Of a stretch of 64,000 nucleotides of DNA, positions 1 through 64,000 are shown piece by piece. The stretch is from a virus: the IMG/VR virus record IMGVR_UViG_3300008108_000036; one strand, written 5' to 3'. The notes under the pieces were generated by a model. That model did no database searches, was not told where the DNA came from, and saw only the letters and a program-made list of their open reading frames with translations. Each line of letters begins with the position of its first letter. Positions within the stretch are counted from its first letter, which is position 1. Made by a program: the position numbers and the translations under genes.

Positions 1-1348
1 CGCTTGGTTTTAATCTCAACAATTCTCGTATCAACCAACTATCTTCACATTCGAAGGAGCTTAGATATGACTCGAATGTTTCTGATTTTATAGCCTTATG
101 TGTTGTTTCGTGCTGTGAAGCAGCACTTGAGAGATATGAAAACATTGATTTTGCTTTAGTGAAAGAATCTCGCATGGTTGTAAAAAGAACAGGATCGAGA
201 CCCCAGTTGTCACAAATAGCTTCAATTATACCCGATAAAATAAACTGAATGCCGTGTGATTGTATTACAATAGCAAAAACAAAAAAACGAAAGCTGTGTA
301 TGTTTGCAAGTAAATCGTCTAGATATATAGTAGAACTATAATCATCCACTCTTTCAACCTTCTCGTTTTCTTCGCATAAGTTTTGATAATCATAGACTAA
401 TAAAGTTAAGCAAGTTTGGTCCGTTCTTGTTAAAACCGACACTCTACGAAGACAAAAATTCCATAAATGGCTAGACGTTTCGTTCCATTTGTTTTGTAAC
501 CCATACCATGTCATTACTCGAGTTAGTACTCCTTCTATATAAGTTCCTGCGCATTTTGGTATATGGAGAAATACGGGGACTTTTCGACAATTATTTGACA
601 GATTCTGCTTAATGTTGTTTTTTTGCGTTTTTAGTTTTTTAATTAAATCTATATGAGTATAATAGAAGTTTTTCGTGTGAATTACGACAGCTTCATTTTT
701 TTTGTCTTTGTGATGTAAATTGAAATCATCAATATCTGAAAGGTTTAATATTGATTTACTGTCAACACAATATGATGAATAGCTGTCTTTCATTGCTTGA
801 TGTAAAGCAAAATCATAATTTGTGTGAATGTTTTCAAGATTGTGAGTTAAGAAAAGCTCGTTTAATAACTGTAGAAATTTACTACTTCTGTTATAAACAG
901 CTACTCCGTTCATGTGGTTTGAATAATCTTGTGGGGTGTTTTCAACCGTTTTCCATTTATTTCCGTAGTATGTTGAACCACAAATAAACCATTCAGACTT
1001 ATTTAAGGATAAAATCTCACGATTAAGATGTTCGTCAAATCTTGGAAATATGGCACAATCAGATTCCAACAAAAGAATTTTTTTATACTTTTCTGGTTCA
1101 TAATTTATTAAAAAATGAAAAACTTTTGTTGTTGGATTCAATACGGTTGTGTCGTCAACGACAATGAATTGTATTAAAGAACTAAAGCCAATTAAAGATG
1201 ATAGGTTGGCTTTAAAACTTTCTTTATCTAAAAACACACAAATGTCTATTATTCTTGTTTTGTGTTTAAAAATGCTTTTGATAAGTCGTGCTAATCGTCC
1301 ATCTTCGATTTCTTTTGAGCAAGATTGTATAAAAATTGCATCTAACAT
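1..1348 (-). CDS. Partial (runs off left edge) glycosyltransferase-like + sulfotransferase fusion protein
   Basis: Manual translation from ATG at 1348 (MLDAIFIQSCSKEIEDGRL...) is open to position 1. N-half has LLLESDC and NHMNGVAVYN (GT-like). C-half has FLHIPKCAGTYI and TMRDSFTKAKSMFSYL, the PAPS-binding motifs of Sulfotransfer_2. Absent from ORF track because there is no stop in the window. Confidence 0.75.
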   Translation of the reverse strand, partial: MLDAIFIQSCSKEIEDGRLARLIKSIFKHKTRIIDICVFLDKESFKANLSSLIGFSSLIQFIVVDDTTVLNPTTKVFHFLINYEPEKYKKILLLESDCAIFPRFDEHLNREILSLNKSEWFICGSTYYGNKWKTVENTPQDYSNHMNGVAVYNRSSKFLQLLNELFLTHNLENIHTNYDFALHQAMKDSYSSYCVDSKSILNLSDIDDFNLHHKDKKNEAVVIHTKNFYYTHIDLIKKLKTQKNNIKQNLSNNCRKVPVFLHIPKCAGTYIEGVLTRVMTWYGLQNKWNETSSHLWNFCLRRVSVLTRTDQTCLTLLVYDYQNLCEENEKVERVDDYSSTIYLDDLLANIHSFRFFVFAIVIQSHGIQFILSGIIEAICDNWGLDPVLFTTMRDSFTKAKSMFSYLSSAASQHETTHKAIKSETFESYLSSFECEDSWLIRELLRLKPS

Positions 1349-3729
1349 ATGCTTGTAATTATGCTTTCAGATAATAGATGTAAATTAATTTTGTAGTAAT
1401 TTGTTTTTATGTAGTCTGTTGTATTATCAGCTTTTTTATAAAAAACCGAGGTGTTACCAAAGTAATTGAATTCTCCTAATCGTTCTAAATTAAGAAGGTG
1501 CGTTTTACACTTATCAGCTAGCTCTTTCTTAATATTTATTAAGGTATGTTTTTCTGTTTGTATTTTGTATTTTGTTTGAACCTCGATGATTTCCGTCAAT
1601 TCGATTTTTTGTTGTTCTGTTGATTTATTCTTTAAATCATTAACTATATACTGTAAAAATACTGGATCTGCACAACGTTCATCGAAAATTAAACTTTGAG
1701 TTGTACTTTCAGACTGGCTAAGTCGCTTAATCAATTTTTTAAAATTGGCTGGACATAAATGAGATAGTCTTTTCCAAAAAGCGTTAAACGTTTCCGTCAA
1801 AATATGCTGTTGAAAATCTATTAGGAAAAAATGCTCAGGACTTAATTGTGTATACAGTGAACCTACTAAAGTTTCTATTTGAGGAAAAAATTGAGTAGAA
1901 CAATGTTGTATATAGTGATTTATATTAAAATTTTTAATTGTTTCTATAGAAGAGTTTTCTATCCGTTTAATTGCTTTAAATTTTAGATCATCATATAAGT
2001 TGTCTACTAAAAATATAGAGTTAATTTCAAGAAAATTATTCATTTCATCGTAAAAATAATTAAATATTTCTGTTCCTGACATAACAAACTGCTCTCCTAA
2101 TAATAAAATACTGTCTTCTTTTATTGTTAGAGAGATGTAACGTAATAAAGAAATTAAAGCTCTGTGTTCTGATTCGTCAGTTAGCTTGAGTAGTTGTCTG
2201 GCTAATGTATTATGTAAGATTCTAGACGGATCAGAAAACCACGATGTTATCTCCCACCGAGACGTTTTAAACTCTTTTGCTAAACGTTCGTTTAAAAATA
2301 CTATTTGATCGTTAGCAGCAAGGTATTCCATTAGGCTTAAAACTTTTCTAGGAGCATAACAAAACATGCAAAATAGCTTTGGGGTGTTATTTTTTGCTGT
2401 TGTTTTATGTTTAACATTAATATAATCGTTGGTTTTTTCAAATAATTGTGAAATGTCTAATATGTGTTCTAATATATCATTGCGTTTTAAAATTTCTAAA
2501 AAGACAATAAGCGAGCTTTCAAAAGTTATTTCGGTTTGTAATTTTTGAATATTATTGCTATTGTTCAATTCGTTGCTCGTAATAGGCGACTTAAAATTTT
2601 GTTGTACAATACTATTCCATGAAACATTTGAAATATTATCTTTTATAATAAAGTCTTCATTTAAATCATTTGTTGTAACTTCAACAAACTTTGTATTATT
2701 GGTTAATAAACTATTCTCTCGTACGTGTATTCCTGTATGCTTCCCGAAAAACGCAAACGTGACAGGGTTGGATAAAATGTTTACAAACACGTTTTTGCTT
2801 AAGATTACATTAATATTGCTGATATAAATATTCTCAGATCGAGTATAAGACCATTTATTGAAGTCAGATACCGTCACTGTTCTGCCAACTGTACTTTCTT
2901 TAGATATATGTTTAGCTCTACATCCGTCATTGAAAGAAATATTATACTCAATTGTTATATTAGTATTTCCACCCATCACACTAATAAATCCGCCTGCATT
3001 GTCTCTACAAATATTGTAGTTCACATGAATAGAGTGGTTGTTCTTTTTTAAATAAACGGCTGTTGAGCGAATTTCTCCAAAACATGAAGTTATTTCATTT
3101 TTTAATATTTTAACATTTGAACAATTTTCAATTGTAACACCCGAAGATCCTTTTGTTGAAATATCTGATGTTAGAAATTTTCCAGCTCTTGTTATTTTAT
3201 TGAGTTCGATTAAACCATGTGTTACATGGTTTAAGAGTATTGCTGTAGAAGATGTATTTCTAATTTGGTTGTTTTTTATTATAACATTTTTAAAAATATT
3301 AGCATTATTATCCAAATAAATTGTTTGAGAAGTTCTTAGTAAAATTGCGTGACATGCAATGCCTTCAAATTCACAATTTTCTATACTAATATTTTCTATT
3401 TTAATATTATTTCCTAGCACGTTAAACTCTATTGATGATTTAGACGAATCTCCTGTATATATGTTGTGCATATAAACATTGCTGATAAAAAACCCGCCAA
3501 ATAATTCATTGTGGGTTGATTGATTTATCAAATTACCAAATGTAAAATATATTTTTCCGTGCCTTATTTCTAAATTTTCTATATGAATGAAACTGCAGTT
3601 TTTGAATTGTATGCATTGGTGTCTATCTGGCGAAGGAAGTATGACGGGTCTCTTTAAGTGTTGTGATGAAGAGCTATCATACCAATTTATTTTAATCGGA
3701 TTATCTAATCGGATTATCTTTAGTTCCAT
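1342..3729 (-). CDS. Right-handed parallel beta-helix (pectate-lyase-like) protein, C-terminal part of a frameshifted gene
   Basis: Repeated I-x-I-x-N-N-x-I beta-helix pattern over the first ~390 aa; C-terminal domain of unknown function. Confidence 0.7.
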   Translation of the reverse strand: MELKIIRLDNPIKINWYDSSSSQHLKRPVILPSPDRHQCIQFKNCSFIHIENLEIRHGKIYFTFGNLINQSTHNELFGGFFISNVYMHNIYTGDSSKSSIEFNVLGNNIKIENISIENCEFEGIACHAILLRTSQTIYLDNNANIFKNVIIKNNQIRNTSSTAILLNHVTHGLIELNKITRAGKFLTSDISTKGSSGVTIENCSNVKILKNEITSCFGEIRSTAVYLKKNNHSIHVNYNICRDNAGGFISVMGGNTNITIEYNISFNDGCRAKHISKESTVGRTVTVSDFNKWSYTRSENIYISNINVILSKNVFVNILSNPVTFAFFGKHTGIHVRENSLLTNNTKFVEVTTNDLNEDFIIKDNISNVSWNSIVQQNFKSPITSNELNNSNNIQKLQTEITFESSLIVFLEILKRNDILEHILDISQLFEKTNDYINVKHKTTAKNNTPKLFCMFCYAPRKVLSLMEYLAANDQIVFLNERLAKEFKTSRWEITSWFSDPSRILHNTLARQLLKLTDESEHRALISLLRYISLTIKEDSILLLGEQFVMSGTEIFNYFYDEMNNFLEINSIFLVDNLYDDLKFKAIKRIENSSIETIKNFNINHYIQHCSTQFFPQIETLVGSLYTQLSPEHFFLIDFQQHILTETFNAFWKRLSHLCPANFKKLIKRLSQSESTTQSLIFDERCADPVFLQYIVNDLKNKSTEQQKIELTEIIEVQTKYKIQTEKHTLINIKKELADKCKTHLLNLERLGEFNYFGNTSVFYKKADNTTDYIKTNYYKINLHLLSESIITSIC
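3693..3718. repeat. Exact 13-bp tandem duplication (taatcggattatc x2) causing a frameshift
   Basis: 3693-3705 and 3706-3718 are identical; the unit contains the inverted repeat TAATC-G-GATTA. Confidence 0.95.
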
Positions 3730-3934
3730 GCAAGTTTTTAAACATTACTGTATCAGTAAATACAGAACCTGACTTGAGTAAAATTTTGTCACCCGGACCG
3801 AGTGGATCATTTATGTGATATAAAGCTAATTTATTTAAAGTTTTCCAAGGGCAGTTAACGTGGGTTCCTACATTTTCGTCACAACCGTTTATTGAGTCTA
3901 TATAAAAAGTTTTATTTGTAATGTTTTTTAACAT
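3701..3934 (-). CDS. N-terminal fragment of the beta-helix protein, separated by a 13-bp duplication
   Basis: TFYIDSINGCDENVGT...PWKTL...GPGDKILLKSGSVF is the typical N-cap of beta-helix enzymes. Ends DNPIR* exactly where the downstream ORF reads DNPIKINWY. Confidence 0.7.
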   Translation of the reverse strand: MLKNITNKTFYIDSINGCDENVGTHVNCPWKTLNKLALYHINDPLGPGDKILLKSGSVFTDTVMFKNLHGTKDNPIR

Positions 3935-3969
3935 ACTATGTGTTTATTTATTTAAACGTATAGCATAAC

Positions 3970-4965
3970 TTACATACGTTGAATCGTATAAACCGTATGT
4001 TTATATAAATTACAAATAGTAGTAAAAATCTCAGTCAATTCTTCATCGTAATAGCTTTCTGATAAATAATTCAAATATCTTTTATATTCGCAACTATTAT
4101 TCCAATCTTGATTTCTATAAATTCTTTCTTGGAATACTTGCTTAATATCAGGTTTTAAATATTTAAAATGTGCTAATATAAAATGTTGTTGGGTTATATT
4201 TAAATGTCTGTTTGATTCCGTCCAGTTGGAGTATGCAATTTCAGGAGGCCACCAACAAGTAAAATCTTTTGGTAATATCCAATGCATCCCCACAGAAAGA
4301 TTATGAGTATCGTAAAAATCATATTTAAAAAAACTTTTTTTGGTTAAGCAGACTGAGCTGGAATTAGGTTTTTTGTTACCATTTAAAATAACGTGTCTCA
4401 AACCGCCTTTTATTTCATAAGAGTTGTCGGGTGCTGCTTTAGAGTATATCGTTTTTTCAGTAAACTTGTGAAAATAACATGAATGTTCAAAAAAAGAAGT
4501 TCCGGTCGAATATGCAACTCCATCAAACCTCTTGGGATAAAAGTCGACGAGACAAGTTTGTGCAATATTAGTTTTTTGGTTTTCCATTTGTAATACTGAA
4601 TCTTGTACTGTAGTACTACTACTCGGAAGAACTAAAATTTCATCTATATCTACGACCAAGCACCATTTATTGTGCATTTTTAAATTAAGAATTTCGTTTA
4701 CCCAAGCAATTCCATAATTGGCCTTCGAATATGAGTCGCTACAAGAATACAATTCTAGATTTAAGTCATTCCGATTCTTTAAATACTCAATAGTACCATC
4801 GTTTGAATTGTTGTCAATAAAAATGAAGTGAGTTACTCCTAGGGTTTTGTAGTACTGTATAAAAAACGGCAGCAATAACAATTCATTCCATATCACACAT
4901 ATTAAGGTTACATCAACTATATTAGTGTCTACGTTTACGTTATTTTCTTTTATACATTCTAACAT
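3970..4965 (-). CDS. Glycosyltransferase family 2-like (Glyco_tranf_2_4 type)
   Basis: NELLLLPFFIQYYKTLGVTHFIFIDNNSNDGT and WCLVVDIDE (DxD). Confidence 0.8.
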   Translation of the reverse strand: MLECIKENNVNVDTNIVDVTLICVIWNELLLLPFFIQYYKTLGVTHFIFIDNNSNDGTIEYLKNRNDLNLELYSCSDSYSKANYGIAWVNEILNLKMHNKWCLVVDIDEILVLPSSSTTVQDSVLQMENQKTNIAQTCLVDFYPKRFDGVAYSTGTSFFEHSCYFHKFTEKTIYSKAAPDNSYEIKGGLRHVILNGNKKPNSSSVCLTKKSFFKYDFYDTHNLSVGMHWILPKDFTCWWPPEIAYSNWTESNRHLNITQQHFILAHFKYLKPDIKQVFQERIYRNQDWNNSCEYKRYLNYLSESYYDEELTEIFTTICNLYKHTVYTIQRM

Positions 4966-4966
4966 A

Positions 4967-5581
4967 CTAGTGGTTTAAATCAAATGTATAATCAAACATT
5001 TTAATATCTGTCAAAAAATATTGTTCTACTATTTTTTTCGTTTTTGTAGTATAAAAATCCGAATAATGTGTTTTATTATTTGACCCATTTAACTGCAGTA
5101 ATGGTGACCATTCAATTTCTAAGACATTATTGCATATACGCTTAAAGTCTTCGTTAATTGTTTCAAACCGTCCGAGAAAATTGACGTCTAATTTGCCAGT
5201 GCTATCGGTTATAAACTTTGATGATTCGGTAAACACAAAGTTCGGAGCAGTTAAAATAAATTCTTCAAAAGAAATATTATCTGAGATTGAGTATTTACTT
5301 TGTTTATGTAATTTGAGATAATTATACCAAGATACTACTTTGTCCCAAGGATTTCTTACAAATCCTATAGTATTTATATTTGATACATTATAATGTTGTT
5401 TTACTGCCATTAAAGAAGCATGCTTTCCGCTAACATCACCAAAAGGTTTATTAGTTTCTTTGGTTTTAATGTGTGGAAAGTCATTTTCTTCACAGTACAA
5501 TGACAAAAAAGATTCTATAGAAGTTGTTCCGGTTTTTGGCACTGCAATGAAGCAGAAAGATAGAGGCTTACAGTAAATCAT
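4967..5581 (-). CDS. Sulfotransferase family 2 protein
   Basis: FIAVPKTGTTSI (5'-PSB), FVRNPWDKVVSWY (3'-PB), FLGRFE, C-terminal DIKMFDY. Confidence 0.88.
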   Translation of the reverse strand: MIYCKPLSFCFIAVPKTGTTSIESFLSLYCEENDFPHIKTKETNKPFGDVSGKHASLMAVKQHYNVSNINTIGFVRNPWDKVVSWYNYLKLHKQSKYSISDNISFEEFILTAPNFVFTESSKFITDSTGKLDVNFLGRFETINEDFKRICNNVLEIEWSPLLQLNGSNNKTHYSDFYTTKTKKIVEQYFLTDIKMFDYTFDLNH

Positions 5582-6342
5582 AAATCAAAGTTGATTTCAA
5601 TATTTCTAAAAAACTCGAGTTCGTTTTTAATTAAAAAATCTATTTTTGTTAATGTTGCATCGGAAAACACAGTTCGAATATTTGGATATTTATAACTTTT
5701 ATGAATATCTATAGCAGAAATTTGTTTGATTTGATTTTTATCTGCATTGTTTTCAATCCTATAAATGTTATTGAATATATTGTTTGTTTTTTTGTGTAAA
5801 TGTTTGATCTTATCATAATACTGCTTTCTCCAAATAAATTTATATATACGTTCGACGACAGAAGTGTCATAAAATAAGCTTAACGTAGACGAAATACGGT
5901 TCGGAAGCAAAGCAACAAATGTATTAAGACTACTAACTTTCTTTTCAAAATGCGTTAAAATCCATTCTTTGATTTTATTAACTTCTTCTTGAGTGCAATC
6001 TTCAGTTTTATGTTCAATATAAGAAGAAAACGAACGCTCGAATTCCAAATGAGTATCGTTCAGAGAGTAATTTTCTAGATATTCCGAAAAAAGCCGATAA
6101 TAAGGATTGCGCCAAAAAATTATTAATTTAAATTCGTCTAAATTGTCACAATTCGTTACAGGTTTAGCATAAAATTTATCATAAATCTTATTGTTTATTT
6201 TGTAGTTTTGCTCCTTTTTGTTGTTTAATATTACTCCATTTTCTAAATGAGTTACAATTTCTAACACTGCTGGATAAGGGGAAATATCGGACCATAAGCA
6301 AACAGCTTTAGAATTTCCTTTTATTAATTTATGAAGTTTCAT
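5578..6342 (-). CDS. Divergent sulfotransferase-like protein
   Basis: IIFWRNPYYRLFSEYLE 3'-PB-like motif; similar layout to 13329..14183, but the 5'-PSB lysine motif is degenerate. Confidence 0.5.
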   Translation of the reverse strand: MKLHKLIKGNSKAVCLWSDISPYPAVLEIVTHLENGVILNNKKEQNYKINNKIYDKFYAKPVTNCDNLDEFKLIIFWRNPYYRLFSEYLENYSLNDTHLEFERSFSSYIEHKTEDCTQEEVNKIKEWILTHFEKKVSSLNTFVALLPNRISSTLSLFYDTSVVERIYKFIWRKQYYDKIKHLHKKTNNIFNNIYRIENNADKNQIKQISAIDIHKSYKYPNIRTVFSDATLTKIDFLIKNELEFFRNIEINFDL

Positions 6343-7001
6343 GATTTAATAAATGATTTTATTTGCTCAATAAAATAAGAATCTTTTGTTATATCGCCTT
6401 GAATAACATTGATATCAGTTTGTGTATTTAAAAACGTTTCGATTTTTTCTTTTTTGCTTTTAATTCTTTTTGCTATTGACTCCTCATTCTCTGACCAATT
6501 TTTCATGGAGCTTGTTAATACTTCGTTATCAGAGCGTTTTAAATATATGTATTTTACAGTGCGATATAATTTATTTAATATATTTAAAAAATTTAAATTT
6601 TCATACATGTCCCATCTAATCTCTTTAAATCCTGTAATTTGTTGGTTATAATATGTAGTTAAAGTTTTAATTAATTTATAATTTAACGTTTCATATGCAT
6701 CGCAATTATGGTACATTTCATTACCAATATAATAGTCAACTCCAGCTATTTGTGTTTGCAATTTAGCATCGGCCACTGTTTTTATGCTTTTTTTTATATG
6801 AGGGTGGTTAGAAATATGAGTTAAAAATTCATTTAAACAATCAATAGTTTTTAATAAACTTAAAGTTGTACCCATATCCTCTCCATAAATTGTAGTATTA
6901 CAATCTCTGTTAAGTTGATTCATAACAAACGTAGACCCACATCTCCCAACGCCCATTATTATAACAAACGTCGAGTTTATCATAAATAATGATCTAAGCA
7001 A
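6339..7001 (-). CDS. Sulfotransferase (P-loop-like fold)
   Basis: IIMGVGRCGSTFVMNQLN, GFKEIRW, KYIYLKR motifs. Confidence 0.75.
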   Translation of the reverse strand: MLRSLFMINSTFVIIMGVGRCGSTFVMNQLNRDCNTTIYGEDMGTTLSLLKTIDCLNEFLTHISNHPHIKKSIKTVADAKLQTQIAGVDYYIGNEMYHNCDAYETLNYKLIKTLTTYYNQQITGFKEIRWDMYENLNFLNILNKLYRTVKYIYLKRSDNEVLTSSMKNWSENEESIAKRIKSKKEKIETFLNTQTDINVIQGDITKDSYFIEQIKSFIKS

Positions 7002-8842
7002 AGAGGATATTTGTTAATTTGTGCTTCAACTTGACTGGGAGACATTTTCCATATATGGCCCATTCCGCCATCAATATCTGACGCTGCACAATCAGCATTA
7101 ATATCTACGCACGGGTAGTTTAAAAACTTCAATTGCACTTCCGGATCGCTTTTTGGATCACAGCACATAGATATAAACTTATCAGCAGGAGCTATAATAC
7201 TGTTAGGTTCGTATACTTTGCAAGGTTGTTTAATTTTCTGTTGTTTTGCTATTAATTTCACGTTTGGTGGATCATAGTGATACACATGCTCTAAAAACTT
7301 AGGTTGTTGAGTTGCTCTAATTAATTTTTTAGCTCCCTCAAGACTAACAATATAACTTTCAGTTCCATGAAAAATTACTCTATGCTCTGGTTTTACATAG
7401 CTAAACCTTTTATTCAATTGAATAAATTCGTATGCCTCTATATTTACTGGCATACGATTTAAAAATTTGTTTAAAGAATGAGTATCAACATCATCTTCAA
7501 CCACGAGAACATGTGATAACTTTTGTTGTACAATTTGTTCCCAAATTAAATAATGGCTTAAATAACATCCTACTGCTCCATTTGCTCCTTTAAAATACAT
7601 AGAATAAGTAATGGTAGAAGGTCTTACTACGAGATTATAATCTAGACACAATTCGGGAGTTTTCCGAGTATCAATGGCGCTAAATTCTTGAATAAAAGGT
7701 ATGTCCGAATTAATTTTTTTCCATCTCTCACGGTTGTCTTTAAGTGTAACGCAAACTCCATGTTCTATAGATTTGTTTGGAATAAACTTAACATTGAATT
7801 CAGAAGTTTTATAAAAAACTTTATAAGGAGTTCTTTGAACAGATGCAAGAGGCTGATGACAAATTAGTCTGTTAGATATATTAGATTTTGATTTATTTGC
7901 TAATTCGTAGTTTTTAGTCCTTTCGTCGTCATTATGAGGTAAATGTTTGATAAACAGACTAGCGTCTGGCCAGATTACTTCTTTCATTCTTGGCTTGGTT
8001 TCTATTATTCTTCTACTCAAATCTAAATCATCAAATCCCCAACCATTTAAATCTTCTCTGTAGTAAACAAAGTCCTTTTTATCACAAAAAAGCAATCCGC
8101 TCATCGAATGACCGAATCTCCAATCTCCTCTAATAAAGTAACATTCTGAACTATCGTATACTGCATTATCAAGTCTGGTAATCCAGGAAGAATCAACGCA
8201 CAAGTGATCACAGTCTATTTTTAATAATTTATCACACGACGCAAAATCTGCTGCCAAATTGTAAGCCTTGCCTAAATTGAAGTGATTTTCTTCTTCGACT
8301 CTAACTATAATGATTTTTTGATGTTTGGCCCATTCTTTAATCAAAGAAAGTTCGGATAAAGGAATTTTAGAATTAAAATCTACGATTATATATTCTTTAA
8401 TTTGAGGTATATCAAACCATGTTGGTAAAGTTTGAATCAAGTGTTCGTGACGGTCCATGCATGCTACGATTAAAGAAGCTTCTATTTTAGAAGTTTTTAC
8501 GTGATTTTTTATTATAATACTTTGTTCTGTTGTTGTTTCATTCTCAGCAAACCATTGCTGTAATTCATTCACCGCTTCTACCCACATTTGATCTAATGAG
8601 TGTTCGGTTGGTTCGCCGTCTTTGTATAGTTTGTTTAAGACATATTTTACTAAGCTTGGTTTATTTAACTGCTTTGCAGTGATTCCGCATAAAATTAAAG
8701 TTTCTTTTTGAGAACTTTGTGTTTCTATAAACTGCTCTAATTCTTTTTGGTCTTCTTTAAGTCGTATTATGTTGTTTAACACGACGTCATAAACATCAGA
8801 AGTCTCTAACGTTTTATTTACAATTTGATCAACATTTTTCAT
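6980..8842 (-). CDS. Two-domain glycosyltransferase (GT2/GT7-like + GT25)
   Basis: ACMDR..FNLGKAYN..KIDCD..GWGFDDLDL (GT7 C-terminal-like), followed by GAVGCYLSH..VLVVEDD..GTESYIVSLEGAKKL (GT25). Confidence 0.8.
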   Translation of the reverse strand: MKNVDQIVNKTLETSDVYDVVLNNIIRLKEDQKELEQFIETQSSQKETLILCGITAKQLNKPSLVKYVLNKLYKDGEPTEHSLDQMWVEAVNELQQWFAENETTTEQSIIIKNHVKTSKIEASLIVACMDRHEHLIQTLPTWFDIPQIKEYIIVDFNSKIPLSELSLIKEWAKHQKIIIVRVEEENHFNLGKAYNLAADFASCDKLLKIDCDHLCVDSSWITRLDNAVYDSSECYFIRGDWRFGHSMSGLLFCDKKDFVYYREDLNGWGFDDLDLSRRIIETKPRMKEVIWPDASLFIKHLPHNDDERTKNYELANKSKSNISNRLICHQPLASVQRTPYKVFYKTSEFNVKFIPNKSIEHGVCVTLKDNRERWKKINSDIPFIQEFSAIDTRKTPELCLDYNLVVRPSTITYSMYFKGANGAVGCYLSHYLIWEQIVQQKLSHVLVVEDDVDTHSLNKFLNRMPVNIEAYEFIQLNKRFSYVKPEHRVIFHGTESYIVSLEGAKKLIRATQQPKFLEHVYHYDPPNVKLIAKQQKIKQPCKVYEPNSIIAPADKFISMCCDPKSDPEVQLKFLNYPCVDINADCAASDIDGGMGHIWKMSPSQVEAQINKYPLCLDHYL

Positions 8843-8847
8843 AAAAA

Positions 8848-8876
8848 TTATTAAATCGAAATTGGCATTTTGTCAA
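8848..8876 (-). promoter_or_regulatory. Sigma70-like promoter for left glycan operon
   Basis: TTGACA-N17-TAATAA, 5 nt before ATG at 8842. Confidence 0.55.
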
Positions 8877-8929
8877 CTAATATCTTTATGTGTTTGACCT
8901 TAATCAGACCATAGCTTAAGTTATGTTAA

Positions 8930-11437
8930 ATGTCTCAAAATTTTACTCCACGTGCTCAGCAAGCCTTAGCTTTAGCAAGAAAAGAAGCTGAAAATTTAAA
9001 TCACACTTACATAGGAACAGAACACTTGTTGCTAGGATTTTTAAAACTAGGTCAAGGATTAGCATTAAAAGTATTACAAGAGTTAGGAGTAACTATAGAA
9101 ATTGTTTACGAGATAATTAAAAATAATTCTTCTGAAAATAATAACTCGCTACTAAATTCTAAAAAAGAGAATATCCCGATTACACCTAGAGTTAAGAAGG
9201 TTTTACATTTAGCGGAAAAAGAGTCTAAAAAAATGGGCCATACATATGTTGGAACGGAACATTTATTGCTAGGATTATTGAAAGAAACTGAGGGAGCTGC
9301 TGCAACAATTCTACAGCAAGAGTTTAATATTAATTACGAAAAAGCAAAAGAGCAAATACTAAAAGAGATCGATCCGAACTATCAAAGCAATGAACCTGTA
9401 CTAGCTGGTCAAGAAAATTTTCAAAAATCAAGCTCATCAAAAAAATCTACAGCACTTAAAACATACGGAAAAGATCTAACAGAATTAGCAAAAAACGGAA
9501 AGCTCGATCCTGTTATAGGTAGAGTAAATGAAATCGAAAGGACTATTCAAATTCTTTGCAGAAGAACAAAAAATAATCCAGTTTTAATAGGAGAAGCTGG
9601 TGTTGGCAAAACAGCTATTGCTGAAGGATTAGCACAAAAAATTATATCAAATAATGTTCCTGAGTTACTGTTAAATAAACAAGTTATTACATTAGATTTA
9701 GCTTTATTGGTTGCAGGAACTATGTATAGAGGTCAATTTGAAGAAAGATTGAAAACTGTAATGAATGAAGTAAAGAAAAACGGAAATGTTATTTTGTTTA
9801 TAGACGAGCTACATACAATCGTAGGAGCAGGATCCGCTTCAGGGTCAATGGACGTTTCTAATATTTTTAAGCCTGCTTTAAGTAGAGGTGAACTTCAAAT
9901 CATTGGAGCAACTACGTTAAATGAATATAGAAAGTATATAGAAAAAGATACTGCGCTGGAAAGAAGGTTCCAGCAAGTTAAAATTGAGGCTCCGAGCGTC
10001 AATGACGCTATTCAGATTTTAAAAGGAATCAAACATAAGTACGAAGAGCATCATAAAGTTATATATACAGACGAGGCACTAGAATCAGCATCACTGTTGT
10101 CGGATAGATATATTTCTGATAGATTTTTGCCAGATAAAGCAATCGATTTAATCGATGAAGCAGGATCTAGAGCAAGAATTAACTCCACAATAAAGCCCCA
10201 AGATTTTACTACCTTAGAAAATTCTATTACAGAATTAAAAGCTAAAAAACAAGAAGCAATTAAAAATCAGGAGTTTGAAAAGGCCGCAGCTACGAGAGAT
10301 CAAGAGCGTAGAGCTACTGAATCGTTAGCTGAAGCTCTAAACAAATGGAAGAAAACTAACAAAGAAAATATCGTTACGGTGAATAAAGAGGATATTATAA
10401 CTGTATTATCTAAATGGACAGGAATCCCTTTGTCGAGAATCGATGAAAAGGAAGCAGAAAAATTATTACAGTTAGAACAAACTCTAGAAAAGCGAATTAT
10501 CGGTCAAGAGGAAGCAATAAAAGCTGTGAGTACAGCAATTCGTAGAGCTAGAGCGGATTTAAAAGATCCAAAACGTCCTATAGGCACTTTTTTATTTTTA
10601 GGTCCTACAGGAGTCGGTAAAACATTTTTAGCAAAAAATATTGCTGAATTAATTTTTGGCAATAAAGATTCGCTTATTCAAATTGATATGAGCGAATATA
10701 TGGAAAAATTTTCAGTTTCCAGATTAATAGGATCTCCTCCTGGTTATATCGGTCATGAAGAAGGAGGACAATTAACAGAGAAAGTCAGAAAAAATCCTTA
10801 TTCTGTAGTTCTATTTGATGAAATAGAAAAAGCTCATCCTGATGCTCTACATTTGTTATTGCAAATATTCGAAGAAGGAATTGTTACGGATTCGCTTGGT
10901 AGAAAAATAGATTTTAAAAATACAATTGTAATTCTCACTTCAAATGTTGGAGCTACCTTTGCTTCAAAACAAACTAACTTGGGATTTGGAGTAAAAAATG
11001 AACCAAACACGAATTATGAGACAATGAAAGAAAAAACTATGAGCGAAGTTAGGTCTTTTTTTAAGCCAGAACTTTTAAATCGAATGGATAGCATTGTTGT
11101 TTTTAAATCTTTAACTACAGAAAACATTAAATTAATAGTTCAATTAGAGGCTTTGTGTTTAATTAATCGATTAAAAGAAAACAAACAAATTACGTTAATT
11201 CTTGATGAGTTAGCTGTAGAATTTATTGCAGAAAAGGGTTCTAAAAACGAATATGGCGCTCGTCCGATTAGAAGAGCGATTGAAACTTATTTGGAAAATG
11301 CAATAGCCGAAAAAATCTTAAGCGGTGCTATAAAGAACAAAGAAACAGTAATTGCGACCGTATCGGCTGACAATAAAAATAATATAACTCTATTAAAAAA
11401 TCAAAATAAAAAACAACGTAAAAAGAATTATTTTTAA
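8930..11437 (+). CDS. clpC: ATP-dependent Clp protease ATP-binding subunit ClpC
   Basis: Two Clp-N repeats (FTPRAQQAL..IGTEHLLLG), Walker A GEAGVGKT and GPTGVGKT, UVR coiled coil (QEFEKAAATRD), LGF ClpP-docking loop. Confidence 0.95.
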   Translation: MSQNFTPRAQQALALARKEAENLNHTYIGTEHLLLGFLKLGQGLALKVLQELGVTIEIVYEIIKNNSSENNNSLLNSKKENIPITPRVKKVLHLAEKESKKMGHTYVGTEHLLLGLLKETEGAAATILQQEFNINYEKAKEQILKEIDPNYQSNEPVLAGQENFQKSSSSKKSTALKTYGKDLTELAKNGKLDPVIGRVNEIERTIQILCRRTKNNPVLIGEAGVGKTAIAEGLAQKIISNNVPELLLNKQVITLDLALLVAGTMYRGQFEERLKTVMNEVKKNGNVILFIDELHTIVGAGSASGSMDVSNIFKPALSRGELQIIGATTLNEYRKYIEKDTALERRFQQVKIEAPSVNDAIQILKGIKHKYEEHHKVIYTDEALESASLLSDRYISDRFLPDKAIDLIDEAGSRARINSTIKPQDFTTLENSITELKAKKQEAIKNQEFEKAAATRDQERRATESLAEALNKWKKTNKENIVTVNKEDIITVLSKWTGIPLSRIDEKEAEKLLQLEQTLEKRIIGQEEAIKAVSTAIRRARADLKDPKRPIGTFLFLGPTGVGKTFLAKNIAELIFGNKDSLIQIDMSEYMEKFSVSRLIGSPPGYIGHEEGGQLTEKVRKNPYSVVLFDEIEKAHPDALHLLLQIFEEGIVTDSLGRKIDFKNTIVILTSNVGATFASKQTNLGFGVKNEPNTNYETMKEKTMSEVRSFFKPELLNRMDSIVVFKSLTTENIKLIVQLEALCLINRLKENKQITLILDELAVEFIAEKGSKNEYGARPIRRAIETYLENAIAEKILSGAIKNKETVIATVSADNKNNITLLKNQNKKQRKKNYF

Positions 11438-12231
11438 TGAAAATAAGCGCAAACGAAATAACAGCCATTACTAATAAAATTAAAGAAGATGTCGTTGTTA
11501 TAACGTTCGTTGATTTCAAATATATTGAAATATTTAGAATATTTTACAAATTTTGGAAAACCCACGAGTTAAATAATTTGATTGTCGTTTGCTTAGATGA
11601 AAAAACAAAACAAGAAATCGAGAAGTTATGCATTCCATGCATTTATTTTAAATATGTTGTCTCTTGCAAACCAGAATTCTGGGCAATTCGTTTAGATATT
11701 ATTAACTCTATTTTTACAAGTTCAAAAAAAACGTTAATACATACCGACGTTGATTGCTTTTGGATTAAAAATATAATACCTTTACTAAGTTGCTTTGAAC
11801 AAGATGTAATATATTCAACTGGAAACGAATATCCCAAGCACCTAGCAGAAAAATACGGTTTTGTATTGTGTTGTGGGTTTTTTGTAATAAAATATAAGGA
11901 AAATACTAAAAATTTTTTTAATAATATAATACAAAATCATATAAAAAATACGTCCAAGCTAATAGACGATCAAATAGCAACCAATGAGTGGATTTTTTCT
12001 AAAGTTGCTTCTATTTCTCTAATCGATCAGCCTTCAAAAAAACATCCTTCACAAAATATCAACATAAGAGACGTTTCGATAGTTGGTCTTCATAGAGGAT
12101 TGATAACAAGGTGGACAAATCCACCTAAGTGGGCAATCGATGAGTGTTATTGTTACCATCCGTACTTAACCGGCAATATATCAGATCGCTTATTTCAGCT
12201 TGAACATTTAACTTCTTTATATAATTGTTAA
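11437..12231 (+). CDS. Nucleotide-diphospho-sugar transferase (GT77-like)
   Basis: IHTDVDCFW (DxD), LCCGFF, DDQ motifs. Confidence 0.75.
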   Translation: MKISANEITAITNKIKEDVVVITFVDFKYIEIFRIFYKFWKTHELNNLIVVCLDEKTKQEIEKLCIPCIYFKYVVSCKPEFWAIRLDIINSIFTSSKKTLIHTDVDCFWIKNIIPLLSCFEQDVIYSTGNEYPKHLAEKYGFVLCCGFFVIKYKENTKNFFNNIIQNHIKNTSKLIDDQIATNEWIFSKVASISLIDQPSKKHPSQNINIRDVSIVGLHRGLITRWTNPPKWAIDECYCYHPYLTGNISDRLFQLEHLTSLYNC

Positions 12232-12244
12232 CACCATTTAATTT

Positions 12245-12451
12245 ATGAAAACCATTGTAAACCATAATAAGAAAGAAATATTAACTATATTAAAAGCGGA
12301 ATTAAATAAAAAATATACCAAAACATTTAGCATTGCTCTTCAAGAACTATTTAAAAAGTTGTACAAAGAAAAAACTACGAAAAATCACAGCAATACGACT
12401 CTGAAAAACATATTGAATGAGATACTATCTACTACAAAAAATAAAAAATAA
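12245..12451 (+). CDS. Hypothetical protein (basic)
   Basis: 68-aa ORF filling the gap in a same-strand operon. Confidence 0.45.
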   Translation: MKTIVNHNKKEILTILKAELNKKYTKTFSIALQELFKKLYKEKTTKNHSNTTLKNILNEILSTTKNKK

Positions 12452-12457
12452 TTAGGA

Positions 12458-13315
12458 GTGACTATTCAGCCTAAACTTGTAACGGTAATCACTGCTGCTA
12501 AAAACAGTAAGTCTGTAATTAAGCGATGCATAAATTCTGTAGCTAACCAAACATATAAGCATATAGAACACATAATTGTGTTAGGAAAGTCAACAGATGG
12601 AACTAATAATGTTATTGACAGTTATATGTTAGCTAATCCGCAACATAATATACGTATCTTATATGAATCAGCACCTGGTATTTATCCTGCGTTAAACTAT
12701 GCAATTCGGAAATCGAAAGGTAAGTTCTTATTAATTTTAGGATCTGATGATTGGTTAGAACCTTTTTGTATACAAGAATTACTCGACGCTATACAGCAAA
12801 ATCGGTCCGATTTTGCTGTAGGTTATGCGAAAATAATCGACCCTAGTATACAAAAACTCGATAAAATTTTTAAAATATCGGAATTTGATGAACGAATCCT
12901 TATGGGCTTGATGCCGTTTTGTCATCAAGCCTTATTGGCTTCTAAAGAATGTTTTGATGTTTGCGGCTTATTTAACGAACAACTAACAATTGCTTCAGAT
13001 TATCAATGGATTAAACTTTTATTTTTACAAAAAATGAAAATGGCTGTAGTCCATAAGTGTGTAGTAAACTTTTATAAAGGAGGAATTTCGGATTTAAATG
13101 ACCAGTTAGCAGTAAATGAAATGATTTCTTGTATTCAAGATCAATATAATGTAAAATACGAAAATGCGAAATCTTTGTTGGATTTATTATTAGGAGAAGA
13201 ACGTATAAATAAATCCAATATAACTTCTTTAATCAAAGAGTTAACTGACGTAAATGCTGTTAAGTCTATAGCGTTGCTTTTAATGGAACAATTAGATAAA
13301 GTAAAAATACTATAA
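12458..13315 (+). CDS. Glycosyltransferase family 2 (WcaE/WfgS-like)
   Basis: INSVANQTYKHIEHII..STDGT..GIYPALNYAI..LGSDD..FCHQA..ASDY. Confidence 0.88.
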   Translation: MTIQPKLVTVITAAKNSKSVIKRCINSVANQTYKHIEHIIVLGKSTDGTNNVIDSYMLANPQHNIRILYESAPGIYPALNYAIRKSKGKFLLILGSDDWLEPFCIQELLDAIQQNRSDFAVGYAKIIDPSIQKLDKIFKISEFDERILMGLMPFCHQALLASKECFDVCGLFNEQLTIASDYQWIKLLFLQKMKMAVVHKCVVNFYKGGISDLNDQLAVNEMISCIQDQYNVKYENAKSLLDLLLGEERINKSNITSLIKELTDVNAVKSIALLLMEQLDKVKIL

Positions 13316-13328
13316 CCAAACGTTTGAA

Positions 13329-14183
13329 ATGAAATGTCATGAATTAACTCAACAACAAGTTTTAGTGTTTTGGGGACAAAAATGTGGAGCTACGTGTCTT
13401 AAAGAAATAATAATGCACTTAGATAGCTCCGGAAGCTTTTTTGATAATGGTGGAAACGACGATGTTACACATCAAATTTACGAGGTTTTTTATAAAAACC
13501 AACCAAACTATAAAGATGTAGATTATTATAAAAATCACAAAATAGTCTTTTTTGGTAGAAATCCATATCACCGAATTGTTTCATTGTATTTAGATAAATA
13601 TGTCGCGATTGATTCACCTACTCCTGAAATTAATCGAAACACGAACACTTTTAGAGAATTTATAGAGCATATATACAATGTGGGGTTTTTTTCGGAGAAC
13701 TCGCAGATTGAAATTTTTGATGGATTTTTTCCTATAACTACTGGTGAGTCCTTTTTGTTTTTTGAAGAACTTCTAATTAAACAAACACATGCGGTCTTTT
13801 ATCTTCTTCCGGACTTTTGGTTGCCTGATGGAAAATTAATTCACGACCCCGCTAATTTACGATCGTTATATGATATGGCGGGAGAAAAAATATTATTCGA
13901 AGAAATAGCAGATAGATTAACAGAAGCGTGGAATTATAAAAGCTGTTGTTTGAAATTAGCAACCAACTGTTCTGATCGTTTCGATTTTGACTGCAGCAAG
14001 AAACGTATGTGTGATTACACGGTAGCTGAATTAAGAAATGTTTTAAAAATAACTAAATTTGATGCTATGAGTTTCTTTACGAAAGAGTTGGTTGATATGT
14101 TTAATGTGCTTTATCAAACAGAACTAGCTTTTTACGATAGGAACAAAATGAGCTTTTGTAGCCTTTTAACTCATATAAAGTAA
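13329..14183 (+). CDS. Sulfotransferase family 2-like protein
   Basis: FWGQKCGATCLK and FFGRNPYHRIVSLYLDK motifs. Confidence 0.72.
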   Translation: MKCHELTQQQVLVFWGQKCGATCLKEIIMHLDSSGSFFDNGGNDDVTHQIYEVFYKNQPNYKDVDYYKNHKIVFFGRNPYHRIVSLYLDKYVAIDSPTPEINRNTNTFREFIEHIYNVGFFSENSQIEIFDGFFPITTGESFLFFEELLIKQTHAVFYLLPDFWLPDGKLIHDPANLRSLYDMAGEKILFEEIADRLTEAWNYKSCCLKLATNCSDRFDFDCSKKRMCDYTVAELRNVLKITKFDAMSFFTKELVDMFNVLYQTELAFYDRNKMSFCSLLTHIK

Positions 14184-14191
14184 TTAACTAA

Positions 14192-15382
14192 ATGAAGCAA
14201 AATCTACAAATAGCTGTCTCTTTTGATGAAACATATATAGATCAATTTCTAACTGTTGTAAATAACATTTACACGTTACACAAACAATACACAAATCCGT
14301 CACGCTGCAGCAATGATTTATTAAATATAACAGATACGCTAGAATTTTTTGTTTGCTATGATGGCAATTTATCTAATTTGCCTGCCATACAAAGCTATAT
14401 TACGTCTATTTTTCCAACGATAATTTTTAATTATAAACATGTTCCGACTGAATGCAAGGAAATTTATAAATTTTTGGTTGAAAACTATCCGTTCAGTAGA
14501 TCGAGAAATACTCTGCAAACCTGTTCTGTGTATTATAGACTATTTTTGGATACAATTTGGCCTACACTAGATGGATTAGTGTTACAGATTGATTTAGATT
14601 TAGTTTTTAAGCAACCGGTAAAATCTTTGTTTCAACTAGTATACGACATGAGCAAAACAACTAAGCATAGCTTATATGCGTGCGAATGGCCTGCCATTCA
14701 GTGCTGGGATTTTAAACTTTCAACGTTAGGACCTAACGAACAACAAGAATGGATACCAATTAGAGGAAAAACTATTCTTCAATATTATGTGGATAAGTGG
14801 TTTAAATGGTTTATCGAATGCTCTCGTACATTAAATACGCCTATTAATTACTTAGACTATTGTACTGATTTAAGCACAAAAAACGCAATACATTTTAATG
14901 CTGGAGTATTAATGTTTGATCTTACCGAATATAGACGAAATAATATCCAGCAAATTTGTAAAGATTGTGTCGTTATTCAGAAAAAATTTCATACTTTTTT
15001 TCATAACGATCAAGGACTTTTAAATTTTGTGTTTTTTAACAAAGTTGGAATAATACCAAAATCGTGGAACTTGACTGATTACGGTTGTGGTTATTATTAT
15101 CTTCTTCATCCGACTCCCGAAATTCAAAAAGAGTTTAAAGAAGCTAACATAATACATTTTAATGGGCAGTATAAACCTTGGCAACATACAGATAACATTC
15201 CTTTACATGCTTTAGAATTGTGGAAAACGTACGAACTAAGCTGTTTGAAAAATATCATACTAACTAAAGTTGCGGAAATTCCTAAACATTATAACGTAAA
15301 TTCAAATTTTAAAGAGCAGCTAATTTCAAATTTAACAAAAGTCCAAAAAAATCTTACACAAAATGACAAAATCCCCAATTAA
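14192..15382 (+). CDS. Glycosyltransferase family 8
   Basis: YYRLF, QIDLDL (DxD), FNAGVL, DQGLLN, IIHFNGQYKPW. Confidence 0.9.
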   Translation: MKQNLQIAVSFDETYIDQFLTVVNNIYTLHKQYTNPSRCSNDLLNITDTLEFFVCYDGNLSNLPAIQSYITSIFPTIIFNYKHVPTECKEIYKFLVENYPFSRSRNTLQTCSVYYRLFLDTIWPTLDGLVLQIDLDLVFKQPVKSLFQLVYDMSKTTKHSLYACEWPAIQCWDFKLSTLGPNEQQEWIPIRGKTILQYYVDKWFKWFIECSRTLNTPINYLDYCTDLSTKNAIHFNAGVLMFDLTEYRRNNIQQICKDCVVIQKKFHTFFHNDQGLLNFVFFNKVGIIPKSWNLTDYGCGYYYLLHPTPEIQKEFKEANIIHFNGQYKPWQHTDNIPLHALELWKTYELSCLKNIILTKVAEIPKHYNVNSNFKEQLISNLTKVQKNLTQNDKIPN

Positions 15383-16790
15383 CTTTTTATTTATTATTGC
15401 TGAAGATGTAGGAATAGGGGATTATTCATGTTACAATAATTACAGTAAAATTAAAACAAAAAACGTAGAAGATTTAGCAAACGGTGGAGTAATTTTTACA
15501 AACGCTCATTCGACAGCAGCATTGTGTGCTCCTGCTAGATATTCGCTTCTGACCGGCAATTATCCTAATAGACAAAGATTAGGCAATAAAGGAGAGTGGG
15601 GATTTGATGTCTCATCTTCTATTACTCCTAATCAAAAAACGTTAGCGAATATTTTGCAACAAAATGGTTATCGAACTGGTCTTTTTGGCAAGACGGGAAT
15701 AGGAGGATTATACAACAAGACAGAAACAGGAGAAATAGACTGGACAGCTCCAATGGTAGATGGTCCATCTAATTGGGGATTTGATTATTCGTTTATCATA
15801 CCTCGTGGTCATCAATGGCTTCCTTTAATCTTTTTGGAAAATAATATTCCAACTTGCGACCCTAAAACCTTAATCAGAGGTCAGCAAGCAATAGAATTTG
15901 CTAGACAAAAAAAATGTGTTGGTGGAGGCAATGAACAGCATTTTTTAAATTGGCTTGATTATGTTGATCCTAATTTTGAATTATCAAAAATTGGAGAGAC
16001 TCTCTTAACTAAAGTAGAAAAATTTTTAGATACAACCGATATGGCAAAACCGTTTTTTATGCATTTTTGTTGTGATGGAGCACATTCTCCTCACGACCCC
16101 CCTCAAACGATAAGAGGGAACGAGATATTAAATACGTGTATTAATAGACGAGACGACATGGTTTATGAAACAGATGTGCTTTTAGGAGAATTACGTAAAA
16201 TTTTAAAAACGAGAGGTCTTGAAGAAAACACAGTCATATGCTTCAGTTCGGATCACGGAGCTGTCAGTGGCGATAAAGGAAATATGCATTTAAGAGACGG
16301 GAAAAGCACAATCTACGAGGGAGGAGTGAGAGTTCCTTTGATTGTTAATTATCCTTCTAAATTTTTGCAAGGAAAAGTGTGTGAAGATTTAGTTTGTGCT
16401 ATGGATATTTTACCAACCTTTTTAGATCTTATTGAAGTACAGATTAACGAAGATGAAATGCTGGATGCGAAAAGTCTAATTCCTCTTCTTACAACAAATT
16501 CGCTTGAGCCTAACAGAAAGCATTTATTAATCAATCATGCTCACTGTTGTATAAACGAAACGAAAAACGAATGGGGAGGAGCAAGCTCGATTTATTACTT
16601 AAACTGGAAATTAATATTTGCTGGGGATGTACTGGTAGGTAACCATCCAATTGCATTATATGATTTAGAAGCAGATTCTTCTGAAACAACAAATTTGATA
16701 GACCAAGACCATTTAAAACAAACAATAGAGGAGTTGACTAGCTTAAGAACTCTTTTAAATTATAGTGTAAACACAAGAGTAACCCCTTAA
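15363..16790 (+). CDS. Formylglycine-dependent (aryl)sulfatase, Cys-type, no signal peptide
   Basis: NFLFIIAEDVG; signature CAPARYSLLTG (C-x-P-x-R); GYRTGLFGK; HSPH; SSDHG; GKSTIYEGGVRVP; LYDLEAD. Confidence 0.93.
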   Translation: MTKSPINFLFIIAEDVGIGDYSCYNNYSKIKTKNVEDLANGGVIFTNAHSTAALCAPARYSLLTGNYPNRQRLGNKGEWGFDVSSSITPNQKTLANILQQNGYRTGLFGKTGIGGLYNKTETGEIDWTAPMVDGPSNWGFDYSFIIPRGHQWLPLIFLENNIPTCDPKTLIRGQQAIEFARQKKCVGGGNEQHFLNWLDYVDPNFELSKIGETLLTKVEKFLDTTDMAKPFFMHFCCDGAHSPHDPPQTIRGNEILNTCINRRDDMVYETDVLLGELRKILKTRGLEENTVICFSSDHGAVSGDKGNMHLRDGKSTIYEGGVRVPLIVNYPSKFLQGKVCEDLVCAMDILPTFLDLIEVQINEDEMLDAKSLIPLLTTNSLEPNRKHLLINHAHCCINETKNEWGGASSIYYLNWKLIFAGDVLVGNHPIALYDLEADSSETTNLIDQDHLKQTIEELTSLRTLLNYSVNTRVTP

Positions 16791-16797
16791 GTTATCT

Positions 16798-17988
16798 TTA
16801 TGTGAGTGGTTGCAATAATTCATTTGTTAACGTTTGCATTTTTGGTGCAATATGATGAAAAAATTTTTTGTAACCAGAGCATAAATAATTTAAACCGTAC
16901 TCTCCGCCAGGTGCTCTTAAAAAACGATGCTTGGGACATTCACCATGACAGGCAAATCTAACATCACAGCGTTTACAATAATTTGGTAAGGTGTCCCGCT
17001 TGTCGTTTCCAAATTTTTTTTGCCGTTCTGAGCTAATCATATCTCCTAAAGATGATGATGTTATACTTCCTAATTTATATGACGGGTAAACATAATGATC
17101 GCACGAATAAACTGTGCCATCATGCTCTAAAGCAATTGCTTTACCGCACGTTTCACTAAATACACACAAACTATTCGGCTGCAGTCCAGACCAATTACCT
17201 AAAGTTACATCAAAAATTTGAACAAACACTTTACCTTTGTCTTTTTTATACCATTCATCGAAAACCGTTATTAAAAATTCTCCATACTGAGTAGGTTTAA
17301 CGCTCCACTCGGTAACGGGCAAATTTTTCTCGTCGTTTATTGTTGGTGGAAAAGCTAGATCAAAACTTAATTGATTAGTTTTAACATCAGGTAGCCGTTC
17401 AACTAAAGGAATGAATTGTATAAAGTTTGAGCCAATTTTTTTTAAAAAATTATAAACTTCTAGTGGTTTTTTTGAATTAATATTATTAACAACAGTTATA
17501 GTGTTAAATTCAATTTCATGCTTTTGCAATACACGTAGTCCTTTTATTACTTTTTCGTATGTTGGAAGTCCTTTTTTATCTACTCTGTATGCATCGTGTA
17601 GTTTCGGAGGACCATCTATACTGAGACCGACTAAAAAATTATGTTGCTTTAAAAAATTTCCCCAGTCATCGTTTAATAGAGTACCGTTAGTTTGAATGCT
17701 GTTTGAAACAATTTTCCCTTTGGCGTATTGTTGTTGCATTTCAATAATTTTTTCAAAGTATTTAATTCCCAGCATTGTAGGCTCTCCACCTTGCCAGGTA
17801 AAAATAACTTCTTTAGTTGGCTGAGAATCTATATACTGTTTTATATATTCTTCTAAAAGTTCTTCTTTCATTTTAAACGTTTCGTTTTTCGGAAACATTT
17901 TTTCTTTTTCTAGATAAAAGCAATATTTACATCCTATATTACACAAAGGGCCTATAGGCTTAGCCATTACATGGAATAGTTCTTTCAT
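16798..17988 (-). CDS. Anaerobic sulfatase-maturating enzyme (radical SAM/SPASM; anSME/AslB/ChuR family)
   Basis: CNIGCKYC radical-SAM motif, WQGGEP, GLSIDGP, SPASM cysteines (CVFSETC, SCDH, CKRC..CHGECPK, C). Confidence 0.95.
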   Translation of the reverse strand: MKELFHVMAKPIGPLCNIGCKYCFYLEKEKMFPKNETFKMKEELLEEYIKQYIDSQPTKEVIFTWQGGEPTMLGIKYFEKIIEMQQQYAKGKIVSNSIQTNGTLLNDDWGNFLKQHNFLVGLSIDGPPKLHDAYRVDKKGLPTYEKVIKGLRVLQKHEIEFNTITVVNNINSKKPLEVYNFLKKIGSNFIQFIPLVERLPDVKTNQLSFDLAFPPTINDEKNLPVTEWSVKPTQYGEFLITVFDEWYKKDKGKVFVQIFDVTLGNWSGLQPNSLCVFSETCGKAIALEHDGTVYSCDHYVYPSYKLGSITSSSLGDMISSERQKKFGNDKRDTLPNYCKRCDVRFACHGECPKHRFLRAPGGEYGLNYLCSGYKKFFHHIAPKMQTLTNELLQPLT

Positions 17989-18097
17989 ATAAAAATGTTA
18001 TTTCAAAACAAACAACATTCAACTATATTTTTCACAAAATTTAAACAATAACTCACTCGAGTCAAAAATATTTCTAACGAATGAGATAGTCCATAGA

Positions 18098-18172
18098 TTA
18101 AAATAGTAAACACAGAACAAGTTGATTGCTTAAACCACCTGCTAAAACAACGCTAATTGTAGGACTTTTCAT
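18098..18172 (-). pseudogene. Remnant N-terminus of a GT11 (alpha-1,2-fucosyltransferase-like) gene
   Basis: ATG overlaps the rmlC stop; MKSPTISVVLAGGLSNQLVLCLLF* resembles the GGLGNQ(L/M)F GT11 start motif, then stops. Confidence 0.4.
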
Positions 18173-18726
18173 AAATTAACAGTATATTTTTCGCAAAGCT
18201 GAAACGGCAATCCACATAAGTCTTTTGATGAAACAATTGGTGCTTCATGTAAAGGCCATTTGATATTTAATGTATTATCATTCCACAATAATGTTCTATC
18301 AAATAATGGTTGATGATACGTTTTAGTAACTTTGTAATAAACATCTACAACATCACTTAAAACCAAAAACCCATGTGCACATCCGGGAGGGACCCATAAC
18401 CGAAGATGGTTTTCTGACGTCAATGTAAACCCAGCCCATTTACCGAACGTTTTCGAATTTTCTCGTAAATCAACTATGACATCATACACGGAACCTGACA
18501 TAACCCAGACTAGTTTTCCTTGTGCAGCATCACCAATTTGAAAGTGCAAACCTCTCAAAACATTTTTTGTTGATTGGCTGTGGTTATCTTGAATAAATTT
18601 TAACTCTAAGCCTAGACTTTTAAACGTATTTTCATTCCATGCTTCTAAAAAAAAACCTCTATTGTCTTTATGCACTTTCGGCTTTAATAAAAAAGCATCT
18701 TGTATATCAGTGTTTATTTTTTCCAT
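18169..18726 (-). CDS. rmlC: dTDP-4-dehydrorhamnose 3,5-epimerase
   Basis: DNRGFF, QDNHSQS, VLRGLHFQ, QGKLV, DVIVDLR, AHGF. Confidence 0.96.
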   Translation of the reverse strand: MEKINTDIQDAFLLKPKVHKDNRGFFLEAWNENTFKSLGLELKFIQDNHSQSTKNVLRGLHFQIGDAAQGKLVWVMSGSVYDVIVDLRENSKTFGKWAGFTLTSENHLRLWVPPGCAHGFLVLSDVVDVYYKVTKTYHQPLFDRTLLWNDNTLNIKWPLHEAPIVSSKDLCGLPFQLCEKYTVNL

Positions 18727-18727
18727 A

Positions 18728-19609
18728 TTAACATTTTAGTAATACCGTTTCTAAATATTTTTTATAATTCGAATTACCAAGATTGTTTGTGCAATTTTTA
18801 AACTGTTCTTTAGTAAGAAAATTTTGATTAAGACCAATTTCTTCCAAACAACCTAAATATAACCCCTGTCTCTGTTGAATCGTTCTAACAAATTCTGCAG
18901 CTTGAAGTAAAGAATCGTGAGTTCCGGTATCAAGCCAAGCTGTTCCTCTACTTAACTTTTTAACTCGTAGTTTATTGTCATGCAAATAACTTTGATTTAA
19001 GCTAGTTATTTCGAGCTCTCCTCTTAAGGAGGGACCGATAGCTTTAGCTCGATTCACTACTTCGTTAGTATAAAAATACAAACCAGGAACAGCAAAGTTG
19101 CTTTTTGGTTTCGCTGGTTTTTCTTCTAAAGAAACAGCTACTCCTTCATTGTTAAATTCAACAACACCATAAGAACTTGGTTCAGCAACTTCATATGCAA
19201 ATATCGTAGAATTCTCTAAATCTTCATTCGCCTCTTGTAGTGTTTTAGTGAAATCACAACTATAAAATAAATTATCTCCTAAAACTAAAGCTGAAGGAGA
19301 ATTTCCCAAAAAATCTTCAGCAATTAAAAATGAGTGTGCCAATCCTAAAGGAACAGGTTGTTCAGCGTAAGAAAAGTTAACTCCGAACTGGTGTCCTTTT
19401 CCTAAAAGTTTTTTAAAATCCGGTAAATCCCATGGAGTAGAAATTATCAGTATGTCTCTAATTCCAGCCAACATCAACGTTGAAATTGGATAATAAATCA
19501 TTGGCTTGTCATAAATTGGCATCAATTGCTTACTAACAGCTAATGTAAGAGGGTGAAGTCTCGTTCCTGATCCACCAGCTAGAACAATTCCTTTTCTGAT
19601 TTGTGACAT
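18728..19609 (-). CDS. rmlA: Glucose-1-phosphate thymidylyltransferase
   Basis: KGIVLAGGSGTRLHPLT..SKQLMPIYDKPMIYYP; EEKP; RGELEIT; WLDTGT. Confidence 0.97.
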   Translation of the reverse strand: MSQIRKGIVLAGGSGTRLHPLTLAVSKQLMPIYDKPMIYYPISTLMLAGIRDILIISTPWDLPDFKKLLGKGHQFGVNFSYAEQPVPLGLAHSFLIAEDFLGNSPSALVLGDNLFYSCDFTKTLQEANEDLENSTIFAYEVAEPSSYGVVEFNNEGVAVSLEEKPAKPKSNFAVPGLYFYTNEVVNRAKAIGPSLRGELEITSLNQSYLHDNKLRVKKLSRGTAWLDTGTHDSLLQAAEFVRTIQQRQGLYLGCLEEIGLNQNFLTKEQFKNCTNNLGNSNYKKYLETVLLKC

Positions 19610-19684
19610 TTAAAGTAATTATAGCTTGAATTTATATTAATAAAGAAAATATTTTCGTTCGTTATTTTTTTCGCTAAAGCATTT

Positions 19685-19972
19685 TTAATTAAGACCCAGC
19701 ATCCAGCCTTTATCAGTCAAAGTATATGCATCTTCGTTTATTGTTTCTATTAAACCGTGTTCGTGTCCAAACGATAGTGCTAACTGAATCATCAGTACTC
19801 CATAATTAATATCTTCTTGATAGTTCAGCTTTGCTGCAAGGTCGTTTATTGTTATCGAAATTAAACTACAATCTACAAAGATTTTGCAAATACGTTTGAT
19901 ATCTTCTGCATAAGAATTATTTTTATATTTTAATTCTTCAAAAATAGAAAGAGATGTAATTTCTTGAACCAT
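19685..19972 (-). CDS. Hypothetical protein (possible winged helix)
   Basis: C-terminal GLIE...YTLTDKG resembles wHTH wing ends. Confidence 0.45.
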   Translation of the reverse strand: MVQEITSLSIFEELKYKNNSYAEDIKRICKIFVDCSLISITINDLAAKLNYQEDINYGVLMIQLALSFGHEHGLIETINEDAYTLTDKGWMLGLN

Positions 19973-20043
19973 GAATTAACTATAATTTGCTATAGTGGAC
20001 AATGCAACGAGAATTTGAAGCTTATGAGATAAGTAATTCTGAT

Positions 20044-20283
20044 ATGAAAAAAGAAAAAACTACAACTAAACCATCAACAGTTAAGAGAGGACGTCCTTCA
20101 AAAAAGAAGTCTCTACCCTCTTCTACATCAGTTGAAGTTAAAGCTGCAGTTGAACCACAACAGACATGCGGTGATAATTGCTGTGAAGGCAAAACGGCAT
20201 ACGAAAAAGCTAGTTGCTGCACGATAATGCTTGTTAAATCAGCAGTCAATTCGTTGATCGGTAAATTCAAGAAATTATTTTAA
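20044..20283 (+). CDS. Small basic protein with AT-hook-like KRGRP and Cys cluster
   Basis: Likely start ATG 20044 after TAAGTA; KRGRPSKK; CGDNCC/SCC. Confidence 0.5.
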   Translation: MKKEKTTTKPSTVKRGRPSKKKSLPSSTSVEVKAAVEPQQTCGDNCCEGKTAYEKASCCTIMLVKSAVNSLIGKFKKLF

Positions 20284-20392
20284 ATTTTTTGAATTTACTA
20301 ACAACGTTGTTTTGAATCTTAATTTAGAAGAAGCTTTGCTTATTGCATTGCTGTCCTTTCTGCTGTTTCTTTTAGGGGAAACCTTAAGGCTT

Positions 20393-21199
20393 TTATAATA
20401 CAATACGCGAATCAATAATTCTTCTGGTAATTTCTTCTTTAATAATTTCCCCAGAAGATTCGTGCTGAATCCGATTTTGTATAAATTGATTTTTAGTTTT
20501 TTCTATTTCCTCTTTAGTCTGGTTTGAATAGGAATGAACATCGGATGATATTTGGTTTTTTGCTTTTAAAAACTGAGCTTTTAAATCATCGGTTGCGTTT
20601 TTAAATTCTTGAAGTTCTTTTGCTTTGGTTGCTGGGCTTTTTGATTTATGTGCAATTGTTGGACTCTGTAGAGTTTTTGGGCCACTCTGAAGATCAAATT
20701 CCACTCCTTTTAATGCATCAAAAAATCTATTAGCTGACCGAAGAACACGTTGCGGCGAAGTTTTAGATACTGTAATTTCCTTGCTTGAGTTTGTGCTAGA
20801 CGATTTCTTATCAGTATTTATACCAGATGAACTATTACTTAAAGAGTTTGTCGACGGAGGTTGTTCTAAAGAGTTTGTTGGAATTGAGTTAAAAGTTAAA
20901 TCTTTAGCTAAGTTGAGTGCTGTTCCTAAAAAAGAAGGTGTTTGCGGTTGAACTGTTGCGGGAATCTTAATAGGAGATTGTGCAACAACTGAAAGAGGAC
21001 CGGGCTTAGGAAACAAAGAAGAGGAATTTTTTTGCATTAATTGCTCTCTGTATATTTGCTTAGCTAATGCATATTCTTTTTGTTTTTCTTTTCTATATGC
21101 AGAAAACGCAGAAATTCCACAAAACCCAAGAATATGCAAACAAATTGTTATAAAGAATGCTTGTTTAAACGTTATTGGCTTTGGTTTAGTCTGAAGCAT
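20393..21199 (-). CDS. Membrane-anchored hypothetical protein
   Basis: N-terminal hydrophobic helix (AFFITICLHILGF) then Ser/Pro-rich linker and coiled coil. Confidence 0.6.
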   Translation of the reverse strand: MLQTKPKPITFKQAFFITICLHILGFCGISAFSAYRKEKQKEYALAKQIYREQLMQKNSSSLFPKPGPLSVVAQSPIKIPATVQPQTPSFLGTALNLAKDLTFNSIPTNSLEQPPSTNSLSNSSSGINTDKKSSSTNSSKEITVSKTSPQRVLRSANRFFDALKGVEFDLQSGPKTLQSPTIAHKSKSPATKAKELQEFKNATDDLKAQFLKAKNQISSDVHSYSNQTKEEIEKTKNQFIQNRIQHESSGEIIKEEITRRIIDSRIVL

Positions 21200-21201
21200 T
21201 T

Positions 21202-21771
21202 TTAGAAAAATTTGAGTTTTTGTCCAACTTTAAGTTGATTAGGATTTTTAATTTGATTTAAATCCATCAATCTTTGCGATACTAGCTTGTAGCGTTTTGA
21301 AATTCCATATATTGTATCTCCTGGCTTTACTGTATATTCTCTTATTAGATTATTAGTTGAAACAGACTCTGTTTTATTACTATAGTCATTTTGAATAGGA
21401 TGTTTTGTGGAAGGTGCATTTGATACTTTTGGTGCATTTGTTGTTTGCACTGGTTTAATGTCTTTCATAACATTAGTTACTGCCGGCTTAGTGGAAGAGG
21501 AGTCATTCGTAGTTGTTTTATTTTCTGTCGTCGAGCATAAAGTAGAATTGTTAGTTTGTGCTGGATTCGAACTGTTTTCTTTGGAGTTTAAAATAGGAGT
21601 AATTCCAAACACCGCTGCCGCTCCAATGAGATGAGCGATTAAAACAACTCCAAGAATTACATTAAAATTGGAAATAGTTTTGTCTGTTGTTTTCTTTTTC
21701 ATAAGTTTTGTTCGAAACATATTGTCTTCTTCTGGCGTTACATCTATGTGGTATTGTTGTTCGGTTTTCAT
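21202..21771 (-). CDS. Membrane-anchored LysM domain protein
   Basis: TM helix ([18 protein letters not shown]); C-terminal [35 protein letters not shown] LysM. Confidence 0.88.
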
Positions 21772-22034
21772 AATTTTGTATTTTGCTTTTTTCTGGAGGA
21801 CATTTCAACTATTTTTTTATTTTTAATAAAATTACTATCAAGAGCATCAGAATACGGACCGAAATTAAATGTTTCTTTCTTTTTTGTAGCAAAAGAACTT
21901 AAATATGAATTAATAAATCGATCGTTTTTTATATAGAAAACAAACAACCAAAAATTACAAATTATAATTACATATCCAATTAAAACGCACGTTAACTTTA
22001 CACACATAGGTATTTGTGGTTCGTGTCTTTTCAC
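21768..22034 (-). CDS. Small membrane protein
   Basis: Single TM segment; overlaps the LysM gene start (ATGA). Confidence 0.45.
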
Positions 22035-22051
22035 TTATAAAACGAAAGTTG

Positions 22052-23056
22052 TTAATTATCTTTATAATTTCTGCTAAGGATTTTAAAGCCTAAAGGCCTT
22101 CTAGAAGAAAATGATTTCGGATATGCAGTAGGCCGTACTACAATACCTTCAGCAACTTCTCCAGATGAATATTTTTGCTGATCAGCTAATTCTCCAAGTT
22201 TTTCTAAAGCGATTTGTAAGTCGCATCCTACAAAAGAGCATTCTGCTACAAAAGGTGCTACATTACACTTTAGCTCGATATTGCAAAATCCTTTCATTTC
22301 TTGGTAGTTCATATATTCTCCAGAGCTTTTTTTTATTTGAAAAACAAAAACTTCATGATCTTCTAATTTAAGTGTATTTTTTTGAATTCCTGGACCTACA
22401 AGCTCTCCTTGAATTACTCCGGTAAATCCCTCCAAATAATTTAGCTTTTGAGCAGCTTTCCAAAAAATACTGTCTTCGGTATTTTTTTTAGATAAATTTC
22501 GAGAACACACTTCTGAAATTTGTCCGTTTTCTACTATTATAGTAATAGAACTACCATCAAGCTTTTGTGTAATTGTAACTGAAGAATGTTTAATTACTTC
22601 TTCTACTAAATCTAAATTCGACAGTCCGTTGTCTTCGTCTGTTTTTGTTGCTAGATGAGTCGGAAAATCCCCAACGTTTTCTCCTGACAGATTAGCAGGA
22701 ATTTCTTTTATGTACTTTTTAATTCCTAGGTATTCTGTTACATCTGCTCCGATTTCAAGTAATTGTAAGTCTGGAAACAGCGACAGCGGAAGAACTACTC
22801 CAGCTGAGTGTTCTCCTCTAAGCTTAATCATCTTTAATCTAATTTGTTTTTCGGGATTTTTTCTATCAATCAGAAATTCGGACCACGCTGTTTTTGGAAG
22901 GATTGTGTCGATCATAATAAAAACAATTTTATCTCCTTCTTTGTGTAAATTAGCTTGTACGACAGATTGCCACCCCATTACCTGAGCCAATTCTAGTTTA
23001 TCAGCATTTGGATGCTTCTTTAAGCTTTTAATGGTTTCTATTGATGCTAATTTCAT
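22052..23056 (-). CDS. RNA ligase, DRB0094/Rnl5 family
   Basis: N-terminal OB domain (KLASIETI..HPNADKLE..GWQSVV), motif I QKLDGSS, CSRN, QGELVGPGIQKN, EGIV, FKILS. Confidence 0.9.
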   Translation of the reverse strand: MKLASIETIKSLKKHPNADKLELAQVMGWQSVVQANLHKEGDKIVFIMIDTILPKTAWSEFLIDRKNPEKQIRLKMIKLRGEHSAGVVLPLSLFPDLQLLEIGADVTEYLGIKKYIKEIPANLSGENVGDFPTHLATKTDEDNGLSNLDLVEEVIKHSSVTITQKLDGSSITIIVENGQISEVCSRNLSKKNTEDSIFWKAAQKLNYLEGFTGVIQGELVGPGIQKNTLKLEDHEVFVFQIKKSSGEYMNYQEMKGFCNIELKCNVAPFVAECSFVGCDLQIALEKLGELADQQKYSSGEVAEGIVVRPTAYPKSFSSRRPLGFKILSRNYKDN

Positions 23057-23103
23057 ATAACATCAAACTACGATTAAATTTCGTATATGTCAACAGCAAA
23101 AAA

Positions 23104-23409
23104 TCATTTGCCGTCGTTAAACAAACGTGTGTACAGAGTTAATTCTTCTTTAACCTTATCTTCTGATGAAATTAAAGTTAGAACACTCCCATTTATCGTT
23201 GGATGTTTGTTGTCCTTTTCGTTGAAAGTCAGCAATACCAATACTTCTTCTCCCTCGACTACTTCCGTCCACGATAGACAAAAAAATTCGTTAGAGTCTT
23301 CTCCTACTAAATCATAAATCTGAGGTTCTAAAAATTGCCCTTCTAACTCAACTACAGGACATTGAAGTAATAATTCATGAGCAACTCTTAGGCTTATGGG
23401 TTTTGCCAT
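23104..23409 (-). CDS. Hypothetical protein
   Basis: 101-aa ORF with TAAGTA-N5-ATG upstream. Confidence 0.55.
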   Translation of the reverse strand: MAKPISLRVAHELLLQCPVVELEGQFLEPQIYDLVGEDSNEFFCLSWTEVVEGEEVLVLLTFNEKDNKHPTINGSVLTLISSEDKVKEELTLYTRLFNDGK

Positions 23410-23488
23410 AAAGTTACTTAACGTAAAATTGTTTTTTTTTAACTAACTTTATCTTATCTTAAATAAATCGCTCAAAGCATGTGGTTCT

Positions 23489-23695
23489 TTACACTGCTTC
23501 GTAGCCTTCTAAGTCTTCGTCTGGATCCTGAGCTCTTGCCTCTAAATCGTACGCAATTTCTTGAAGTTCTGATACCGCCGTTTCTAGTTCGTCTAATAAA
23601 TCATAATCAATTACTGCAGATTGATGAGTTTTAACGTATTTGGACAGTGAATTAATTGAATCGATTGTTTCTTGTACTGAAGTTTCTATTGTCAT
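23489..23695 (-). CDS. Hypothetical acidic protein
   Basis: 68-aa ORF in a same-strand run. Confidence 0.55.
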   Translation of the reverse strand: MTIETSVQETIDSINSLSKYVKTHQSAVIDYDLLDELETAVSELQEIAYDLEARAQDPDEDLEGYEAV

Positions 23696-23698
23696 AAA

Positions 23699-24283
23699 TT
23701 ATTTTTTTTTAGTTTTAGGAATTTCATTTGAAACGAATTTAATTCCATCAAATGAAATATGTTTTGGTAAATTTTTCAAATCATTTTCACAGATTTTGTA
23801 ATATTTGCAACCATCGCAATGTCTTCCGTTATGTAAGAAAATGTCAGGCCTTAAACACATACTTTGAGAGTCTTTTGATAATTCACTTTCTGTCATCGGT
23901 CTAGAAGGATTGTTAATATTAATGAGAGGTATATCGTACCTACCATTTTCTTTCGTTAAAGCGTTTGAATCTTCTCTATCTTTTTTCTTTCGTTTTTTAT
24001 AAATTAGAGTTGTTTTCTGCTTTTTTGTTGCTTGTCTACACACATAACTTCTGAGTAATTTTTCAGCAGAACCAAACTCATTTACTTTTTTTCTTAACCA
24101 TGGTCCTACTGCTGTGGTGAGTTTTCCAGTAACATTACAAGGAATTTTTGATCCAGGAAAACTTTTGTGTTTATTATAATGTTTAACAAAAACCACAATT
24201 TGATCTTCTGTTAATTTTAATCCAGGAACGAGTTTAAAAGGTTTTCTTTTAGATGCCTTTTTATTAACTGCTACGCTAATCAT
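23699..24283 (-). CDS. Hypothetical basic Cys-containing protein
   Basis: 194 aa, Lys-rich, C-terminal C..CDGC..C possible Zn site. Confidence 0.6.
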   Translation of the reverse strand: MISVAVNKKASKRKPFKLVPGLKLTEDQIVVFVKHYNKHKSFPGSKIPCNVTGKLTTAVGPWLRKKVNEFGSAEKLLRSYVCRQATKKQKTTLIYKKRKKKDREDSNALTKENGRYDIPLININNPSRPMTESELSKDSQSMCLRPDIFLHNGRHCDGCKYYKICENDLKNLPKHISFDGIKFVSNEIPKTKKK

Positions 24284-24327
24284 TGAGGTAATTTATTAAA
24301 TTTTTAATTTTTGGCAACACGCCTTTA

Positions 24328-24564
24328 TTAATCTTTTGATGGAGATGATAAATCTGCCCTAAGCATGATCAGAAGTACCGCAGCACAAGACCAATGAAAA
24401 AAGTCGTAAGGAATAGTTAAATTAAATAATCCATTAATTGCCCAAATAATTGCTAATGGACAAGCAGCTAGCAACATTATAGCTCCAATAACAGCAATAA
24501 TGCTGACGCTAATAGCTGTAAAACTATTTTTTTGTTTTGATGATTCGTCTTCTTCGTCTTTCAT
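24328..24564 (-). CDS. Small two-TM membrane protein
   Basis: Two hydrophobic segments; PLAIIWAINGLF..IPYDFFHW. Confidence 0.6.
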   Translation of the reverse strand: MKDEEDESSKQKNSFTAISVSIIAVIGAIMLLAACPLAIIWAINGLFNLTIPYDFFHWSCAAVLLIMLRADLSSPSKD

Positions 24565-24565
24565 G

Positions 24566-24817
24566 CTATTCGTTTTCTTTTTTGATAGAATGATTATGCA
24601 TTTGAGCTTTTATCGGAGTGAAATAGTGTTTGTTATTTTCATAAAATTCTGCAGACATTGTTTGTAACACTCCTCCAGTTTTTCCGTCAAATACCATAAT
24701 ACCTTTTCTAGGTTTAATAAAATTATATTTGTGTGCGCAAGCAGCACAACATAAAGTATTTGGCAGAATTTGTAGTCTTTCGAGTTCAATATTATCATTA
24801 CATGTTTTACATTTCAT
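24566..24817 (-). CDS. DksA/TraR-type C4 zinc-finger protein
   Basis: CKTC..IELERLQILPNTLCCAAC matches CxxC-x-I-x-x-E-R-L-x-x-x-P-x-x-x-x-C-x-x-C. Confidence 0.75.
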   Translation of the reverse strand: MKCKTCNDNIELERLQILPNTLCCAACAHKYNFIKPRKGIMVFDGKTGGVLQTMSAEFYENNKHYFTPIKAQMHNHSIKKENE

Positions 24818-25167
24818 AAATTTATGCGTACCAAAGATGTTTAGAAGTGGACAGTTCTGTTTGCGAAGTGTTAGTGTTTAACGTATCTGGTGATGTATTT
24901 TCTGTTTCTTTTTTTTCTTTTTGTTTCTTGTTGCGATTCCAATGTTTTTGAAAACTATGAGAAAAATTAGAATAAATCGGAGTAGTCGGTTCAATTTTCA
25001 TACAAATTAATAATTTTATTGTTATCTTGACGATGTTCTTTCCACATGTTTTTAGCTCTTTTAATAACTGCTAGTATTGTTTCTGCAATACTTAAGTTAC
25101 TATATGAAAGAAGAGAGCATAGTTTTTCTAAAGTTTGTTCTATATTGTCGTCTATTGTTTTCATCTG

Positions 25168-25359
25168 TTAATATCTTTTTTCAAAGAGAATAAAGTCTTT
25201 TATAAATTCATCAATATCCGATTTAAGAAAATTTAAAATTTCAGTTTTGCTGTAAATAAAATCCACATCTTCCGACAACGGAGAAGTTAAAGCTTTTTGA
25301 ACAATCGATACAATAGCATTACGCATTTTTTCTGAATCTGTTGTAACTTTACTATCCAT
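25168..25359 (-). CDS. Hypothetical protein
   Basis: 63-aa ORF downstream of a TTGACA promoter (25390-25395). Confidence 0.5.
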   Translation of the reverse strand: MDSKVTTDSEKMRNAIVSIVQKALTSPLSEDVDFIYSKTEILNFLKSDIDEFIKDFILFEKRY

Positions 25360-25419
25360 TTAGTACAATCTCTTATATATTTTAAAATATGTCAACAATA
25401 ACTTAAATAAAATAGAGGT

Positions 25420-25767
25420 ATGGTATTAAAAAACTTAAAAGATGTCGTTCAAGGAAAGGCAGATTTTGGAAAAACAAGATCTAAACAATGGCCTTCTGTC
25501 AGAAAACAACATTTAAAAACTAATCCAACTTGCGCTGTTTGTGGAGGAAAGACGAAATTGGAAGTTCACCATAAAGTTCCATTTCACGAAAATCCTAATT
25601 TAGAATTAGAACCAAGCAATTTGATTACACTTTGTGAGTCCAAAAGTTTTGGGGTAGTTTGCCATCTTTTTGTTGGTCATTCTGGAAACTACAAAAAAAT
25701 TAATAAAGATGTTGATAAGGACGCTGTTTATTGGAAACAAAAACTTTCAGAAACAATTAATAAATAA
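25420..25767 (+). CDS. HNH endonuclease
   Basis: CAVCG..LEVHHKVPF..NLITLC..CHL HNH motif. Confidence 0.85.
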   Translation: MVLKNLKDVVQGKADFGKTRSKQWPSVRKQHLKTNPTCAVCGGKTKLEVHHKVPFHENPNLELEPSNLITLCESKSFGVVCHLFVGHSGNYKKINKDVDKDAVYWKQKLSETINK

Positions 25768-26094
25768 TCACTCAAACCATTCTAAAATATCTTTATATGC
25801 TTCTTCAAATTTTGTTAGAGATTGACTAGGAACAAAAGATTCTTTTACGCTTTTTTTGTTTTTCTTTTCTTTACTTTTAAAATGAGCTTTTTTGATAGCC
25901 AAATCCTTAGCTTTTAAATAATCCTCTGAGTTAACTTTGCCATCACCTGTTAAATCTTTTGATTTATTAGCTTTGTGCTCTGAACATTCAATACATTCTC
26001 CACATTCACATCCATCTACAGCATATTTGCAATGTTCTGCCTTTTCTGTCATAGCAGTATAAGCTTCAATTAAAAGTTTTTCGTCTTTATGCAT
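25768..26094 (-). CDS. Putative virion/internal protein with EF-hand/dockerin-like loop
   Basis: Start MHKDEKLLIEAY after TAAATA; CECGECIEC; DLTGDGKVNSEDY Ca-binding loop. Confidence 0.55.
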   Translation of the reverse strand: MHKDEKLLIEAYTAMTEKAEHCKYAVDGCECGECIECSEHKANKSKDLTGDGKVNSEDYLKAKDLAIKKAHFKSKEKKNKKSVKESFVPSQSLTKFEEAYKDILEWFE

Positions 26095-26135
26095 AATAAA
26101 GTATTTAATCAAACCTTTGTAATTTTATACGAGGG

Positions 26136-26207
26136 AGCCGGGTATCGGGGTCGAACCGATGACCTACGGTTTACAAAACCGTCGCACTACCACTGTGCTA
26201 ACCCGGC
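26136..26207 (-). tRNA. tRNA-Thr(UGU)
   Basis: Cloverleaf; ACGGT-TTTGTAA-ACCGT anticodon arm; GGTTCGACCC T arm. Confidence 0.93.
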
Positions 26208-26213
26208 TTAAAA

Positions 26214-26289
26214 TGGTAGCGACGTTGGGACTCGAACCCAATTTGTGTGCTTATGAGACACACCAGACCACCTGGCCTAGCCCATCGCG
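26214..26289 (-). tRNA. tRNA-Met(CAU), initiator-like, atypical D arm
   Basis: C1:U72 mismatch, CTCATAA loop, canonical T loop, encoded CCA; 7-bp D stem with 4-nt loop. Confidence 0.8.
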
Positions 26290-26300
26290 ATTAAAATTAT

Positions 26301-26438
26301 TTAGTTAGAACGGACTGGTTTACAAACGGTTTTGCAATCAGCAGGTTTACAAGAATTTTTTACGCAAGCTTTGGGAGATGTACAAGAAGAAAGAGCAATT
26401 ACAGTTGCTAGCGACAAAATAGCCATGAGTGTTTTCAT
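26301..26438 (-). CDS. Small Cys-rich lipoprotein
   Basis: MKTLMAILSLATVIALSSC signal plus lipobox, followed by a CxxxxC repeat tail. Confidence 0.6.
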   Translation of the reverse strand: MKTLMAILSLATVIALSSCTSPKACVKNSCKPADCKTVCKPVRSN

Positions 26439-26484
26439 GTTTAGTACATTAAAAGATTTTTTTAAAAAGACAACTTCAAAATGA

Positions 26485-27255
26485 TTAGAAAAATTTTGGG
26501 CAACCAGGTTCATTCAATAAGGATGAATGATTTGAGATTAAATAGTCTTTCATTTGGTCGTAGTTTAAAAAACAACTGTCGATTGGTTCGATAAATTGCT
26601 TTGCATACTGTGTGGTTAATTTATGCTCAGAAAAATCATTAATTTCTAATCTATCAAAAATGTTTTTTATCGAATTTCTACTAATAACATCTTCGTATGT
26701 TATGTTTAAATATTTATCAGGAAATTCTTTTGCTTTTCGCAAATAATACCGAGCTCCACAGATATGATCTCTCAAAAAAAGTTCAAACTCGTCAGGATCA
26801 AATACTAGTTTTCTTGCGGTCGGTTCAGTCTTAATTTGAAACCATTTTCCTGTAGCTTTAGCTCTCAACGTCGAGATGTACCTCGCAATGGGATTCCTTA
26901 ATAATATAATTTTTTGATACTTAGGTGAATCAGCTATATACTTTAATAATGTTTGATTTTGATCCCAGAATATTTTAAATCCGATAGCTTTAAATTTAGA
27001 ATTACTACTCAGCTTTACTATTTCGTTCCAATAAGCTAAAGGTTCAGCTTTGTTTCGTTCTTTCCAATTTTGATGTGTACTTCCATGCTGAATTATCCAT
27101 TCCTGATCCGAATATTCTGTATCCGGTTTGTATAATTCATAATAACATTTAATCGAAGGAATACGATCTAATATATCTACCAATAAGGATGAACCTGTTC
27201 TATGCAGAGAAAATATTGCAAATTGTTTTATATCATCTTGATGACTTGTTCCCAT
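26485..27255 (-). CDS. Sulfotransferase (Stf0-like), paralog 1
   Basis: IFSLHRTGSSLL, GFKIF, LLRNPIARYIS, ITYED. Confidence 0.8.
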   Translation of the reverse strand: MGTSHQDDIKQFAIFSLHRTGSSLLVDILDRIPSIKCYYELYKPDTEYSDQEWIIQHGSTHQNWKERNKAEPLAYWNEIVKLSSNSKFKAIGFKIFWDQNQTLLKYIADSPKYQKIILLRNPIARYISTLRAKATGKWFQIKTEPTARKLVFDPDEFELFLRDHICGARYYLRKAKEFPDKYLNITYEDVISRNSIKNIFDRLEINDFSEHKLTTQYAKQFIEPIDSCFLNYDQMKDYLISNHSSLLNEPGCPKFF

Positions 27256-27293
27256 TGTACGAATAATTAAATTAAGCTATTTGAAAGACAACA
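27246..27293. repeat. 48-bp exact direct repeat, copy 1 (promoter + start of sulfotransferase)
   Basis: ttgttcccattgtacgaataattaaattaagctatttgaaagacaaca identical to 28087-28134. Confidence 0.92.
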
Positions 27294-27301
27294 CAAAAAA
27301 G

Positions 27302-28096
27302 CTAGGGAAGTTCTGGGCAACCGGGGTTATTCAATAGAGTCGGATGGTTTGAGATTAAATAGTCTTTCATTTGTTCGTAGTTTACAAAACAACTATCAAT
27401 TGGCTCAGTCGATTGCTTTGCTAAATCTGTAAACATTCTACACTTGGGAGGACAATTGATGGTTAACTTATCGAGAATGAGTTTTATTGATTTTCTACTT
27501 ACAACGTCCTCATACGTTGTAATCAAATATTTATGTGGTTGTTGTTTAGCTAAATGCAAATACCAATTAAAGGATTCATTGTGTTTTTTCAAAAAAAGTT
27601 CAAACTCATCAGGATTAAATATTAGTTTCTTTGTTAATGTTGTATGTTCGTCATCTATTACTTGCAACCATAAACCCGTAGTGATTGCTCTAGTAAATGA
27701 AATAAACCTTGCAATAGGATTTCTTAATAATATAATTTTTTCGTAGTTAGAAGATTTCGCTATAAACTCTAAAAATTTGTCGTGGTGCCCTGCAAATATT
27801 TTAAATCCTACAGCTTTAGTAGATTTATCACTCAATCTTACTATTGTATTCCAAAAAGCTAATGGGTTAGATTTTTTTTGTTCTTCTAATCTACTGTATT
27901 GCTCTATTCCTAGTTTAGATATAATAAGTTTTGTGTGAAGATAGTTGGGATTCAACTCATCCTGGCTGCAATATACTTCGTCGTAACATTGAACGTGATC
28001 AATGTTATCCAATAAACACGTCAAAAGATTCGTGCCTGACCTATGCAAAGAGAATATTGCAAATTGTTTTATATTATCTTGCTGTTTTGTTCCCAT
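27302..28096 (-). CDS. Sulfotransferase (Stf0-like), paralog 2
   Basis: IFSLHRSGTNLL, GFKIF, LLRNPIARFIS, TTYED; clear paralog of 26485..27255. Confidence 0.8.
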   Translation of the reverse strand: MGTKQQDNIKQFAIFSLHRSGTNLLTCLLDNIDHVQCYDEVYCSQDELNPNYLHTKLIISKLGIEQYSRLEEQKKSNPLAFWNTIVRLSDKSTKAVGFKIFAGHHDKFLEFIAKSSNYEKIILLRNPIARFISFTRAITTGLWLQVIDDEHTTLTKKLIFNPDEFELFLKKHNESFNWYLHLAKQQPHKYLITTYEDVVSRKSIKLILDKLTINCPPKCRMFTDLAKQSTEPIDSCFVNYEQMKDYLISNHPTLLNNPGCPELP

Positions 28097-28134
28097 TGTA
28101 CGAATAATTAAATTAAGCTATTTGAAAGACAACA
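28087..28134. repeat. 48-bp exact direct repeat, copy 2
   Basis: Identical to 27246-27293. Confidence 0.92.
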
Positions 28135-28139
28135 AAAAA

Positions 28140-28212
28140 CTACGGAGATAGGACTCGAACCTATAACCCTCAGATCCAAATTCTGATGCACTACCAATTG
28201 TGCTACTCCGTA
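28140..28212 (-). tRNA. tRNA-Gln(UUG)
   Basis: U1-A72, G73; TCAGA-ATTTGGA-TCTGA. Confidence 0.9.
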
Positions 28213-28218
28213 TTAAAA

Positions 28219-28293
28219 TGGCACTCCCAAGGGGACTTGAACCCCTGCTACCTCCGTGAAAGGGAGATGTGCTAACCGCTACACTATGGGAGC
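28219..28293 (-). tRNA. tRNA-Glu(UUC)
   Basis: TCTCC-CTTTCAC-GGAGG; encoded CCA. Confidence 0.93.
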
Positions 28294-28299
28294 AAAAAA

Positions 28300-28384
28300 C
28301 GGAAGAGGAGAGATTCGAACTCTCGGAGACTTGCGCCTCGGCGGTTTAGTAAACCGCTGCAATAGACCACTCTGCCACCCTTCC
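28300..28384 (-). tRNA. tRNA-Ser(ACU), rare A34 anticodon
   Basis: GCGGT-TTACTAA-ACCGC; long variable arm; G73. Confidence 0.88.
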
Positions 28385-28402
28385 TTTTATTTAATTAAAA
28401 TA

Positions 28403-28485
28403 TGCTCATGGAGGGACTCGAACCCACATTCCTTACGGAACCAGATCCTAAGTCTGGCGCGTGCTGCCAATTTCGCCACATGAGC
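28403..28485 (-). tRNA. tRNA-Leu(UAG)
   Basis: CCAGA-CTTAGGA-TCTGG; long variable arm; A73. Confidence 0.92.
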
Positions 28486-28492
28486 TTTAAAA

Positions 28493-28568
28493 TGGTGCTC
28501 GGGGTGGGACTCAAACCCACGATAGCCTGCGTGTAAAGCAGGTACTTTAGTCGCTAAGTTACCCGAGC
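28493..28568 (-). tRNA. tRNA-Val(UAC)
   Basis: CCTGC-TTTACAC-GCAGG; encoded CCA. Confidence 0.9.
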
Positions 28569-28626
28569 TTTGAAAAATAGACCATTTGTTTTGAAATATT
28601 TGGTCTTATTCTCATAAATAATATAC

Positions 28627-29193
28627 ATGCCTAATCTAATTGAATCAGTTTGTCAAAATTGTACTAGTATTTTTTTTCAAAACAAATGCAAAGAAGAGCG
28701 TTTAAAAAAATTCTGTAATCGATCTTGTGCAGCTTCATATAATAACAAGCAAAGAGAGTATAAAAATACAACCTCATTTAAAAGCAACTGTAAAAATTGT
28801 AAAGTCGAGTTTGTGTATTCTTGTCATGCGTCTACTGGAACATATTGCAGTAATAAATGTCAAAGAGATTTTCAATTTCTTAATGAAACTCTTTTAAGAG
28901 CTGAGCAAGGACTAATAAACCAATCCTCGACATTAAAACGTGTAATAGAATTTAAAACAAAGCACAAATGCTTTTGCTGTGGCATTACAGAATGGAACGG
29001 AAAACGTTTAAGTTTGCATTTGGATCACATAGACGGTAATTCTGATAACAATTTTTTAGAGAATTTAAGATTGTTATGTCCAAATTGTCACTCACAAACT
29101 GAAACATTTTGTGGACGGAACATTAAAAACACCAAACGTTCATCTTATAATAAAAGATATAGAATTAAAAAATTAGCTCTACCGCTGAGCTAA
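28627..29193 (+). CDS. Free-standing HNH homing endonuclease within tRNA array
   Basis: Zn ribbons (CQNC, FCNRSC, CKNC, YCSNKC) and LHLDHIDGNSDNNFLENLRLLCPNCHSQT. Confidence 0.92.
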   Translation: MPNLIESVCQNCTSIFFQNKCKEERLKKFCNRSCAASYNNKQREYKNTTSFKSNCKNCKVEFVYSCHASTGTYCSNKCQRDFQFLNETLLRAEQGLINQSSTLKRVIEFKTKHKCFCCGITEWNGKRLSLHLDHIDGNSDNNFLENLRLLCPNCHSQTETFCGRNIKNTKRSSYNKRYRIKKLALPLS

Positions 29194-29200
29194 CTCCGCC
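29176..29200 (-). pseudogene. 5' half of a destroyed tRNA (acceptor strand + D arm only)
   Basis: Reverse complement GGCGGAGTTAGCTCAGCGGTAGAGC, then runs directly into the HNH gene; no anticodon or T arm found nearby. Confidence 0.7.
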
Positions 29201-29211
29201 TATTATAAATG

Positions 29212-29285
29212 TAGACCTAGTTGGACTTGAACCAACGACCTGTTCATTATCAATGAACTGCTCTAACCAACTGAGCTATAGGTCT
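29212..29285 (-). tRNA. tRNA-Ile(GAU)
   Basis: GTTCA-TTGATAA-TGAAC. Confidence 0.93.
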
Positions 29286-29290
29286 GAAAA

Positions 29291-29364
29291 TGGTGCGGGA
29301 TGGGAGAATCGAACTCCCAACCGAAGTTTGGAAAACTCCTGTTTTACCATTAAACTAATCCCGC
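29291..29364 (-). tRNA. tRNA-Gly(UCC)
   Basis: GGAGT-TTTCCAA-ACTTC; encoded CCA; A73. Confidence 0.92.
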
Positions 29365-29367
29365 ATA

Positions 29368-29439
29368 TCGAGTACCTCGGTACTGCCCCGAGTATTTCCT
29401 GGTCCCAAACCAGGCGGATTTCTTTCTTCCTCGTACTCG
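29368..29439 (-). tRNA. tRNA-Pro(UGG), non-canonical D and T loops
   Basis: Perfect acceptor CGAGTAC/GTACTCG, CCTGG-TTTGGGA-CCAGG, T stem CTCGG/CCGAG with loop GGCAGTA. Confidence 0.75.
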
Positions 29440-29489
29440 AAGTTGGTTTATTTATACAATTTGTACATCGAGTTCAAATCTTCCTGAAG

Positions 29490-29574
29490 TGGTGGGTAGT
29501 GCAGGACTCGAACCTGCGAAGCCCGAAGGCAGGAGATTTACAGTCTCCGGTAATTGCCGCTATACGAACTACCC
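29490..29574 (-). tRNA. tRNA-Tyr(GUA)
   Basis: GGAGA-CTGTAAA-TCTCC; variable arm; CCA. Confidence 0.93.
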
Positions 29575-29598
29575 GCAAAATATTGTTTTGTTTAAAAA

Positions 29599-29693
29599 TG
29601 GTGCAAGGTGTGGGAATCGAACCCACGCTCGGCCCACATCTAGGGCACACAGATTATAAGTCTGTCGGTACTATCCAGTTATACTAACCTTGC
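29599..29693 (-). tRNA. tRNA-Ile(UAU) with long variable arm
   Basis: ACAGA-CTTATAA-TCTGT; V arm GCCC-TAGATGT-GGGC; CCA; 95 nt. Confidence 0.85.
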
Positions 29694-29701
29694 AAAAAAA
29701 A

Positions 29702-29774
<73 letters not shown>

Positions 29775-29783
29775 ATTATAAAA

Positions 29784-29860
29784 TGGCGTTCCCAGCTGGA
29801 ATCGAACCAGCAACCTACGCTTTAGAAGAGCGTTGCTCTATCCAGTTGAGCTATGGAAAC
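29784..29860 (-). tRNA. tRNA-Arg(UCU)
   Basis: ACGCT-CTTCTAA-AGCGT; A20; CCA. Confidence 0.93.
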
Positions 29861-29868
29861 GTAGAAAG

Positions 29869-29954
29869 TGGTACTCGGAGAGGGACTCGAACCCTCACGG
29901 TCGTTAGACCAACGGATTTTAAGTCCGTTGCGGCTGCCATTACGCCATCCGAGC
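29869..29954 (-). tRNA. tRNA-Leu(UAA)
   Basis: ACGGA-CTTAAAA-TCCGT; variable arm; CCA. Confidence 0.93.
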
Positions 29955-29970
29955 AAAAACAATGTTAAAG

Positions 29971-30045
29971 TGGCTGGCAAGGTAGGATTCGAACCTACGA
30001 CCAATCGGTTAACAGCCGACCGCTCTACCACTGAGCTACTCGCCA
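29971..30045 (-). tRNA. tRNA-Asn(GUU)
   Basis: GTCGG-CTGTTAA-CCGAT; G73; CCA. Confidence 0.94.
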
Positions 30046-30059
30046 AATTTTTGTTGTAC

Positions 30060-30071
30060 TTTTCAAAGATC
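30060..30071 (-). promoter_or_regulatory. BoxA-like antitermination element in tRNA operon leader
   Basis: GATCTTTGAAAA about 15 nt upstream of the first tRNA of the array. Confidence 0.45.
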
Positions 30072-30217
30072 ATTGTTTGCTAGTTTTGAATTAGCTTTAT
30101 TGTTTGACTACTGTCCGTTATTTACTCTATAAAGGCAACAAAAAATCAAAAAATAAATTAAATTACGGTAAAATAATAAACAGTCGGCTTTTATAGATAA
30201 TGGAGTATAGTTAACAC

Positions 30218-30769
30218 ATGAATATATTTTTAGACATGGATGGTGTCCTTGTTGATTTGTATGGAAAAATTGCGTTAGAAATGTTTAATAAGACTTACTT
30301 GGAACTCACACAAGATGAAATATTAAACGCAAAAGCAATTTGGAAGGACAAAAAGCGTGCTTCAGCTTTTTTTAATAATTTCGGAGGAGTAGAATCATTT
30401 TTTGCTGATTTGCTCGAATTTGAAGACAAAACTCAACAAATCGTAGAAATCGTGTCGGGGTTCGATCCTTTTTATAAAATATGCTCTAAGCCTGCTCAAA
30501 TTGATATAGAAGCATCAAAAAAAGGAAAAATTCGCTGGATTAAAAAATATTTAGTTAAAAATCCTCCAAGCGAAATAATACTGACTCAAAATAAAGCTAA
30601 GTGGGCTATTAGTGAAAGTGGACAGCCTAATATATTAATTGATGATTATGATCCGTATCTTAAAGCTTGGACAGAAAGCGGAGGAATATCAATTAAGTTG
30701 GATTCTATAAATCGTACAACAAATGACATTAAAATAATTTTAACTAATCAGTTATCAAAAATTTTATAA
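30218..30769 (+). CDS. HAD-family 5'(3')-deoxyribonucleotidase (NT5C-like)
   Basis: IFLDMDGVLVD, GKIRWI, ILIDD, W..SGG. Confidence 0.85.
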   Translation: MNIFLDMDGVLVDLYGKIALEMFNKTYLELTQDEILNAKAIWKDKKRASAFFNNFGGVESFFADLLEFEDKTQQIVEIVSGFDPFYKICSKPAQIDIEASKKGKIRWIKKYLVKNPPSEIILTQNKAKWAISESGQPNILIDDYDPYLKAWTESGGISIKLDSINRTTNDIKIILTNQLSKIL

Positions 30770-30779
30770 GGTAGGACTT

Positions 30780-31052
30780 CTAACAATTCCAACCGTATAT
30801 CCATTTTCCTTCAGAATCCTTTTCAATTTCAGTCCACTGGTGCACATTTGTTGTGTTTCCTCTATAAAGTACCATCCACAAAGAAACATTTGTTGTTGTA
30901 GTTATTATCCATTTACATTTAGCCAATGTAAGAACCATGCTTAAAAAATGAACAGCTAGTGCTGATTTTTCAATTAAATGGTCAAATTCGTAATTTCCGT
31001 TATGTACTCCTTTCCACGAGGTTTTATTTAAACACGGCAAATTGCTGTTCAT
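30780..31052 (-). pseudogene. Probable C-terminal remnant of a fucosyltransferase-like glycosyltransferase
   Basis: LAKCKWIITTTTNVSLWMVLYRG resembles GT-B fucosyltransferase C-termini, but the ORF is only 90 aa. Confidence 0.35.
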
Positions 31053-31053
31053 T

Positions 31054-31821
31054 TTAGCTGTATGTTTGAGCTATTCTTTTGCAATTAGTCATTTCGTCGT
31101 TATAATTTAAGTTAAAAAAAATAGTTTCATTTGCTTGTGGAGAGTTTCGTACTACTGTGAAACAATCGTGTAACGACTTGCTGTCGTTTGTTGTATCATA
31201 AGAGAACATCTCTTGACTAATTATTGATAAATTGTTGGCTTTAGTTAAGTTATTAACTAACTCAAACCCTACATCTGGAGATCTCCAGTGTTTGTTATTC
31301 GATGTATTGCAATTTTGCAAATTGCTGTGATGTAAAAACATGGTTCCTCCGGGCTTTAGAGTTCGTTTTGCTTCTTTAATATAGCTTTCTATTACATCCA
31401 ATTGAGAGTGAACTAGCGAATCATAGCTAAATATAAAATCTACCGAATTGTCTTCGGTATGAGTTAATGTTTTTCCGTCATTTAAATAAAAGAAAGCTTT
31501 TTTATTTAAGATGTCGAAATAGAATTGCTGCTCACAATTCTTAATTCCTGTATCGTTAATGTCATAGCCAACGAACTTGTTGCACGTGTTGTTTAAAAAC
31601 CGAGACCACCTACCCCAACCACAAGCTATTTCTACAATGCAGTGTGAATTAATATATTTTCTAATTCTGGGAAATATTGTAGTCCACCATTGAGAGTCGC
31701 TTCCGCCAAAAGCATTGCTCCATCCTTCTCCTCTAAAGGTGTCGCTTCCTGGAGTTGACCACGCTTTTTTATTATTTGCGAGTGTTGTTTCTCCAAGAGG
31801 ATGATTTTGACTTGTGCTCAT
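31054..31821 (-). CDS. Class I SAM-dependent methyltransferase
   Basis: VEIACGWGRW, GYDIN, NDG, DFIFSYDSLVH, LKPGG. Confidence 0.88.
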   Translation of the reverse strand: MSTSQNHPLGETTLANNKKAWSTPGSDTFRGEGWSNAFGGSDSQWWTTIFPRIRKYINSHCIVEIACGWGRWSRFLNNTCNKFVGYDINDTGIKNCEQQFYFDILNKKAFFYLNDGKTLTHTEDNSVDFIFSYDSLVHSQLDVIESYIKEAKRTLKPGGTMFLHHSNLQNCNTSNNKHWRSPDVGFELVNNLTKANNLSIISQEMFSYDTTNDSKSLHDCFTVVRNSPQANETIFFNLNYNDEMTNCKRIAQTYS

Positions 31822-31866
31822 TAATTAATTTAGTTAATAAAAAACAAAAGACAACTTTAATTAAAG

Positions 31867-31939
31867 TGGAGGCAAGGGGATTCGAACCCCTGACATCCAG
31901 CTTGCAAAGCTGGCGCTCTACCAACTGAGCTATACCCCC
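31867..31939 (-). tRNA. tRNA-Ala(UGC)
   Basis: G3:U70; CCAGC-TTTGCAA-GCTGG. Confidence 0.94.
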
Positions 31940-31980
31940 TCAATCTAGTTTTAATTATTAAATGGAATAAATAGTTAAAC

Positions 31981-32796
31981 ATGTTTAGTCCTTTTAATTT
32001 AAATAAAAAAAACCCTTTTGAAGGGTTAGATCTAAATGCAATTTGTTATTTTGATACAGAAACTACAGGATTGCATCCTGCAACTTCACAGATAGTTGAA
32101 ATAGCTGCTATTAAAGGGTCTGAAAAATTTTATAAAAAAATTCATCTTACTGATGAAATTAAAACAAAAATAGAAGATGAAAGGCAAAATTTTGTACCAA
32201 AAACAAAAAAAGATAAAACTATAGAAGAATTGTTAGCAATGTCAGGTTATCATAACACATCGTCCGACAGTTCCGAAAAAAACGCTTTAGAGGAATTTGT
32301 CGCTTTTTGTAAGGGCTCTTCAATATTACTTGCTCATAATGCTACGTTTGATATGAAAATGATTAACCATAGATGCAAAATGTATGGAATTGATTATTTA
32401 CAAAATATTCCAGTTTATGATACGTTAGCGTTTTCAAGAAGATTTTTTGTACCAGCTCTTATTACAATTGAACAAAGTAGCAAAAACGAAACATCTAGAA
32501 AAAAAGCTAAAGACATTTTAGATAAAATTACAAAAACGTACTACAAAAGCGGTCAAAGACTTAACATTTCAAATAGTCTTTCTTCATTAATTGGAGCATT
32601 AAGAGGAAGCGTTGGAAATTGGCATCAGGCAATGGCTGATGTAGAAATGCTAAAAGATTTAGTTGAAAACTTCTTTAAACTTATGTTTGATAAACACTTT
32701 GAAACAATCTCAGATAAAGTTACGTTTAAAAAATATTACATGAGAAACAGTAGATTTGAAGACAGAATGAAAGAAAGTGATAAGAAGAAGAAATAA
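31981..32796 (+). CDS. DEDDh 3'-5' exonuclease (DnaQ-like)
   Basis: FDTETTGL, AHNATFD, YDTL, HQAMADV. Confidence 0.9.
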   Translation: MFSPFNLNKKNPFEGLDLNAICYFDTETTGLHPATSQIVEIAAIKGSEKFYKKIHLTDEIKTKIEDERQNFVPKTKKDKTIEELLAMSGYHNTSSDSSEKNALEEFVAFCKGSSILLAHNATFDMKMINHRCKMYGIDYLQNIPVYDTLAFSRRFFVPALITIEQSSKNETSRKKAKDILDKITKTYYKSGQRLNISNSLSSLIGALRGSVGNWHQAMADVEMLKDLVENFFKLMFDKHFETISDKVTFKKYYMRNSRFEDRMKESDKKKK

Positions 32797-33088
32797 TTTT
32801 ATGCTAATTTCAAATTTTGTTACAAAAAATGAACTTCATGAGTACATAGAAAACAATTACGGTAAAATATTATTTGTTTTTTCTATTTGGCATCATCTTT
32901 ACTCAGGAGACGATTTTGGTTATATAATTCAAAATTTTAATAACGAGCGTAAAGTATTGCTTAGTAAAAACGATGAGCTTTATATTTCAAATGAAGAAGA
33001 GCTGCAACTAAAGCTTGCTATATATTCCAAAGCAATAGCTGAAACAAAAAAAGCTATTTGTTTATTGAATCAACAACAAACTTTTTAG
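32777..33088 (+). CDS. Hypothetical protein
   Basis: ORF downstream of the exonuclease; true start probably the internal ATG (MLISNF). Confidence 0.5.
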   Translation: MIRRRNNFMLISNFVTKNELHEYIENNYGKILFVFSIWHHLYSGDDFGYIIQNFNNERKVLLSKNDELYISNEEELQLKLAIYSKAIAETKKAICLLNQQQTF

Positions 33089-33089
33089 T

Positions 33090-33659
33090 TTATACTTTAC
33101 AGTCAAACGCTTTTATTAGAATATTTAAACTGTATTCTGGAGTAGTGTTTTTGTGAATAATTTGTTGTATAGTGGACTCATATTTTACATCAGAATCCGT
33201 TATTCCGTATACTCCATATGGGTCTGGAGCAGTTGGGGAGTTGCGTTCTCGCGTAGAGTCAAATGGAGTGTAATCTAATTCTAAAGCAACTTGAGCTGGA
33301 GCGACTTCAACTGTGTCGGGATGAGAGTATTGCGGATATAACGTGATAGCTTTATTTACCATCACAACGACTAAATGTCTCATAAATACGTCGTTTACTG
33401 ATGCTTCTACAATTTGTTGCAATTCTACAATTTTGACTTTACCTTTAAGGGCTTCAAATGGTTGTAAGTAATGTTCGAATACATACAACGGAATATAACC
33501 GTTTGCTAATCTAGCGCAATCCTTTATTACATGATACGCACCTGGATTTTGAATTATTATTCCTGTATCAGGCCGAGCTATCGCTTTTTCAGACGGACCG
33601 TATAGTTTAGCTTCTTGGTGCGTACTATTGGACAATAAAATTTCTATAAAAGGTAACAT
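33090..33659 (-). CDS. Hypothetical protein (late promoter)
   Basis: 189 aa; TATAAATA immediately upstream. Confidence 0.6.
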   Translation of the reverse strand: MLPFIEILLSNSTHQEAKLYGPSEKAIARPDTGIIIQNPGAYHVIKDCARLANGYIPLYVFEHYLQPFEALKGKVKIVELQQIVEASVNDVFMRHLVVVMVNKAITLYPQYSHPDTVEVAPAQVALELDYTPFDSTRERNSPTAPDPYGVYGITDSDVKYESTIQQIIHKNTTPEYSLNILIKAFDCKV

Positions 33660-33718
33660 ATCAATATTTATTTATATTGATTTTGTTTGCTTTCTAATAT
33701 AAGTGAAAGTGGCTCTTT

Positions 33719-34189
33719 ATGGGATTAAATATTTTGCAAAAAAGACAACAACTTGCTGATTTGACTGCTAAAATAGCTTTAATTCAACAAGAAGTTTACG
33801 AGTTAGAAAATAAAAATCCTGAACTTACTGCACGTTTACAAAAGTTAGAGAAGAACCAAAAAACGATAATTGAAGAGCTAGATACGCCTATATTTGTATC
33901 AATCGAAAACTTTGGAGAAATCAGTTGTCTTTGGGAAGGAATTGGAGAAATGCCGCAAATAATTGATTGGAAATTTAGCTTTACTGAACATATTAATACG
34001 TTTTTAGAAACAATATTATTTAAAGAAGGGCGTATTTTGCTTTTATTTGAAATGCAAATTCCTGAAATCCAAAACCTACAACACGACCTGTTGAAACTAG
34101 ATGAAAAAGTAAATTTATATAACGAAGAAGTAACTATGTTATACAAGGAGAGTGCAGATGAAGGCGTTTTACAGTTTTATATAAAATAA
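33719..34189 (+). CDS. Hypothetical coiled-coil protein
   Basis: 156 aa with heptad-rich ends. Confidence 0.55.
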   Translation: MGLNILQKRQQLADLTAKIALIQQEVYELENKNPELTARLQKLEKNQKTIIEELDTPIFVSIENFGEISCLWEGIGEMPQIIDWKFSFTEHINTFLETILFKEGRILLLFEMQIPEIQNLQHDLLKLDEKVNLYNEEVTMLYKESADEGVLQFYIK

Positions 34190-34394
34190 AAACGGTTGCT
34201 TTACATATTATGGCCGAGTAAGTAGTTTTGTGAAATTGCTAGCGTTTCGCAATTTTGCAATACCTTCACGAGAAACTTTTGATTATGTAATGAACGAACC
34301 ACAAAATGAAAAAGCAAAGAGACGGCGAACATTTAGGTAAAAAAGCCGCAAAAATAATTGCTGAAATGTATTACAATAAAATTATTAATTCTTT

Positions 34395-35825
34395 ATGATT
34401 ATTTTTGGAATAAACGAAGCTGCTCACGATGCAGGAATAACTGTTATAGAAAACGGACATATTTTATTTGCTGCTCATTCTGAGCGGTACAGCAAAATAA
34501 AAAATGACTGGTTTTTAAATGACGCTATAATTAACGAAGCTTTAAAGTACGGTCGGCCCGATGTAATTGCTTATTATGAAAAGCCTCTATTAAAACAACT
34601 GCGACTACTCATAAGAGGTGGTTTAGGTAAAAAATCTGCATTTCAAAGAAACCCACAAATAAAAAATGTTCCTGTCGTTAATTTTGGACACCATTATTCA
34701 CATGCTTCATCTGGTTATTTCACTAGTAAATTTGATGATGCTCTAATAGTTGTTGTTGATTCTATAGGAGAATTTAACACCACTACTGGCTGGATTGGGG
34801 AAGGAACGTCTATAAAAAATATTTTCAAACAAAATTATCCTTTTAGTTTTGGATTGTTTTACAGCGCGTTCACGCAATTAATTGGCTTAGAAGCTAACAA
34901 AGAGGAATATATATTAATGGGAATGGCTGCGTATGGAAATCCAAACACTTTATACAAAGAAGTAAACGAGTATTTTCCTAATATACACAGTCAAAAATAT
35001 AATTTTCATAAAGGAATTTGGGATTGGAATATACCAATAACAGAAGAAACTAAATTTGATATAGCAGCTGCAGTTCAAAAAACATATCAACAACGTTTAT
35101 TGGAACTCATGCACTTCTTAAAAAAGACTACAAAAAAGAATAAATTGGTGTTTATGGGAGGATGTGCTCTAAACTGCTCTGCAAATACGTTGCTTTGGGA
35201 TTTGTTTGATGATATTTGGATTATGCCAAACCCAGGGGACGCAGGAAGCAGTCTTGGTGCTGCTGCTGCATATTATAAAAAGCACGTTGAATGGAATACT
35301 CCATATTTGGGTTATAACATAGAAGGAGATTATCCGATTCAAAATATCTTAAACGATCTTAATACAAGAGGTATTTCTGCGGTAGCTAATGGTAAAGCGG
35401 AATTTGGACCAAGAGCATTGGGCAACAGAAGCATATTAGCTGATCCAAGAGATCCTTTTATTAAAGACAAAGTCAATGAAATCAAACAACGGGAAAAGTT
35501 CAGACCATTTGCTCCTGTCGTTTTGGAGGAATATGCTAACGAGTGGTTTGATATGAATTTTCCGTCACCTTATATGCAATACGCAACAAAATGCAAACGT
35601 CCTGCAGAAATCCCTTCCGTTGTGCACTATGACGGTACATCCAGAGTGCAAACCGTAAACAAATCGCAGCACTCCGGCTTGTACAATTTACTAAAGCAGT
35701 GGTATGATAAAACGAAGATACCTATTTTGCTTAACACGAGTTTAAACATTAAGAACCAGCCTTTATTAAACGATAAAAACGATGCCGTAGCTTGGAAGAA
35801 ATTTTACAAACGAGGAATCAATTAA
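34395..35825 (+). CDS. Carbamoyltransferase (NodU/CmcH family)
   Basis: HDAG..SERYS, HHYSHA, DSIGE, MGMAAYG, GGCALNC, AEFGPRALGNRSILADPR, REKFRPFAP, HYDGTSRVQTV, LLNTSLN. Confidence 0.93.
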   Translation: MIIFGINEAAHDAGITVIENGHILFAAHSERYSKIKNDWFLNDAIINEALKYGRPDVIAYYEKPLLKQLRLLIRGGLGKKSAFQRNPQIKNVPVVNFGHHYSHASSGYFTSKFDDALIVVVDSIGEFNTTTGWIGEGTSIKNIFKQNYPFSFGLFYSAFTQLIGLEANKEEYILMGMAAYGNPNTLYKEVNEYFPNIHSQKYNFHKGIWDWNIPITEETKFDIAAAVQKTYQQRLLELMHFLKKTTKKNKLVFMGGCALNCSANTLLWDLFDDIWIMPNPGDAGSSLGAAAAYYKKHVEWNTPYLGYNIEGDYPIQNILNDLNTRGISAVANGKAEFGPRALGNRSILADPRDPFIKDKVNEIKQREKFRPFAPVVLEEYANEWFDMNFPSPYMQYATKCKRPAEIPSVVHYDGTSRVQTVNKSQHSGLYNLLKQWYDKTKIPILLNTSLNIKNQPLLNDKNDAVAWKKFYKRGIN

Positions 35826-35831
35826 ATTTAT

Positions 35832-35909
35832 ATGTTTAATATTTTATTTCAAAGTATAAAATGGTTAAGAAACAAAAAATTTAGAAAAAATGATAAATTT
35901 ATATATTAA
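35832..35909 (+). CDS. 25-aa basic peptide next to carbamoyltransferase
   Basis: MFNILFQSIKWLRNKKFRKNDKFIY*; resembles short K/R-rich ..D(P/K)FIY peptides I recall flanking phage carbamoyltransferases. Confidence 0.4.
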   Translation: MFNILFQSIKWLRNKKFRKNDKFIY

Positions 35910-35958
35910 ATAAAAAAGCAAGTTTTGATGGTTTTTGATCTTTGATAAATTATTTTAA

Positions 35959-36410
35959 GGGGGTGCCCTGGTTTCGACATATAGTTGAAACTAAAAGCGC
36001 ATGTAGAGGTTAATCGATGGCCTCTTTAAAAATCGATTGAACACTAAACGCAGAAGACAATACTTCTGATCTCTTAGCTGAAGCTGATTACATCTTCAAC
36101 AACGCTGATGAGTTTCTCATCGACGTTGAAGAAGCTTGTGCTCTCGAAGCCTAAGAGCCTAATAGAGGATCCTCTAAATCTATTTTGAAACGCAGAGGTT
36201 TTGATGAACTGTTAGAGATCATAGAAAAACTGATACAGAGGTAGTACAAGACCTCTCACTTGTGCAGGCAGACATAAAAATCGGTTGATACAACCATGCA
36301 GCCTTTTGTCTTTGTCACCGTAAGGTGGCTGAAATGTTGAATGTATCCAAACGTGTGAAGACCTTTTAGCTTAGGTTATATGGACAGGGGTTCGATTCCC
36401 CTCATCTCCA
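35959..36410 (+). ncRNA. ssrA: tmRNA
   Basis: 5' GGGGGTG..GGTTTCGAC; PK1 (AGAGG/CCTCT, AATCGAT/ATCGATT); tag ORF 36050-36154; 3' GGACAGGGGTTCGATTCCCCTCATCTCCA with G3:U70. Confidence 0.93.
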
Positions 36411-36461
36411 ATAAAATAAAAATTGTTGAAAAACTCATAATTCAAATGTTAATCAAGTCCT

Positions 36462-36665
36462 ATGACAACTATTGAGGAAGTAGCTTATTTTTTGTTAACT
36501 AAACCACCTTTAGACGAACTTACTGATGGCATTTCAGGAATTGTAGAAAAATATCGTTATAATATGTGGACAAAAACACAATCAGCAGAAGCTCTTATAG
36601 AAATTTACGAAGATAAATTGCAAGAATTTTTAGACACAAATCTCGAGTTAGCCGGACTACAATAA
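36462..36665 (+). CDS. Hypothetical protein
   Basis: 67 aa, downstream of a GTTGAA promoter-like element. Confidence 0.5.
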   Translation: MTTIEEVAYFLLTKPPLDELTDGISGIVEKYRYNMWTKTQSAEALIEIYEDKLQEFLDTNLELAGLQ

Positions 36666-36677
36666 CCAGCCCAAAGT

Positions 36678-36685
36678 TATAAATA
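36678..36685 (+). promoter_or_regulatory. T4-type late promoter TATAAATA upstream of lysis cassette
   Basis: Exact T4 late consensus; gp55-like sigma is encoded in the window. Confidence 0.6.
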
Positions 36686-36712
36686 CGAACTTTAACATAA
36701 GTAGTATTTATA

Positions 36713-37393
36713 ATGAGGCATTCGCTACATAAATTAGCTCTTTTAACGTTACTTTTAATAATAGTAACTGGATGCACAATATATACAGAAAAACGCAGCG
36801 AAGCTTTGTCGCAAGCTGTCTATGCTACTTCCAGTAGCATTTTAAACGCTAGAATTGATTTTGCAGCAAAATATGCAGAACAAGCTAAGCGGTTGGCTTA
36901 TGCTCCAAAAAAACAAATCGACATTCTTCCTCTTATAACAGAAGATGTAAAAAAAATTGAGACTGTTAACAGTTCAACAAAAATTACTAGTAACTCTGCT
37001 AAAAAATCGTCCGTAATACCTACTAGCATAATAACAGCAACAACTGTAGATAATCAAAACCAAAAAATAGTACGTTTGGTTATTCCTGAATTTTTAAAAC
37101 ATGCAAAATTATTAATAGAAAATTCAGAAGAATGGAATGAATTAATTAAAAACAAAGAAATAAATCTGCAATTAGAACAAGATAAAGCAAATCTTCAAAA
37201 ACTAGCTCAAGATATTGACGCAGAATTAGCAAAGCAACAAAAATATAATTCGGAGCTACTTAACGAGCTTCACAACCTAAAAACAAAAGTAGCAGAAAAA
37301 CAAGTTACGATTTATAAATTATATATAACGATAGCTGTTTTACTTGGAGCGATTGTTGGAGGAATTTATCTTAGAATGAAAGGAATTTTTTAA
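36713..37393 (+). CDS. Putative unimolecular spanin (lipoprotein with C-terminal TM)
   Basis: Signal/lipobox LLLIIVTG-C, long coiled coil, C-terminal TM LYITIAVLLGAIVGGIYL; upstream of holin and endolysin. Confidence 0.6.
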   Translation: MRHSLHKLALLTLLLIIVTGCTIYTEKRSEALSQAVYATSSSILNARIDFAAKYAEQAKRLAYAPKKQIDILPLITEDVKKIETVNSSTKITSNSAKKSSVIPTSIITATTVDNQNQKIVRLVIPEFLKHAKLLIENSEEWNELIKNKEINLQLEQDKANLQKLAQDIDAELAKQQKYNSELLNELHNLKTKVAEKQVTIYKLYITIAVLLGAIVGGIYLRMKGIF

Positions 37394-37396
37394 AAT

Positions 37397-37828
37397 ATGT
37401 TGTTTAATCTTAAAAATGCTATAACAACTGGATTATCGTTTTTGAGCTCAACGAAAGCTCCGCCTAATACTCCTGAATGCGAAATAGAAAGATTAAAATC
37501 TATAAATCACATGGAGTCAAAAAAATTTTATATAGTAATGACTTCGGTTATTATTCTTGCGTTTTTTTATTTTGCAAGCATAGGTATATTATTTTTAATT
37601 CCTCAAGGAACTCCTGAATTTTTTACAGGATTTGTTACTATTTTTTCTAAAACAATTGAAATTTTATCTATAATAATAGCAGCTTATGTTGGAGCTCAGG
37701 CGGTTGTTGATTTAAAATATGGAAGTAAGTCGAACGTAAGTCTAGAAAGCACCACCCATCAAGAAACTGTAGAAACATTAACAGTTATTCAAACTAATAT
37801 TAAAGAGGAGGATTATGAACTCAAATAA
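37397..37828 (+). CDS. Putative holin (2 TM)
   Basis: ESKKF followed by two TM helices and AYVGAQAVVD; overlaps the endolysin start. Confidence 0.6.
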   Translation: MLFNLKNAITTGLSFLSSTKAPPNTPECEIERLKSINHMESKKFYIVMTSVIILAFFYFASIGILFLIPQGTPEFFTGFVTIFSKTIEILSIIIAAYVGAQAVVDLKYGSKSNVSLESTTHQETVETLTVIQTNIKEEDYELK

Positions 37829-38432
37829 ACCTTCAGAAAATACATTAAGTTTACTTTTACAATATGAAGTAGGTGGTGGTAAGCATTATTACGAAAAATA
37901 TCTTTCCAAATTTACATGGCCAGGAGGAGCTTCAGGACCGACGATAGCAATAGGAGTTGATTGTGCATACTATTCGAAATCGGAATTACAACACATTTTT
38001 AGCTTTTTGCCTGATGAACAAATAAAAATGATTCAGCAAGCTTCAGGAAAAACCGGATTGTCTGGTAAGGAATACACAGCAACATTGAGAGCAAAGGGAA
38101 TTGTAGTGAACTGGGAAGAAGCGCTCCAGATTTTTGAGAATTTAACATGGCCAAAGTTTACTAAATTGGCAGAAAAAACATTTCCTGGTTTAAAAGAGTT
38201 GAAACCTGACGCTTATGGAGCAATAGTTTCTTTAGTGTTTAATAGAGGAACTAGCTTAGTGGGAAATTCTAGAAAAGAAATGGTTAACATTAAAAATCTC
38301 ATTCCTGATAAAAATTACAAAAAAATAGCAAAAGAAATTCGAGCGATGAAGCGTCTCTGGGTAGGAAAAGGATTAGACGGGTTGTTAGAAAGACGTGAAG
38401 CAGAAGCAACATTAATAGAAGCTTGCGTTTAA
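37815..38432 (+). CDS. Endolysin, lysozyme-like (pesticin-C/GH24-related)
   Basis: YEVGGG..TWPGGASGPTIAIGVD, ALVSLVFNRG-like AIVSLVFNRG, GLLERREAEA. Confidence 0.82.
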   Translation: MNSNKPSENTLSLLLQYEVGGGKHYYEKYLSKFTWPGGASGPTIAIGVDCAYYSKSELQHIFSFLPDEQIKMIQQASGKTGLSGKEYTATLRAKGIVVNWEEALQIFENLTWPKFTKLAEKTFPGLKELKPDAYGAIVSLVFNRGTSLVGNSRKEMVNIKNLIPDKNYKKIAKEIRAMKRLWVGKGLDGLLERREAEATLIEACV

Positions 38433-38433
38433 T

Positions 38434-39342
38434 ATGAAAACGATGACTAAAAGCCAGCTAATTTTAGAGAACGAAAAATTGCTAGAAACAATTCATTCGA
38501 GACAAGGCAGTTTAAATAATTTGTCTTCATATCTCATTGAGCTTGAAAGTCAATTAGCTTTAATATTTGCTGCGTCTCCTGATATTATAGTATTTTTAGA
38601 TAAAAACGCTGATATTATTAAAATCAGTGATGCAGCATTTACTATTTTAGGATATACTAGAGCTGAGCTGATAGGTCGCTCATTATGGGAATTTATTTCA
38701 ACAGAAGATTTAAAAGACTCTAAAGAAAAATTCAATCAAATTAAAACCAAGAGCGTATCATATTTTACAGGTAACAATGCTTTTATAAACAATTGGATTT
38801 CCAAAGAAGGCCAAAAAGTACGTTTGGTTTGGCGTTTTTCTTTATGTGATGAAAAAGAAGATAAAGTTATAGGAGTAGCTTCAGATATTTCACAATTTGG
38901 TAATAATCATTTTTATAATTTTAAATTATTGCAAAATGCTGTTAATTCGTCGACAGATGGAATTGTAATTATAGAATCTGCTGAAGAATCTGCAACAGCA
39001 GTCTATGTAAATCAAGCTTACGAAAGAATGATGAACACACCGTCCGAAGAGCTAATTGGAAAATCTTTTTGGAATAACTTAACCAATGAAAGTTTGCACT
39101 CTAGAGCATTTTCTACCATTAAAACGTGTATGTTAAATGGAACAAATTGTGATGTTTTATTGCAATGTCACAAGGCAACCGGAGAGCTATTTTACGCTCG
39201 ATATGCTATTTCTGCAGTAAAAGAAAATAATATAATTGCTCATTTTATAGGAATTATACGAGACATTTCAGAAAAAATAGGAACAAAATACGAATGGTCA
39301 CCGAACTCAGAAAGCGGATTTATACATTTACATCATAACTAA
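38434..39342 (+). CDS. Tandem PAS-domain protein without output domain
   Basis: PAS1 (ASPDIIVFLD..ILGYTRAELIGRS..GVASDIS), PAS2 (SSTDGIVI..YVNQAYERM..ELIGKS..GIIRDISE); N-terminal coiled coil; no kinase/GGDEF. Confidence 0.88.
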   Translation: MKTMTKSQLILENEKLLETIHSRQGSLNNLSSYLIELESQLALIFAASPDIIVFLDKNADIIKISDAAFTILGYTRAELIGRSLWEFISTEDLKDSKEKFNQIKTKSVSYFTGNNAFINNWISKEGQKVRLVWRFSLCDEKEDKVIGVASDISQFGNNHFYNFKLLQNAVNSSTDGIVIIESAEESATAVYVNQAYERMMNTPSEELIGKSFWNNLTNESLHSRAFSTIKTCMLNGTNCDVLLQCHKATGELFYARYAISAVKENNIIAHFIGIIRDISEKIGTKYEWSPNSESGFIHLHHN

Positions 39343-39343
39343 C

Positions 39344-39751
39344 ATGAATACGGAATTTGATAATAATATAGGAAATAGTTATGAAGGAAACGGGTGGTCT
39401 AAATATCAAATGCTCGTGTTGCAGCAATTAAAAGATCATAATGCCGTGCTTCAAAATTTAAACAAAGAAATTGTTGAAGTGAAACAATTAAATGCGGTTG
39501 CTGATGCGGAGTCTAAAATGTGGAAAATAAAAGTAATGTCTGATCTCGAAAGTTTGAGATCGGATGTAGATAAAGAGTTGTACGAAGAGCATGGTATGTA
39601 CAAACGTTTATCTAAAGTTGAGCGTGATTTGGATTTAGATGACCACTTAGCAACTAAAAGCAAGGCAACATTAGCATTATATGGTTCTATTGCTATGTTT
39701 ATTCTTAATGCGTTAATCCAAATAGTTGCTATATATTTAAAAGTAAAATGA
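39344..39751 (+). CDS. Coiled-coil protein with C-terminal TM anchor
   Basis: NGWSKYQMLVLQQL coiled coil; C-terminal hydrophobic helix. Confidence 0.65.
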   Translation: MNTEFDNNIGNSYEGNGWSKYQMLVLQQLKDHNAVLQNLNKEIVEVKQLNAVADAESKMWKIKVMSDLESLRSDVDKELYEEHGMYKRLSKVERDLDLDDHLATKSKATLALYGSIAMFILNALIQIVAIYLKVK

Positions 39752-39960
39752 GTTATTTTGGCTGTAGTATAATAAAAGATCCTGATGTAGATGAGTTGAC
39801 TTCTAAGACAAGTTTGAGAATATTAGAAATTATAGAAAAAAAACATGGACACGAAACCACAACTATTCCTAGCAATCAGATTAATTTCGTTTCTTTTGAA
39901 CAAGCCTTGTTGGAATTAATAACCCATGAGCGAAGTAAAAACAGCTCTAATAAACAATAA
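39748..39960 (+). CDS. Hypothetical protein
   Basis: ATGA overlap with upstream gene. Confidence 0.5.
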   Translation: MSYFGCSIIKDPDVDELTSKTSLRILEIIEKKHGHETTTIPSNQINFVSFEQALLELITHERSKNSSNKQ

Positions 39961-39974
39961 ATAATAGTTTCCTC

Positions 39975-40412
39975 ATGAAGTTGTTTATTGATGCAGCATT
40001 ACCTAAAAAGCAAATAAGATATTTGATGCATCTTATTGCTGTTGATTATAAAGTCACGCAGTTGTCATTTAATAGTCAAGCAAAGTCTCTTGGTGGTTCT
40101 TACAACTTCAATAAAAATAGCATTTTTATTAACAATAAACAACGCAAAAAAACCATGCTCTGCGTGTTTTTTCACGAGTTAGCTCATCATGTTGCAGTTC
40201 AACAAAAAAAATGGATGTCGTATCATGAAGGAACAGATTCTGATATTGCTCCTTCTAAACAATTTGCTATTGAAAATAAAATAGATTTAATAGCCAAATC
40301 ACTTTGGCTTAAATATGTAGACATTAAACAGTGGGGCAATTATCAATTTAGTTACCCAAAAGCAAGAAAAGGTCAGCTTTCAGCTTGGTTAGCAGACTAT
40401 AATTCAATTTAA
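39975..40412 (+). CDS. HEXXH zinc metallopeptidase-like protein
   Basis: GGSY..IFIN..FFHELAHH..E. Confidence 0.65.
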   Translation: MKLFIDAALPKKQIRYLMHLIAVDYKVTQLSFNSQAKSLGGSYNFNKNSIFINNKQRKKTMLCVFFHELAHHVAVQQKKWMSYHEGTDSDIAPSKQFAIENKIDLIAKSLWLKYVDIKQWGNYQFSYPKARKGQLSAWLADYNSI

Positions 40413-40637
40413 ATGATTAACTTATCTGATTTTATTTATAAAGACGGAGATCAATTTTATTTTGATCTAGAATGCTACAACGAAGGAGATCACTTATCTA
40501 TTGATAAATCGCTAAGATTTCAAAGCGGAGACAATATTAAATTTTTTTGGGAGGGTAAAAAAATGTTTGGAACTTTGAGACATTTTGGGCAAAATGAGGA
40601 GCTTTTTATTATTGTTAATGTATCGTGCATCGAGTGA
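40413..40637 (+). CDS. Hypothetical protein
   Basis: 74 aa, coupled to neighbours. Confidence 0.5.
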   Translation: MINLSDFIYKDGDQFYFDLECYNEGDHLSIDKSLRFQSGDNIKFFWEGKKMFGTLRHFGQNEELFIIVNVSCIE

Positions 40638-41464
40638 ATATTTTTAAAGATCTATCAACATTCAATAGAATTACATTTGTAGAAAAAACCCATACGTATT
40701 TGATAGACGGTCATTTAGCTGGCACACTATCGGTAACTGGATTGATTAAAAGATTCAAACCAGTATTTGATGTAGAAGGAGCTTCTTTAAGAGTGGCAAA
40801 AAGAAGAGGGGTTAGTCAAGATATAGTAAAACAAGAATGGACTTTAAAAAATAAATTTTCTACAACTCTTGGCAGCATTTTACACAAATATATTGAAAAC
40901 TTTTATGCTAATAAAAAAATTGCAATAGAACATGCTTTAGTATCCGAACACTTACAAACAGACCAGAAGCAAAAATTAATAGAGCGATTGCCTATTTTAG
41001 TAAGACATTTTCAGCAATTTCAACTGTTTTATTCTCACTTGCTGTGCGCTAAGACAGAATTGGTCGTTGGTGATTTAGATGAAACGAGAATATGTGGCAT
41101 GGTAGATTTGCTTTCCTATAATAGTTTGACGGATTCTTTTGAAATTATCGATTTTAAAACAAACAAAAACATTAATGTTTCATCCAAATACAATTCTATT
41201 TTAAAGGCTCCATTTGAAGATATGCCGGATTGTGAGTTGACTCACTATACAATACAATTGAATTCTTACAAATATATTATAGAAAAGTATACAAATATTA
41301 AAATTACTGGTTTGAAAATAGTTTGGTTAAATGCTGATAATGATACATTCAAAGTATTTGAGCTTCGAGATATACAAGAAAAAATTAAAGAAGCTTTTGG
41401 ATTAATTTTTGCAGAGTCAAAAATATCAGCAGAGATGAAAAATATACAAACGGAACTAATATAA
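40634..41464 (+). CDS. PD-(D/E)XK exonuclease (Cas4/RecB-like phage exonuclease)
   Basis: SVTGLI, GSILHKYIE, E..ICGMVDLL..IIDFKTNK, YTIQLNSY. Confidence 0.88.
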   Translation: MNIFKDLSTFNRITFVEKTHTYLIDGHLAGTLSVTGLIKRFKPVFDVEGASLRVAKRRGVSQDIVKQEWTLKNKFSTTLGSILHKYIENFYANKKIAIEHALVSEHLQTDQKQKLIERLPILVRHFQQFQLFYSHLLCAKTELVVGDLDETRICGMVDLLSYNSLTDSFEIIDFKTNKNINVSSKYNSILKAPFEDMPDCELTHYTIQLNSYKYIIEKYTNIKITGLKIVWLNADNDTFKVFELRDIQEKIKEAFGLIFAESKISAEMKNIQTELI

Positions 41465-41753
41465 TATCATCATACATAAAGCATGCTATCAACGATAGCC
41501 ACATACATATGCATAAAGGGCAAGTTATTAATTTTAAAAAAAATCGCACAACTGCAGAAATGTTTGGTTGCTCGCTTTGATGTTTTAAAAACTCTAAAAA
41601 CCCTTCATTAGGAGCTGATGATAAAAAAAGAGCATACTGAATTCTTAATTTTGTAAATAAATGGAACAATTCTAAATAAGAATATGCTGCATTAGTAGCA
41701 AACCAAATAAACATTAATAAATTTATCCAACCAATACAATAGAAAAACTCCAT
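41385..41753 (-). CDS. Membrane protein with CPLC motif
   Basis: Hydrophobic segments; KLITCPLCICMW (DUF1360-like CPxC). Confidence 0.5.
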   Translation of the reverse strand: MEFFYCIGWINLLMFIWFATNAAYSYLELFHLFTKLRIQYALFLSSAPNEGFLEFLKHQSEQPNISAVVRFFLKLITCPLCICMWLSLIACFMYDDIILVPFVYFSSLLIFLTLQKLIQKLL

Positions 41754-41772
41754 TAAATACATAAATATAATT

Positions 41773-42195
41773 ATGAAGTTTGACGAATTATACAAAAGCG
41801 TTTATTTGGCTGAAGAAGAAAAGCAATCTGCGGACTTACCTGCCGAGACAGAGGGTGGATCTACAGTTCCTATGCCAGAAGATTTTGATGACGTCGAACC
41901 AATTCCTCAAGCAGAGCCAGCAACTGAAACAGAAGAAGGACAACCAGTCAATTCAGAAGTTCCTACTGCTTCTACTTTAAAAGATTATATTTTTCAGTTA
42001 GAAGATTTTGCTGAAAAGCTTAATGGAATGGAAGGTAGTTCTTTACAGAGTTTAGTAGCTTCACTAGATAGACCTGGAACACCTTTTGATGGAATTTCTG
42101 GAAGAACAAAAGCTGACATTGTTAGTGTAGCAGAAACCTTGTTATCGATTTCAGAAAAACTAAAAAGCTTTATGATTAATGCTGTTAAGCGTTAA
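41773..42195 (+). CDS. Putative internal head/scaffold-like protein
   Basis: TAAATA-N5-ATG; MKFDELYKSVYLAEE N-terminus; acidic linker. Confidence 0.55.
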   Translation: MKFDELYKSVYLAEEEKQSADLPAETEGGSTVPMPEDFDDVEPIPQAEPATETEEGQPVNSEVPTASTLKDYIFQLEDFAEKLNGMEGSSLQSLVASLDRPGTPFDGISGRTKADIVSVAETLLSISEKLKSFMINAVKR

Positions 42196-42208
42196 TTTGT
42201 TATTTTTG

Positions 42209-42237
42209 TTGAAAAAAATTTATTTTTTTAGTATAGT
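42209..42237 (+). promoter_or_regulatory. Sigma70-like promoter for primase
   Basis: TTGAAA-N17-TATAGT, 6 nt before GTG. Confidence 0.6.
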
Positions 42238-42243
42238 TCCTTA

Positions 42244-43251
42244 GTGGAACTTTCACAAGAGTTTTTGGTTGAAATGATTTACGTGCATTGTAAAAGGGCA
42301 ATGCATAAACGTTATCAAAATATATTTAACGCAGAATGTCCTATATGTAAGGAGGGAAAATCTGCAGGTAGAACTAGACGTTTATTCTATTTTCCAAATA
42401 AACAATATTTTTTTTGCCATAACTGTTCAAAATCTTGGAAACCTTTTGAGTGGGTTAAAGAAGTGACTGGACTTTCAGTACCAGAAATTATTAAACGGAA
42501 TAACGAAAAATCTAATTCGGTAGTGCCATTTATTAAAAAAACAGTAACACATTCTAAATTAGTGAAGGACATACCTGATCTTCCAGAAAATAGTATAGAT
42601 ATAGAAGACGCGTCTCAGGTTGCATTTTTTAATTCGAGTCAGGTTGTAAAAAATGCTATAAACTATTGTGAACACAGACGTTTGCTTACAGCTATAAACC
42701 GCTGTAAGCATTTTTATGTTTCATTAGAAGATAAAATTCATAAGAATAGATTGATTCTTCCGTTTTACGGTGATAACGACAAAGTGGTGTGTTATCAAAC
42801 TCGAGCATTAACAGCTGACCAACATCCAAAGTATTTGACTAAATTTGGAGAGAAACATGTGTTTAATATAACAAATATTATTTCTGATATACCTTATGTT
42901 TTTATATTCGAAGGACCAATTGATTCTATGTTTGTGAAAAACGGAGTTGCAATTGCAGCTTTATCGCCAACAGAAAGTCAGACAGAAGAGCTCAACAATT
43001 TATTGGGCTACGAGAAAATTTACGTTTTTGATAATGATAAAAACAATAAACAAACGTCTAAAAAAATAGAAAAGACAATCAAAGACGGTAAGACTGTATT
43101 TATTTGGCCCAAAGAGTTTAAGAGATTCAAAGATATAAATGAAGTGTGTTGTGAGTTAAAGCTAAATGAGATTGATTGGAAGTTTATAGTAAAACACAGT
43201 TTTAAGGGAAGCGGTGCATTGATTAAGCAAAAAATACTAAGCGCTTTTTAG
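42244..43251 (+). CDS. DNA primase (T4 gp61-like)
   Basis: CPIC..CHNC Zn ribbon; RLILPF, YQTR, PKYLT, IFEGPIDSMF, FDND TOPRIM; KDINE. Confidence 0.92.
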   Translation: MELSQEFLVEMIYVHCKRAMHKRYQNIFNAECPICKEGKSAGRTRRLFYFPNKQYFFCHNCSKSWKPFEWVKEVTGLSVPEIIKRNNEKSNSVVPFIKKTVTHSKLVKDIPDLPENSIDIEDASQVAFFNSSQVVKNAINYCEHRRLLTAINRCKHFYVSLEDKIHKNRLILPFYGDNDKVVCYQTRALTADQHPKYLTKFGEKHVFNITNIISDIPYVFIFEGPIDSMFVKNGVAIAALSPTESQTEELNNLLGYEKIYVFDNDKNNKQTSKKIEKTIKDGKTVFIWPKEFKRFKDINEVCCELKLNEIDWKFIVKHSFKGSGALIKQKILSAF

Positions 43252-44540
43252 CGTTTTCCACCAACGGTAGGTGCACCAAAACTTAACCCATCAGCTATTT
43301 TACCAGCTCCTCGAATTACAGACAACCAATCTACGATTTCTCCTTCTCTTACGTAATTAGCAAGAGTCATTAATAATTCATATAAATCTTTAGCTGCTTC
43401 GTTGTTGCCCATGATCGATTTTATATTGCCGATCGTATATCCTCCTTTTCCGACGTCTTTAGCCAATACAACTTTGCCTTCTTCTGCATCAAATGCATAA
43501 AATCCTTGTTCTTTTGAGGAGTTACTTAAAAATACTTCATATGCAGTATCGCCAGTTTTAGGGCCAGGAGGTTTAAACTTACCTTGTTCGTCCTTTGGAA
43601 ATAATCTATTAATTTCAGAATCAAAAAATCTCTTGCCTGCTAGACCTATGTTTAATAATTCTGTATGTATCGCTCTTGTGTATATTTTGTCGCTGCTAAC
43701 CTTATTGCTAAATGCGTAGGTTCCTCCAGCGTATTTCTTTGGATGTAGTAATACGTCTGTTACAGCTGGACCTTGATCGGGAACACTTGTTGTTGAAAGT
43801 GTAGCTAATCTTGCTTTTTTTCTTGCTTCTAAAATGTAAAATATAGCATCTTTAATGCTGTTGCCTGCAAATTTATCGAGCGTTATTTGTCCTACATAAT
43901 TTTGTTGTAATTGCTTTCTTATTTGAGTAGCTACATATTGTCCTTCAGCTGTTGCGACAGGAAAGTCTATAGGATTAGCTGTAGTTCTGTTTTGAATTGA
44001 TACTTTAAATTTGTCAAGTTGAGTTTTAAAAGCGGTTATTGAAATTGGAGCTTTTTTAAATCTTTCTACTACAGAAGATGGGTTGCCTGGAGCTAAATTT
44101 GCTACTTGAGCCATAAGCTCAATATAAGGTAAATATTGTGAGTACTCGAAAAATTGAGAGGCAGAAGTTCTTGTCCAGCATTTTATCCAAATATTAAAAA
44201 TTTTAGTTAAAACGTCTAAGGTGGGTGCAGATCCTGGACCATAAGCGTTTTGATAAATTACATTAACTTCATTAATTTCTCGCGTTAAATTTTTCGGAGT
44301 AAAGACCACATCCGAGCTTTCTGATGCCTTTCCGTCACTTGCTGGTTTATCTACATCAAAAAATAATTCAAATAAAGGTTTTGCATCTAAAGTAGCTTCA
44401 GTAGGAGTTTCGTCTTCCTTTGAATCGTCAGTTGTTTCTTTAGACGTATCGTCTGAAACCAGTGGTTCAGCTTCTTCGGTCTTTTGTAGAGTATTTTCAG
44501 TAAGAACTGATTCGATTAAGTTTTTAAAATTTACAAACAT
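43248..44540 (-). CDS. Hypothetical late protein (possible virion protein)
   Basis: TAAATA-N6-ATG; N-terminus FKNLIESVLTE. Confidence 0.6.
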   Translation of the reverse strand: MFVNFKNLIESVLTENTLQKTEEAEPLVSDDTSKETTDDSKEDETPTEATLDAKPLFELFFDVDKPASDGKASESSDVVFTPKNLTREINEVNVIYQNAYGPGSAPTLDVLTKIFNIWIKCWTRTSASQFFEYSQYLPYIELMAQVANLAPGNPSSVVERFKKAPISITAFKTQLDKFKVSIQNRTTANPIDFPVATAEGQYVATQIRKQLQQNYVGQITLDKFAGNSIKDAIFYILEARKKARLATLSTTSVPDQGPAVTDVLLHPKKYAGGTYAFSNKVSSDKIYTRAIHTELLNIGLAGKRFFDSEINRLFPKDEQGKFKPPGPKTGDTAYEVFLSNSSKEQGFYAFDAEEGKVVLAKDVGKGGYTIGNIKSIMGNNEAAKDLYELLMTLANYVREGEIVDWLSVIRGAGKIADGLSFGAPTVGGKR

Positions 44541-44604
44541 TAAAGTTATTTATTTGTTAAACTACAAAAAAACTCCAATATGACATAAATAATTGAGCAT
44601 TTAA

Positions 44605-45720
44605 ATGAAAATTGAAGATCAACAATTGTTAGAACAAGTTTATTCTGAACAAATTTTAGAAGAAGGAGTTTGGGATCAAATAAAACATAAAGCCTCTAAT
44701 GCTGCTGGAGCTTTAGGTGGAATGGCTTCTAATGTTGGAAATAGATTAGCTAATGTAGTTAGAGCTCCAGAAAATCAAAAAAATCCAGTAGAAGCTCAAG
44801 TACAAACTCTTTGGAATTCGTTTAGAAATAAAACCTTAAATGCCATCGAAAAATATTTAAAACAACAATCTACTTTGCTGAGCACAGAGCAAAATGCTAA
44901 TTCGTCATTTACTAAACAGCTAAACGCAATTAAAGAAGCTCAAAAATTCTTGCAGGATCCTCCAAATTATATAAAGAATAATCCGTCTGCTTCCTCATCT
45001 TCTCCCCGTTCAGTATCTGATGTAAGCGGAGGTACAGCTTCAGGTATAGAATCGGGAAGTAAAGATGGTTCTAGTGCTGTGCCGTCTGCACCAACTGTGC
45101 CTAGCCGTGGTGTAGCACCAACTCCGGAGCCAGCACCTTCCTCAGATAAGCCTGAATCAACTGAAGTGACAGCATCAGCTCCGAAAAGAGTTAATTTTAC
45201 TACTCCTCCTTCGAGCATTAGCATTAAACCGACAGGTGATGCTAAATCAGCTGGAATTTCAGGAGTTCCAACTCCTGATTACAGCAAACTTGTGACGGTA
45301 GTAGCTAATTTAAAACAAAAAGATCCCGAAACATACAAAACAATTAAAAATGATTTAGAGAAAGTATTTGCAGAAAATCAAAATTTTAAAAACTATTTTA
45401 ATTTAACGTTATTGGAGGCAACCAAAAAAAACCCAAAAGCTTCTGCTGAGTTTGCAGAAAGAGATGAAGACGTAAGGTATCACGGCACTCACCCTCTCTC
45501 AGTAGAAACTATGAAGTTTTTTTCAGAATTTAGAAGGCTTTGTGAACAATTTATTCATAATTATGATAAAATAAAAAAAGTTGGAGAATTTGGAAAATCT
45601 GCCAATAGAAAAACGTTCTATACTGCTGATACTTTTTTAAAGCGTTTGCTTTCAATTTTATATATTCCTAAAGCTGGAGATTTGCAGGGAGCAAATCCTT
45701 TTAAAGACAAAATGGAATAA
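44605..45720 (+). CDS. Hypothetical late protein (possible internal head protein)
   Basis: DQQLLEQVYSEQILEEGVWDQIK; Ser/Pro-rich centre. Confidence 0.6.
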   Translation: MKIEDQQLLEQVYSEQILEEGVWDQIKHKASNAAGALGGMASNVGNRLANVVRAPENQKNPVEAQVQTLWNSFRNKTLNAIEKYLKQQSTLLSTEQNANSSFTKQLNAIKEAQKFLQDPPNYIKNNPSASSSSPRSVSDVSGGTASGIESGSKDGSSAVPSAPTVPSRGVAPTPEPAPSSDKPESTEVTASAPKRVNFTTPPSSISIKPTGDAKSAGISGVPTPDYSKLVTVVANLKQKDPETYKTIKNDLEKVFAENQNFKNYFNLTLLEATKKNPKASAEFAERDEDVRYHGTHPLSVETMKFFSEFRRLCEQFIHNYDKIKKVGEFGKSANRKTFYTADTFLKRLLSILYIPKAGDLQGANPFKDKME

Positions 45721-45745
45721 ATGATTAAATATAATAAATAAACAT

Positions 45746-46099
45746 ATGAAAATGACGTTTGATGAAATTTACAATGCTACACTCGCTGAAAACACAGTTC
45801 CAGCTCCAGCAACTCCAATGGCGAATCCAGCCAATTTACAAAAAGATTTACAAGGATTGTTTTTAAAACATAAAGACAATCCAGCCCTTTTTCAAGAACT
45901 AGAAAAACAAATGAAGCAAGCTCAACAAGCTGCTCAACAAGCTGCTAAGGCTAATCAACAGCAACAACAGCAGCAACAAGCTGCTGCTAAAACTAACACC
46001 CAACAGCCAGCACCTCAACAAAACAACAATACCAACCAGCAACAAAATCAACCTCAAGCTAATAATCAACAACAAAATAATCAGCAAAAGAAGGTTTAA
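45746..46099 (+). CDS. Gln/Asn-rich low-complexity protein
   Basis: C-terminal half nearly all Q/N/A/P with a run of 8 Q. Confidence 0.65.
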   Translation: MKMTFDEIYNATLAENTVPAPATPMANPANLQKDLQGLFLKHKDNPALFQELEKQMKQAQQAAQQAAKANQQQQQQQQAAAKTNTQQPAPQQNNNTNQQQNQPQANNQQQNNQQKKV

Positions 46100-46107
46100 A
46101 GCATGAT

Positions 46108-46737
46108 ATGAATAGCATGCAGGCTACTAACAAGCCAGGTTTACAAAGAAGTCGTTGCATGTTTTGTGGCTCTATAAATAGAGGAAAGGGTTGCAGATAT
46201 GGTCCTCATGGAGTACACTTCCATCCAGACGATTCAACGAAGTGTTCTTATTGTGGATCTCCTAGCTTTGGAAGAGGATGTAAAATAAACCCAACTGGAG
46301 ATTTACATGTGCATGGAGTTACATATAATAATATGTATAGAGAATTTGTGCAAAGCTTTTTGACTAATAAAGTATTAACAGAAGAACTTAAAAAACCTTT
46401 TGTCGAATTCGATGCTTATAAATTGGGTATTATTAATGAAAAGGGACAAGCTATAAAAATGCCGATTACCGTTGAAGAGAAACAATCATACTCTCCGTTA
46501 ATTAAAACTCTTCTAAAAATTAAAAGGTTTATTGGCCCTAAAATTGATTTATTTGAAGCAACAACCTCTCTAACAGAATCAAGCAAACTAAATCGCGAAA
46601 GTTTAGACAAATATAAACTGCTGATAGAACATAAAGATAAGATTAGAGATAATATAAATGATTTGTACAAAATTATCGATGAAGCTAACGCTGCAGGCTT
46701 AAGTTTAGAAGATATATTGAATCTTCTTGAAGGTTAA
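46108..46737 (+). CDS. Protein with duplicated Cys/His Zn-knuckle and conserved T4-like domain
   Basis: Two CxxCGS..GxGC..P..HxH repeats; DAYKLGIINEKG segment. Confidence 0.6.
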   Translation: MNSMQATNKPGLQRSRCMFCGSINRGKGCRYGPHGVHFHPDDSTKCSYCGSPSFGRGCKINPTGDLHVHGVTYNNMYREFVQSFLTNKVLTEELKKPFVEFDAYKLGIINEKGQAIKMPITVEEKQSYSPLIKTLLKIKRFIGPKIDLFEATTSLTESSKLNRESLDKYKLLIEHKDKIRDNINDLYKIIDEANAAGLSLEDILNLLEG

Positions 46738-46750
46738 TAGTTAACAAAGC

Positions 46751-46778
46751 TTGACATAACTCAAAAATAAGATATGAT
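46751..46778 (+). promoter_or_regulatory. Sigma70-like promoter for que operon
   Basis: TTGACA-N16-TATGAT, 6 nt before ATG. Confidence 0.6.
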
Positions 46779-46784
46779 TCATTC

Positions 46785-47066
46785 ATGTCTAAAAATAGTA
46801 TAAACATTTCGTTAACTGATGAAGATTTTTCTACAGTTCTTTCTGCACTTTTATTTTCTTGCTCTGTGAATATCGTTTCGAACACCAGCCAAGAATATCA
46901 GCAAAAGTTGTTTGAGTTAGCTAAACGACTAAAAGTATATAAACCGGACGTAAAAATTACTGATATACAATTTTTGAGAGAAGAAAATTATGAAGATGTT
47001 ACGACCCAAGAATTATTGAAGGAGTTTGAACAAAATCTGGAAATTATATCTTTTGAAAATATTTAA
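46785..47066 (+). CDS. Hypothetical protein
   Basis: First gene of the que operon after TTGACA-N16-TATGAT. Confidence 0.55.
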   Translation: MSKNSINISLTDEDFSTVLSALLFSCSVNIVSNTSQEYQQKLFELAKRLKVYKPDVKITDIQFLREENYEDVTTQELLKEFEQNLEIISFENI

Positions 47067-47552
47067 ATGAAAAAATACACTTCAACTAAAGTAATCGAAT
47101 TAGGCTCTTGTGCATTTAGACAATGGAAAGCTGAAGGAACGCACTGTAGATTTGTTCATGGGTATCGATTGATGGCTAAATTTTGGTTTGAGTGCTCTAA
47201 GCTAGATCATCGGAATTGGGCAGTAAATTTTGGAGGATTAAAAGAACTTAAGCGAATGTTGCAACAACAATTCGACCACACGTTGTGTATAGCTGTCGAT
47301 GATCCTCTTTTAGCTAATTTTCAAGAACTACACAACCAAGGAGGATGCGATATACGAGTAATGGATGCAGTTGGGATTGAAAAAGTAGCTGAGTGGTGCT
47401 TTAAAACCGCAAGATTGTTTTTGGAGTCAAATGAAGAAACATATAAGCGTTGCTGGGTCTCTAAAGTTGAAGTATGGGAACATGAAGAAAATTCAGCAGT
47501 ATATACAGAAATTGATGATCAACACGGAACAACCGTACGCGAGGAAATTTAA
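47067..47552 (+). CDS. queD: 6-carboxy-5,6,7,8-tetrahydropterin synthase
   Basis: CRFVHGY, NFGGLK, FDHT, E..VWEHEENSA. Confidence 0.88.
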   Translation: MKKYTSTKVIELGSCAFRQWKAEGTHCRFVHGYRLMAKFWFECSKLDHRNWAVNFGGLKELKRMLQQQFDHTLCIAVDDPLLANFQELHNQGGCDIRVMDAVGIEKVAEWCFKTARLFLESNEETYKRCWVSKVEVWEHEENSAVYTEIDDQHGTTVREEI

Positions 47553-48301
47553 TGACTAATAATTTTTTATTCTTATCTGATGATAAAATCTTCTACACAT
47601 TAGAAGGAGAAGGGGAATATATCGGACAACCTTCTGTTTTTATGCGTATGTCTATGTGCAATCTTACCTGTAAAGGTTTTGCTTCAGAAAATAGTCCAAA
47701 TGGTTGTGATTCTTTTATTTCGTGGTCAGTAAAAAATAAAATGTCTTTTGAAGACATTTTTCAATTAATGGAAGAAAAAAATTATATCGAGCATCTTCGA
47801 AATAATGCTATTTTTAAGCTAACTGGTGGAGAACCATTAATAAATCAAAAGCAACTTCTTAAATTTATTGAAGAATTTATTGGGCGATATAAATTTGTTC
47901 CGAGAATTGATTTTGAAACAAATGCTACATTAATTCCAGATGAACGTTGGATACGAGAATTTAAAGCTACGTTTACTACTTCTCCGAAACTTACTACTAA
48001 TGGAGACCCAGAAGAAAAAACATACAAACCAGAGGCTTTGAAGTGGCACGTTAAACACAATTCTGGGTTTAAGTTCGTCATTACTTCGGATAAAGACATC
48101 GAAGAAATTTGGAGAAAATATGTAAACGACGATAAAGGCATTAATGTCCCACTAAATCGAGTTTGGTTCATGCCTTGTTGTGGATCAAGAAAAGAACACA
48201 TCGAAAGAGCTCCTGCTGTTGCTGAATATGCAAAAGCAATGCATGTTAACTTTAGCCCAAGAATGCATCTTCTAATTTGGGACATGGCTTTAAAAGTTTG
48301 A
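47552..48301 (+). CDS. queE: 7-carboxy-7-deazaguanine synthase (radical SAM)
   Basis: FYTLEGEG..VFMRMSMCNLTC..GCD (extended Cys motif), TGGEPL, ETN, SPK, PRMH..W. Confidence 0.9.
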   Translation: MTNNFLFLSDDKIFYTLEGEGEYIGQPSVFMRMSMCNLTCKGFASENSPNGCDSFISWSVKNKMSFEDIFQLMEEKNYIEHLRNNAIFKLTGGEPLINQKQLLKFIEEFIGRYKFVPRIDFETNATLIPDERWIREFKATFTTSPKLTTNGDPEEKTYKPEALKWHVKHNSGFKFVITSDKDIEEIWRKYVNDDKGINVPLNRVWFMPCCGSRKEHIERAPAVAEYAKAMHVNFSPRMHLLIWDMALKV

Positions 48302-48331
48302 CATATTCATTAACAAGCGTAAATATACTCC

Positions 48332-48976
48332 ATGCGTATAGCTTTAATGGGTGCTCATTGTGTGGGCAAAACGACACTAATAGAACAAATTCTTAAACAA
48401 TGGCCTATGTATAAAAGGCCTTCTAAGACTTATAGAGAAATTATTAAAGAAAAACAATTATCAATAAACAAACAAGGAACTAAAGATTCTCAAAAAATAA
48501 TATTAAATGCTTTAATAGACGAATTGCAAACAGCCAGTACGTCAGACGATAAATTTATTATTTTTGATAGATGCCCTATTGATAACGTTGTATATACGTT
48601 ATGGCATCATGCAAAAGGGACAGAGGGATTTACTTCGGATTTTGTAATGGATTGTAAAACAATTGCAGCTTTCTCACTTAAACATATAGATGTAATTTTT
48701 TATGTTCCGGCTAGGCCTGAAATTCCGTTAACTCCTAGAGAGGGAAGAGAAGTTGATCCTATTTTTAGAGAAGAGATTGACAATATATTTGATTCGATGG
48801 TTTCTTCATATGAGAAAAACACAGGAGCGTTTTTTCCTTTAGAAGATTGTCCCGCTGTCATTAGGCTCGACGGACCTCCAGACATGAGATTGCCTCAAAT
48901 GAAACTATACATTAAAGATAGTGGGATTGGATATGGTGAAGAAGACGGCAGCTTAATAGACACTTCAGCAATCTAA
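48332..48976 (+). CDS. P-loop nucleotide kinase (AAA_28/NadR-like)
   Basis: GAHCVGKTT, IFDRCPID. Confidence 0.8.
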   Translation: MRIALMGAHCVGKTTLIEQILKQWPMYKRPSKTYREIIKEKQLSINKQGTKDSQKIILNALIDELQTASTSDDKFIIFDRCPIDNVVYTLWHHAKGTEGFTSDFVMDCKTIAAFSLKHIDVIFYVPARPEIPLTPREGREVDPIFREEIDNIFDSMVSSYEKNTGAFFPLEDCPAVIRLDGPPDMRLPQMKLYIKDSGIGYGEEDGSLIDTSAI

Positions 48977-49425
48977 GCTCTACTAAAATTAATCTCTTTA
49001 GCGTTTTTAATTTTCAAACGAACAGCAGTTTTAATAAATTGTTTGTTGTTAGTTTTTTGCTGTTGTTCTAAGCATTTTGATGCGGCCATTTCTAACTCTG
49101 GTGAATCTATTTCATGTATTCCGCAGTAATAAAATGGGGTTTTTTCTAAAAGTTTTGTAATATGCTTTGTAATAAACGTTTTAAATCTCGAATTAGCTGA
49201 TTTAGTAGAAATAAATACTACTTTAGGAAAAGAGCTGTTTATTTTATAAAATTTTTCGGCCAGTTCATTTATAAAAAAGCTTATAATTATTTTTTTTCCA
49301 TCAGCTGAATTTAATGAAATATTGTGTTTGGTTGCGAATTTTATTGACTGTTTAATTGCTGACTCAAAATACGGATATACATCTATAGCACATATTCTAG
49401 ACTTCGGAAAAATTTTAGTTCTCAT
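48973..49425 (-). CDS. Hypothetical protein
   Basis: 150 aa, coupled to the GIY-YIG gene. Confidence 0.55.
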   Translation of the reverse strand: MRTKIFPKSRICAIDVYPYFESAIKQSIKFATKHNISLNSADGKKIIISFFINELAEKFYKINSSFPKVVFISTKSANSRFKTFITKHITKLLEKTPFYYCGIHEIDSPELEMAASKCLEQQQKTNNKQFIKTAVRLKIKNAKEINFSRA

Positions 49426-49842
49426 CTATTTAAAGTTCTTAGGAACACGACCCAAACGGCAATTTATTATTCCGTTATAATAATCTTCTTTTAATAAAAC
49501 GTCTTCTTGGATTTGCCTTTTTATTTCTTTATATCCTAATTCGAATTTAGAAAAACACCACTCTAAAATTACAAAGCTAAAGTTTTCTTTGCCGTATTTT
49601 TTAATATCTTCATTAAGCTCTTTAGATGACCCAGTATATGTTTTCCAGTCCGATTCTTTTGTGTCGAGACGTTTGCGCTTTTTTCCTTTAAGTGGTTTTC
49701 TTTTTACTTTAAACCTGCATTGCTTCTTACCAATGTACTTTTTTGGACAAACTAAGGCATTATTGGTAATTTCATAAATAAACCCGAATGCATCTTCACT
49801 AAAGCTTAAATTCTCCGCTAAAATCCAATGTCCTAAATCCAT
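49426..49842 (-). CDS. GIY-YIG endonuclease (T4 endonuclease II-like)
   Basis: GFIYEITN..KKYIGKK..ESDWKTYTGSS..YYNG. Confidence 0.85.
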   Translation of the reverse strand: MDLGHWILAENLSFSEDAFGFIYEITNNALVCPKKYIGKKQCRFKVKRKPLKGKKRKRLDTKESDWKTYTGSSKELNEDIKKYGKENFSFVILEWCFSKFELGYKEIKRQIQEDVLLKEDYYNGIINCRLGRVPKNFK

Positions 49843-49843
49843 T

Positions 49844-50107
49844 TTACTTTTTTCTGCGTTTTTTTCTGCTTTTTTTCATTCCATAACGAGTTATTACTCC
49901 TCCGTATATACCATAAGGAATTCTAGCATCATCTTTGGCGTAATTGTCACCACTAAAAGCTGTAGATGTTGAATCTATTCCATCGCCAAACGACGAACTT
50001 GTTGCACCCCCCTCAGAATCCTCATTAATGCTGTTCGTTTTGGTATAACAATCGTTCGATATAAAAGAAAGAGCTGCATTATACGCTTCTTTAAAGCTTT
50101 TTGTCAT
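49844..50107 (-). CDS. Small late protein
   Basis: TAAATA-N6-ATG; MTKSFKEAY; GDNYAKDDARIP; basic tail. Confidence 0.6.
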   Translation of the reverse strand: MTKSFKEAYNAALSFISNDCYTKTNSINEDSEGGATSSSFGDGIDSTSTAFSGDNYAKDDARIPYGIYGGVITRYGMKKSRKKRRKK

Positions 50108-50129
50108 AAATAATATTTAATAAAAATAT

Positions 50130-50246
50130 ATGAAATTTGACAAATTAGTATCTATGATAATGGAAAAATGTTGGAAGGGATACCAACAAAAGGGAGTAAA
50201 GAAGAAGGGCAATAAGGTTGTCCCTAATTGCGTAAAGAAAAAATAA
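50130..50246 (+). CDS. 38-aa peptide with CWKGY...VPNCV motif
   Basis: MKFDKLVSMIMEKCWKGYQQKGVKKKGNKVVPNCVKKK*; below ORF-track cutoff. Confidence 0.65.
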   Translation: MKFDKLVSMIMEKCWKGYQQKGVKKKGNKVVPNCVKKK

Positions 50247-50252
50247 TAAAGA

Positions 50253-50780
50253 CTAATACCAAGACGGCTTAGAGCGCTTTGTCCAAGTTGCAAAAGCTTT
50301 ATCTAACCGAATGTATTGTTTGTATTTGTCTATAGTAGAAAGTTGATCAAAACCAGCAATTTTTCTGCACTTAGATTCTAAGTTAATAGCGATTGCAAAG
50401 GGAGTCAATTCGCTTTTTTTACAATGCTCTGTTTTATCTACATTGCTTTTGCACCATTCTATAAATGATTTGGTAAAATGCTCGTTAGAAGTTGTCCATC
50501 GATAGGTTCGCTCATTAAACATTTCTAAAGCATGATCACAAAGCCACAAAAAGTTTGATGTTGACTCTCTTGTCCATACAGCACATGGATGATTGTAATA
50601 CCCTTTGCCAGATTTACGTGGGGATCCTTTTTTAGTCAAAGGAGCTGACAGTAATGTTTGATTAGAAAAGCAATGTTGAAGCAAAATTGCTGATTCAATT
50701 TGCATTTTAGACCTACAATGCTGATCACAAAGCTCTTGAGCTGATATCACTGGATCGTTATTGGTGCAAAAGATATTCAT
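50253..50780 (-). CDS. Pyrimidine-dimer DNA glycosylase / endonuclease V-like protein
   Basis: MNIF..DPVISAQELCDQH..KMQIESA..NHPCAVWTRES..W; terminal WTKR..PSW. Confidence 0.75.
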   Translation of the reverse strand: MNIFCTNNDPVISAQELCDQHCRSKMQIESAILLQHCFSNQTLLSAPLTKKGSPRKSGKGYYNHPCAVWTRESTSNFLWLCDHALEMFNERTYRWTTSNEHFTKSFIEWCKSNVDKTEHCKKSELTPFAIAINLESKCRKIAGFDQLSTIDKYKQYIRLDKAFATWTKRSKPSWY

Positions 50781-50855
50781 TGGCTAAAGTTTCAAACTAA
50801 AAATTAAAAAAGACAACAAAATGTTGCTTTTTTTAAAAAATAACATAATTTAAAA

Positions 50856-51185
50856 CAGTCGCTGTTAGTGCCAGCCAAAGCGTTTCAACGCGGGTCTTCG
50901 TTGGGAGATAAATAAACAGGAGTCAGCGATTAATAAATAAAAACACTACTCGATGTGCGCTTTATGCGTGACCGTTGTTTGGCCATTGCCAGGACCGCTC
51001 AAGCCAGCCCTTACAGAACAACCGAGGGGGCATATTTTTTGCTTTGCAAAATTTTGAAGCTTGTTAACCCGACTGAGACTCGTTTTATACGGAATTTCAA
51101 AGACAGGAGGTTATCCCAATAATGGGGGACCTCCCTCCTTCAATCTGAATAACCGGAACTTAAAGACCTTTTAAGCCTTTTTTGC
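50856..51185 (+). ncRNA. Candidate structured ncRNA (or replication origin) upstream of uvsY
   Basis: GC-enriched ORF-free ~330 nt with several helices (GTCGCTG/CAGCGAT, GCGT-TTCA-ACGC, GTTGTT/AACAAC, GGAGGT..ACCTCC), preceded by a promoter-like sequence. Confidence 0.45.
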
Positions 51186-51222
51186 TGTTGAATAACCTAT
51201 TTTGACGTATATCATTAACGAT

Positions 51223-51630
51223 ATGGCTGATGCATCTAATCTTTTTCAAGAATATCATGAAAAAATTGAGACGTTTTTGAAATTTGATGAATTAAACATT
51301 AAAGACTCACAAATGGCACTACCATCCGTTAGACATTATTGGGTAGGTCGGCTAATGTATCACAAACAACAAATTATAAAACTCAAAAAAGCAAAAGAAA
51401 AAGCAAGCAAAACCATTAAAGCAAAATTAGAAGAAGAATCGCCAGTTACTCTCAGCATTAAAACTATCAGCGAATCCATAGCAACGAATGAAATTATCTT
51501 AAAAATTGATGATGAAATAGCAAATAACGAGTTTTTGGTAGAATATCTCAGCAAGGTCGAAGCTAACTTTAGAGACACTCAATACGGAATGACTAATCTT
51601 ACTAAAATAATTACATTAGAAACGACATGA
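51223..51630 (+). CDS. uvsY: Recombination mediator UvsY-like
   Basis: Helical ~135 aa (DELNI..LPS..YW..EYL..KIITLE) located just before UvsW as in T4-like phages. Confidence 0.7.
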   Translation: MADASNLFQEYHEKIETFLKFDELNIKDSQMALPSVRHYWVGRLMYHKQQIIKLKKAKEKASKTIKAKLEEESPVTLSIKTISESIATNEIILKIDDEIANNEFLVEYLSKVEANFRDTQYGMTNLTKIITLETT

Positions 51631-52052
51631 AGATTTCTGCTGGTATTATTTTTTTATTTGACAACAAAGTACTTCTTTGTCATCCTACAAACGCTTCTTA
51701 TAATAACAGCTTTAGTTTTCCAAAAGGACAAGTTGATGAGGGAGAAACGTTTGAAGAAACAGCAATAAGAGAATGCAAGGAAGAAATTGGAATAAGTTTA
51801 TATAATCCCAAATTTGCATCCAAATACGAAGTAGAATACTATAATAAAAACAAAAAAAAGATAGTTAAAAAAGTAATATTATTTTTATTAAAAATTCATT
51901 CTTTATCGGAAATAGGACTGACGAATTTAGTCGTACCGAAAACCCAATTGCAATTAGATGAAATTGATTGGGCCGGGTTTTTAACAAAACAAGAAAGTGA
52001 ACTTAAAATTTTTTGGCGTTTTCATGAAGTTTTAAATCAAGTTTTAAGATAA
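51627..52052 (+). CDS. Nudix hydrolase
   Basis: PKGQVDEGETFEETAIRECKEEIG Nudix box. Confidence 0.9.
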   Translation: MKISAGIIFLFDNKVLLCHPTNASYNNSFSFPKGQVDEGETFEETAIRECKEEIGISLYNPKFASKYEVEYYNKNKKKIVKKVILFLLKIHSLSEIGLTNLVVPKTQLQLDEIDWAGFLTKQESELKIFWRFHEVLNQVLR

Positions 52053-52061
52053 AAATTTTAC

Positions 52062-53501
52062 ATGAATATAACATTTGATTTTGATACAGTTTCCAGAAAA
52101 CCTAAAATCATATCCGAATTTTTGCCTCAAATTAGAGAGCATTTTTCAGTAGAAGACAAAGCTTTATTATTTTTAAGAAAAAGAACTGGCAGAAACTTAC
52201 CCGTAAGAAAATATGCTATTACAAATAAAGGAATGTATGATTTGCCTTTTACTGGAACTATTTGTCAAGAACTTAAGTCAAAATTTCCTTCTGCTAAAAT
52301 CCATTTTACTGATGAGCTAGTAATCCGATTATCAAATAAAAGTATAAACGAAGAGTTAGTCACACTCAACTTTCCACCTAGAGATTATCAAAAATCTTCT
52401 GCCGAAACAGCATTACAAAAAGGAAGAGGGGTGGTAGTTCTTCCAACTTCAGCAGGCAAAACACTTGTAATTGCTTTAATAACTTCAACCATTTTAAAAC
52501 ACAGTAGTGATAACGTACTAATTTTAGTTCCAGACATTCAATTAGTTCAACAAACATACAAAGATTTTTTAGAATACGGAATTGACGATTCGTTGATTTC
52601 TAGATGGACTGGCTCTCATGAATTTACTAACTCAAAAATAGTAATAGCAAACAATCAAATACTTTTATCAGAAAAACAAGACCAAAACGTTCTTTCATCG
52701 TTTTCGACGATTATTGTTGATGAGTGTCACAAATTCGCTACAGCTGAAAAAATTTCAAAGCTTATTAAGAATTTGAAGTGTGAAAGAATATTTGGATTTA
52801 CAGGTTCTTTGCCAGAATCGAAATTTGACGTTTGGTCTATAAACAGAATTTTTGGTTCTATTATCTTTCATAAGAAATCTATAGATCTTAGACAGGATAA
52901 ATATATTTCAAAAGTGCGAGTAGTTTCTTTAGAGCTTAACTATAAAGACATACCACAGTTTTCAAAACCATCCGTTAACGACCCAACAGCAGGATATGAA
53001 GAAGAAATCACATGGCTTCATACCAACTTGTACAGAAATTCTATAATATCGAAACTAATAAATAAACTTGAAACTAACACTTTAATATTGGTTGACCGTA
53101 TAGTACACGGAGAGCATCTTTTGCAGTTTTTACAAGATCACACTAATAAAGAAATATATTTTATACAAGGATCTGTTGAATTGGAAGAAAGGGAGAACAT
53201 GAGAAAGCTTATGGAAGAAAAGTCTGGAGTTGTGTGCATAGCAATTTCTAAAATATTTTCTACAGGTATTTCTATTAAAAATTTACATAATATAATATTT
53301 GCAGCAATAGGAAAAGCAAGAATTAAAATAATTCAATCAATTGGAAGAAGTTTGAGATTGCATCACACAAAAGAAATAGCCACTATATTTGACATAGCAG
53401 ACACATGCTTAATTTACGGAAAGAAGCATTTTGACGAGAGAGTTAGATTATACGAATCCGAGCGCATTCCCGTTGTTTCTTCCACGCATTATGAATCGTA
53501 A
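52062..53501 (+). CDS. uvsW: UvsW-like SF2 DNA/RNA helicase
   Basis: PRDYQ, PTSAGKT, DECH, GFTGS, FSTGISIKNLH, QSIGRSLR. Confidence 0.92.
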   Translation: MNITFDFDTVSRKPKIISEFLPQIREHFSVEDKALLFLRKRTGRNLPVRKYAITNKGMYDLPFTGTICQELKSKFPSAKIHFTDELVIRLSNKSINEELVTLNFPPRDYQKSSAETALQKGRGVVVLPTSAGKTLVIALITSTILKHSSDNVLILVPDIQLVQQTYKDFLEYGIDDSLISRWTGSHEFTNSKIVIANNQILLSEKQDQNVLSSFSTIIVDECHKFATAEKISKLIKNLKCERIFGFTGSLPESKFDVWSINRIFGSIIFHKKSIDLRQDKYISKVRVVSLELNYKDIPQFSKPSVNDPTAGYEEEITWLHTNLYRNSIISKLINKLETNTLILVDRIVHGEHLLQFLQDHTNKEIYFIQGSVELEERENMRKLMEEKSGVVCIAISKIFSTGISIKNLHNIIFAAIGKARIKIIQSIGRSLRLHHTKEIATIFDIADTCLIYGKKHFDERVRLYESERIPVVSSTHYES

Positions 53502-53552
53502 ATTATTGGACGTCGTTGATTTATTTAAAATAATACCTATACTTTGCGAGTA

Positions 53553-54185
53553 ATGGAAAAAAAGACAAAAAAACCTGATTTAAAATCTAAAAAGGTTCAA
53601 TCTAAAATAGCAAACGTAAAGATTTCTAAACCCAAAGGCAAGTTATTGTTATCTTCTTCAAAAAAGAAACAAGCAGACGATTTGCCAGACGAAATAGTTA
53701 AAGCTGTAGCTTTACCTCAACAAAAACGCGTGAGAAGAACTAAAGAGGAGCTTAAAGATGTTTATATCGACCCAGTCGAAATGGAGCGTAAAATACATGA
53801 GTTTTATTCAACGGGAGTGCTTTCCGAGAGTCTTGCAGAAATGGTACAATTAATTGCTGTTAGACTAGGTTTAGCTAGAAATTTTTACTCCTACAGCTTT
53901 AAAACCGAAATGCAAGGAGACGCAATCGTTAAAATGATGACTGCTTTGAGACGAAAACGATTTAAATGTAATGCTGGCTACAATCCTTTTTCTTATTTTA
54001 CTAAAGTAGCATACCATGCATTTCAAAATTGCATAAAAAAGAACAAAAAAGATTTCGATACAATTAAAAGATATCAAGAAGAAATGTACGAGAGTTATAT
54101 ATGCAGTGGTTTATTGCCTTCAAAAAAGAATACACACGTTGAGTCTAGTGATGATTATACAGCAGATGGACATTACGAAAATTAA
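53553..54185 (+). CDS. Late-transcription sigma factor (T4 gp55-like)
   Basis: NFYSYSFKTEMQGDAI..NPFSYFTKVAYHAFQNCIKK; basic N-terminal extension; precedes gp47. Confidence 0.85.
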   Translation: MEKKTKKPDLKSKKVQSKIANVKISKPKGKLLLSSSKKKQADDLPDEIVKAVALPQQKRVRRTKEELKDVYIDPVEMERKIHEFYSTGVLSESLAEMVQLIAVRLGLARNFYSYSFKTEMQGDAIVKMMTALRRKRFKCNAGYNPFSYFTKVAYHAFQNCIKKNKKDFDTIKRYQEEMYESYICSGLLPSKKNTHVESSDDYTADGHYEN

Positions 54186-55251
54186 ACCAGCAAACAACAA
54201 AATTTTGTTTTTTTCGGATCTACATTTGGGGGTCCATCAAAATTCATCAGCATGGCACCAAACCTGCCTACATGTTGCTGATTTTATAGACAATACGATG
54301 AAAGATCATAATTTGGATACAATTATTTTTGCTGGAGATACATTTCACGATCGTCATGAAATTGGAGTAAACACACTATCTACAGCTAAGCACTTTTTTG
54401 ATAAGTTGTCTTCCTATAATATACACATTATTCCAGGTAACCATGATGCCTTCTTATCCACCACTTCAGAAGTAAATTCAGTAGACATTTTGTCTAACGA
54501 AAAAATATTTGTACATTCTAAGCCTACTATAATTCAAGCCAACGAACGAAAAATTTTATTTTGTCCGTGGAAATCAAACGTGAAATCTACCCTTGTTAAT
54601 TATAAGGTGAATTGTGTCGACATAATTGTCGGTCATTTTGAAATAATAAACTTTAAAATGAATGCTAATAAAATATGCGATCATGGTGACTCGGCAGCTG
54701 ATTTATTGGCAAGTTCTGAGTGCGTAATCACTGGTCATTTTCATTGTAGAGAACACAGAAAATACGAGGATAAGTTTGTGTTATATCTAGGGTCACCATA
54801 TGAAATGGATTTTGGGGATAGAGAGCAAAAAAAAGGAGTTACTGTGCTAGACTTAACTGATTTATCTGCTAATTTTATCGAGAATACTATTACACCAAAA
54901 CATCATAGATTGACCATTACTGATCTTATTCAAAAAAAACATAAAAATATTTCTGAACTAGTTAAAGGAAATATAGTCAGTATTTATGTGGACGTTGATA
55001 CAGACGCTTTAACTATAGACTTGCTTGTGTCTAAATTATCCCAATATGAACCATTCCAGCTAAGAACAGAGTTTAATATTTTAGATAAAGCATCAAACTC
55101 TGAACAAACAAAAGAAATAGAAAAATTATCTCTTGATATTGAAACCGCATTTTCAGAATTTGTAGAACATATAGAAACAAGGGCTACAAAAAAGGAGGTT
55201 TTAAACAAGTGCATTGAACTATTTAGAACATCACAAAGCTTAATAGAATAA
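54166..55251 (+). CDS. Recombination endonuclease subunit (gp47/SbcD/Mre11-like)
   Basis: SDLHLG, GDTFHDR, GNHD, GHF, TGHFH, YLGSP. Confidence 0.92.
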   Translation: MDITKIKPANNKILFFSDLHLGVHQNSSAWHQTCLHVADFIDNTMKDHNLDTIIFAGDTFHDRHEIGVNTLSTAKHFFDKLSSYNIHIIPGNHDAFLSTTSEVNSVDILSNEKIFVHSKPTIIQANERKILFCPWKSNVKSTLVNYKVNCVDIIVGHFEIINFKMNANKICDHGDSAADLLASSECVITGHFHCREHRKYEDKFVLYLGSPYEMDFGDREQKKGVTVLDLTDLSANFIENTITPKHHRLTITDLIQKKHKNISELVKGNIVSIYVDVDTDALTIDLLVSKLSQYEPFQLRTEFNILDKASNSEQTKEIEKLSLDIETAFSEFVEHIETRATKKEVLNKCIELFRTSQSLIE

Positions 55252-56045
55252 TGTATACAAAATCCCCAAAAATAGGAGTAGGCATAGTTACTTGCAATAG
55301 AGAACATTTTTTTTCTCAATGTTATCAGTCAATGCCTTTGCAAAAAATAAACGAACTTGTAGTTGTTAATGATGGACACCAATTAAAAGGGGATTATGAG
55401 CACGGAGTATTTATTCACAATAAACCCAGTATGCATGTGGGAGAAAGTAAAAATATAATAATGAGATATTTGTTAGACAAAGGTTGCGACTATATCTTTA
55501 CAATTGAGGATGACATTATTCTAACAAATGAGTTGGTTTTTGAAAATTATATAAACGCACATCTAACTACTGGCATACATCATTTTAATTTTGGGTTTTC
55601 ACAAAGAGAGAATTTGAATGAAAAATTTCAACCAATTTATAGAAAAATTGTAGAATATAAAGATGGAAGTAAAATTATTTTAACAAAACATATTCTTGGA
55701 GCTTTTACTTTTTATACTAGGAAAGCTCTTCAAACTATAGGATTGCATCATTATAGTTTTAATCAAGGCCATGGGGATCATTTAGAATTAACGTACAGGG
55801 CCGCTAAACATGGATTAACTACTCCGTTTTGGTGGTTTGCTGACATTTATAACAGCTGGGAGATGATAAAAAATTTGAGTGATTTAACTACAGATTCAAC
55901 AGTTAGGGATAAAAACACTTTCATAGATAATTTTAATCGAGCTAGAAGTAATTTTAAATTCTTGCACGGATGCGATATTTACGATGTTCCTGCAGCTTCA
56001 GAGCAAGAAGTAATTAATTATTTAAAAAAACAAACTGTTAGTTAA
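55251..56045 (+). CDS. Glycosyltransferase family 2
   Basis: GIVTCNR, VVNDG, SKN, IEDD. Confidence 0.8.
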   Translation: MYTKSPKIGVGIVTCNREHFFSQCYQSMPLQKINELVVVNDGHQLKGDYEHGVFIHNKPSMHVGESKNIIMRYLLDKGCDYIFTIEDDIILTNELVFENYINAHLTTGIHHFNFGFSQRENLNEKFQPIYRKIVEYKDGSKIILTKHILGAFTFYTRKALQTIGLHHYSFNQGHGDHLELTYRAAKHGLTTPFWWFADIYNSWEMIKNLSDLTTDSTVRDKNTFIDNFNRARSNFKFLHGCDIYDVPAASEQEVINYLKKQTVS

Positions 56046-56046
56046 C

Positions 56047-56838
56047 ATGGAAAAACTTAAAAAGATTGGAATAGGATTAGTAACGTATAATCGTCCGGAA
56101 TTTTATCAGACCGTGTTAAACTCTATTAAGACGTATGGTTCCAATCATTTTTTAGTAATTGTAAATGATGGAAATTTTAAATATTGTAACAGCAACGATG
56201 GGGATGTTGTTATTCACAACAACGAACAATTAGGAGTAGCTAAATCTAAAAATAAAGCCATAAATTATTTATTGCAAGAAGAGTGTACAGATTTATTCGT
56301 GTTTGAAGATGACGTCATAATAAAGTCTTGCGATGTATTTGATCGATATATAAAAACGTCTGAGGCAACTAATATACCGCACTTCAGTTTTGGTCCAGTC
56401 GAAATAACAAAAACATACCAACACAACTTAAAACTCACGTGCATGTATTCAGAAGAGTTAGGTATTGATTTATATCATCACTCACAAGGAGGATTAATGT
56501 ATTTTAATATTTCTAAAATGGACAAAAACGATTGTGTGTTCGATGAAAATTACATCAACGCATTCGAACACGTAGATGTAGAGTACAACTTAATACAAAA
56601 ACAATTACAACCTCCATTTTGGTATTTTCCTGATATTCATAATAGCTGTCAGTTATTAGAAAGTATTGAAGGCAGTTCGGCAATTTCTACTATTACTAAT
56701 AAACCCAAATACAACTCAAACGTACAATATTCAGCTAATTATTTTGTTAAAAAATGGGGTATTTTCACAACCCAAATACCCGATGTAGGCTCAAAAAAGG
56801 TAATCGAAAAACTTAAATTAATCAAACAAAACAAATGA
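56047..56838 (+). CDS. Glycosyltransferase family 2 (paralog of upstream gene)
   Basis: GLVTYNR, IVNDG, AKSKN, FEDD, FDENY..EHVD. Confidence 0.8.
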   Translation: MEKLKKIGIGLVTYNRPEFYQTVLNSIKTYGSNHFLVIVNDGNFKYCNSNDGDVVIHNNEQLGVAKSKNKAINYLLQEECTDLFVFEDDVIIKSCDVFDRYIKTSEATNIPHFSFGPVEITKTYQHNLKLTCMYSEELGIDLYHHSQGGLMYFNISKMDKNDCVFDENYINAFEHVDVEYNLIQKQLQPPFWYFPDIHNSCQLLESIEGSSAISTITNKPKYNSNVQYSANYFVKKWGIFTTQIPDVGSKKVIEKLKLIKQNK

Positions 56839-57632
56839 AACACATTTTAATTGGAACTAGTTCATTCGGTAAATATCAGCGTCAAGATTTGTGCATAGAA
56901 AGCTTACAAAAGCTCACATCATTAAACTCAAACGTAGATTGTTGTCTTGTTCAGCAATTGGAAGACCAAACATCCTACTCAAATATACGTATACTAAACA
57001 AGCTTACTAGAAATTCATCAACTGTATTTAAAACAAACAAAAAAATTCCTTTCATAAACGATATATTCAACGTATTATATTCCGAATCTACAGACATTTT
57101 TGTATTTTGTAATAGCGATATTATTTTAACGCAAAAGTTAATAGATTATATAAATTCAATTGAGGTGCAGGCGTTTGGTATATCAAGAATTGATATTTCT
57201 GAAATAAATTCATTGTTAGAACCTGCTCGCATACTAAGAATGGAGCCAGCCGGGTTTGATTGCTGGGTTATAAGTAAACAATGGTGGACTAAAAACCAAC
57301 AGTTATTTCAAGATTTTGTTATTGGCAGACCTTATTTTGACGTAATTTACACAACGCTCATGTTTTTAAACTCAACAAATCCGTATATAAGCAATGAACA
57401 TTTAGTGTATCACGTTTTACACGAGAGAGCATGGTTGGACAAAGACGAGTGCTATCATTACAATCGATTACAAAAAGAATTATATTATGAAGATATAGAA
57501 AAAGTTTGGGGAGAGTGTTGTAACAATACATTTTTGAGAAGAGCTGATTGGGGTAAATTTTTACGAATTAATTCTGATGAAGCGGATGTGCTGTTAAGCA
57601 TTAAAAACAATCACAAACCAAAGCAATTTTAA
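56835..57632 (+). CDS. Putative glycosyltransferase (GT-A fold)
   Basis: FCNSDII, SRID, GFDCW, IGRPYFD, YHVLH. Confidence 0.65.
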   Translation: MKHILIGTSSFGKYQRQDLCIESLQKLTSLNSNVDCCLVQQLEDQTSYSNIRILNKLTRNSSTVFKTNKKIPFINDIFNVLYSESTDIFVFCNSDIILTQKLIDYINSIEVQAFGISRIDISEINSLLEPARILRMEPAGFDCWVISKQWWTKNQQLFQDFVIGRPYFDVIYTTLMFLNSTNPYISNEHLVYHVLHERAWLDKDECYHYNRLQKELYYEDIEKVWGECCNNTFLRRADWGKFLRINSDEADVLLSIKNNHKPKQF

Positions 57633-57633
57633 T

Positions 57634-58953
57634 ATGAATAGTAAACTAAAGCTAACAGAGGTAACATTGATAATAATCGACTGCTTAAATTCAGAATTAG
57701 CTGTAGAAGCATTGAATGCCTCATCTACCGATATAGAATTTGCCAAAACAGTATTGTTAAGTGATCAAAAACCATTCAATTGCACTAATAACATAAGCTT
57801 TTTTGAGATACCAAAAATTAAAAATTTGCACGAATATAATCTTTTTTTATTAAAAGAATTACACAAATATATAAACACAAATTTTTGCTTATTAATTCAA
57901 ACGGACGGGTATGTAATTGATGTTAATAAGTGGAGCAACGATTTTTTAAAATATGATTATATTGGCTCACCATGGGTGCCGACAGAATGGTTTATGAATA
58001 ACAAACCTAATGAGTACAGAGTAGGCAATGGTGGGTTTTCATTAAGAAGCAAAAAGCTGCTATCTATTACACATAAATTACAAATGCATTCAAATGAAGA
58101 CGTCTCAATATGTGTTTTCAATCGCAACATATTAGAAGGTAAGGGTATTGCGTTTGCTCCTTTAAATATTGCTAAGAAGTTTTCTCAAGAAAAACATTGT
58201 GAAGATTTAAACGTTGTTGCAGAAAGGGACTGTTTTGGTTTTCACGGTAAGAATTACTCAGAATTCCACAAACAAAAGTGCAAGGATCTGCATTTCGAGT
58301 TTTATAAAAATAGTCTTATTAAAATGGACCAACAAAGATTAATGTTTTTTTTAAAAAACGAAATTGGAGTATCTGAATCTGAGTATTTTTGTGCCAACTT
58401 TGTTGGCAATTTGCAAGTACAGCAAATTCCGGAGGAATATTCTCAATTATTAACTTTTTTTAAGACGTCTAACATTAAAAAATATTTAGAACTAGGAGTA
58501 GCAAACGGAGGAAGTTTTTTTGTTAATTCTATTTTTCTGCAAAGTACAGCTAGTAAAATCCATTGCGTAGACAGTTTAGAATATAAGAACGCTCCACATG
58601 TCAAACAAACATATGAAAAGATCTCATCAAAAGTTAACAAACTTAAGGCATTATTTCCAGAAAAAGAATTTAATTTCTTTAATCAAACTACCGATGAGTT
58701 TTTTTCCAAAAACAACAACAAATACGACTGCATTTTTATAGACGCAGATCACTCGTACCAAGGAGTTAAAAAAGACTACCTTAACAGCCTCAAATGTATT
58801 GAGAGAGGAGGCTATTTAATTTTTCATGATATTAATAATGTCGAAACAGGAGTTGAAACATGCTGGAACGAAATAAGCTCTAACCATCACGTGATAGGAG
58901 TGTTTAGTCATCCTGTAGTTATGAATTGCGGCATAGGTATTATTAGAGTTTAA
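57634..58953 (+). CDS. DUF5672-like glycosyltransferase fused to Methyltransf_24 domain
   Basis: QTDG..YDYIGSPW..VGNGGFSLRS..NED..FGFHG; then LELGVANGGS..FIDADHSY..FHD. Confidence 0.82.
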   Translation: MNSKLKLTEVTLIIIDCLNSELAVEALNASSTDIEFAKTVLLSDQKPFNCTNNISFFEIPKIKNLHEYNLFLLKELHKYINTNFCLLIQTDGYVIDVNKWSNDFLKYDYIGSPWVPTEWFMNNKPNEYRVGNGGFSLRSKKLLSITHKLQMHSNEDVSICVFNRNILEGKGIAFAPLNIAKKFSQEKHCEDLNVVAERDCFGFHGKNYSEFHKQKCKDLHFEFYKNSLIKMDQQRLMFFLKNEIGVSESEYFCANFVGNLQVQQIPEEYSQLLTFFKTSNIKKYLELGVANGGSFFVNSIFLQSTASKIHCVDSLEYKNAPHVKQTYEKISSKVNKLKALFPEKEFNFFNQTTDEFFSKNNNKYDCIFIDADHSYQGVKKDYLNSLKCIERGGYLIFHDINNVETGVETCWNEISSNHHVIGVFSHPVVMNCGIGIIRV

Positions 58954-58954
58954 T

Positions 58955-59243
58955 ATGACACATTGTTTGTTTATATATTTTCAATAAAACATATTATTAA
59001 TATTAGTCATGATACTTAATTGACCTGTTGTTGTTTTAATTTAAACTAGGTTATTATTAAACCAATAACCACTAGCGTTTTTGATTGGATTTATGTTTTA
59101 GAAAAAGCCAAAGGGTTTGCATTAGTAGATAGCTGCATTGCAAACTTAGTAGAGCAGATTAAGATGCCTCAACCAAAAATATTTTTAGCAAGACAGCCAG
59201 CAAAGGCCTACACACAAATTGTACTGGAAAGTTGTAGAATATT
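58955..59243 (+). pseudogene. Degraded glycosyltransferase remnant
   Basis: Fragment FDWIYVLEKAKGFALVDSCIANLVEQI within a stop-ridden interval. Confidence 0.45.
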
Positions 59244-59741
59244 ATGAATGAAATTATTAATTATAAAAACAATGTATATCCTAGGTTTCAAACGTTAGGA
59301 AATGCTGCTCAATTTATTATTCCATATGCAAAGCACGTTTGTAAAGGAAAGGGGGTAGATGTTGGCTGCAACAAATTGGAGTGGTCGTTTCCAAATTCGT
59401 TTCCTATAGATCCACTAATCAATCAATATAACGCATTGAATTTTCCAGCTCACTGTGTTAATCTTGATTATATTTTTTCCTCTCATTGTTTAGAACATAT
59501 TCCTAATTGGGTGGACGTATTAGATTACTGGACGACGATGCTAAAATCGGGAGGAGTGTTGTTTTTATATTTGCCTGATTATTCACAAGAATATTGGAGA
59601 CCTTGGAACAACAGAAAACACGTTAACATCTTTAATTCTACTATAATTAACGATTATTTAAAACACAAACAATTTGTAAAAATATTTTTTTCTGGGGTAG
59701 ATTTAAATAATTCGTTTGCTATTTTTGGAGAGAAGGCGTAA
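59244..59741 (+). CDS. SAM-dependent methyltransferase (Methyltransf_11-like)
   Basis: GVDVGC, DYIFSSHCLEH, LKSGGVLFLYLP. Confidence 0.85.
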   Translation: MNEIINYKNNVYPRFQTLGNAAQFIIPYAKHVCKGKGVDVGCNKLEWSFPNSFPIDPLINQYNALNFPAHCVNLDYIFSSHCLEHIPNWVDVLDYWTTMLKSGGVLFLYLPDYSQEYWRPWNNRKHVNIFNSTIINDYLKHKQFVKIFFSGVDLNNSFAIFGEKA

Positions 59742-59748
59742 TCCATAC

Positions 59749-60345
59749 AATGGGATATTTAAATCATTTCGATTTAAAAACATTAAACAATACACAAACA
59801 CTGATGTTTTCGTGGAAACGGGCACTTACGTTGGGGATTCTCTATCATACGCTTTAAGCTGCCATTTTAATGAGTTATATAGTATAGAATTATTAAAAAA
59901 GTATTATAATCTTTGTGTTAGCAAGTTTAAATCTAACAAAAATGTCAATTTATTTCATTCTAATTCGGCAGATGGGTTGCGAACAGTGTTGCAGAAAAAT
60001 GCAAAATAAAAAACGTCGTTTTGGCTAGATGCTCATTTACCCGATTTTTATTATTCTATTTTTACTACCAACAATTACTTAAATGACGACATACCATATA
60101 TACCTTTGAAAGAAGAATTAAAATTAATAGTTCAGCATAAAAACATAAGTGACGATGTAATATTAATAGATGATTTAAGGATGTATGAAACTAGGAATTT
60201 TGGATCAGGAAACTGCGATGGACTGCTAAAACATAAAGAATATACAGAAGGAATAACAATTGTATATGATTTACTTTCTTCTACTCACAATATCAATAAG
60301 CCTTACGAACACGAAGGATATATTACATGTATTCCCAAAAATTGA
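59749..60345 (+). pseudogene. Disrupted methyltransferase-like gene
   Basis: ATG 59749 out of frame with FVETGTYVGDS; in-frame TAA at 60007-60009 before FWLDAH..PLKEEL..ILIDD. Confidence 0.7.
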
Positions 60346-60454
60346 CCTCTACATCAAGGTTTTTATAAAACCTTTATAAACGTATAATTATATTTTTTTG
60401 TTGTTTTAGTAAAACCCCGTTGCTTTTCATTCAAAACTAATTATTATTGAGTCA

Positions 60455-62272
60455 ATGCGCTTTATAACCTTTAAGTCATTAGAAGGAAAAAACTTTTTAT
60501 CTTTTGGTGATGATTTAGCAAAAATTGCCTTGCACCAAGGAGTAAACACAATTGTTGGAACAAATTACGATAAAGAAGATTCAAAAAACGGAGCAGGCAA
60601 ATCCTCAATAACAGAGCTTTTATATTATTGTTTATATGGCGTTACGCTTAGAGAAATACCGAAAGACAACATACAAAACAGCGTTACAAACAAAAAAACA
60701 GAAACCTCTCTTACTTTTGATGTCGAATCAAACGGAATTGTAGACTCTTATGCTATAACCAGAAAGTTAAACCCAACAAAATGTCAAATATTCAAAAATG
60801 GAGAAGAAATTACCAGATCTACCCTTGCTAAAACTAATGAGTTAATTCAAAGCATAATTAGAACATCTTCTACTATATTTCAAAATTCGGTTATAATGGT
60901 AGCAAATTCAACTTTACCGTTTATGGCTATGTCTAAAGTTGATAAAAGAAAGTTTATCGAAAGCATTTTAGGACTGGAGGCATTTTCATCAATGGTCTTA
61001 AGAGCGAGAGATGAATATAATAGCACAAAAAAAGAATACGAAATTCAATATTCTCTACTGGAGCAGCTTCAAACAGAGCTAAACTTTAATAACAATCAAT
61101 TTTTAAACTACGAATCATTAAAAGAAGAAAGAATAAACGTTTTAAGAGAAAAGATAAAAAAAATAAAAGAAGAAATATCGACACTCGAAGGCCAGTTATC
61201 TGAGCCCTCTACCAAAGTAGATTGTTTGGAGGAACGATTAGTCGAATTAAACTCTCACATTGCAGAGGCGCAAGAAAAGCAATCGTCTCTTACAACAAAA
61301 CAAATTAAAGCTGAATCCGAATTAAAAAACATCTTAAAGCAAATTGAAAAAATTAATGCAAATAAAGATCAATGTCCAACATGTCTTCGAAATTACTCAG
61401 AAGAACACATTGCTCACGCGGAAGATACTTTGCTAAAGCTGACCACAAATCGCAACTTGTTTGAACAAGCTATTTCAAAATTAATAAAAGAATTAACTTC
61501 GATCAAACAAGGGTTAAAAACCTCACAGCAAAGCAAACTCGAAGCCGAACAACAAATAAAAATAAGAGACAGTATAAAAACGTCCAACGACATTATATCG
61601 GCCAAACTGGAACATCTCAAACGAAATCATGAAGATTTGAATGTTGAAATAGGAAAAATTAATGCAGAACAAAACGATCCGTTACAACAAAAAATAGCAG
61701 AGTTGACTACCAACATAACAATTAAAAACGAGTTAGTCGCAAAACTAAATAACGAGTTAAATGTACTGGAATCCGTAAAATTTGTTCTTTCTGAAGAAGG
61801 AATTAAGTCATTCATTGTAAAAAAAATATTAACAATTTTAAACTCGAGGTTAGCTTTTTATTTAAAAAAACTTGAAGCTAATTGTCTGTGCAAATTCAAC
61901 GAATTTTTTGAGGAAGAGATTATTGATGAAAAAGGAAAACAAAAATCATATTTTAATTTTTCTGGAGGAGAGAAAAAAAGAATAGACATAGCTTGTTTAT
62001 TTGCATTTGCTGACATCAGAAGACTTCAAGGTGATGTAAATTTTAGCACTATTTTTTATGATGAACTTTTTGACTCCTCTTTAGATGATAGAGGAGTAGC
62101 TTTAACAGTTAAAGTGCTGCAAGACCGATTTAATGAATACAAAGAATCTTGTTATATCATAACGCATAGAGGGGTTCACGGAACCTTTAAGTCAAATCAT
62201 ACTATTCATGTAATCAAGCGAAATGGTGTTTCGAGTATTTGTAATAACTCTTCTGATAGATATTTAAATTAA
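60455..62272 (+). CDS. Recombination ATPase subunit (gp46/SbcC/Rad50-like)
   Basis: NFLSFG, NGAGKSS, CPTC zinc hook, FSGGEK, YDE, ITH. Confidence 0.93.
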   Translation: MRFITFKSLEGKNFLSFGDDLAKIALHQGVNTIVGTNYDKEDSKNGAGKSSITELLYYCLYGVTLREIPKDNIQNSVTNKKTETSLTFDVESNGIVDSYAITRKLNPTKCQIFKNGEEITRSTLAKTNELIQSIIRTSSTIFQNSVIMVANSTLPFMAMSKVDKRKFIESILGLEAFSSMVLRARDEYNSTKKEYEIQYSLLEQLQTELNFNNNQFLNYESLKEERINVLREKIKKIKEEISTLEGQLSEPSTKVDCLEERLVELNSHIAEAQEKQSSLTTKQIKAESELKNILKQIEKINANKDQCPTCLRNYSEEHIAHAEDTLLKLTTNRNLFEQAISKLIKELTSIKQGLKTSQQSKLEAEQQIKIRDSIKTSNDIISAKLEHLKRNHEDLNVEIGKINAEQNDPLQQKIAELTTNITIKNELVAKLNNELNVLESVKFVLSEEGIKSFIVKKILTILNSRLAFYLKKLEANCLCKFNEFFEEEIIDEKGKQKSYFNFSGGEKKRIDIACLFAFADIRRLQGDVNFSTIFYDELFDSSLDDRGVALTVKVLQDRFNEYKESCYIITHRGVHGTFKSNHTIHVIKRNGVSSICNNSSDRYLN

Positions 62273-62289
62273 ACTCCCTAAATACACAC

Positions 62290-63504
62290 ATGACTTCTGT
62301 AGTTCATTATGGCATTAAACAAGTTTTAGGAGCTCCTATTGGGATTCCGTTAGGAACTCCATTGGCTGGACACTCTTATGTGGTAAACACACCATTGCCT
62401 CCTACTCCTGGCAGTGGACTTAGAAGAGCTATGAACTATCTTGCAGATCATGGAGGTTGCGGTTATTATAGATGTATCGCTCCAAATTTGCTTCTTAATT
62501 TAAATCAAAAAGCTGTAATTACAGAGTCTACTGCTATGGTTTTAGACCCAAATTTTTACCAAACGGTAGAAGCAGTAAAATTTCAAAGACAAGCAACTCC
62601 ACATCAAAACAAATTTGTAAAATTCCTACATCAACTAAAGTCTAAACAAAAAATTAAACTTATATACGAAGTGGATGATGTAGTCTTTGCAGAAGATATT
62701 CCTTTATACAACAAAAATAGAGAAGCATTTACAGACCCAACAATTCAAACCTCTATTAAAGAAATGCTGTCAATAATGGATGAGATCGTAGTTACTTCCG
62801 AATACTTTAGAGATTATATGATTGAAAAATCAGGTAATAAGAACGTAACTTCTATACCAAACTATTTAATGAAGTGGTGGTTTGACCGTTATTATAATTT
62901 GGGAGATTTAGGGAAAAGATTCGAGAAAAACAAAAAGAAGCCAATTATAGCAATATTTGCTTCTGGCACACACGTAGATGTGGCAAATAGAAACAACCAG
63001 CAAGATGATTTCAGTTTAGTAGTTCCGTTCATTATAAAAACAAAAACGGAATACGATTGGCATTTTTACGGCTCTTTTCCTCAAGCTCTTAAACCGTATA
63101 TAGACCGTAAAGAAATGAAGTATTTTCCGTGGGTTGATTTGACAAAGTTCCCAGAAACAATGGCCAATTCAAACGCTCAACTAACATTTGCTTGTTTGCA
63201 GGACAACAACTTCAATAGATGCAAATCTAATATTAAATTAATTGAATCAGGAGCGTTAGGAATTCCTTGCGTATGTCCAGACATGGTTACATACAAAGAT
63301 GCTTTTTTAAAGTATACTACAGGAACAGAATTTATAGATTGCATAAAAACCGCTTTGAAAAATCAAACAGTATATTTAGATTTTTGTAAAAAGTCACGAC
63401 AACATGCCGAACAATTTTGGTTAGATGATGATAAAAACTTGATGAAATTCTACGAAAGTTATTTTACAGATTTTAAATCTCCTCAACGTAAATTTATTAG
63501 TTGA
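62290..63504 (+). CDS. Glycosyltransferase (GT-B/GT4-like)
   Basis: GGCGYYR, YEVDD, GTH..D, NNFNRCKSNIKLIESGALGIP. Confidence 0.78.
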   Translation: MTSVVHYGIKQVLGAPIGIPLGTPLAGHSYVVNTPLPPTPGSGLRRAMNYLADHGGCGYYRCIAPNLLLNLNQKAVITESTAMVLDPNFYQTVEAVKFQRQATPHQNKFVKFLHQLKSKQKIKLIYEVDDVVFAEDIPLYNKNREAFTDPTIQTSIKEMLSIMDEIVVTSEYFRDYMIEKSGNKNVTSIPNYLMKWWFDRYYNLGDLGKRFEKNKKKPIIAIFASGTHVDVANRNNQQDDFSLVVPFIIKTKTEYDWHFYGSFPQALKPYIDRKEMKYFPWVDLTKFPETMANSNAQLTFACLQDNNFNRCKSNIKLIESGALGIPCVCPDMVTYKDAFLKYTTGTEFIDCIKTALKNQTVYLDFCKKSRQHAEQFWLDDDKNLMKFYESYFTDFKSPQRKFIS

Positions 63505-63529
63505 TTGTCTATATATTTTTCTGTAATAT
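63501..63529 (+). promoter_or_regulatory. Sigma70-like promoter for DNA polymerase
   Basis: TTGATT-N17-TAATAT, 6 nt before ATG. Confidence 0.55.
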
Positions 63530-63535
63530 TGTTGC

Positions 63536-64000
63536 ATGTATAGGTCTGCAACCTACAATCCATTTAACGAATCGGTCTTTTTAAGAACTTGGTCAGAAGA
63601 TGGTGTACGCATAGACACAGAAATTCCGTTTAGACCTTATTTTTATGTTGAACAAGAAGGAGCTAAAGACGCTACCTCGATTTTTAAAACTTCTCTTGTA
63701 AAAAAAATTTTTAAAAATAGTTTAGAGCGAAAAAAATACTTAGATAATACGTCTCTAACGAGAATTTTTCACAATTTAGGACCAGAGCAACAATTCTTAA
63801 TTGAAATGTACAAAGAGGTCAATAATGACCCAACTTTTTCTAAATTTCCACTTAAAGTTTTTTTGCTCGACATTGAAGTTGATACTACATACGACTCATC
63901 GTTTCCCACTCCTGAGAAAGCAGCTGTTCCAATAAATTTAATCACAGTATATGACACTCTAACGAAAACTACTCATACTTGGGGATTAGGAAACCACTAT
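63536..64000 (+). CDS. Family B DNA polymerase, N-terminal/exonuclease part (partial)
   Basis: Manual translation MYRSATYNPF..FRPYFY..FLLDIEV..FPTPE..INLIT (Exo I motif), open to the window end. Confidence 0.88.
   Translation, partial: MYRSATYNPFNESVFLRTWSEDGVRIDTEIPFRPYFYVEQEGAKDATSIFKTSLVKKIFKNSLERKKYLDNTSLTRIFHNLGPEQQFLIEMYKEVNNDPTFSKFPLKVFLLDIEVDTTYDSSFPTPEKAAVPINLITVYDTLTKTTHTWGLGNHY

Follow-up and report, generated by a model that had tools for sequence, protein, structure and literature searches.

We consider it likely that a T4-like lake phage encodes a leaderless S1 sulfatase together with its own maturase, an anSME, and that the two belong to an accessory cassette on a sulfated-glycan island carried throughout the phage lineage. 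The genes lie in 64 kb of viral DNA (the window, meaning the whole stretch analyzed), and the island spans positions 1–17,988. The maturase would convert Cys55 of the sulfatase to formylglycine, and having its own maturase would give the phage much active enzyme without dependence on that of the host. The soluble glycosyltransferases and PAPS-type sulfotransferases of the island would build a sulfated glycan in the cytoplasm. The acceptor would be soluble, most likely a phage protein, and PAPS would come from the host.

Gene content of the island

The island includes five sulfotransferase-like genes, five glycosyltransferase genes of different families, a ClpB/ClpC-type ATPase, the sulfatase, and the anSME. 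A first-pass annotation had listed these genes except the ATPase, and every element it named was found where it had been placed, including the five glycosyltransferases (GT2_4/GT92, GT2 + GT25, Nucleotid_trans, GT2, and GT8). The features are given below with their strands. G001 is the closest relative of this phage, G006 is a complete 195-kb relative, and G007 is a further relative.

2..1348, minus: N-terminal glycosyltransferase-like domain (~250 aa) fused to a C-terminal sulfotransferase, 3' end beyond the window edge; HIPKCAGT (5'-PSB) and MRDSFTKAKS (3'-PB) in the C-terminal half
1342..3729, minus: right-handed beta-helix protein, putatively glycan-acting (PF13229, 30 bits)
3970..4965, minus: GT2_4/GT92-like glycosyltransferase (PF13704, 85 bits); 59% identity to the G001 ortholog
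4967..5581, minus: sulfotransferase with intact PAPS motifs, VPKTGTT and RNPWDKVVS (PF03567, Sulfotransfer_2, 40 bits, cut-off 22; phrog_3347)
5578..6342, minus: sulfotransferase-like paralog of 13329..14183; no Pfam match, 5'-PSB lysine loop gone
6339..7001, minus: Sulfotransfer_3-like sulfotransferase (PF13469, 21.6 bits, short of the 27-bit cut-off); GVGRCGST motif; 43% identity to the G001 ortholog
6980..8842, minus: two-domain GT2 + GT25 glycosyltransferase (PF00535 and PF01755), first gene of the minus-strand operon; orthologs in G001, G006, and G007
8930..11437, plus: ClpB/ClpC-type double-AAA chaperone (Clp_N, AAA, AAA_2, ClpB_D2-small), heading the plus-strand operon; 73% identity in G001
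11437..12231, plus: Nucleotid_trans, GT77-like glycosyltransferase (PF03407, 47 bits)
12458..13315, plus: GT2 glycosyltransferase (PF00535, 85 bits)
13329..14183, plus: sulfotransferase (PF03567, Sulfotransfer_2, 32 bits); GQKCGAT and RNPYHRIVS motifs; last island gene common to the window and G001, ortholog 40% identical
14192..15382, plus: GT8 glycosyltransferase (PF01501, 82 bits), first gene of the window-specific cassette; last 20 nt shared with the beginning of the sulfatase gene
15363..16790, plus: leaderless Cys-type S1 sulfatase (PF00884, 167 bits, cut-off 25)
16798..17988, minus: anSME, radical SAM/SPASM (TIGR03942 and NF010308)
18169..18726, minus: rmlC, dTDP-rhamnose pathway (PF00908, 216 bits)
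18728..19609, minus: rmlA, dTDP-rhamnose pathway (PF00483, 237 bits)
26485..27255 and 27302..28096, minus: tandem Sulfotransfer_3-like paralogs (PF13469, 27.8 and 23.8 bits)
31054..31821: methyltransferase
34395..35825: Nol-like carbamoyltransferase
36.7–39.7 kb: lysis cassette

Six of the seven sulfotransferase genes carry both a 5'-phosphosulfate loop (P-K/R-x-G-[ST]-[ST]) and a 3'-phosphate motif (R-[ND]-P...S). Pfam matches are above cut-off for 4967..5581, 13329..14183, and 26485..27255, below it for 6339..7001 and 27302..28096, and lacking for 5578..6342 and 2..1348. The gene at 5578..6342 retains the 3' motif alone, with WSDISPYP where WGQKCGAT is expected, and its G001 ortholog likewise has a degenerate loop; the product is probably a pseudo-enzyme. 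All five annotated sulfotransferase-like genes of the island are present, but this one is probably unable to bind PAPS. In the gene annotated as fused to a glycosyltransferase-like domain, the motifs mark the sulfotransferase domain. Pfam and PHROG profile searches with this gene gave no match, and its G001 ortholog is a 554-aa ORF with 41% identity. The two additional sulfotransferases expected at 26.5–28.1 kb are the tandem paralogs, which share ~42 nt of identical upstream sequence and the motifs LHR[ST]G[ST] and RNPIAR.

The beta-helix gene may be split, as it and a 77-aa ORF at 3701..3934 correspond to a single ORF in the relative. It is 29% identical to an 894-aa ORF of G001, and an Atlas search gave only generic beta-helix matches, below 0.8. 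Upstream of the anSME gene and on the same strand are rmlC and rmlA, of which G001 has rmlC and lacks rmlA. No convincing transmembrane segments were seen in the island proteins.

We found no PAPS-synthesis gene in the 64-kb window, and no homolog of the APS kinase of another relative, G002, among window ORFs of at least 70 aa. A search of G001 for APS kinase and the PAPS_reduct family (PF01507) and of the complete G006 for APS kinase was likewise negative. Only G002 carries an APS kinase gene (cysC; E = 1.5e-49). PAPS for the phage sulfotransferases would thus be supplied by the host.

The best sigma-70-like site in 20 kb is at 8876–8847, before the minus-strand operon, in a promoter scan that was at chance level overall. 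No T4-type late promoter (TATAAATA) was found before the operons. The sigma-70-like site hints at early expression, a timing less suited to decorating late virion proteins.

The sulfatase and its maturase

The prior description of a Cys-type sulfatase with a CAPAR signature and no signal peptide agrees with our analysis. The motif reads C55-A-P-A-R59-Y-S-L-L-T-G, the catalytic domain begins at residue 6, and a leader is absent. The protein is the catalytic fold alone, with no extra N- or C-terminal domain for virion anchoring. It belongs to a clade of leaderless sulfatases with 52–82% identity, which is monophyletic (SH-aLRT 90) and contains two subclades that are 52–55% identical; in seven of seven members the catalytic domain lies right at the start. 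The sister group consists of secreted sulfatases, the few named ones being from Verrucomicrobia, and all four aligned bacterial homologs (40–47% identity; two named Verrucomicrobia) have hydrophobic leaders. As the export signal has been lost, the sulfatase should stay in the host cytoplasm and work there during infection.

The leaderless clade shows no variation at C55, R59, K110, H241, D297, or K314, with the catalytic residues K110, H241, and K314 among these positions, and R59 is invariant in all 105 aligned relatives. Two departures from the canonical active site were observed. The first metal-binding Asp is replaced, as Glu14-Asp15 stands in eight of eight leaderless-clade sequences where bacterial sister sequences have DD, while Asp297-His298 is kept. 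The histidine of the GKWH motif is absent, the phage sequence being GKTGIGG. The large, secreted bacterial sister clade also lacks this histidine (GK[QS]G[FI]GG), and we therefore read its absence as a trait of the subfamily rather than as decay. An invariant residue, H150, might stand in for it. Given both departures, sulfatase activity is assumed.

An AlphaFold 2 model of the sulfatase (pLDDT 92.8, pTM 0.94) gave 391 matches in a fold search against the PDB at E ≤ 0.001. The top eight are all S1_15 enzymes, and the top-ranked entries listed are all sulfatases. S1_15, which includes BT1624, BT3333, BT4631, BT3109, and the lambda-carrageenan sulfatases S1_15A/B, is the closest subfamily by PDB sequence (E = 4e-52) and by fold (TM 0.76–0.81), a likeness read from those PDB matches. 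However, the phage enzyme is only 24–27% identical to these proteins, and besides the missing GKWH histidine, its G149-H150-Q151 aligns with G-D-R of BT1624 (PDB 7OZE), so that the galactose-recognition Asp-Arg pair is replaced by His-Gln. The full recognition triad (Asp-Arg plus His) of S1_15 enzymes acting on 6S-Gal/GalNAc is missing in ~44% of S1_15 sequences (bioRxiv 10.1101/2021.07.23.453482). NCBIfam returned weak matches of the sulfatase to the PehA-type phosphoric/sulfuric ester hydrolases (85 bits).

The annotated anSME is intact and convergent with the sulfatase. It exceeds both NCBIfam equivalog cut-offs, with 511.8 against 349.45 for TIGR03942 and 491.8 against 484 for NF010308. 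An alignment of 18 sequences shows its CX3CX2C cysteines (C16, C20, and C23) and SPASM cysteines (C275, C281, C296, C338, C341, C347, C351, and C370) conserved without exception. The stop codons of the two convergent genes are 7 nt apart, and the same arrangement is seen in an independent JGI contig, L024.

A sulfatase-maturase pair in a phage had been called unusual, and no credible case turned up among 50,697 phage records. The sulfatase and anSME matches in those records came from unannotated faecal contigs, Salmonella and Acinetobacter assemblies, and prophage edges, and were rejected. Among 2.9 million IMG/VR contigs, anSME had two matches, one in a bacterial flank and the other on a 14-kb contig without a sulfatase. 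The single IMG/VR contig with both genes (L126) places them among AraC, ABC-transporter, TonB, and molybdopterin-oxidoreductase genes, and we regard it as a bacterial flank. Searches of IMG/VR in which the query was the sulfatase, an alignment of sulfatases, or the anSME by itself gave nothing. In the literature we came upon no account of such a pair in a phage, and a full-text search with phrases for phage or viral sulfotransferases and sulfatases returned one passing mention.

Phage origin and the accessory cassette

The composition of the island matches that of the phage. GC content is 0.29–0.35 throughout, and GC3 is 0.246 for the sulfatase and 0.237 for the anSME, compared to 0.23–0.26 for uvsW, primase, and gp46/47; bacterial anSME loci have 45–68% GC. 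Phage genes lie on both sides of the island, with T4-type replication genes and 16 tRNAs downstream. L024, the sole match from two JGI metagenome scans, the first of which gave none, is 99.84% identical over 5114 bp and carries sulfotransferase, GT8, sulfatase, anSME, and rmlC with the junctions included. Furthermore, the island is colinear with G001, in the same gene order. Identity to any bacterial protein found is 40–47% for the sulfatase and 62–66% for the anSME.

G001 and the complete G006 keep all island sulfotransferases and glycosyltransferases except GT8. We searched both for GT8, sulfatase, and anSME and found all three absent together. Sulfotransfer_2 matches number eight in G001 (~7 ORFs), six in G006, and three in G007. 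Since the relatives keep all the sulfotransferases without the sulfatase pair, adding sulfate is a trait of the lineage. Judged by sequence comparison, GT8, sulfatase, and anSME form an accessory cassette joined to an older writer island at its 3' end. The first-pass annotation had described a single “write-and-erase” functional module, a reading that comparison with the relatives does not support, as they hold the writers without these three genes.

Within the cassette, the conserved partner of the sulfatase appears to be the anSME only, not a glycosyltransferase or sulfotransferase. Three further sulfatases, of the second subclade (P0009, P0243, and P0244), pair with anSMEs (P0128, P0126, and P0125, respectively) on contigs of 35,633, 111,955, and 18,251 bp, identical contig size being our proxy for pairing. 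A set of 5.8 billion proteins holds just two relatives of GT8, and the contigs of both are other than those bearing a sulfatase.

We also considered capture of a ready-made bacterial operon and rejected it, as the genomes with the closest anSMEs lack the closest sulfatase and have no close sulfatase beside their anSME. In the phylum of those genomes, only 4 of 401 sampled genomes carry a sulfatase of the subfamily at E ≤ 1e-70. The closest bacterial anSMEs are from Terrimicrobiaceae and Chthoniobacterales (62–66% identity), several from lake MAGs, and a freshwater bacterium of the Verrucomicrobiota is the probable host. This gives a probable host to a T4-like phage group of which we know of no cultured member. 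Some Verrucomicrobiota are reported to produce sulfated exopolymers (PMC7356697).

Possible roles and comparison with known systems

The identity and phage origin of the genes, the loss of the leader, the joint presence or absence of the pair, and its accessory status are results of the analysis; the activity and substrate of the sulfatase we infer. Our preferred reading, held tentatively, is that the sulfatase trims sulfate esters from the glycans of the neighboring enzymes. Based on the S1_15-like fold, its targets would probably be 6-O-sulfated hexose-type esters. As GT8 is missing from the other sulfatase-bearing contigs, the link to a glycan pathway may have arisen by chance, from where the cassette happened to insert. 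We regard as doubtful the larger proposal that the lineage decorates its particles or another phage product with sulfated glycans, with at least six sulfotransferases writing and the sulfatase of this clade editing.

With both activities in the same compartment, sulfate would be added and removed in a futile cycle, unless the sulfatase and the sulfotransferases have different targets or positions.

Nearly as likely as trimming of the phage's own glycan, and so a possibility short of probable, is a supply line for PAPS. The sulfatase would free sulfate, along with sugar, from sulfated compounds that the host imports or synthesizes rather than from phage glycan, and ATP sulfurylase and APS kinase would turn the freed sulfate into PAPS for six or seven sulfotransferases in sulfate-poor fresh water. 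Such a role would avoid the futile cycle, and it suits a cassette that is accessory to an island functioning in relatives without it and a sulfatase whose sole conserved partner is its maturase. The APS kinase of G002 is a different sulfur-supply gene, which suggests that PAPS limits the lineage, and cysC and cysH have already been reported as viral auxiliary genes (PMC10134843). However, sulfate-activation genes are absent from the window, G001, and the complete G006, and the sulfatase gene ends a glycosyltransferase/sulfotransferase operon, being translationally coupled to the preceding GT8. Bacteria that degrade sulfated glycans are commonly understood to strip sulfate outside the cytoplasm, so that a pool of sulfate esters within it is hypothetical.

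An extracellular role is unlikely. Here the sulfatase, released by lysis or carried on the particle, would strip a sulfated capsule or slime from the host in the manner of a receptor-destroying enzyme, giving access to the receptor or freeing new virions. The sulfated exopolymers described for some Verrucomicrobiota would offer a substrate, and the island encodes a beta-helix protein, a type that phage depolymerases employ. A leaderless enzyme could reach the outside only through lysis, but the sulfatase gene sits among biosynthetic genes, not beside the lysis cassette or tail genes, and its product has no virion-anchoring domain. The beta-helix gene, too, lies inside the glycosyltransferase/sulfotransferase operon, besides being possibly split.

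We think it improbable that the protein is not a working sulfatase but a formylglycine-dependent hydrolase of phosphonate or of phosphate mono- or diesters, or a decayed binding protein. The missing GKWH histidine, Glu14 throughout the leaderless clade, and the PehA-type matches would fit such a protein. However, the histidine is also missing in the secreted sister clade, the nearest folds are all carbohydrate sulfatases, and the retention of a dedicated maturase through ~50% divergence speaks for selection on formylglycine chemistry. That the island is host contamination (one of the outcomes that would have undone the first-pass annotation), an assembly chimera, or bacterial sequence flanking a prophage is exceedingly improbable: its genes look bacterial, G001 is labeled a provirus in IMG/VR, and other matches in phage collections are bacterial flanks, but composition, flanking phage genes, the independent L024 assembly, synteny with G001, and low identity to bacterial proteins all speak against it.

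Sulfatases and their maturases are viewed as equipment with which bacteria feed on sulfated glycans. Known pairs of a Cys- or Ser-type sulfatase with an anSME include Klebsiella AtsA/AtsB, anSMEcpe of Clostridium perfringens, and ChuR of Bacteroides thetaiotaomicron. As in those systems, the genes lie together and a radical-SAM/SPASM enzyme would oxidize the cysteine of C-x-P-x-R in the cytoplasm. Unlike them, the present pair is convergent, belongs to a lytic-type T4-like phage, has Glu for the first metal-binding Asp, and includes a leaderless sulfatase where the aligned bacterial relatives have leaders; nor did it come as a unit from one of the genomes we searched. The clade, presumably one of phages, has kept a sulfatase re-targeted to the cytoplasm, with a private maturase, through ~50% sequence divergence.

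Together with the lineage-wide sulfotransferases, the pair points to sulfated glycans as an unstudied part of phage biology. Viruses are known to glycosylate in the cytoplasm, as in mycobacteriophage virion glycosylation and the glycan machinery of chloroviruses and mimivirus. The present system resembles them in that the phage brings soluble glycosyltransferases and sugar-nucleotide enzymes of its own and that nothing points to a membrane-carrier pathway, but we know of no virus glycosylation system with multiple sulfotransferases or a sulfatase. If the proposed editing is real, it would be the first case of sulfation editing encoded by a virus of prokaryotes, acting on the first sulfated glycans on a phage. 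The sulfatase and anSME are compact and would probably be easy to co-express, so that the substrate is directly testable.

The viral auxiliary genes cysC, cysH, and cysK also touch the sulfate/PAPS pool, and G002 carries one of them. However, those genes activate or reduce sulfate, whereas the present cassette would hydrolyze sulfate esters and needs a protein maturase. Rhizobia decorate Nod factors with the NodH sulfotransferase, the NodU/NolO carbamoyltransferase, and the NodS methyltransferase. By analogy, the sulfotransferases, Nol-like carbamoyltransferase, and methyltransferase of the window may form a comparable set, although the window lacks a chitin-oligomer synthase and NodPQ and has a phage context, and Nod systems lack a sulfatase.

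Gene layout and phage origin of the island

Two divergent operons fill the left 18 kb of the window, and their meeting point lies at 8843–8929. The features below include glycosyltransferases (GT), sulfotransferases, a sulfatase, and a radical-SAM anaerobic sulfatase-maturating enzyme (anSME).

Genes of the island and a sulfotransferase pair outside it
2–1348, minus: GT-like domain fused to a sulfotransferase domain, cut by the window edge (motifs only)
1342–3729, minus: beta-helix protein, 795 aa (Pfam scan)
3970–4965, minus: GT2_4/GT92-like transferase (Pfam scan)
4967–5581, minus: sulfotransferase (Pfam and PAPS motifs)
5578–6342, minus: sulfotransferase-like paralogue of 13329–14183 (3′ motif kept, lysine loop lost)
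6339–7001, minus: sulfotransferase-like, Sulfotransfer_3-type motif (below Pfam cut-off; both PAPS motifs)
6980–8842, minus: GT2 + GT25 two-domain transferase (Pfam scan)
8930–11437, plus: ClpB/ClpC-type double-AAA ATPase/chaperone, full-length (Pfam scan)
11437–12231, plus: GT77-like transferase (Pfam scan)
12458–13315, plus: GT2 transferase (Pfam scan)
13329–14183, plus: sulfotransferase (Pfam and motifs)
14192–15382, plus: GT8 (Pfam scan)
15363–16790, plus: sulfatase (Pfam scan, C-A-P-A-R motif)
16798–17988, minus: anSME (equivalog models)
26485–28096, minus: two tandem sulfotransferase paralogues, outside the left 18 kb

The end of GT8 overlaps the start of the sulfatase gene by 20 nt. The sulfatase and anSME genes lie on opposite strands with their stops 7 nt apart, and rmlA and rmlC lie upstream of anSME on its strand.

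The island belongs to the phage. Apart from the tRNA array, the whole window is AT-rich (GC 0.29–0.35); it encodes 16 tRNAs and a tmRNA. T4-type genes for replication and recombination (primase, UvsW-type helicase, and gp46/47-type SbcCD) are found in its right half and are ~30% identical to those of cyanophages and enterobacterial T4-like phages. GC3 is 0.246 for the sulfatase and 0.237 for anSME, versus 0.23–0.26 for primase, UvsW, and gp46/47; bacterial loci with the nearest anSMEs have 45–68% GC. Contig L024 (5114 bp), from a JGI metagenome, is colinear with window 13308–18421 at 99.84% identity. As an independent assembly, it confirms the junctions sulfotransferase/GT8, GT8/sulfatase, sulfatase/anSME, and anSME/rmlC. 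Three contigs carry the exact sulfatase protein sequence, and the largest of them has 173,481 bp. The closest IMG/VR relative (G001, IMGVR_UViG_3300028569_002824, 124 kb; UvsW 78% identical) carries an orthologue for each window gene in 2–14183, in conserved order and at 29–73% identity, and of most of the remaining window. We therefore rejected contamination, as GC3 matches the core phage genes, L024 spans the junctions, and G001 is colinear.

IMG/VR classes the T4-like G001 as a provirus. Since the contig is colinear over its whole length with the phage genes of the window, this label probably stems from the glycan island, which looks bacterial. The ClpB/ClpC-type chaperone gene comes first in the plus-strand glycan operon, with a stop that overlaps the start of the next glycosyltransferase, and is the best-conserved island gene (73% identical in G001). 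The beta-helix ORF and a 77-aa ORF (3701–3934, minus) share 29 nt, read in different frames, and jointly match one 894-aa G001 ORF, so the window gene is split, frameshifted, or read via a frameshift. Between the island and the tRNA array lie genes for a LysM-domain protein (21202–21771), a PHA02142-type RNA ligase (22052–23056; 71% identical to its G001 counterpart), and an HNH endonuclease (25420–25767).

The leaderless sulfatase and its maturase

The first-pass annotation described a Cys-type sulfatase with a CAPAR signature and no signal peptide, beside an intact anSME, and each point was borne out. The anSME passes two equivalog cut-offs and has the CX3CX2C motif and complete SPASM cysteines. 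The sulfatase carries the C-A-P-A-R motif and retains the conserved Lys110, His241, Asp297-His298, and Lys314. All eight of the best PDB matches to its predicted model (pLDDT 92.8) belong to S1_15 and are carbohydrate sulfatases with 6-O-sulfated galactose or GalNAc as substrate. Where GKWH is usual, the sulfatase reads GKTG and so lacks the histidine; the bacterial sister clade lacks this histidine too, so its absence is a subfamily trait. Every leaderless sulfatase has Glu in place of the first metal-binding Asp. At the galactose-recognition triad of S1_15, Asp-Arg aligns with an invariant His-Gln. The triad has been defined previously, in a study that also reports its absence from a large share of S1_15 sequences, whose substrate is unknown (bioRxiv 10.1101/2021.07.23.453482).

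In a set of 5.8 billion proteins, seven cluster representatives are close to the sulfatase (52–82% identical; full-length ones 466–475 aa). After a gap follow bacterial homologues of about 525–545 aa at 38–47% identity, the few named members being Verrucomicrobia. In our alignment, all four bacterial sulfatases have a hydrophobic N-terminal leader; the window protein and its seven relatives begin directly with the first catalytic-domain strand. The leaderless proteins form a single group in the tree (SH-aLRT 90), sister to a bacterial group. Similarly, anSME has seven close relatives at 70–83% identity, and the next matches are bacterial proteins, hundreds of them, at ≤67%. Its best matches in species-representative genomes are from Terrimicrobiaceae and Chthoniobacterales (62–66%), several of them lake MAGs.

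Members of a second sulfatase subclade and of a second anSME subclade have identical longest-contig values (35,633, 111,955, and 18,251 bp). With these matching values as a proxy for co-location on three contigs, the two clades appear to travel together. GT8 has two relatives in total, neither on those contigs; thus, the conserved unit is sulfatase plus anSME. That the sulfatase has diverged by ~50% with a dedicated maturase still beside it is the strongest indirect sign that formylglycine chemistry, and with it catalysis, is under selection.

We rejected capture of a ready-made bacterial operon within the genomes searched, as the nearest kin of the two enzymes are not found together. No close sulfatase lies next to the nearest bacterial anSMEs at the loci inspected. 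The sulfatases of genomes with the closest anSME reach just 33–34% identity, and of 401 genomes sampled from their phylum, only 4 have a member of the sulfatase subfamily. In one related sulfatase (P0003), the first ~390 residues are like those of another protein (P0004) and the C-terminal ~85 are identical to the window protein, which suggests recombination between co-occurring phage variants.

Such a pair had been called unusual in a phage, and the surveys agree. The sulfatase matches in 50,697 phage records all fall on one of three kinds of sequence: faecal contigs that lack annotation (one has six matches within 28 kb), assemblies of bacteria catalogued as phage, or the edges of prophages. 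An anSME motif scan returned >600 in bacterial genomes versus two in 2.9 million IMG/VR contigs. Of these two, we discounted the one with an adjacent sulfatase as bacterial flank, given its AraC, ABC-transporter, TonB-receptor, and molybdopterin-oxidoreductase neighbours. PHROGs holds one small unannotated sulfatase-like family and one sulfotransferase family, listed as moron. Full-text literature searches turned up no account of a phage with a sulfatase-maturase pair. The enzyme families are individually well known; what is new is the leaderless, self-maturing form carried by a phage, together with its setting.

Sulfotransferases and the accessory cassette

Re-examination by profile and motif confirmed the first-pass gene counts, including five sulfotransferase-like genes plus two more. 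Both PAPS motifs are intact in six of these seven proteins. The exception, 5578–6342, reads WSDISPYP where its paralogue reads WGQKCGAT; the lysine (PAPS 5′-phosphosulfate) loop is gone and the 3′ motif is retained. Because the G001 orthologue also lacks the loop, the product looks like a conserved pseudo-enzyme. Two sulfotransferase-like genes score under Pfam cut-offs, and the fusion protein (2–1348) has no profile match, its identity coming from motifs alone. The tandem paralogues (region 26485–28160, minus), which adjoin the tRNA array, share ~42 identical nt upstream of their start codons, which points to a recent duplication including promoter or leader.

G001 has eight Sulfotransfer_2 matches in ~seven ORFs, and a more distant, CheckV-complete relative (G006, 195 kb) has six, so multiple sulfotransferases are a lineage trait. 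The G001 island terminates at the orthologue of 13329–14183, with no GT8, sulfatase, anSME, or rmlA, and in G006 no sulfatase, anSME, or APS kinase was found. Sulfatase and anSME are thus an accessory cassette, gained or lost together. The first-pass interpretation is supported in part: the comparative data do not bear out write-and-erase as a single functional module.

Proposed working and sulfatase target

The island proteins have no signal peptide and no convincing membrane segment, and Pfam scans of the 1–28 kb ORFs gave no flippase, polymerase, or lipid-carrier transferase family. Glycan assembly and sulfation are therefore most likely cytoplasmic and use a soluble acceptor. PAPS would be drawn from the host, since no sulfate-activation gene was found among the window ORFs, G001, or G006. 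The leaderless sulfatase, matured by the phage-encoded anSME, would act in the same compartment.

Its target may be sulfate esters on the phage-made glycan, which would be edited or trimmed. This tentative reading fits the position of the sulfatase at the end of a GT/sulfotransferase operon, and we place it slightly ahead of a similarly tentative alternative, release of sulfate from host esters for PAPS supply. PAPS supply is favored by the accessory nature of the cassette, by cysC in a relative, and by the lack of a conserved GT or sulfotransferase partner for the sulfatase. An extracellular host polymer, reached after lysis, is the least supported target and improbable.

The relative with cysC (G002, IMGVR_UViG_3300027708_000372; UvsW 68% identical) encodes the APS kinase (E 1.5e-49) at 1069–1626 of its contig L106, ~1.4 kb upstream of the orthologue of window ORF 36713–37393; the window, G001, and G006 have no counterpart. 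Of the promoter-like sites in the 20 kb, the strongest is sigma-70-type and lies ahead of the minus-strand operon. The operons have no T4 late box in front of them, and together these points weakly hint at early or middle expression. The window also encodes a Nol/NodU-like carbamoyltransferase (34395–35825, plus) and a SAM methyltransferase (31054–31821, minus), which with the sulfotransferases make up a Nod-factor-like set of glycan decorations.

Follow-up and report, generated by a model that had tools for sequence, protein, structure and literature searches.

The window analysed herein, a 64,000-nt stretch from the IMG/VR record IMGVR_UViG_3300008108_000036, belongs to an uncultured, deep-branching T4-like lake phage with a G+C content of ~31%. 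Among its genes are a UvsW-like helicase that shares only ~31% identity with its counterparts in cultured T4-like phages, an SbcC-like nuclease, numerous glycosyltransferases and an array of tRNA genes, the last as part of a wider set of translation genes. ARAGORN makes a single tmRNA call, a one-piece RNA of 452 nt on the plus strand, located between the gene for a carbamoyltransferase and a lysis cassette. Rfam RF00023 matches 35959–36413 over the full model (positions 1–374) with 111.6 bits (gathering score 47; E 9e-43), and both programs thus confirm the initial annotation of this locus as a real phage tmRNA. The features of the gene and of its possible partners in the window are summarized in Table 1.

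Table 1. Features of the tmRNA locus and of related translation and proteostasis genes in the window.
Feature	Coordinates	Strand	Basis
One-piece tmRNA gene	35959..36410	+	ARAGORN; Rfam RF00023; compensatory changes
tRNA-like domain, 5' half: acceptor strand GGGGGUG (G3 opposite U) and GGUUUCGAC element	35959..35978	+	Sequence; Rfam alignment
Pseudoknot 1: hairpin 36006–36024 and downstream partner 36033–36038	36006..36038	+	Rfam alignment; covariation
Predicted tag reading frame: resume codon GCA 36050–36052, 34 codons, stop codon TAA 36152–36154	36050..36154	+	Rfam resume codon; codon-level conservation
Codons 8–23: 16-residue core of the family tag, predicted acidic amphipathic helix	36071..36118	+	Conservation; AlphaFold2
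Helix 5 round the stop codon	36132..36160	+	Folding and comparison of 14 relatives; Rfam alignment
Penultimate codon GAA (Glu; Ala in ~91% of the family)	36146..36148	+	Tail counts; loop position
T arm and 3' acceptor strand with discriminator A	36382..36410	+	Sequence
Phage ClpC unfoldase, 835 aa, possible partner	8930..11437	+	Pfam; full-length alignment to B. subtilis ClpC
Array of 16 tRNA genes	26133..31939	-	ARAGORN; Rfam

The tRNA-like domain has a 7-bp acceptor stem, in which GGGGGUG pairs with CAUCUCC and includes the G3-U pair, an alanine identity mark. The T arm is standard, with the T loop GGUUCGAUUCC, and the 3' CCA is not encoded, the gene ending in ...UCCA followed by AUA. Pseudoknot 1 sits just upstream of the Ala resume codon, in the context TAA-AC-GCA at 36045–36052, and its stem columns 52–56/72–76 covary between AU, CG and GC within the family of relatives described below. 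In helix 5, codons 28–30 of the tag pair with six bases 3' of the stop codon, which places the last four codons and the TAA in the loop. Among 40 diverse family members, compensatory changes that alter both sides and keep the pairing were found at 28 of the 41 predicted pairs, and the RNA structure appears to be under selection.

Altogether, the comparison points to a complete, structurally conserved gene that is predicted to yield a working RNA. Because integrases target ssrA, temperate phages often carry pieces of tmRNA genes (PMC9004378), and a dead gene, either the remains of an attachment site or a host-derived copy in decay, could be imagined on that ground. Such an origin is hardly credible for the window gene, however, which has its full length, a score close to those of its relatives (L104, 116 bits; L135, 113 bits), covarying helices and a tag under purifying selection, and which lies between the carbamoyltransferase gene and the lysis cassette in a T4-like phage. 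A conserved leader motif, (GA)TCTTTGA(A/T)A, was also observed 8–24 nt upstream of the mature 5' end, at 35937–35948 in the window and at the corresponding site in most of 109 relatives. The motif matches neither a sigma-70 nor a T4-late promoter, and it may serve as a signal for processing or transcription. No convincing promoter of either type was found upstream of the tmRNA, where scan matches were no more frequent than expected by chance.

The frame of the tag given in the initial annotation was reproduced from the sequence: 34 residues, 11 of them Asp or Glu and none Lys, Arg or His, with CALEA at the C-terminus. Its resume codon had been left for ARAGORN and Rfam to settle. The Rfam alignment consensus places it at GCA 36050–36052, two bases after TAA 36045–36047, whereas the ARAGORN tag lacks the first ten codons and begins at 36080. 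The later start was rejected because the ten codons that it skips evolve as peptide in the relatives (pN/pS 0.27, with changes mostly at third positions; 88–110 relatives), the whole frame being kept as peptide among 110 distinct relatives. Across these 110 distinct genes, pN/pS is 0.11 in the 16-codon core and 0.26 in the last three codons. In addition, third positions of the core vary at 16 of 16 codons, and invariant residues of the tag are spelled with two or three different codons. This combination of low pN/pS (0.11–0.27 over a short frame whose stop codon lies in a hairpin loop) and synonymous variation argues that the frame is translated from GCA 36050 and that the peptide is under purifying selection.

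The tag belongs to a family of long tags, carried by at least 140 phage contigs, in which 32–35 residues (rarely 45) share a near-invariant 16-residue core. Relatives were collected with several probes. The pseudoknot-1 hairpin recovered 28 true relatives in IMG/VR and a degenerate pattern of the tag core at least 120 metagenome contigs. A 29-mer from the 3' tRNA-like domain (36382–36410) occurs exactly in 57 IMG/VR contigs, and is not family-specific, because many of its carriers are cyanophage two-piece tmRNAs. The pattern scans demand exact degenerate matches and missed the member G031, so the family counts are lower bounds. The matches listed yielded 139 complete tags, from 110 distinct sequences. 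Among 78 distinct tags, core residues L9, A10, E11, A12, I15 and N17 are invariant and seven further positions nearly so; the window departs from the core consensus once, with Asp for Glu at position 13. AlphaFold2 models residues 5–17 as a helix with pLDDT above 90, and the core is predicted to form an acidic amphipathic helix. Conservation of this helix at the peptide level implies that some factor must read the core.

So far, as judged by these searches, the family has been found only on phage DNA, since neither a real protein nor a convincing cellular genome carries the motif. No resemblance to the tag was found in the ORFs of the window, in Pfam or in the PDB (best E 8.3). A profile of the 78 tags matched 37 of 1.84 billion proteins, of which 36 are ORF-caller artefacts of 28–85 residues lying over tmRNA genes, and no real protein in that set carries the motif. 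Furthermore, the exact degenerate core pattern, which could miss distant cellular relatives, gave a single match in 185,579 bacterial species genomes (one genome each). This sole cellular match, L206 (RFNV01000365.1; G030:C248), is a 1.4-kb contig of a Lake Lanier MAG with tRNA-Ala and tmRNA in the phage arrangement, and its tmRNA is the only one above threshold in that MAG; it is probably a mis-binned phage fragment. The window tmRNA had no blastn match in 50,697 phage records.

Several variations on the RNA were noted among the relatives. Group I introns (RF00028, 69–84 bits) split the T loop of four family members (L067:3844-4078, L068:2569-2803, L103:430-637 and L146:331-537); intron-bearing tmRNAs are known from bacteria (PMC11915505), whereas these lie in phages. 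L064 and L090 carry an insertion of ~80 nt directly 3' of the tag stop, which is TGA and not TAA, and still score 91–109 bits. In L076, L126, L169, L197, L058, L107 and L206, the T arm lacks the usual GGUUCGA loop (e.g. GGCUAUCGUAAGCC) and the acceptor strand is kept. The 3' CCA is encoded in the tmRNAs of G031 (L294:1501-1942, minus strand) and G032 (L293:1501-1964, plus strand) and not in the window, so that family members differ in whether CCA must be added. Outside the family, many cyanophage-like IMG/VR contigs (L001, L003, L007, L011, L023, L025 and others) encode two-piece permuted tmRNAs with tags of 21–31 residues that end in LATV, LVAA or LVTA, and their 29-nt 3' tRNA-like end is identical to that of the window. 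A more distant phage tmRNA of 409 nt (L036:9422-9830, minus strand) has another long acidic tag, ending ELCFA, and has little but the 3' end in common with the window RNA.

The initial annotation regarded the long acidic tag as unusual. Length and acidity are common to at least 140 phage tmRNAs, mostly with an (L/M)AA end, and it is therefore the Glu at the penultimate (-2) position that sets the window apart. Among the matches listed, the 139 complete tags end in LAA in 114 cases, MAA in 12, LEA in 3 (the window, L101 and L104) and LDA in 2 (L135 and L191), so that 126 of the 139 (~91%) end in (L/M)AA. In place of the Ala-Ala protease signal of tmRNA tags, the window tag ends in Leu-Glu-Ala. 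Further acid ends were found in P0008 (CSLEA) and in G031 (YSLEA), the latter reached through its ClpC. An acidic penultimate residue (L-E/D-A) is thus present in at least five lineages, that of the window being counted together with L101.

Two trivial sources of this Glu were ruled out. L101 is an independent metagenome assembly of the window phage, 99.4% identical over 1397 nt, and since this separate contig has the identical tag, the non-canonical LEA end read in the initial annotation stands and is not an assembly error. Folding and comparison of 14 relatives put the Glu codon among the loop bases of the hairpin that holds the stop codon, and the Glu is therefore not imposed by RNA pairing. 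The acid-ended RNAs are 69–84% identical to the window RNA over their full length, with Glu or Asp kept in all, and the distribution of tag ends indicates that the acidic residue is a derived state in the family. The tmRNA tree has three changes of tag-end state. A constraint that unites all acid ends in one clade costs 48.5 log-likelihood units and is not formally rejected (AU p 0.07); the acid end likely arose more than once, and the acid-ended phages may form a single lineage.

The window also encodes a ClpC-type class I AAA+ unfoldase, as the initial annotation had proposed and as Pfam domains and full-length alignment uphold. The protein has two Clp_N repeats, two AAA modules with Walker motifs and a short UVR-containing middle domain (Pfam), and can be aligned over its full length to B. 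subtilis ClpC (E 1e-272), LGF standing opposite VGF in the ClpP-docking loop. By tblastn against 50,697 phage records, its top matches, at ~45–55% identity, are mostly short unannotated records or "Bacteriophage sp.". The phage ClpCs group with cellular ClpCs on contigs of 0.2–1 Mb; one of these neighbours is Ca. Udaeobacter (Verrucomicrobiota), which gives a weak hint of the host from sequence grouping. Searches with the E. coli proteins detected no ClpP, ClpX, Lon or SmpB in the window. Likewise, neither SmpB nor ClpP was found in five relatives that are at least 92% complete, nor ClpP in five ClpC-bearing relatives. Host SmpB would therefore have to serve the phage tmRNA, and any proteolysis would need a host peptidase.

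The occurrence of chaperone-type genes follows the tag end more closely than does that of ClpC. ClpC is present in all three testable acid-ended genomes (the window; L104, at 1.2 kb from the tmRNA; and G031, which has the closest viral ClpC). It is also found with canonical ends (G001, ELAA; G032, SLAA; L151, ALAA); of ten canonical-ended relatives at least 67% complete, one has it and nine are without it. Its distance from the tmRNA ranges from 1 to ~44 kb. Of the loci examined, only those of L104 and L135/L191 have a full-length DnaJ gene next to the tmRNA. In G031, a cassette of gp32-like SSB, DnaK, GroES and GroEL lies in a row (L299 = G031:C1:14000-32000, genes 6546-11394) between the replicative helicase and terminase genes, amid core phage genes. 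IMG/VR labels the G031 contig 'provirus', probably because of its host-like chaperone genes. In the window itself, ClpC is the only chaperone-type gene shown. No HSP70, DnaJ or GroEL was found in 24 canonical-ended IMG/VR relatives, of which six reach a completeness of at least 92%. So far, among the acid-ended genomes that can be checked, the acid-ended tags appear only in phages with chaperones of their own; this link amounts to an association and does not prove coupling, because the acid-ended phages may be one lineage. A subtilisin-like S8 peptidase was observed near the DnaJ gene and acid-ended tmRNA in L104 (L104:635-2662, plus strand) and L135 (L135:1650-4034, minus strand), the two being 34% identical; no homologue was found within the window.

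Compared with the canonical one-piece tmRNA of E. coli (tag ANDENYALAA), the window RNA is alike in its G3-U tRNA-like domain, pseudoknot 1 and further pseudoknots, in an Ala resume codon that closely follows a stop triplet and in a stop codon held in a hairpin. It differs in being ~90 nt longer, in being encoded by a phage in which no SmpB gene was found, in a tag end of Glu-Ala where the canonical one has Ala-Ala, and in a tag of 34 residues, 11 acidic and none basic, against a modal length of 10 residues in bacteria (PMC11915505). Phage tmRNAs as such are already known, from the Bxz1 group of mycobacteriophages and Bacillus phage G (PMC4131195), while two-piece forms occur in Melnitz and pelagimyophages, and the Melnitz study found tmRNA in 2.3% of phage genomes (PMC9004378). 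The window resembles these (Bxz1, phage G, Melnitz) as a lytic phage with a complete ssrA beside tRNA genes and a need for host SmpB; upkeep of the hijacked translation machinery is the function proposed for the known ones. No description of the conserved long helical tag of its family was found in either paper (PMC4131195; PMC9004378). The window tmRNA differs further in representing another RNA lineage, one-piece and with no blastn match among the 50,697 phage records.

Natural changes of the tag end have a cellular counterpart. Gur and Sauer are said to have reported in 2008 that the tmRNA tags of Mycoplasma, of ~27 residues, switched from ClpXP to Lon. Those tags are likewise long, end unlike LAA and have had a change of reading protease proposed for them, but they belong to a cellular lineage without ClpXP, whereas here a phage lineage changes one residue and its relatives keep LAA. 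A likeness at the residue level is found in penultimate-Ala mutants of ssrA tags, in which, as in the window, this Ala is replaced. The Ala-Ala-COO- end is the main ClpXP determinant, mutation of the penultimate Ala raises KM, and mutant ssrA tags serve as non-degradable controls (PMC7652416). It is from these data that poorer recognition of LEA by ClpXP is expected, and by this analogy the Glu at -2 plausibly makes the window tag a poor ClpXP substrate. The mutant tags are engineered in E. coli, in contrast to the window LEA, a natural variant kept in several phage lineages.

The reading that we favour, at slightly better than even confidence, is that of a working phage tmRNA whose acid end weakens the ClpXP signal, so that tagged chains meet another fate. 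The phage tmRNA would be charged with alanine and would use host SmpB, EF-Tu and AlaRS; during infection it would enter stalled ribosomes, free them and add the 34-residue acidic tag, read from GCA 36050. The conserved acidic helix would be bound by some reader, and the Glu or Asp at -2 would lower recognition by host ClpXP, an extrapolation from E. coli ClpX. Rescued, tagged chains would then escape ordinary clearance and be left, or handed, to other machinery, plausibly the phage chaperones and ClpC. A hand-over to phage ClpC or DnaK is suggested by gene content and is unproven, in the case of ClpC because it also occurs with canonical ends. A bolder form, in which the tag end co-evolves with phage proteostasis genes, is tentative and on balance doubtful. 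It holds that in phages with ClpC plus DnaK-GroESL or DnaJ the ClpX signal was switched off, perhaps repeatedly, and that the chains are kept from host ClpXP and handled by phage chaperones or unfoldase, with the helix as a handle.

The acid end could also have other explanations. In many bacteria, the essential activity of tmRNA is to release ribosomes and not to mark chains for proteolysis, and if release alone mattered to the phage, the protease signal could drift and the Glu at -2 would be neutral or slightly harmful. Other odd ends in the family (EAA, LVA, LTA, EAV and ALV) are what such relaxed constraint would leave. Drift is nevertheless unlikely, given a pN/pS of 0.26 in the last three codons and the (L/M)AA end of 126 of the 139 tags among the matches listed. 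Nor is the change at -2 random: the residue stays Glu or Asp over 16–31% RNA divergence, and the acid end tracks phage chaperone content. Alternatively, the signal may be matched to the host, whose own tag, ClpX or a different protease (Lon or FtsH, for example) would accept L-E/D-A and degrade the chains normally. The Ca. Udaeobacter neighbour of the phage ClpC is the one named hint of a host, and phage tmRNAs often resemble those of their hosts, as the Melnitz paper describes (PMC9004378). Close relatives, presumably on similar hosts, keep LAA, however, and no cellular tmRNA with the family tag was found in the 185,579 species genomes, where a host tag with a different core would escape the pattern; we consider normal degradation improbable.

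The private proteostasis circuit put forward in the initial annotation, with phage ClpC and ClpP, survives only in part: no ClpP was found in the window or in ten related genomes and ClpC occurs with both tag ends, whereas the checkable acid-ended genomes all carry phage chaperones and the canonical-ended ones are without DnaK, DnaJ and GroEL. A version that uses host ClpP would have phage ClpC recognise the acid-ended tag, its LGF loop docking on host ClpP to degrade the chains and so take rescue products from host ClpXP; without ClpP, it would remodel them. An intact ClpC with a ClpP-docking loop, its presence in the three testable acid-ended genomes (window, L104 and G031) and in just one of the ten canonical-ended relatives at least 67% complete are consistent with this, and M. 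tuberculosis ClpC1P1P2, with a ClpC-type unfoldase, degrades ssrA-tagged GFP in vitro (PMC4416901). What makes the pathway distinctly unlikely is that the canonical-ended G001, G032 and L151 have ClpC too, that ClpC-tmRNA spacing varies from 1 to ~44 kb, that neither a phage ClpP nor an adaptor was found, and that nothing ties ClpC to a C-terminal L-E-A. ClpC, moreover, usually requires adaptors or phospho-arginine marks, a need that also speaks against this pathway. A tag-and-degrade circuit owned by the phage would show its own ClpP and a consistent pairing of tag and unfoldase, and neither was seen.

To our knowledge, phage tmRNAs are known yet almost unstudied. What is new here is the natural loss of the Ala-Ala signal in a phage tmRNA, tracking phage chaperone content. 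The family offers a testable handle on whether phages reroute the products of ribosome rescue and on what reads the long tag. If functional, the link between tag end and chaperones would be the first example of viral rewiring of trans-translation output and, if the reading is true, it would constitute a virus-owned branch of bacterial translation quality control.

What the first reader, a model, noticed from the sequence alone, without database searches (positions are those of the whole stretch)
36678..39751. Lysis cassette with an embedded tandem-PAS sensor: candidate environment-gated lysis system
Seen: after a TATAAATA late promoter come a lipoprotein with C-terminal TM, a 2-TM holin-like gene and a lysozyme-type endolysin. 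One nt after the endolysin stop is a 302-aa protein made of a coiled coil plus two PAS domains with no kinase, GGDEF or HTH output; one nt after that is a coiled-coil, C-terminally anchored membrane protein. Known: PAS domains sense small ligands, redox or light, and holin timing is tuned by antiholins (T4 RI/RIII). Inference: the PAS protein may bind the holin or the anchored partner and couple host metabolic state to lysis timing. I know of no described system like this.
Basis: partly seen in the sequence, partly recalled or inferred. Interest (0 to 1): 0.85.

Follow-up and report, generated by a model that had tools for sequence, protein, structure and literature searches.

The report
Phage lysis cassette with PAS/LOV-derived sensor
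An uncultured freshwater T4-like phage carries, inside its host-bursting gene set, a sensor-type protein (two PAS domains, the second a decayed blue-light LOV domain) that is always paired with a small membrane-anchored protein resembling a known holin helper, which suggests an undescribed way of tying the moment of lysis to a cellular or light signal.

Summary
Five tightly packed + strand genes encode a lipoprotein with a C-terminal TM helix (u-spanin architecture), a 2-TM holin-like protein, a PF00959 endolysin, a 302-aa coiled-coil/PAS/PAS protein with no output domain, and a tail-anchored coiled-coil protein.

New here:
- The second PAS domain is LOV-derived. 82 of 134 relatives keep the adduct Cys, many with the full NCRFLQ flavin signature. 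The window's copy has lost every polar flavin contact and is probably blind to light.
- The tail-anchored protein follows the PAS gene in 31 of 31 loci. It is a distant relative of XhlA/SPP1 gp24.1, the single-TM partner of two-component holins (hhalign 80-94%; control 1%).
- The endolysin slot beside the pair holds three or four unrelated enzymes in different phages.

A lysis link is therefore well supported by context. Binding, timing control and the signal are inferred only. TATAAATA occurs at chance frequency and is not conserved. No paper describing this was found. The scan noted a LOV-bearing version on another genome (e1-5765577).

The parts
36678..36685 (+).
   Evidence: Present, but it occurs at chance frequency (11 seen, 11.6 expected) and is not conserved in orthologous loci.
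36697..36703 (+). ATAAGTA, one copy of a conserved [C/A/T]TAA[G/A]TA motif ending 5-10 nt before the start codon; candidate late-promoter element of this phage group
   Evidence: Seen at the same place in 9 of 11 orthologous loci. It is not enriched window-wide (65 seen, 93 expected), so it is positional conservation only.
36713..37393 (+). 226-aa lipoprotein with a C-terminal TM helix: unimolecular-spanin architecture
   Evidence: Cys21 of the lipobox and the C-terminal 'YLRxKGIL' TM are invariant in 11 orthologues (A4). Hydropathy. No Pfam or PHROG family above threshold.
37397..37828 (+). 143-aa two-TM holin-like protein
   Evidence: Two TM segments are conserved in 16 orthologues (A3). It always lies directly upstream of the endolysin slot. 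No PHROG hit and no relation to the SPP1 gp26 holin.
37815..38432 (+). 205-aa endolysin, phage lysozyme family
   Evidence: PF00959 at 28.9 bits, above the 22.3 cut-off; endolysin PHROGs. It is the only PF00959 match in two related phage contigs. In relatives it is replaced by Peptidase_M15_4, by PG_binding_1+M15_4, or (convergent) by GH108.
38434..39342 (+). 302-aa N-terminal helix + PAS-A + LOV-derived PAS-B + conserved C-terminal tail; no output domain
   Evidence: Pfam; AF2 model; 132 full-length relatives; PAS-B best matches solved short-LOV proteins (5luv, E 3e-12).
38449..38574 (+). N-terminal helix (aa 6-47) with the invariant ELESQLAL..ASPD junction
   Evidence: It is the most conserved segment of the family.
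38575..38889 (+). PAS-A (aa 48-152)
   Evidence: PF00989 hit. W121, W133 and F135 are invariant.
38950..39273 (+). PAS-B (aa 173-280), degenerate LOV domain
   Evidence: The family consensus GKNCRxLQ / xNxKKxG / FYN reads GKSFWNNL (39058-39081) / QCHKATG / FYA in the window.
39289..39339 (+). Conserved C-terminal tail YEWSPNxExGF
   Evidence: W288, G295 and F296 are invariant in A1.
39344..39751 (+). 135-aa tail-anchored coiled-coil protein, XhlA/gp24.1-like; conserved N-terminal motif YEGNGWSKYQ (39380-39409) and hydrophobic helix (39671-39739)
   Evidence: A2. It is adjacent to the PAS gene in 31/31 loci. hhalign to the XhlA alignment gives 79.6% (A2) and 93.9% (A5), against 1.3% for the control.
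39748..39960 (+). 70-aa soluble ORF overlapping the previous gene by 4 nt (ATGA); possible last gene of the unit
   Evidence: Homologues lie at the same place in nine loci. Function unknown.

Best explanation
The stretch is the lysis cassette of an uncultured freshwater T4-like phage of a Gram-negative host. The gene order is u-spanin-like lipoprotein, two-TM holin-like protein, lysozyme-type endolysin, then a two-gene module.

That module is a cytoplasmic PAS/LOV-derived protein followed by an XhlA-like tail-anchored protein. The most likely working is as follows:
- The tail-anchored protein cooperates with the two-TM protein in permeabilising the inner membrane, as XhlA does with XhlB and SPP1 gp24.1 does with gp26.
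- The PAS protein, dimerised through its N-terminal helix, docks on the cytoplasmic N-terminal part of the anchored protein (the conserved GNGWSKYQxLVLQQLxDH motif).
- By docking it holds back or releases the anchored protein, and so sets the lysis time.

In many relatives the second PAS domain is a canonical LOV domain, so the input there would be blue light or flavin redox state. In this window that pocket is destroyed. This phage's copy either responds to another cue through PAS-A or acts as a signal-blind structural partner.

Shown: gene content, domain identity, the LOV ancestry and its decay, the strict pairing, the changing endolysin neighbours, and the remote XhlA likeness.

Inferred: binding, the effect on timing, and the input signal.
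For: Pairing: the anchored protein follows the PAS gene in 31/31 loci with downstream DNA, from 100% down to 34% PAS identity. Still more remote relatives of the anchored protein are preceded by other PAS proteins: a 295-aa PAS-LOV in L047, a multi-PAS protein in L048/L049, and an 88-aa PAS_3-like protein in L044.

Lysis context: between the two-TM gene and the PAS gene lie PF00959 lysozyme (16 loci), or Peptidase_M15_4 with or without PG_binding_1 (11 loci). In L031 the pair converges on a two-TM homologue plus a GH108 endolysin on the other strand. The cassette endolysin is the only copy of its family in a complete 217-kb relative and in two partial ones.

XhlA likeness:
- XhlA is the top recurring Pfam family among 119 superfamily members (8 members, best E 9.4e-5).
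- XhlA, DUF2951 and DUF7201 are the nearest named Atlas clusters.
- hhalign gives 93.9% (E 1.6e-7) and 79.6% against an XhlA/gp24.1 alignment.
- Controls give 1.3% and 0.2%.

Precedent: XhlA/gp24.1 (one C-terminal TM) and XhlB/gp26 (two TM) flank or precede the endolysin and are only lethal together (PMC6316719). All three PBSX genes are required (PMC5589764).

LOV: a family member matches solved short-LOV proteins and YtvA at E 1e-26. The adduct site is Cys in 82 of 134 relatives.

Coupling: 1-nt spacers and a 4-nt overlap join the genes. Contigs from an RNA library bridge three gene junctions, which is only a weak hint of co-transcription.
Against: - No experiment and no structural prediction supports contact between the proteins.
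- In the distant clade and its near kin (L006, L007, L037, L039, L047) no lysis gene was recognised within about 3.5-5 kb.
- In the T4-like clade the downstream metalloprotease-like, 74-aa and exonuclease genes are just as syntenic, so collinearity explains part of the linkage.
- The window's own anchored protein has no Pfam XhlA hit. Superfamily hits are all below the gathering score, and a direct HMM hit on one homologue is only 13 bits.
- The two-TM protein matches no known holin family.
- The window's PAS-B lacks Cys, both Asn, both Arg and the Gln of the flavin pocket. It also diverges faster than PAS-A in this clade, so no signal can be named for this phage.
Confidence: 0.5

Rival explanations
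1. The PAS protein and its anchored partner form a membrane-associated sensor module with a job other than lysis, for example superinfection exclusion, control of a host membrane process, or late-stage host takeover. It merely sits beside the lysis genes in one collinear phage lineage.
For: Five loci of the distant clade and its kin carry the pair without recognisable lysis neighbours, flanked by HNH endonuclease and unknown genes. The downstream non-lysis genes are equally syntenic in the T4-like clade. The XhlA likeness is remote and below the Pfam threshold.
Against: The pair stays flush with the endolysin slot while the enzyme family changes three times. It also re-appears next to a fourth endolysin type in the opposite orientation. 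The partner's best and specific remote match is a holin partner.
Confidence: 0.25
2. In this particular phage the PAS protein is a decaying remnant. The LOV sensor has died, and the protein is either dispensable or kept only as a scaffold for the anchored protein, so nothing is 'environment-gated' here.
For: All polar flavin contacts are replaced: GKSFWNNL, QCHKATG, FYA, GIIRD. In the window's clade PAS-B diverges much faster than PAS-A (90 vs 66%, 73 vs 54%). The reverse holds in the clade with intact NCRMLQ.
Against: The reading frame is intact in all variants at 71-100% identity. The N-helix, PAS-A and C-tail remain 80-93% conserved in the clade. PAS-B still scores as a folded PAS/LOV domain.
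Confidence: 0.2
3. The PAS protein regulates late gene expression, acting as an anti-sigma or co-activator-like factor rather than on membrane proteins.
For: PAS-only proteins can act through protein-protein contacts. The tandem PAS fold resembles the PpsR, ARNT and DosP sensor parts.
Against: It has no DNA-binding or sigma-related domain. Its strict pairing is with a membrane-anchored protein, not with a transcription factor.
Confidence: 0.05

Closest known systems
Two-component holins of Bacillus phages: PBSX XhlA/XhlB/XlyA and SPP1 gp24.1/gp25/gp26 (PMC6316719, PMC5589764)
   Same: A small coiled-coil protein with one C-terminal TM helix, a two-TM protein and an endolysin lie together, with the two membrane proteins flanking the endolysin as in SPP1. 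The 135-aa family shows a specific remote profile match to XhlA/gp24.1.
   Different: The host here is Gram-negative (a spanin is present). The anchored protein is longer and has a conserved N-terminal GNGWSKYQ motif that XhlA lacks. The two-TM protein is unrelated to gp26. A PAS/LOV gene is always inserted directly before the XhlA-like gene.
Short LOV proteins and YtvA (PpSB1/PpSB2-LOV, W619_1-LOV 5luv, 7yx0, 7r5n, 2pr5)
   Same: They are the best solved matches of PAS-B. Many family members have GXNCRFLQ, the two Asn and the Arg residues. Like short LOVs, they have no enzymatic output domain.
   Different: The phage proteins carry an extra N-terminal helix, a PAS-A domain and a conserved C-terminal tail. 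The I-beta Gln is replaced across the family. The window's copy has lost the whole flavin signature. They are phage-encoded and paired with a membrane protein.
Plant PAS/LOV protein PLP (PMC10291033, abstract seen)
   Same: It has a PAS domain followed by a LOV domain and no output domain, and it acts through binding another protein: it inhibits GDP-L-galactose phosphorylase, and blue light deactivates it.
   Different: It is eukaryotic, and homology beyond the shared domains was not tested here. Its partner is a soluble enzyme, not a membrane protein.
T4 lysis inhibition: holin T with antiholins RI (periplasmic) and RIII (cytoplasmic)
   Same: Both are accessory proteins in a T4-like phage that would tune holin triggering in response to a signal. 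RIII acts from the cytoplasmic side. This comparison rests on my own knowledge.
   Different: No sequence relation was seen. T4's lysis genes are scattered and the signal is superinfection. A search for the holin T family found nothing, but the control genomes were also silent, so the result is uninformative.
Unimolecular spanin (T1 gp11 type)
   Same: The 226-aa protein has an N-terminal lipoprotein Cys and a C-terminal TM helix in one polypeptide within a lysis cassette.
   Different: It is larger and has a predicted coiled coil before the TM. Homology to gp11 was not tested.

Membership tests
LOV domain (flavin-binding PAS subclass) | PAS fold with best similarity to LOV proteins | tested here: met
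   The window's PAS-B best matches the short LOV 5luv at E 3e-12. A family member, P0075, reaches E 1.3e-26.
LOV domain (flavin-binding PAS subclass) | GXNCRFLQ motif with the adduct-forming Cys | tested here: not met
   The window has GKSFWNNL. The adduct site is Cys in 82 of 134 relatives, Gly or Ala in 27 and Phe in 16 (the window's clade).
LOV domain (flavin-binding PAS subclass) | Flavin-contacting Asn (G-beta), Asn (H-beta, 'FWN'), Arg residues and Gln (I-beta) | tested here: not met
   The window has QCHKATG, FYA and GIIRD. Canonical relatives have xNxKKxG and FYN, but also lack the I-beta Gln.
LOV domain (flavin-binding PAS subclass) | Binds FMN or FAD and shows a blue-light photocycle | not testable with these tools
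   Needs purified protein and spectroscopy.
XhlA / SPP1 gp24.1 family (PF10779) | Small protein with a cytoplasmic coiled coil and a single C-terminal TM helix | tested here: met
XhlA / SPP1 gp24.1 family (PF10779) | Pfam model match above the gathering score | tested here: not met
   The window protein has no hit. Among superfamily members 8 of 119 hit, all below 34.7 bits, best E 9.4e-5. One homologue scores 13.3 bits.
XhlA / SPP1 gp24.1 family (PF10779) | Profile-profile similarity to bona fide members | tested here: inconclusive
   hhalign gives 79.6% (A2) and 93.9% (A5). Controls give 1.3% and 0.2%. The match is specific but short of certainty.
XhlA / SPP1 gp24.1 family (PF10779) | Encoded with a two-TM holin and an endolysin | tested here: met
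   Not met in five distant loci.
XhlA / SPP1 gp24.1 family (PF10779) | Needed together with the two-TM holin for membrane lesion | not testable with these tools
   Needs co-expression experiments.
Phage lysozyme (PF00959) endolysin | Pfam match above the gathering score | tested here: met
   28.9 bits against a 22.3 cut-off.
Class II (two-TM) holin | Small protein with two TM helices and a charged C-terminus, next to the endolysin | tested here: met
Class II (two-TM) holin | Homology to a described holin family | tested here: not met
   No PHROG hit, no Pfam hit, and hhalign to SPP1 gp26 gives 0.8%.
Unimolecular spanin | Lipobox Cys at the N-terminus and a TM helix at the C-terminus, in a lysis cassette | tested here: met
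   Cys21 and the C-terminal TM are invariant in 11 orthologues.
Unimolecular spanin | Homology to T1 gp11 | not tested
   No gp11 sequence was fetched.
T4 RI/RIII antiholins | Sequence relation to RI or RIII, and presence of holin T | tested here: inconclusive
   PF11031 (holin T) was not found in three related contigs, but the controls were silent too. RI and RIII were not searched.

The most novel reading that the evidence does not exclude
The family is the first phage-encoded blue-light (LOV) photoreceptor. In freshwater phages it gates lysis through an XhlA-like holin partner, so that progeny are released at a favourable time of day. The window's phage represents a lineage that has since given up light sensing while keeping the module.
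Probability: 0.25. Interest if true: 0.9.

Novelty: new variant of a known kind. Interest (0 to 1): 0.72.

Why it matters
Lysis timing decides phage fitness. The known accessory regulators (antiholins such as lambda S107, T4 RI/RIII, P1 LydB) read membrane energisation or superinfection; that list rests on my own knowledge. A dedicated cytoplasmic PAS/LOV sensor wired to a holin partner would be a new class of input, either light or flavin redox state.

It would also give a molecular handle on the diel patterns of viral lysis seen in surface waters. I found no natural phage photoreceptor of this type in the literature searched.

The family is common: more than 130 sequence clusters, from lakes and rivers in at least eight studies. 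Its members range from canonical LOV to Cys-less and fully degenerate forms. That range offers a natural series for testing what the module does with and without its sensor.

The XhlA-like link also extends two-component holins from Gram-positive phages to large phages of Gram-negative hosts.

Tried and rejected
- **Complex prediction.** PAS protein (A1) with the anchored protein (A2): verdict 'no answer', score 0.00. This is neither for nor against binding.
- **Cultured phages (INPHARED).** blastn of the cassette and tblastn of the PAS protein found nothing. The nearest gp46 in a cultured phage is 28.5% identical.
- **Fold search.** Foldseek of the whole model against PDB gave only generic tandem-PAS matches (DosP, ARNT, PpsR, MmoS).
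- **Two-TM protein.** PHROGs and Pfam gave nothing. The Atlas gave only unnamed viral clusters. hhalign against the SPP1 gp26 holin gave 0.8%.
- **Fused PAS + anchored protein.** The profile search of 1.84 billion representatives gave 120 hits, all but one 48-180 aa and none carrying PAS. The single 780-aa hit (E 2e-5) matched in seven repeated stretches and was not examined further.
- **Holin T (PF11031).** No match in three related contigs, but the controls were silent, so this is uninformative.
- **TATAAATA as promoter.** Chance frequency and not conserved. The degenerate MTAARTA motif is not enriched window-wide either.
- **Whole genome of the window.** Not held.
- **RNA evidence.** RNA-library contigs cover only parts of the stretch. 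The uncovered parts mean nothing, and DNA carry-over cannot be excluded.
- **Neighbours in the distant clade.** Pfam on the neighbours of the pair in L006, L007, L037 and L039 gave HNH endonuclease and unknowns only.
- **Literature.** Seven full-text searches looked for a natural phage LOV/PAS lysis regulator and found none.
Full report
**1. What is in the sequence**

The window is low-GC DNA (about 31%) of a large phage. It carries 16 tRNA genes and a tmRNA, UvsW- and gp46-type genes, a Lon-like protease and a carbamoyltransferase. The protein it encodes lies on a 173-kb contig. No whole genome is held. Nothing in the cultured-phage collection resembles the stretch. The best gp46 match, a Synechococcus myophage, is only 28.5% identical.

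Near-identical DNA occurs in lake, river and other freshwater metagenomes of at least eight studies.

- The 226-aa product has a lipobox Cys21 and a C-terminal TM helix.
- The 143-aa product has two TM helices.
- The 205-aa product passes the Pfam threshold for phage lysozyme.
- The 302-aa product has two PAS domains and nothing else.
- The 135-aa product has one hydrophobic helix, three residues from its end.

The AF2 model of the PAS protein (pLDDT 73) shows a long N-terminal helix, PAS-A, a linker, PAS-B and a short tail.

The TATAAATA at 36678 is real. It is no more frequent in the window than chance and is absent at the same place in relatives. Instead, 9 of 11 orthologous loci have [C/A/T]TAA[G/A]TA ending 5-10 nt before the start codon.

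**2. The PAS protein is a LOV-derived family**

The protein database holds 132 relatives of about 300 aa, all with the same PAS-PAS make-up and nearly all from metagenomes. In their alignment (A1) the second PAS domain shows the LOV signature: DGIVITD, IVYVNxAF, GKNCRxLQ.

A member with the full motif matches solved short-LOV proteins, YtvA, aureochromes and phototropins at E 1e-26 to 1e-15.

Of 134 sequences, the adduct site is:
- Cys in 82;
- Gly or Ala in 27, with FLQ and both Asn kept;
- Phe in 16;
- other residues in the rest.

On a tree, both the distant clade and several inner clades have the canonical set. The window's clade is the most degenerate, with GKSFWNNL / QCHKATG / FYA / GIIRD. 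The window's PAS-B still matches LOV proteins best (5luv, E 3e-12), but none of the polar flavin contacts is left.

Within this clade PAS-B diverges faster than PAS-A (for example 66 vs 90%, 54 vs 73%). In the clade with NCRMLQ it is the better-conserved domain.

The inference is that the ancestor bound flavin and that the window's copy most likely does not. The N-terminal helix (ELESQLAL..ASPD), PAS-A (W121, W133, F135) and the tail (YEWSPNxExGF) are conserved throughout.

**3. The partner gene**

In every one of 31 loci with DNA downstream of the PAS gene, a homologue of the 135-aa protein follows directly. This holds down to 34% PAS identity. Some loci are duplicates of one contig, so about 26 are independent.

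A profile of this protein finds 120 representative clusters among 1.84 billion proteins. All but one are 48-180 aa and none is fused to PAS. They share an N-terminal NGWxxYQxLVLxxLExH motif, a coiled coil and a C-terminal hydrophobic helix.

Even remote members are preceded by PAS proteins of other lengths:
- a 295-aa PAS-LOV with GKNCRVLN in L047;
- a multi-PAS protein with a Cys-to-Ser LOV-like domain in L048/L049;
- an 88-aa PAS_3-like protein in L044.

One remote member, in L045, is not preceded by a PAS gene.

**4. What the partner resembles**

Several independent lines point to XhlA:
- Scanned one by one, the superfamily's commonest Pfam match is XhlA (8 of 119, all sub-threshold). Ordinary coiled-coil families score at most four members each.
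- The Atlas lists DUF7201, DUF2951 and XhlA clusters as the nearest named ones.
- I fetched SPP1 gene 24.1, collected its PF10779 relatives and aligned them (A6).
- hhalign gives 79.6% (E 1.5e-5) for the close family and 93.9% (E 1.6e-7) for the superfamily, over the coiled coil and the TM helix.
- The spanin-like family, which also has a coiled coil and a C-terminal TM, gives 1.3%. The two-TM family gives 0.2%.

XhlA/gp24.1 is the single-TM partner of the two-TM holin XhlB/gp26. The genes flank the endolysin in SPP1. Each protein alone is harmless, and together they kill and lyse (PMC6316719; PMC5589764).

The window's order (two-TM protein, endolysin, [PAS], XhlA-like protein) is the SPP1 order with a PAS gene inserted. 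The two-TM protein itself is not related to gp26 or to any PHROG.

**5. Link to lysis beyond collinearity**

In the T4-like clade the order spanin-like, two-TM, endolysin, PAS, anchored protein is kept. So are the downstream metalloprotease-like, 74-aa and exonuclease genes, and synteny alone is therefore weak evidence.

Three observations are stronger:
- The endolysin slot holds PF00959 lysozyme in 16 loci. In 11 it holds Peptidase_M15_4, with or without PG_binding_1, while the PAS gene stays flush with it.
- In L031 of the distant clade the pair converges, stop to stop, on a two-TM homologue plus a GH108/PG_binding_3 endolysin on the other strand.
- The cassette enzyme is the only member of its family in a complete 217-kb relative and in two partial ones.

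Against this, no lysis gene was recognised near the pair in L006, L007, L037, L039 and L047.

**6. Expression**

Contigs from a freshwater RNA library bridge the spanin/two-TM, two-TM/endolysin and PAS/anchored-protein junctions. The last of these comes from a related strain. DNA carry-over cannot be excluded, so this is a weak hint only.

**7. Reading**

The best-supported picture is a lysis cassette whose membrane-lesion part has two components. The second component, XhlA-like, comes with a dedicated cytoplasmic PAS/LOV protein.

The conserved N-terminal motif of the anchored protein is absent from the much shorter XhlA proper. That motif and the conserved helix and tail of the PAS protein are the obvious candidates for a contact. 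This is inference: the one complex job gave no verdict.

For canonical-LOV relatives the input would be blue light or flavin redox. For this window no input can be named.

**8. Comparison with what is known**

No paper on a natural phage LOV or PAS lysis regulator turned up in seven full-text searches. The library lacks most subscription journals.

The scan itself has noted a LOV-bearing version on another genome (e1-5765577). It has also noted several membrane-anchored PAS proteins beside lysis genes in unrelated phages. These are unverified leads, not evidence.

**9. Verdict**

- It is a new variant of a known kind: a lysis cassette with an undescribed sensor-type accessory module.
- The more radical reading, phage photoreceptor-gated lysis, remains open and testable.

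Noticed in passing
window 36697-36703 and the same place in L001, L002, L004, L008, L010, L023, L029, L032: A conserved [C/A/T]TAA[G/A]TA motif ends only 5-10 nt before the start codon of the spanin-like gene. If it is the late promoter of this phage group (cyanomyophage late promoters are said to read CTAAATA; from memory), the mRNA would be nearly leaderless.
   Followed up: partly
L008:4361-5038, L012:4539-5045, L014:2138-2830, L031:7269-7763 (-): The endolysin was replaced non-orthologously within one conserved cassette: PF00959 lysozyme, Peptidase_M15_4 alone, PG_binding_1+M15_4, and GH108+PG_binding_3.
   Followed up: yes
window 39748-39960: A 70-aa soluble ORF overlaps the anchored-protein gene by ATGA and is conserved at that place in nine loci. 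Its function is unknown, and it may belong to the unit.
   Followed up: partly
window 26133-31939 and 35959-36410: An array of 16 tRNA genes includes Ser(ACU) and a long-arm Ile(UAU), and ARAGORN calls a tmRNA with an acidic tag. Other first-stage notes have already flagged these.
   Followed up: no
window 8930-11437: An 835-aa Lon-like ATP-dependent protease (phrog_4871, E 2.7e-255) is encoded by the phage.
   Followed up: no
window 34395-35825: A Nol-type carbamoyltransferase (PF02543/PF16861; phrog_1601) lies just upstream of the tmRNA and the lysis cassette.
   Followed up: no
window 39975-40412: A 145-aa protein with weak SprT/IrrE/DUF6782 metallopeptidase matches is conserved downstream of the cassette in all T4-like relatives.
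   Followed up: no
L048:3-962 and L049:155-814: A remote relative of the anchored protein is preceded by a protein with at least three PAS domains. Its middle domain is LOV-like, with Ser in place of the adduct Cys (GNSSHMLL).
   Followed up: partly
L039 (DYOK01000188.1, binned as Acetofilamentum sp., sulfidic cave): A canonical-LOV member (RQNCRILQ) with its partner lies on a 5-kb contig binned into a bacterial MAG from a cave sample. It is probably a phage contig, and a dark habitat would be odd for a light sensor.
   Followed up: no
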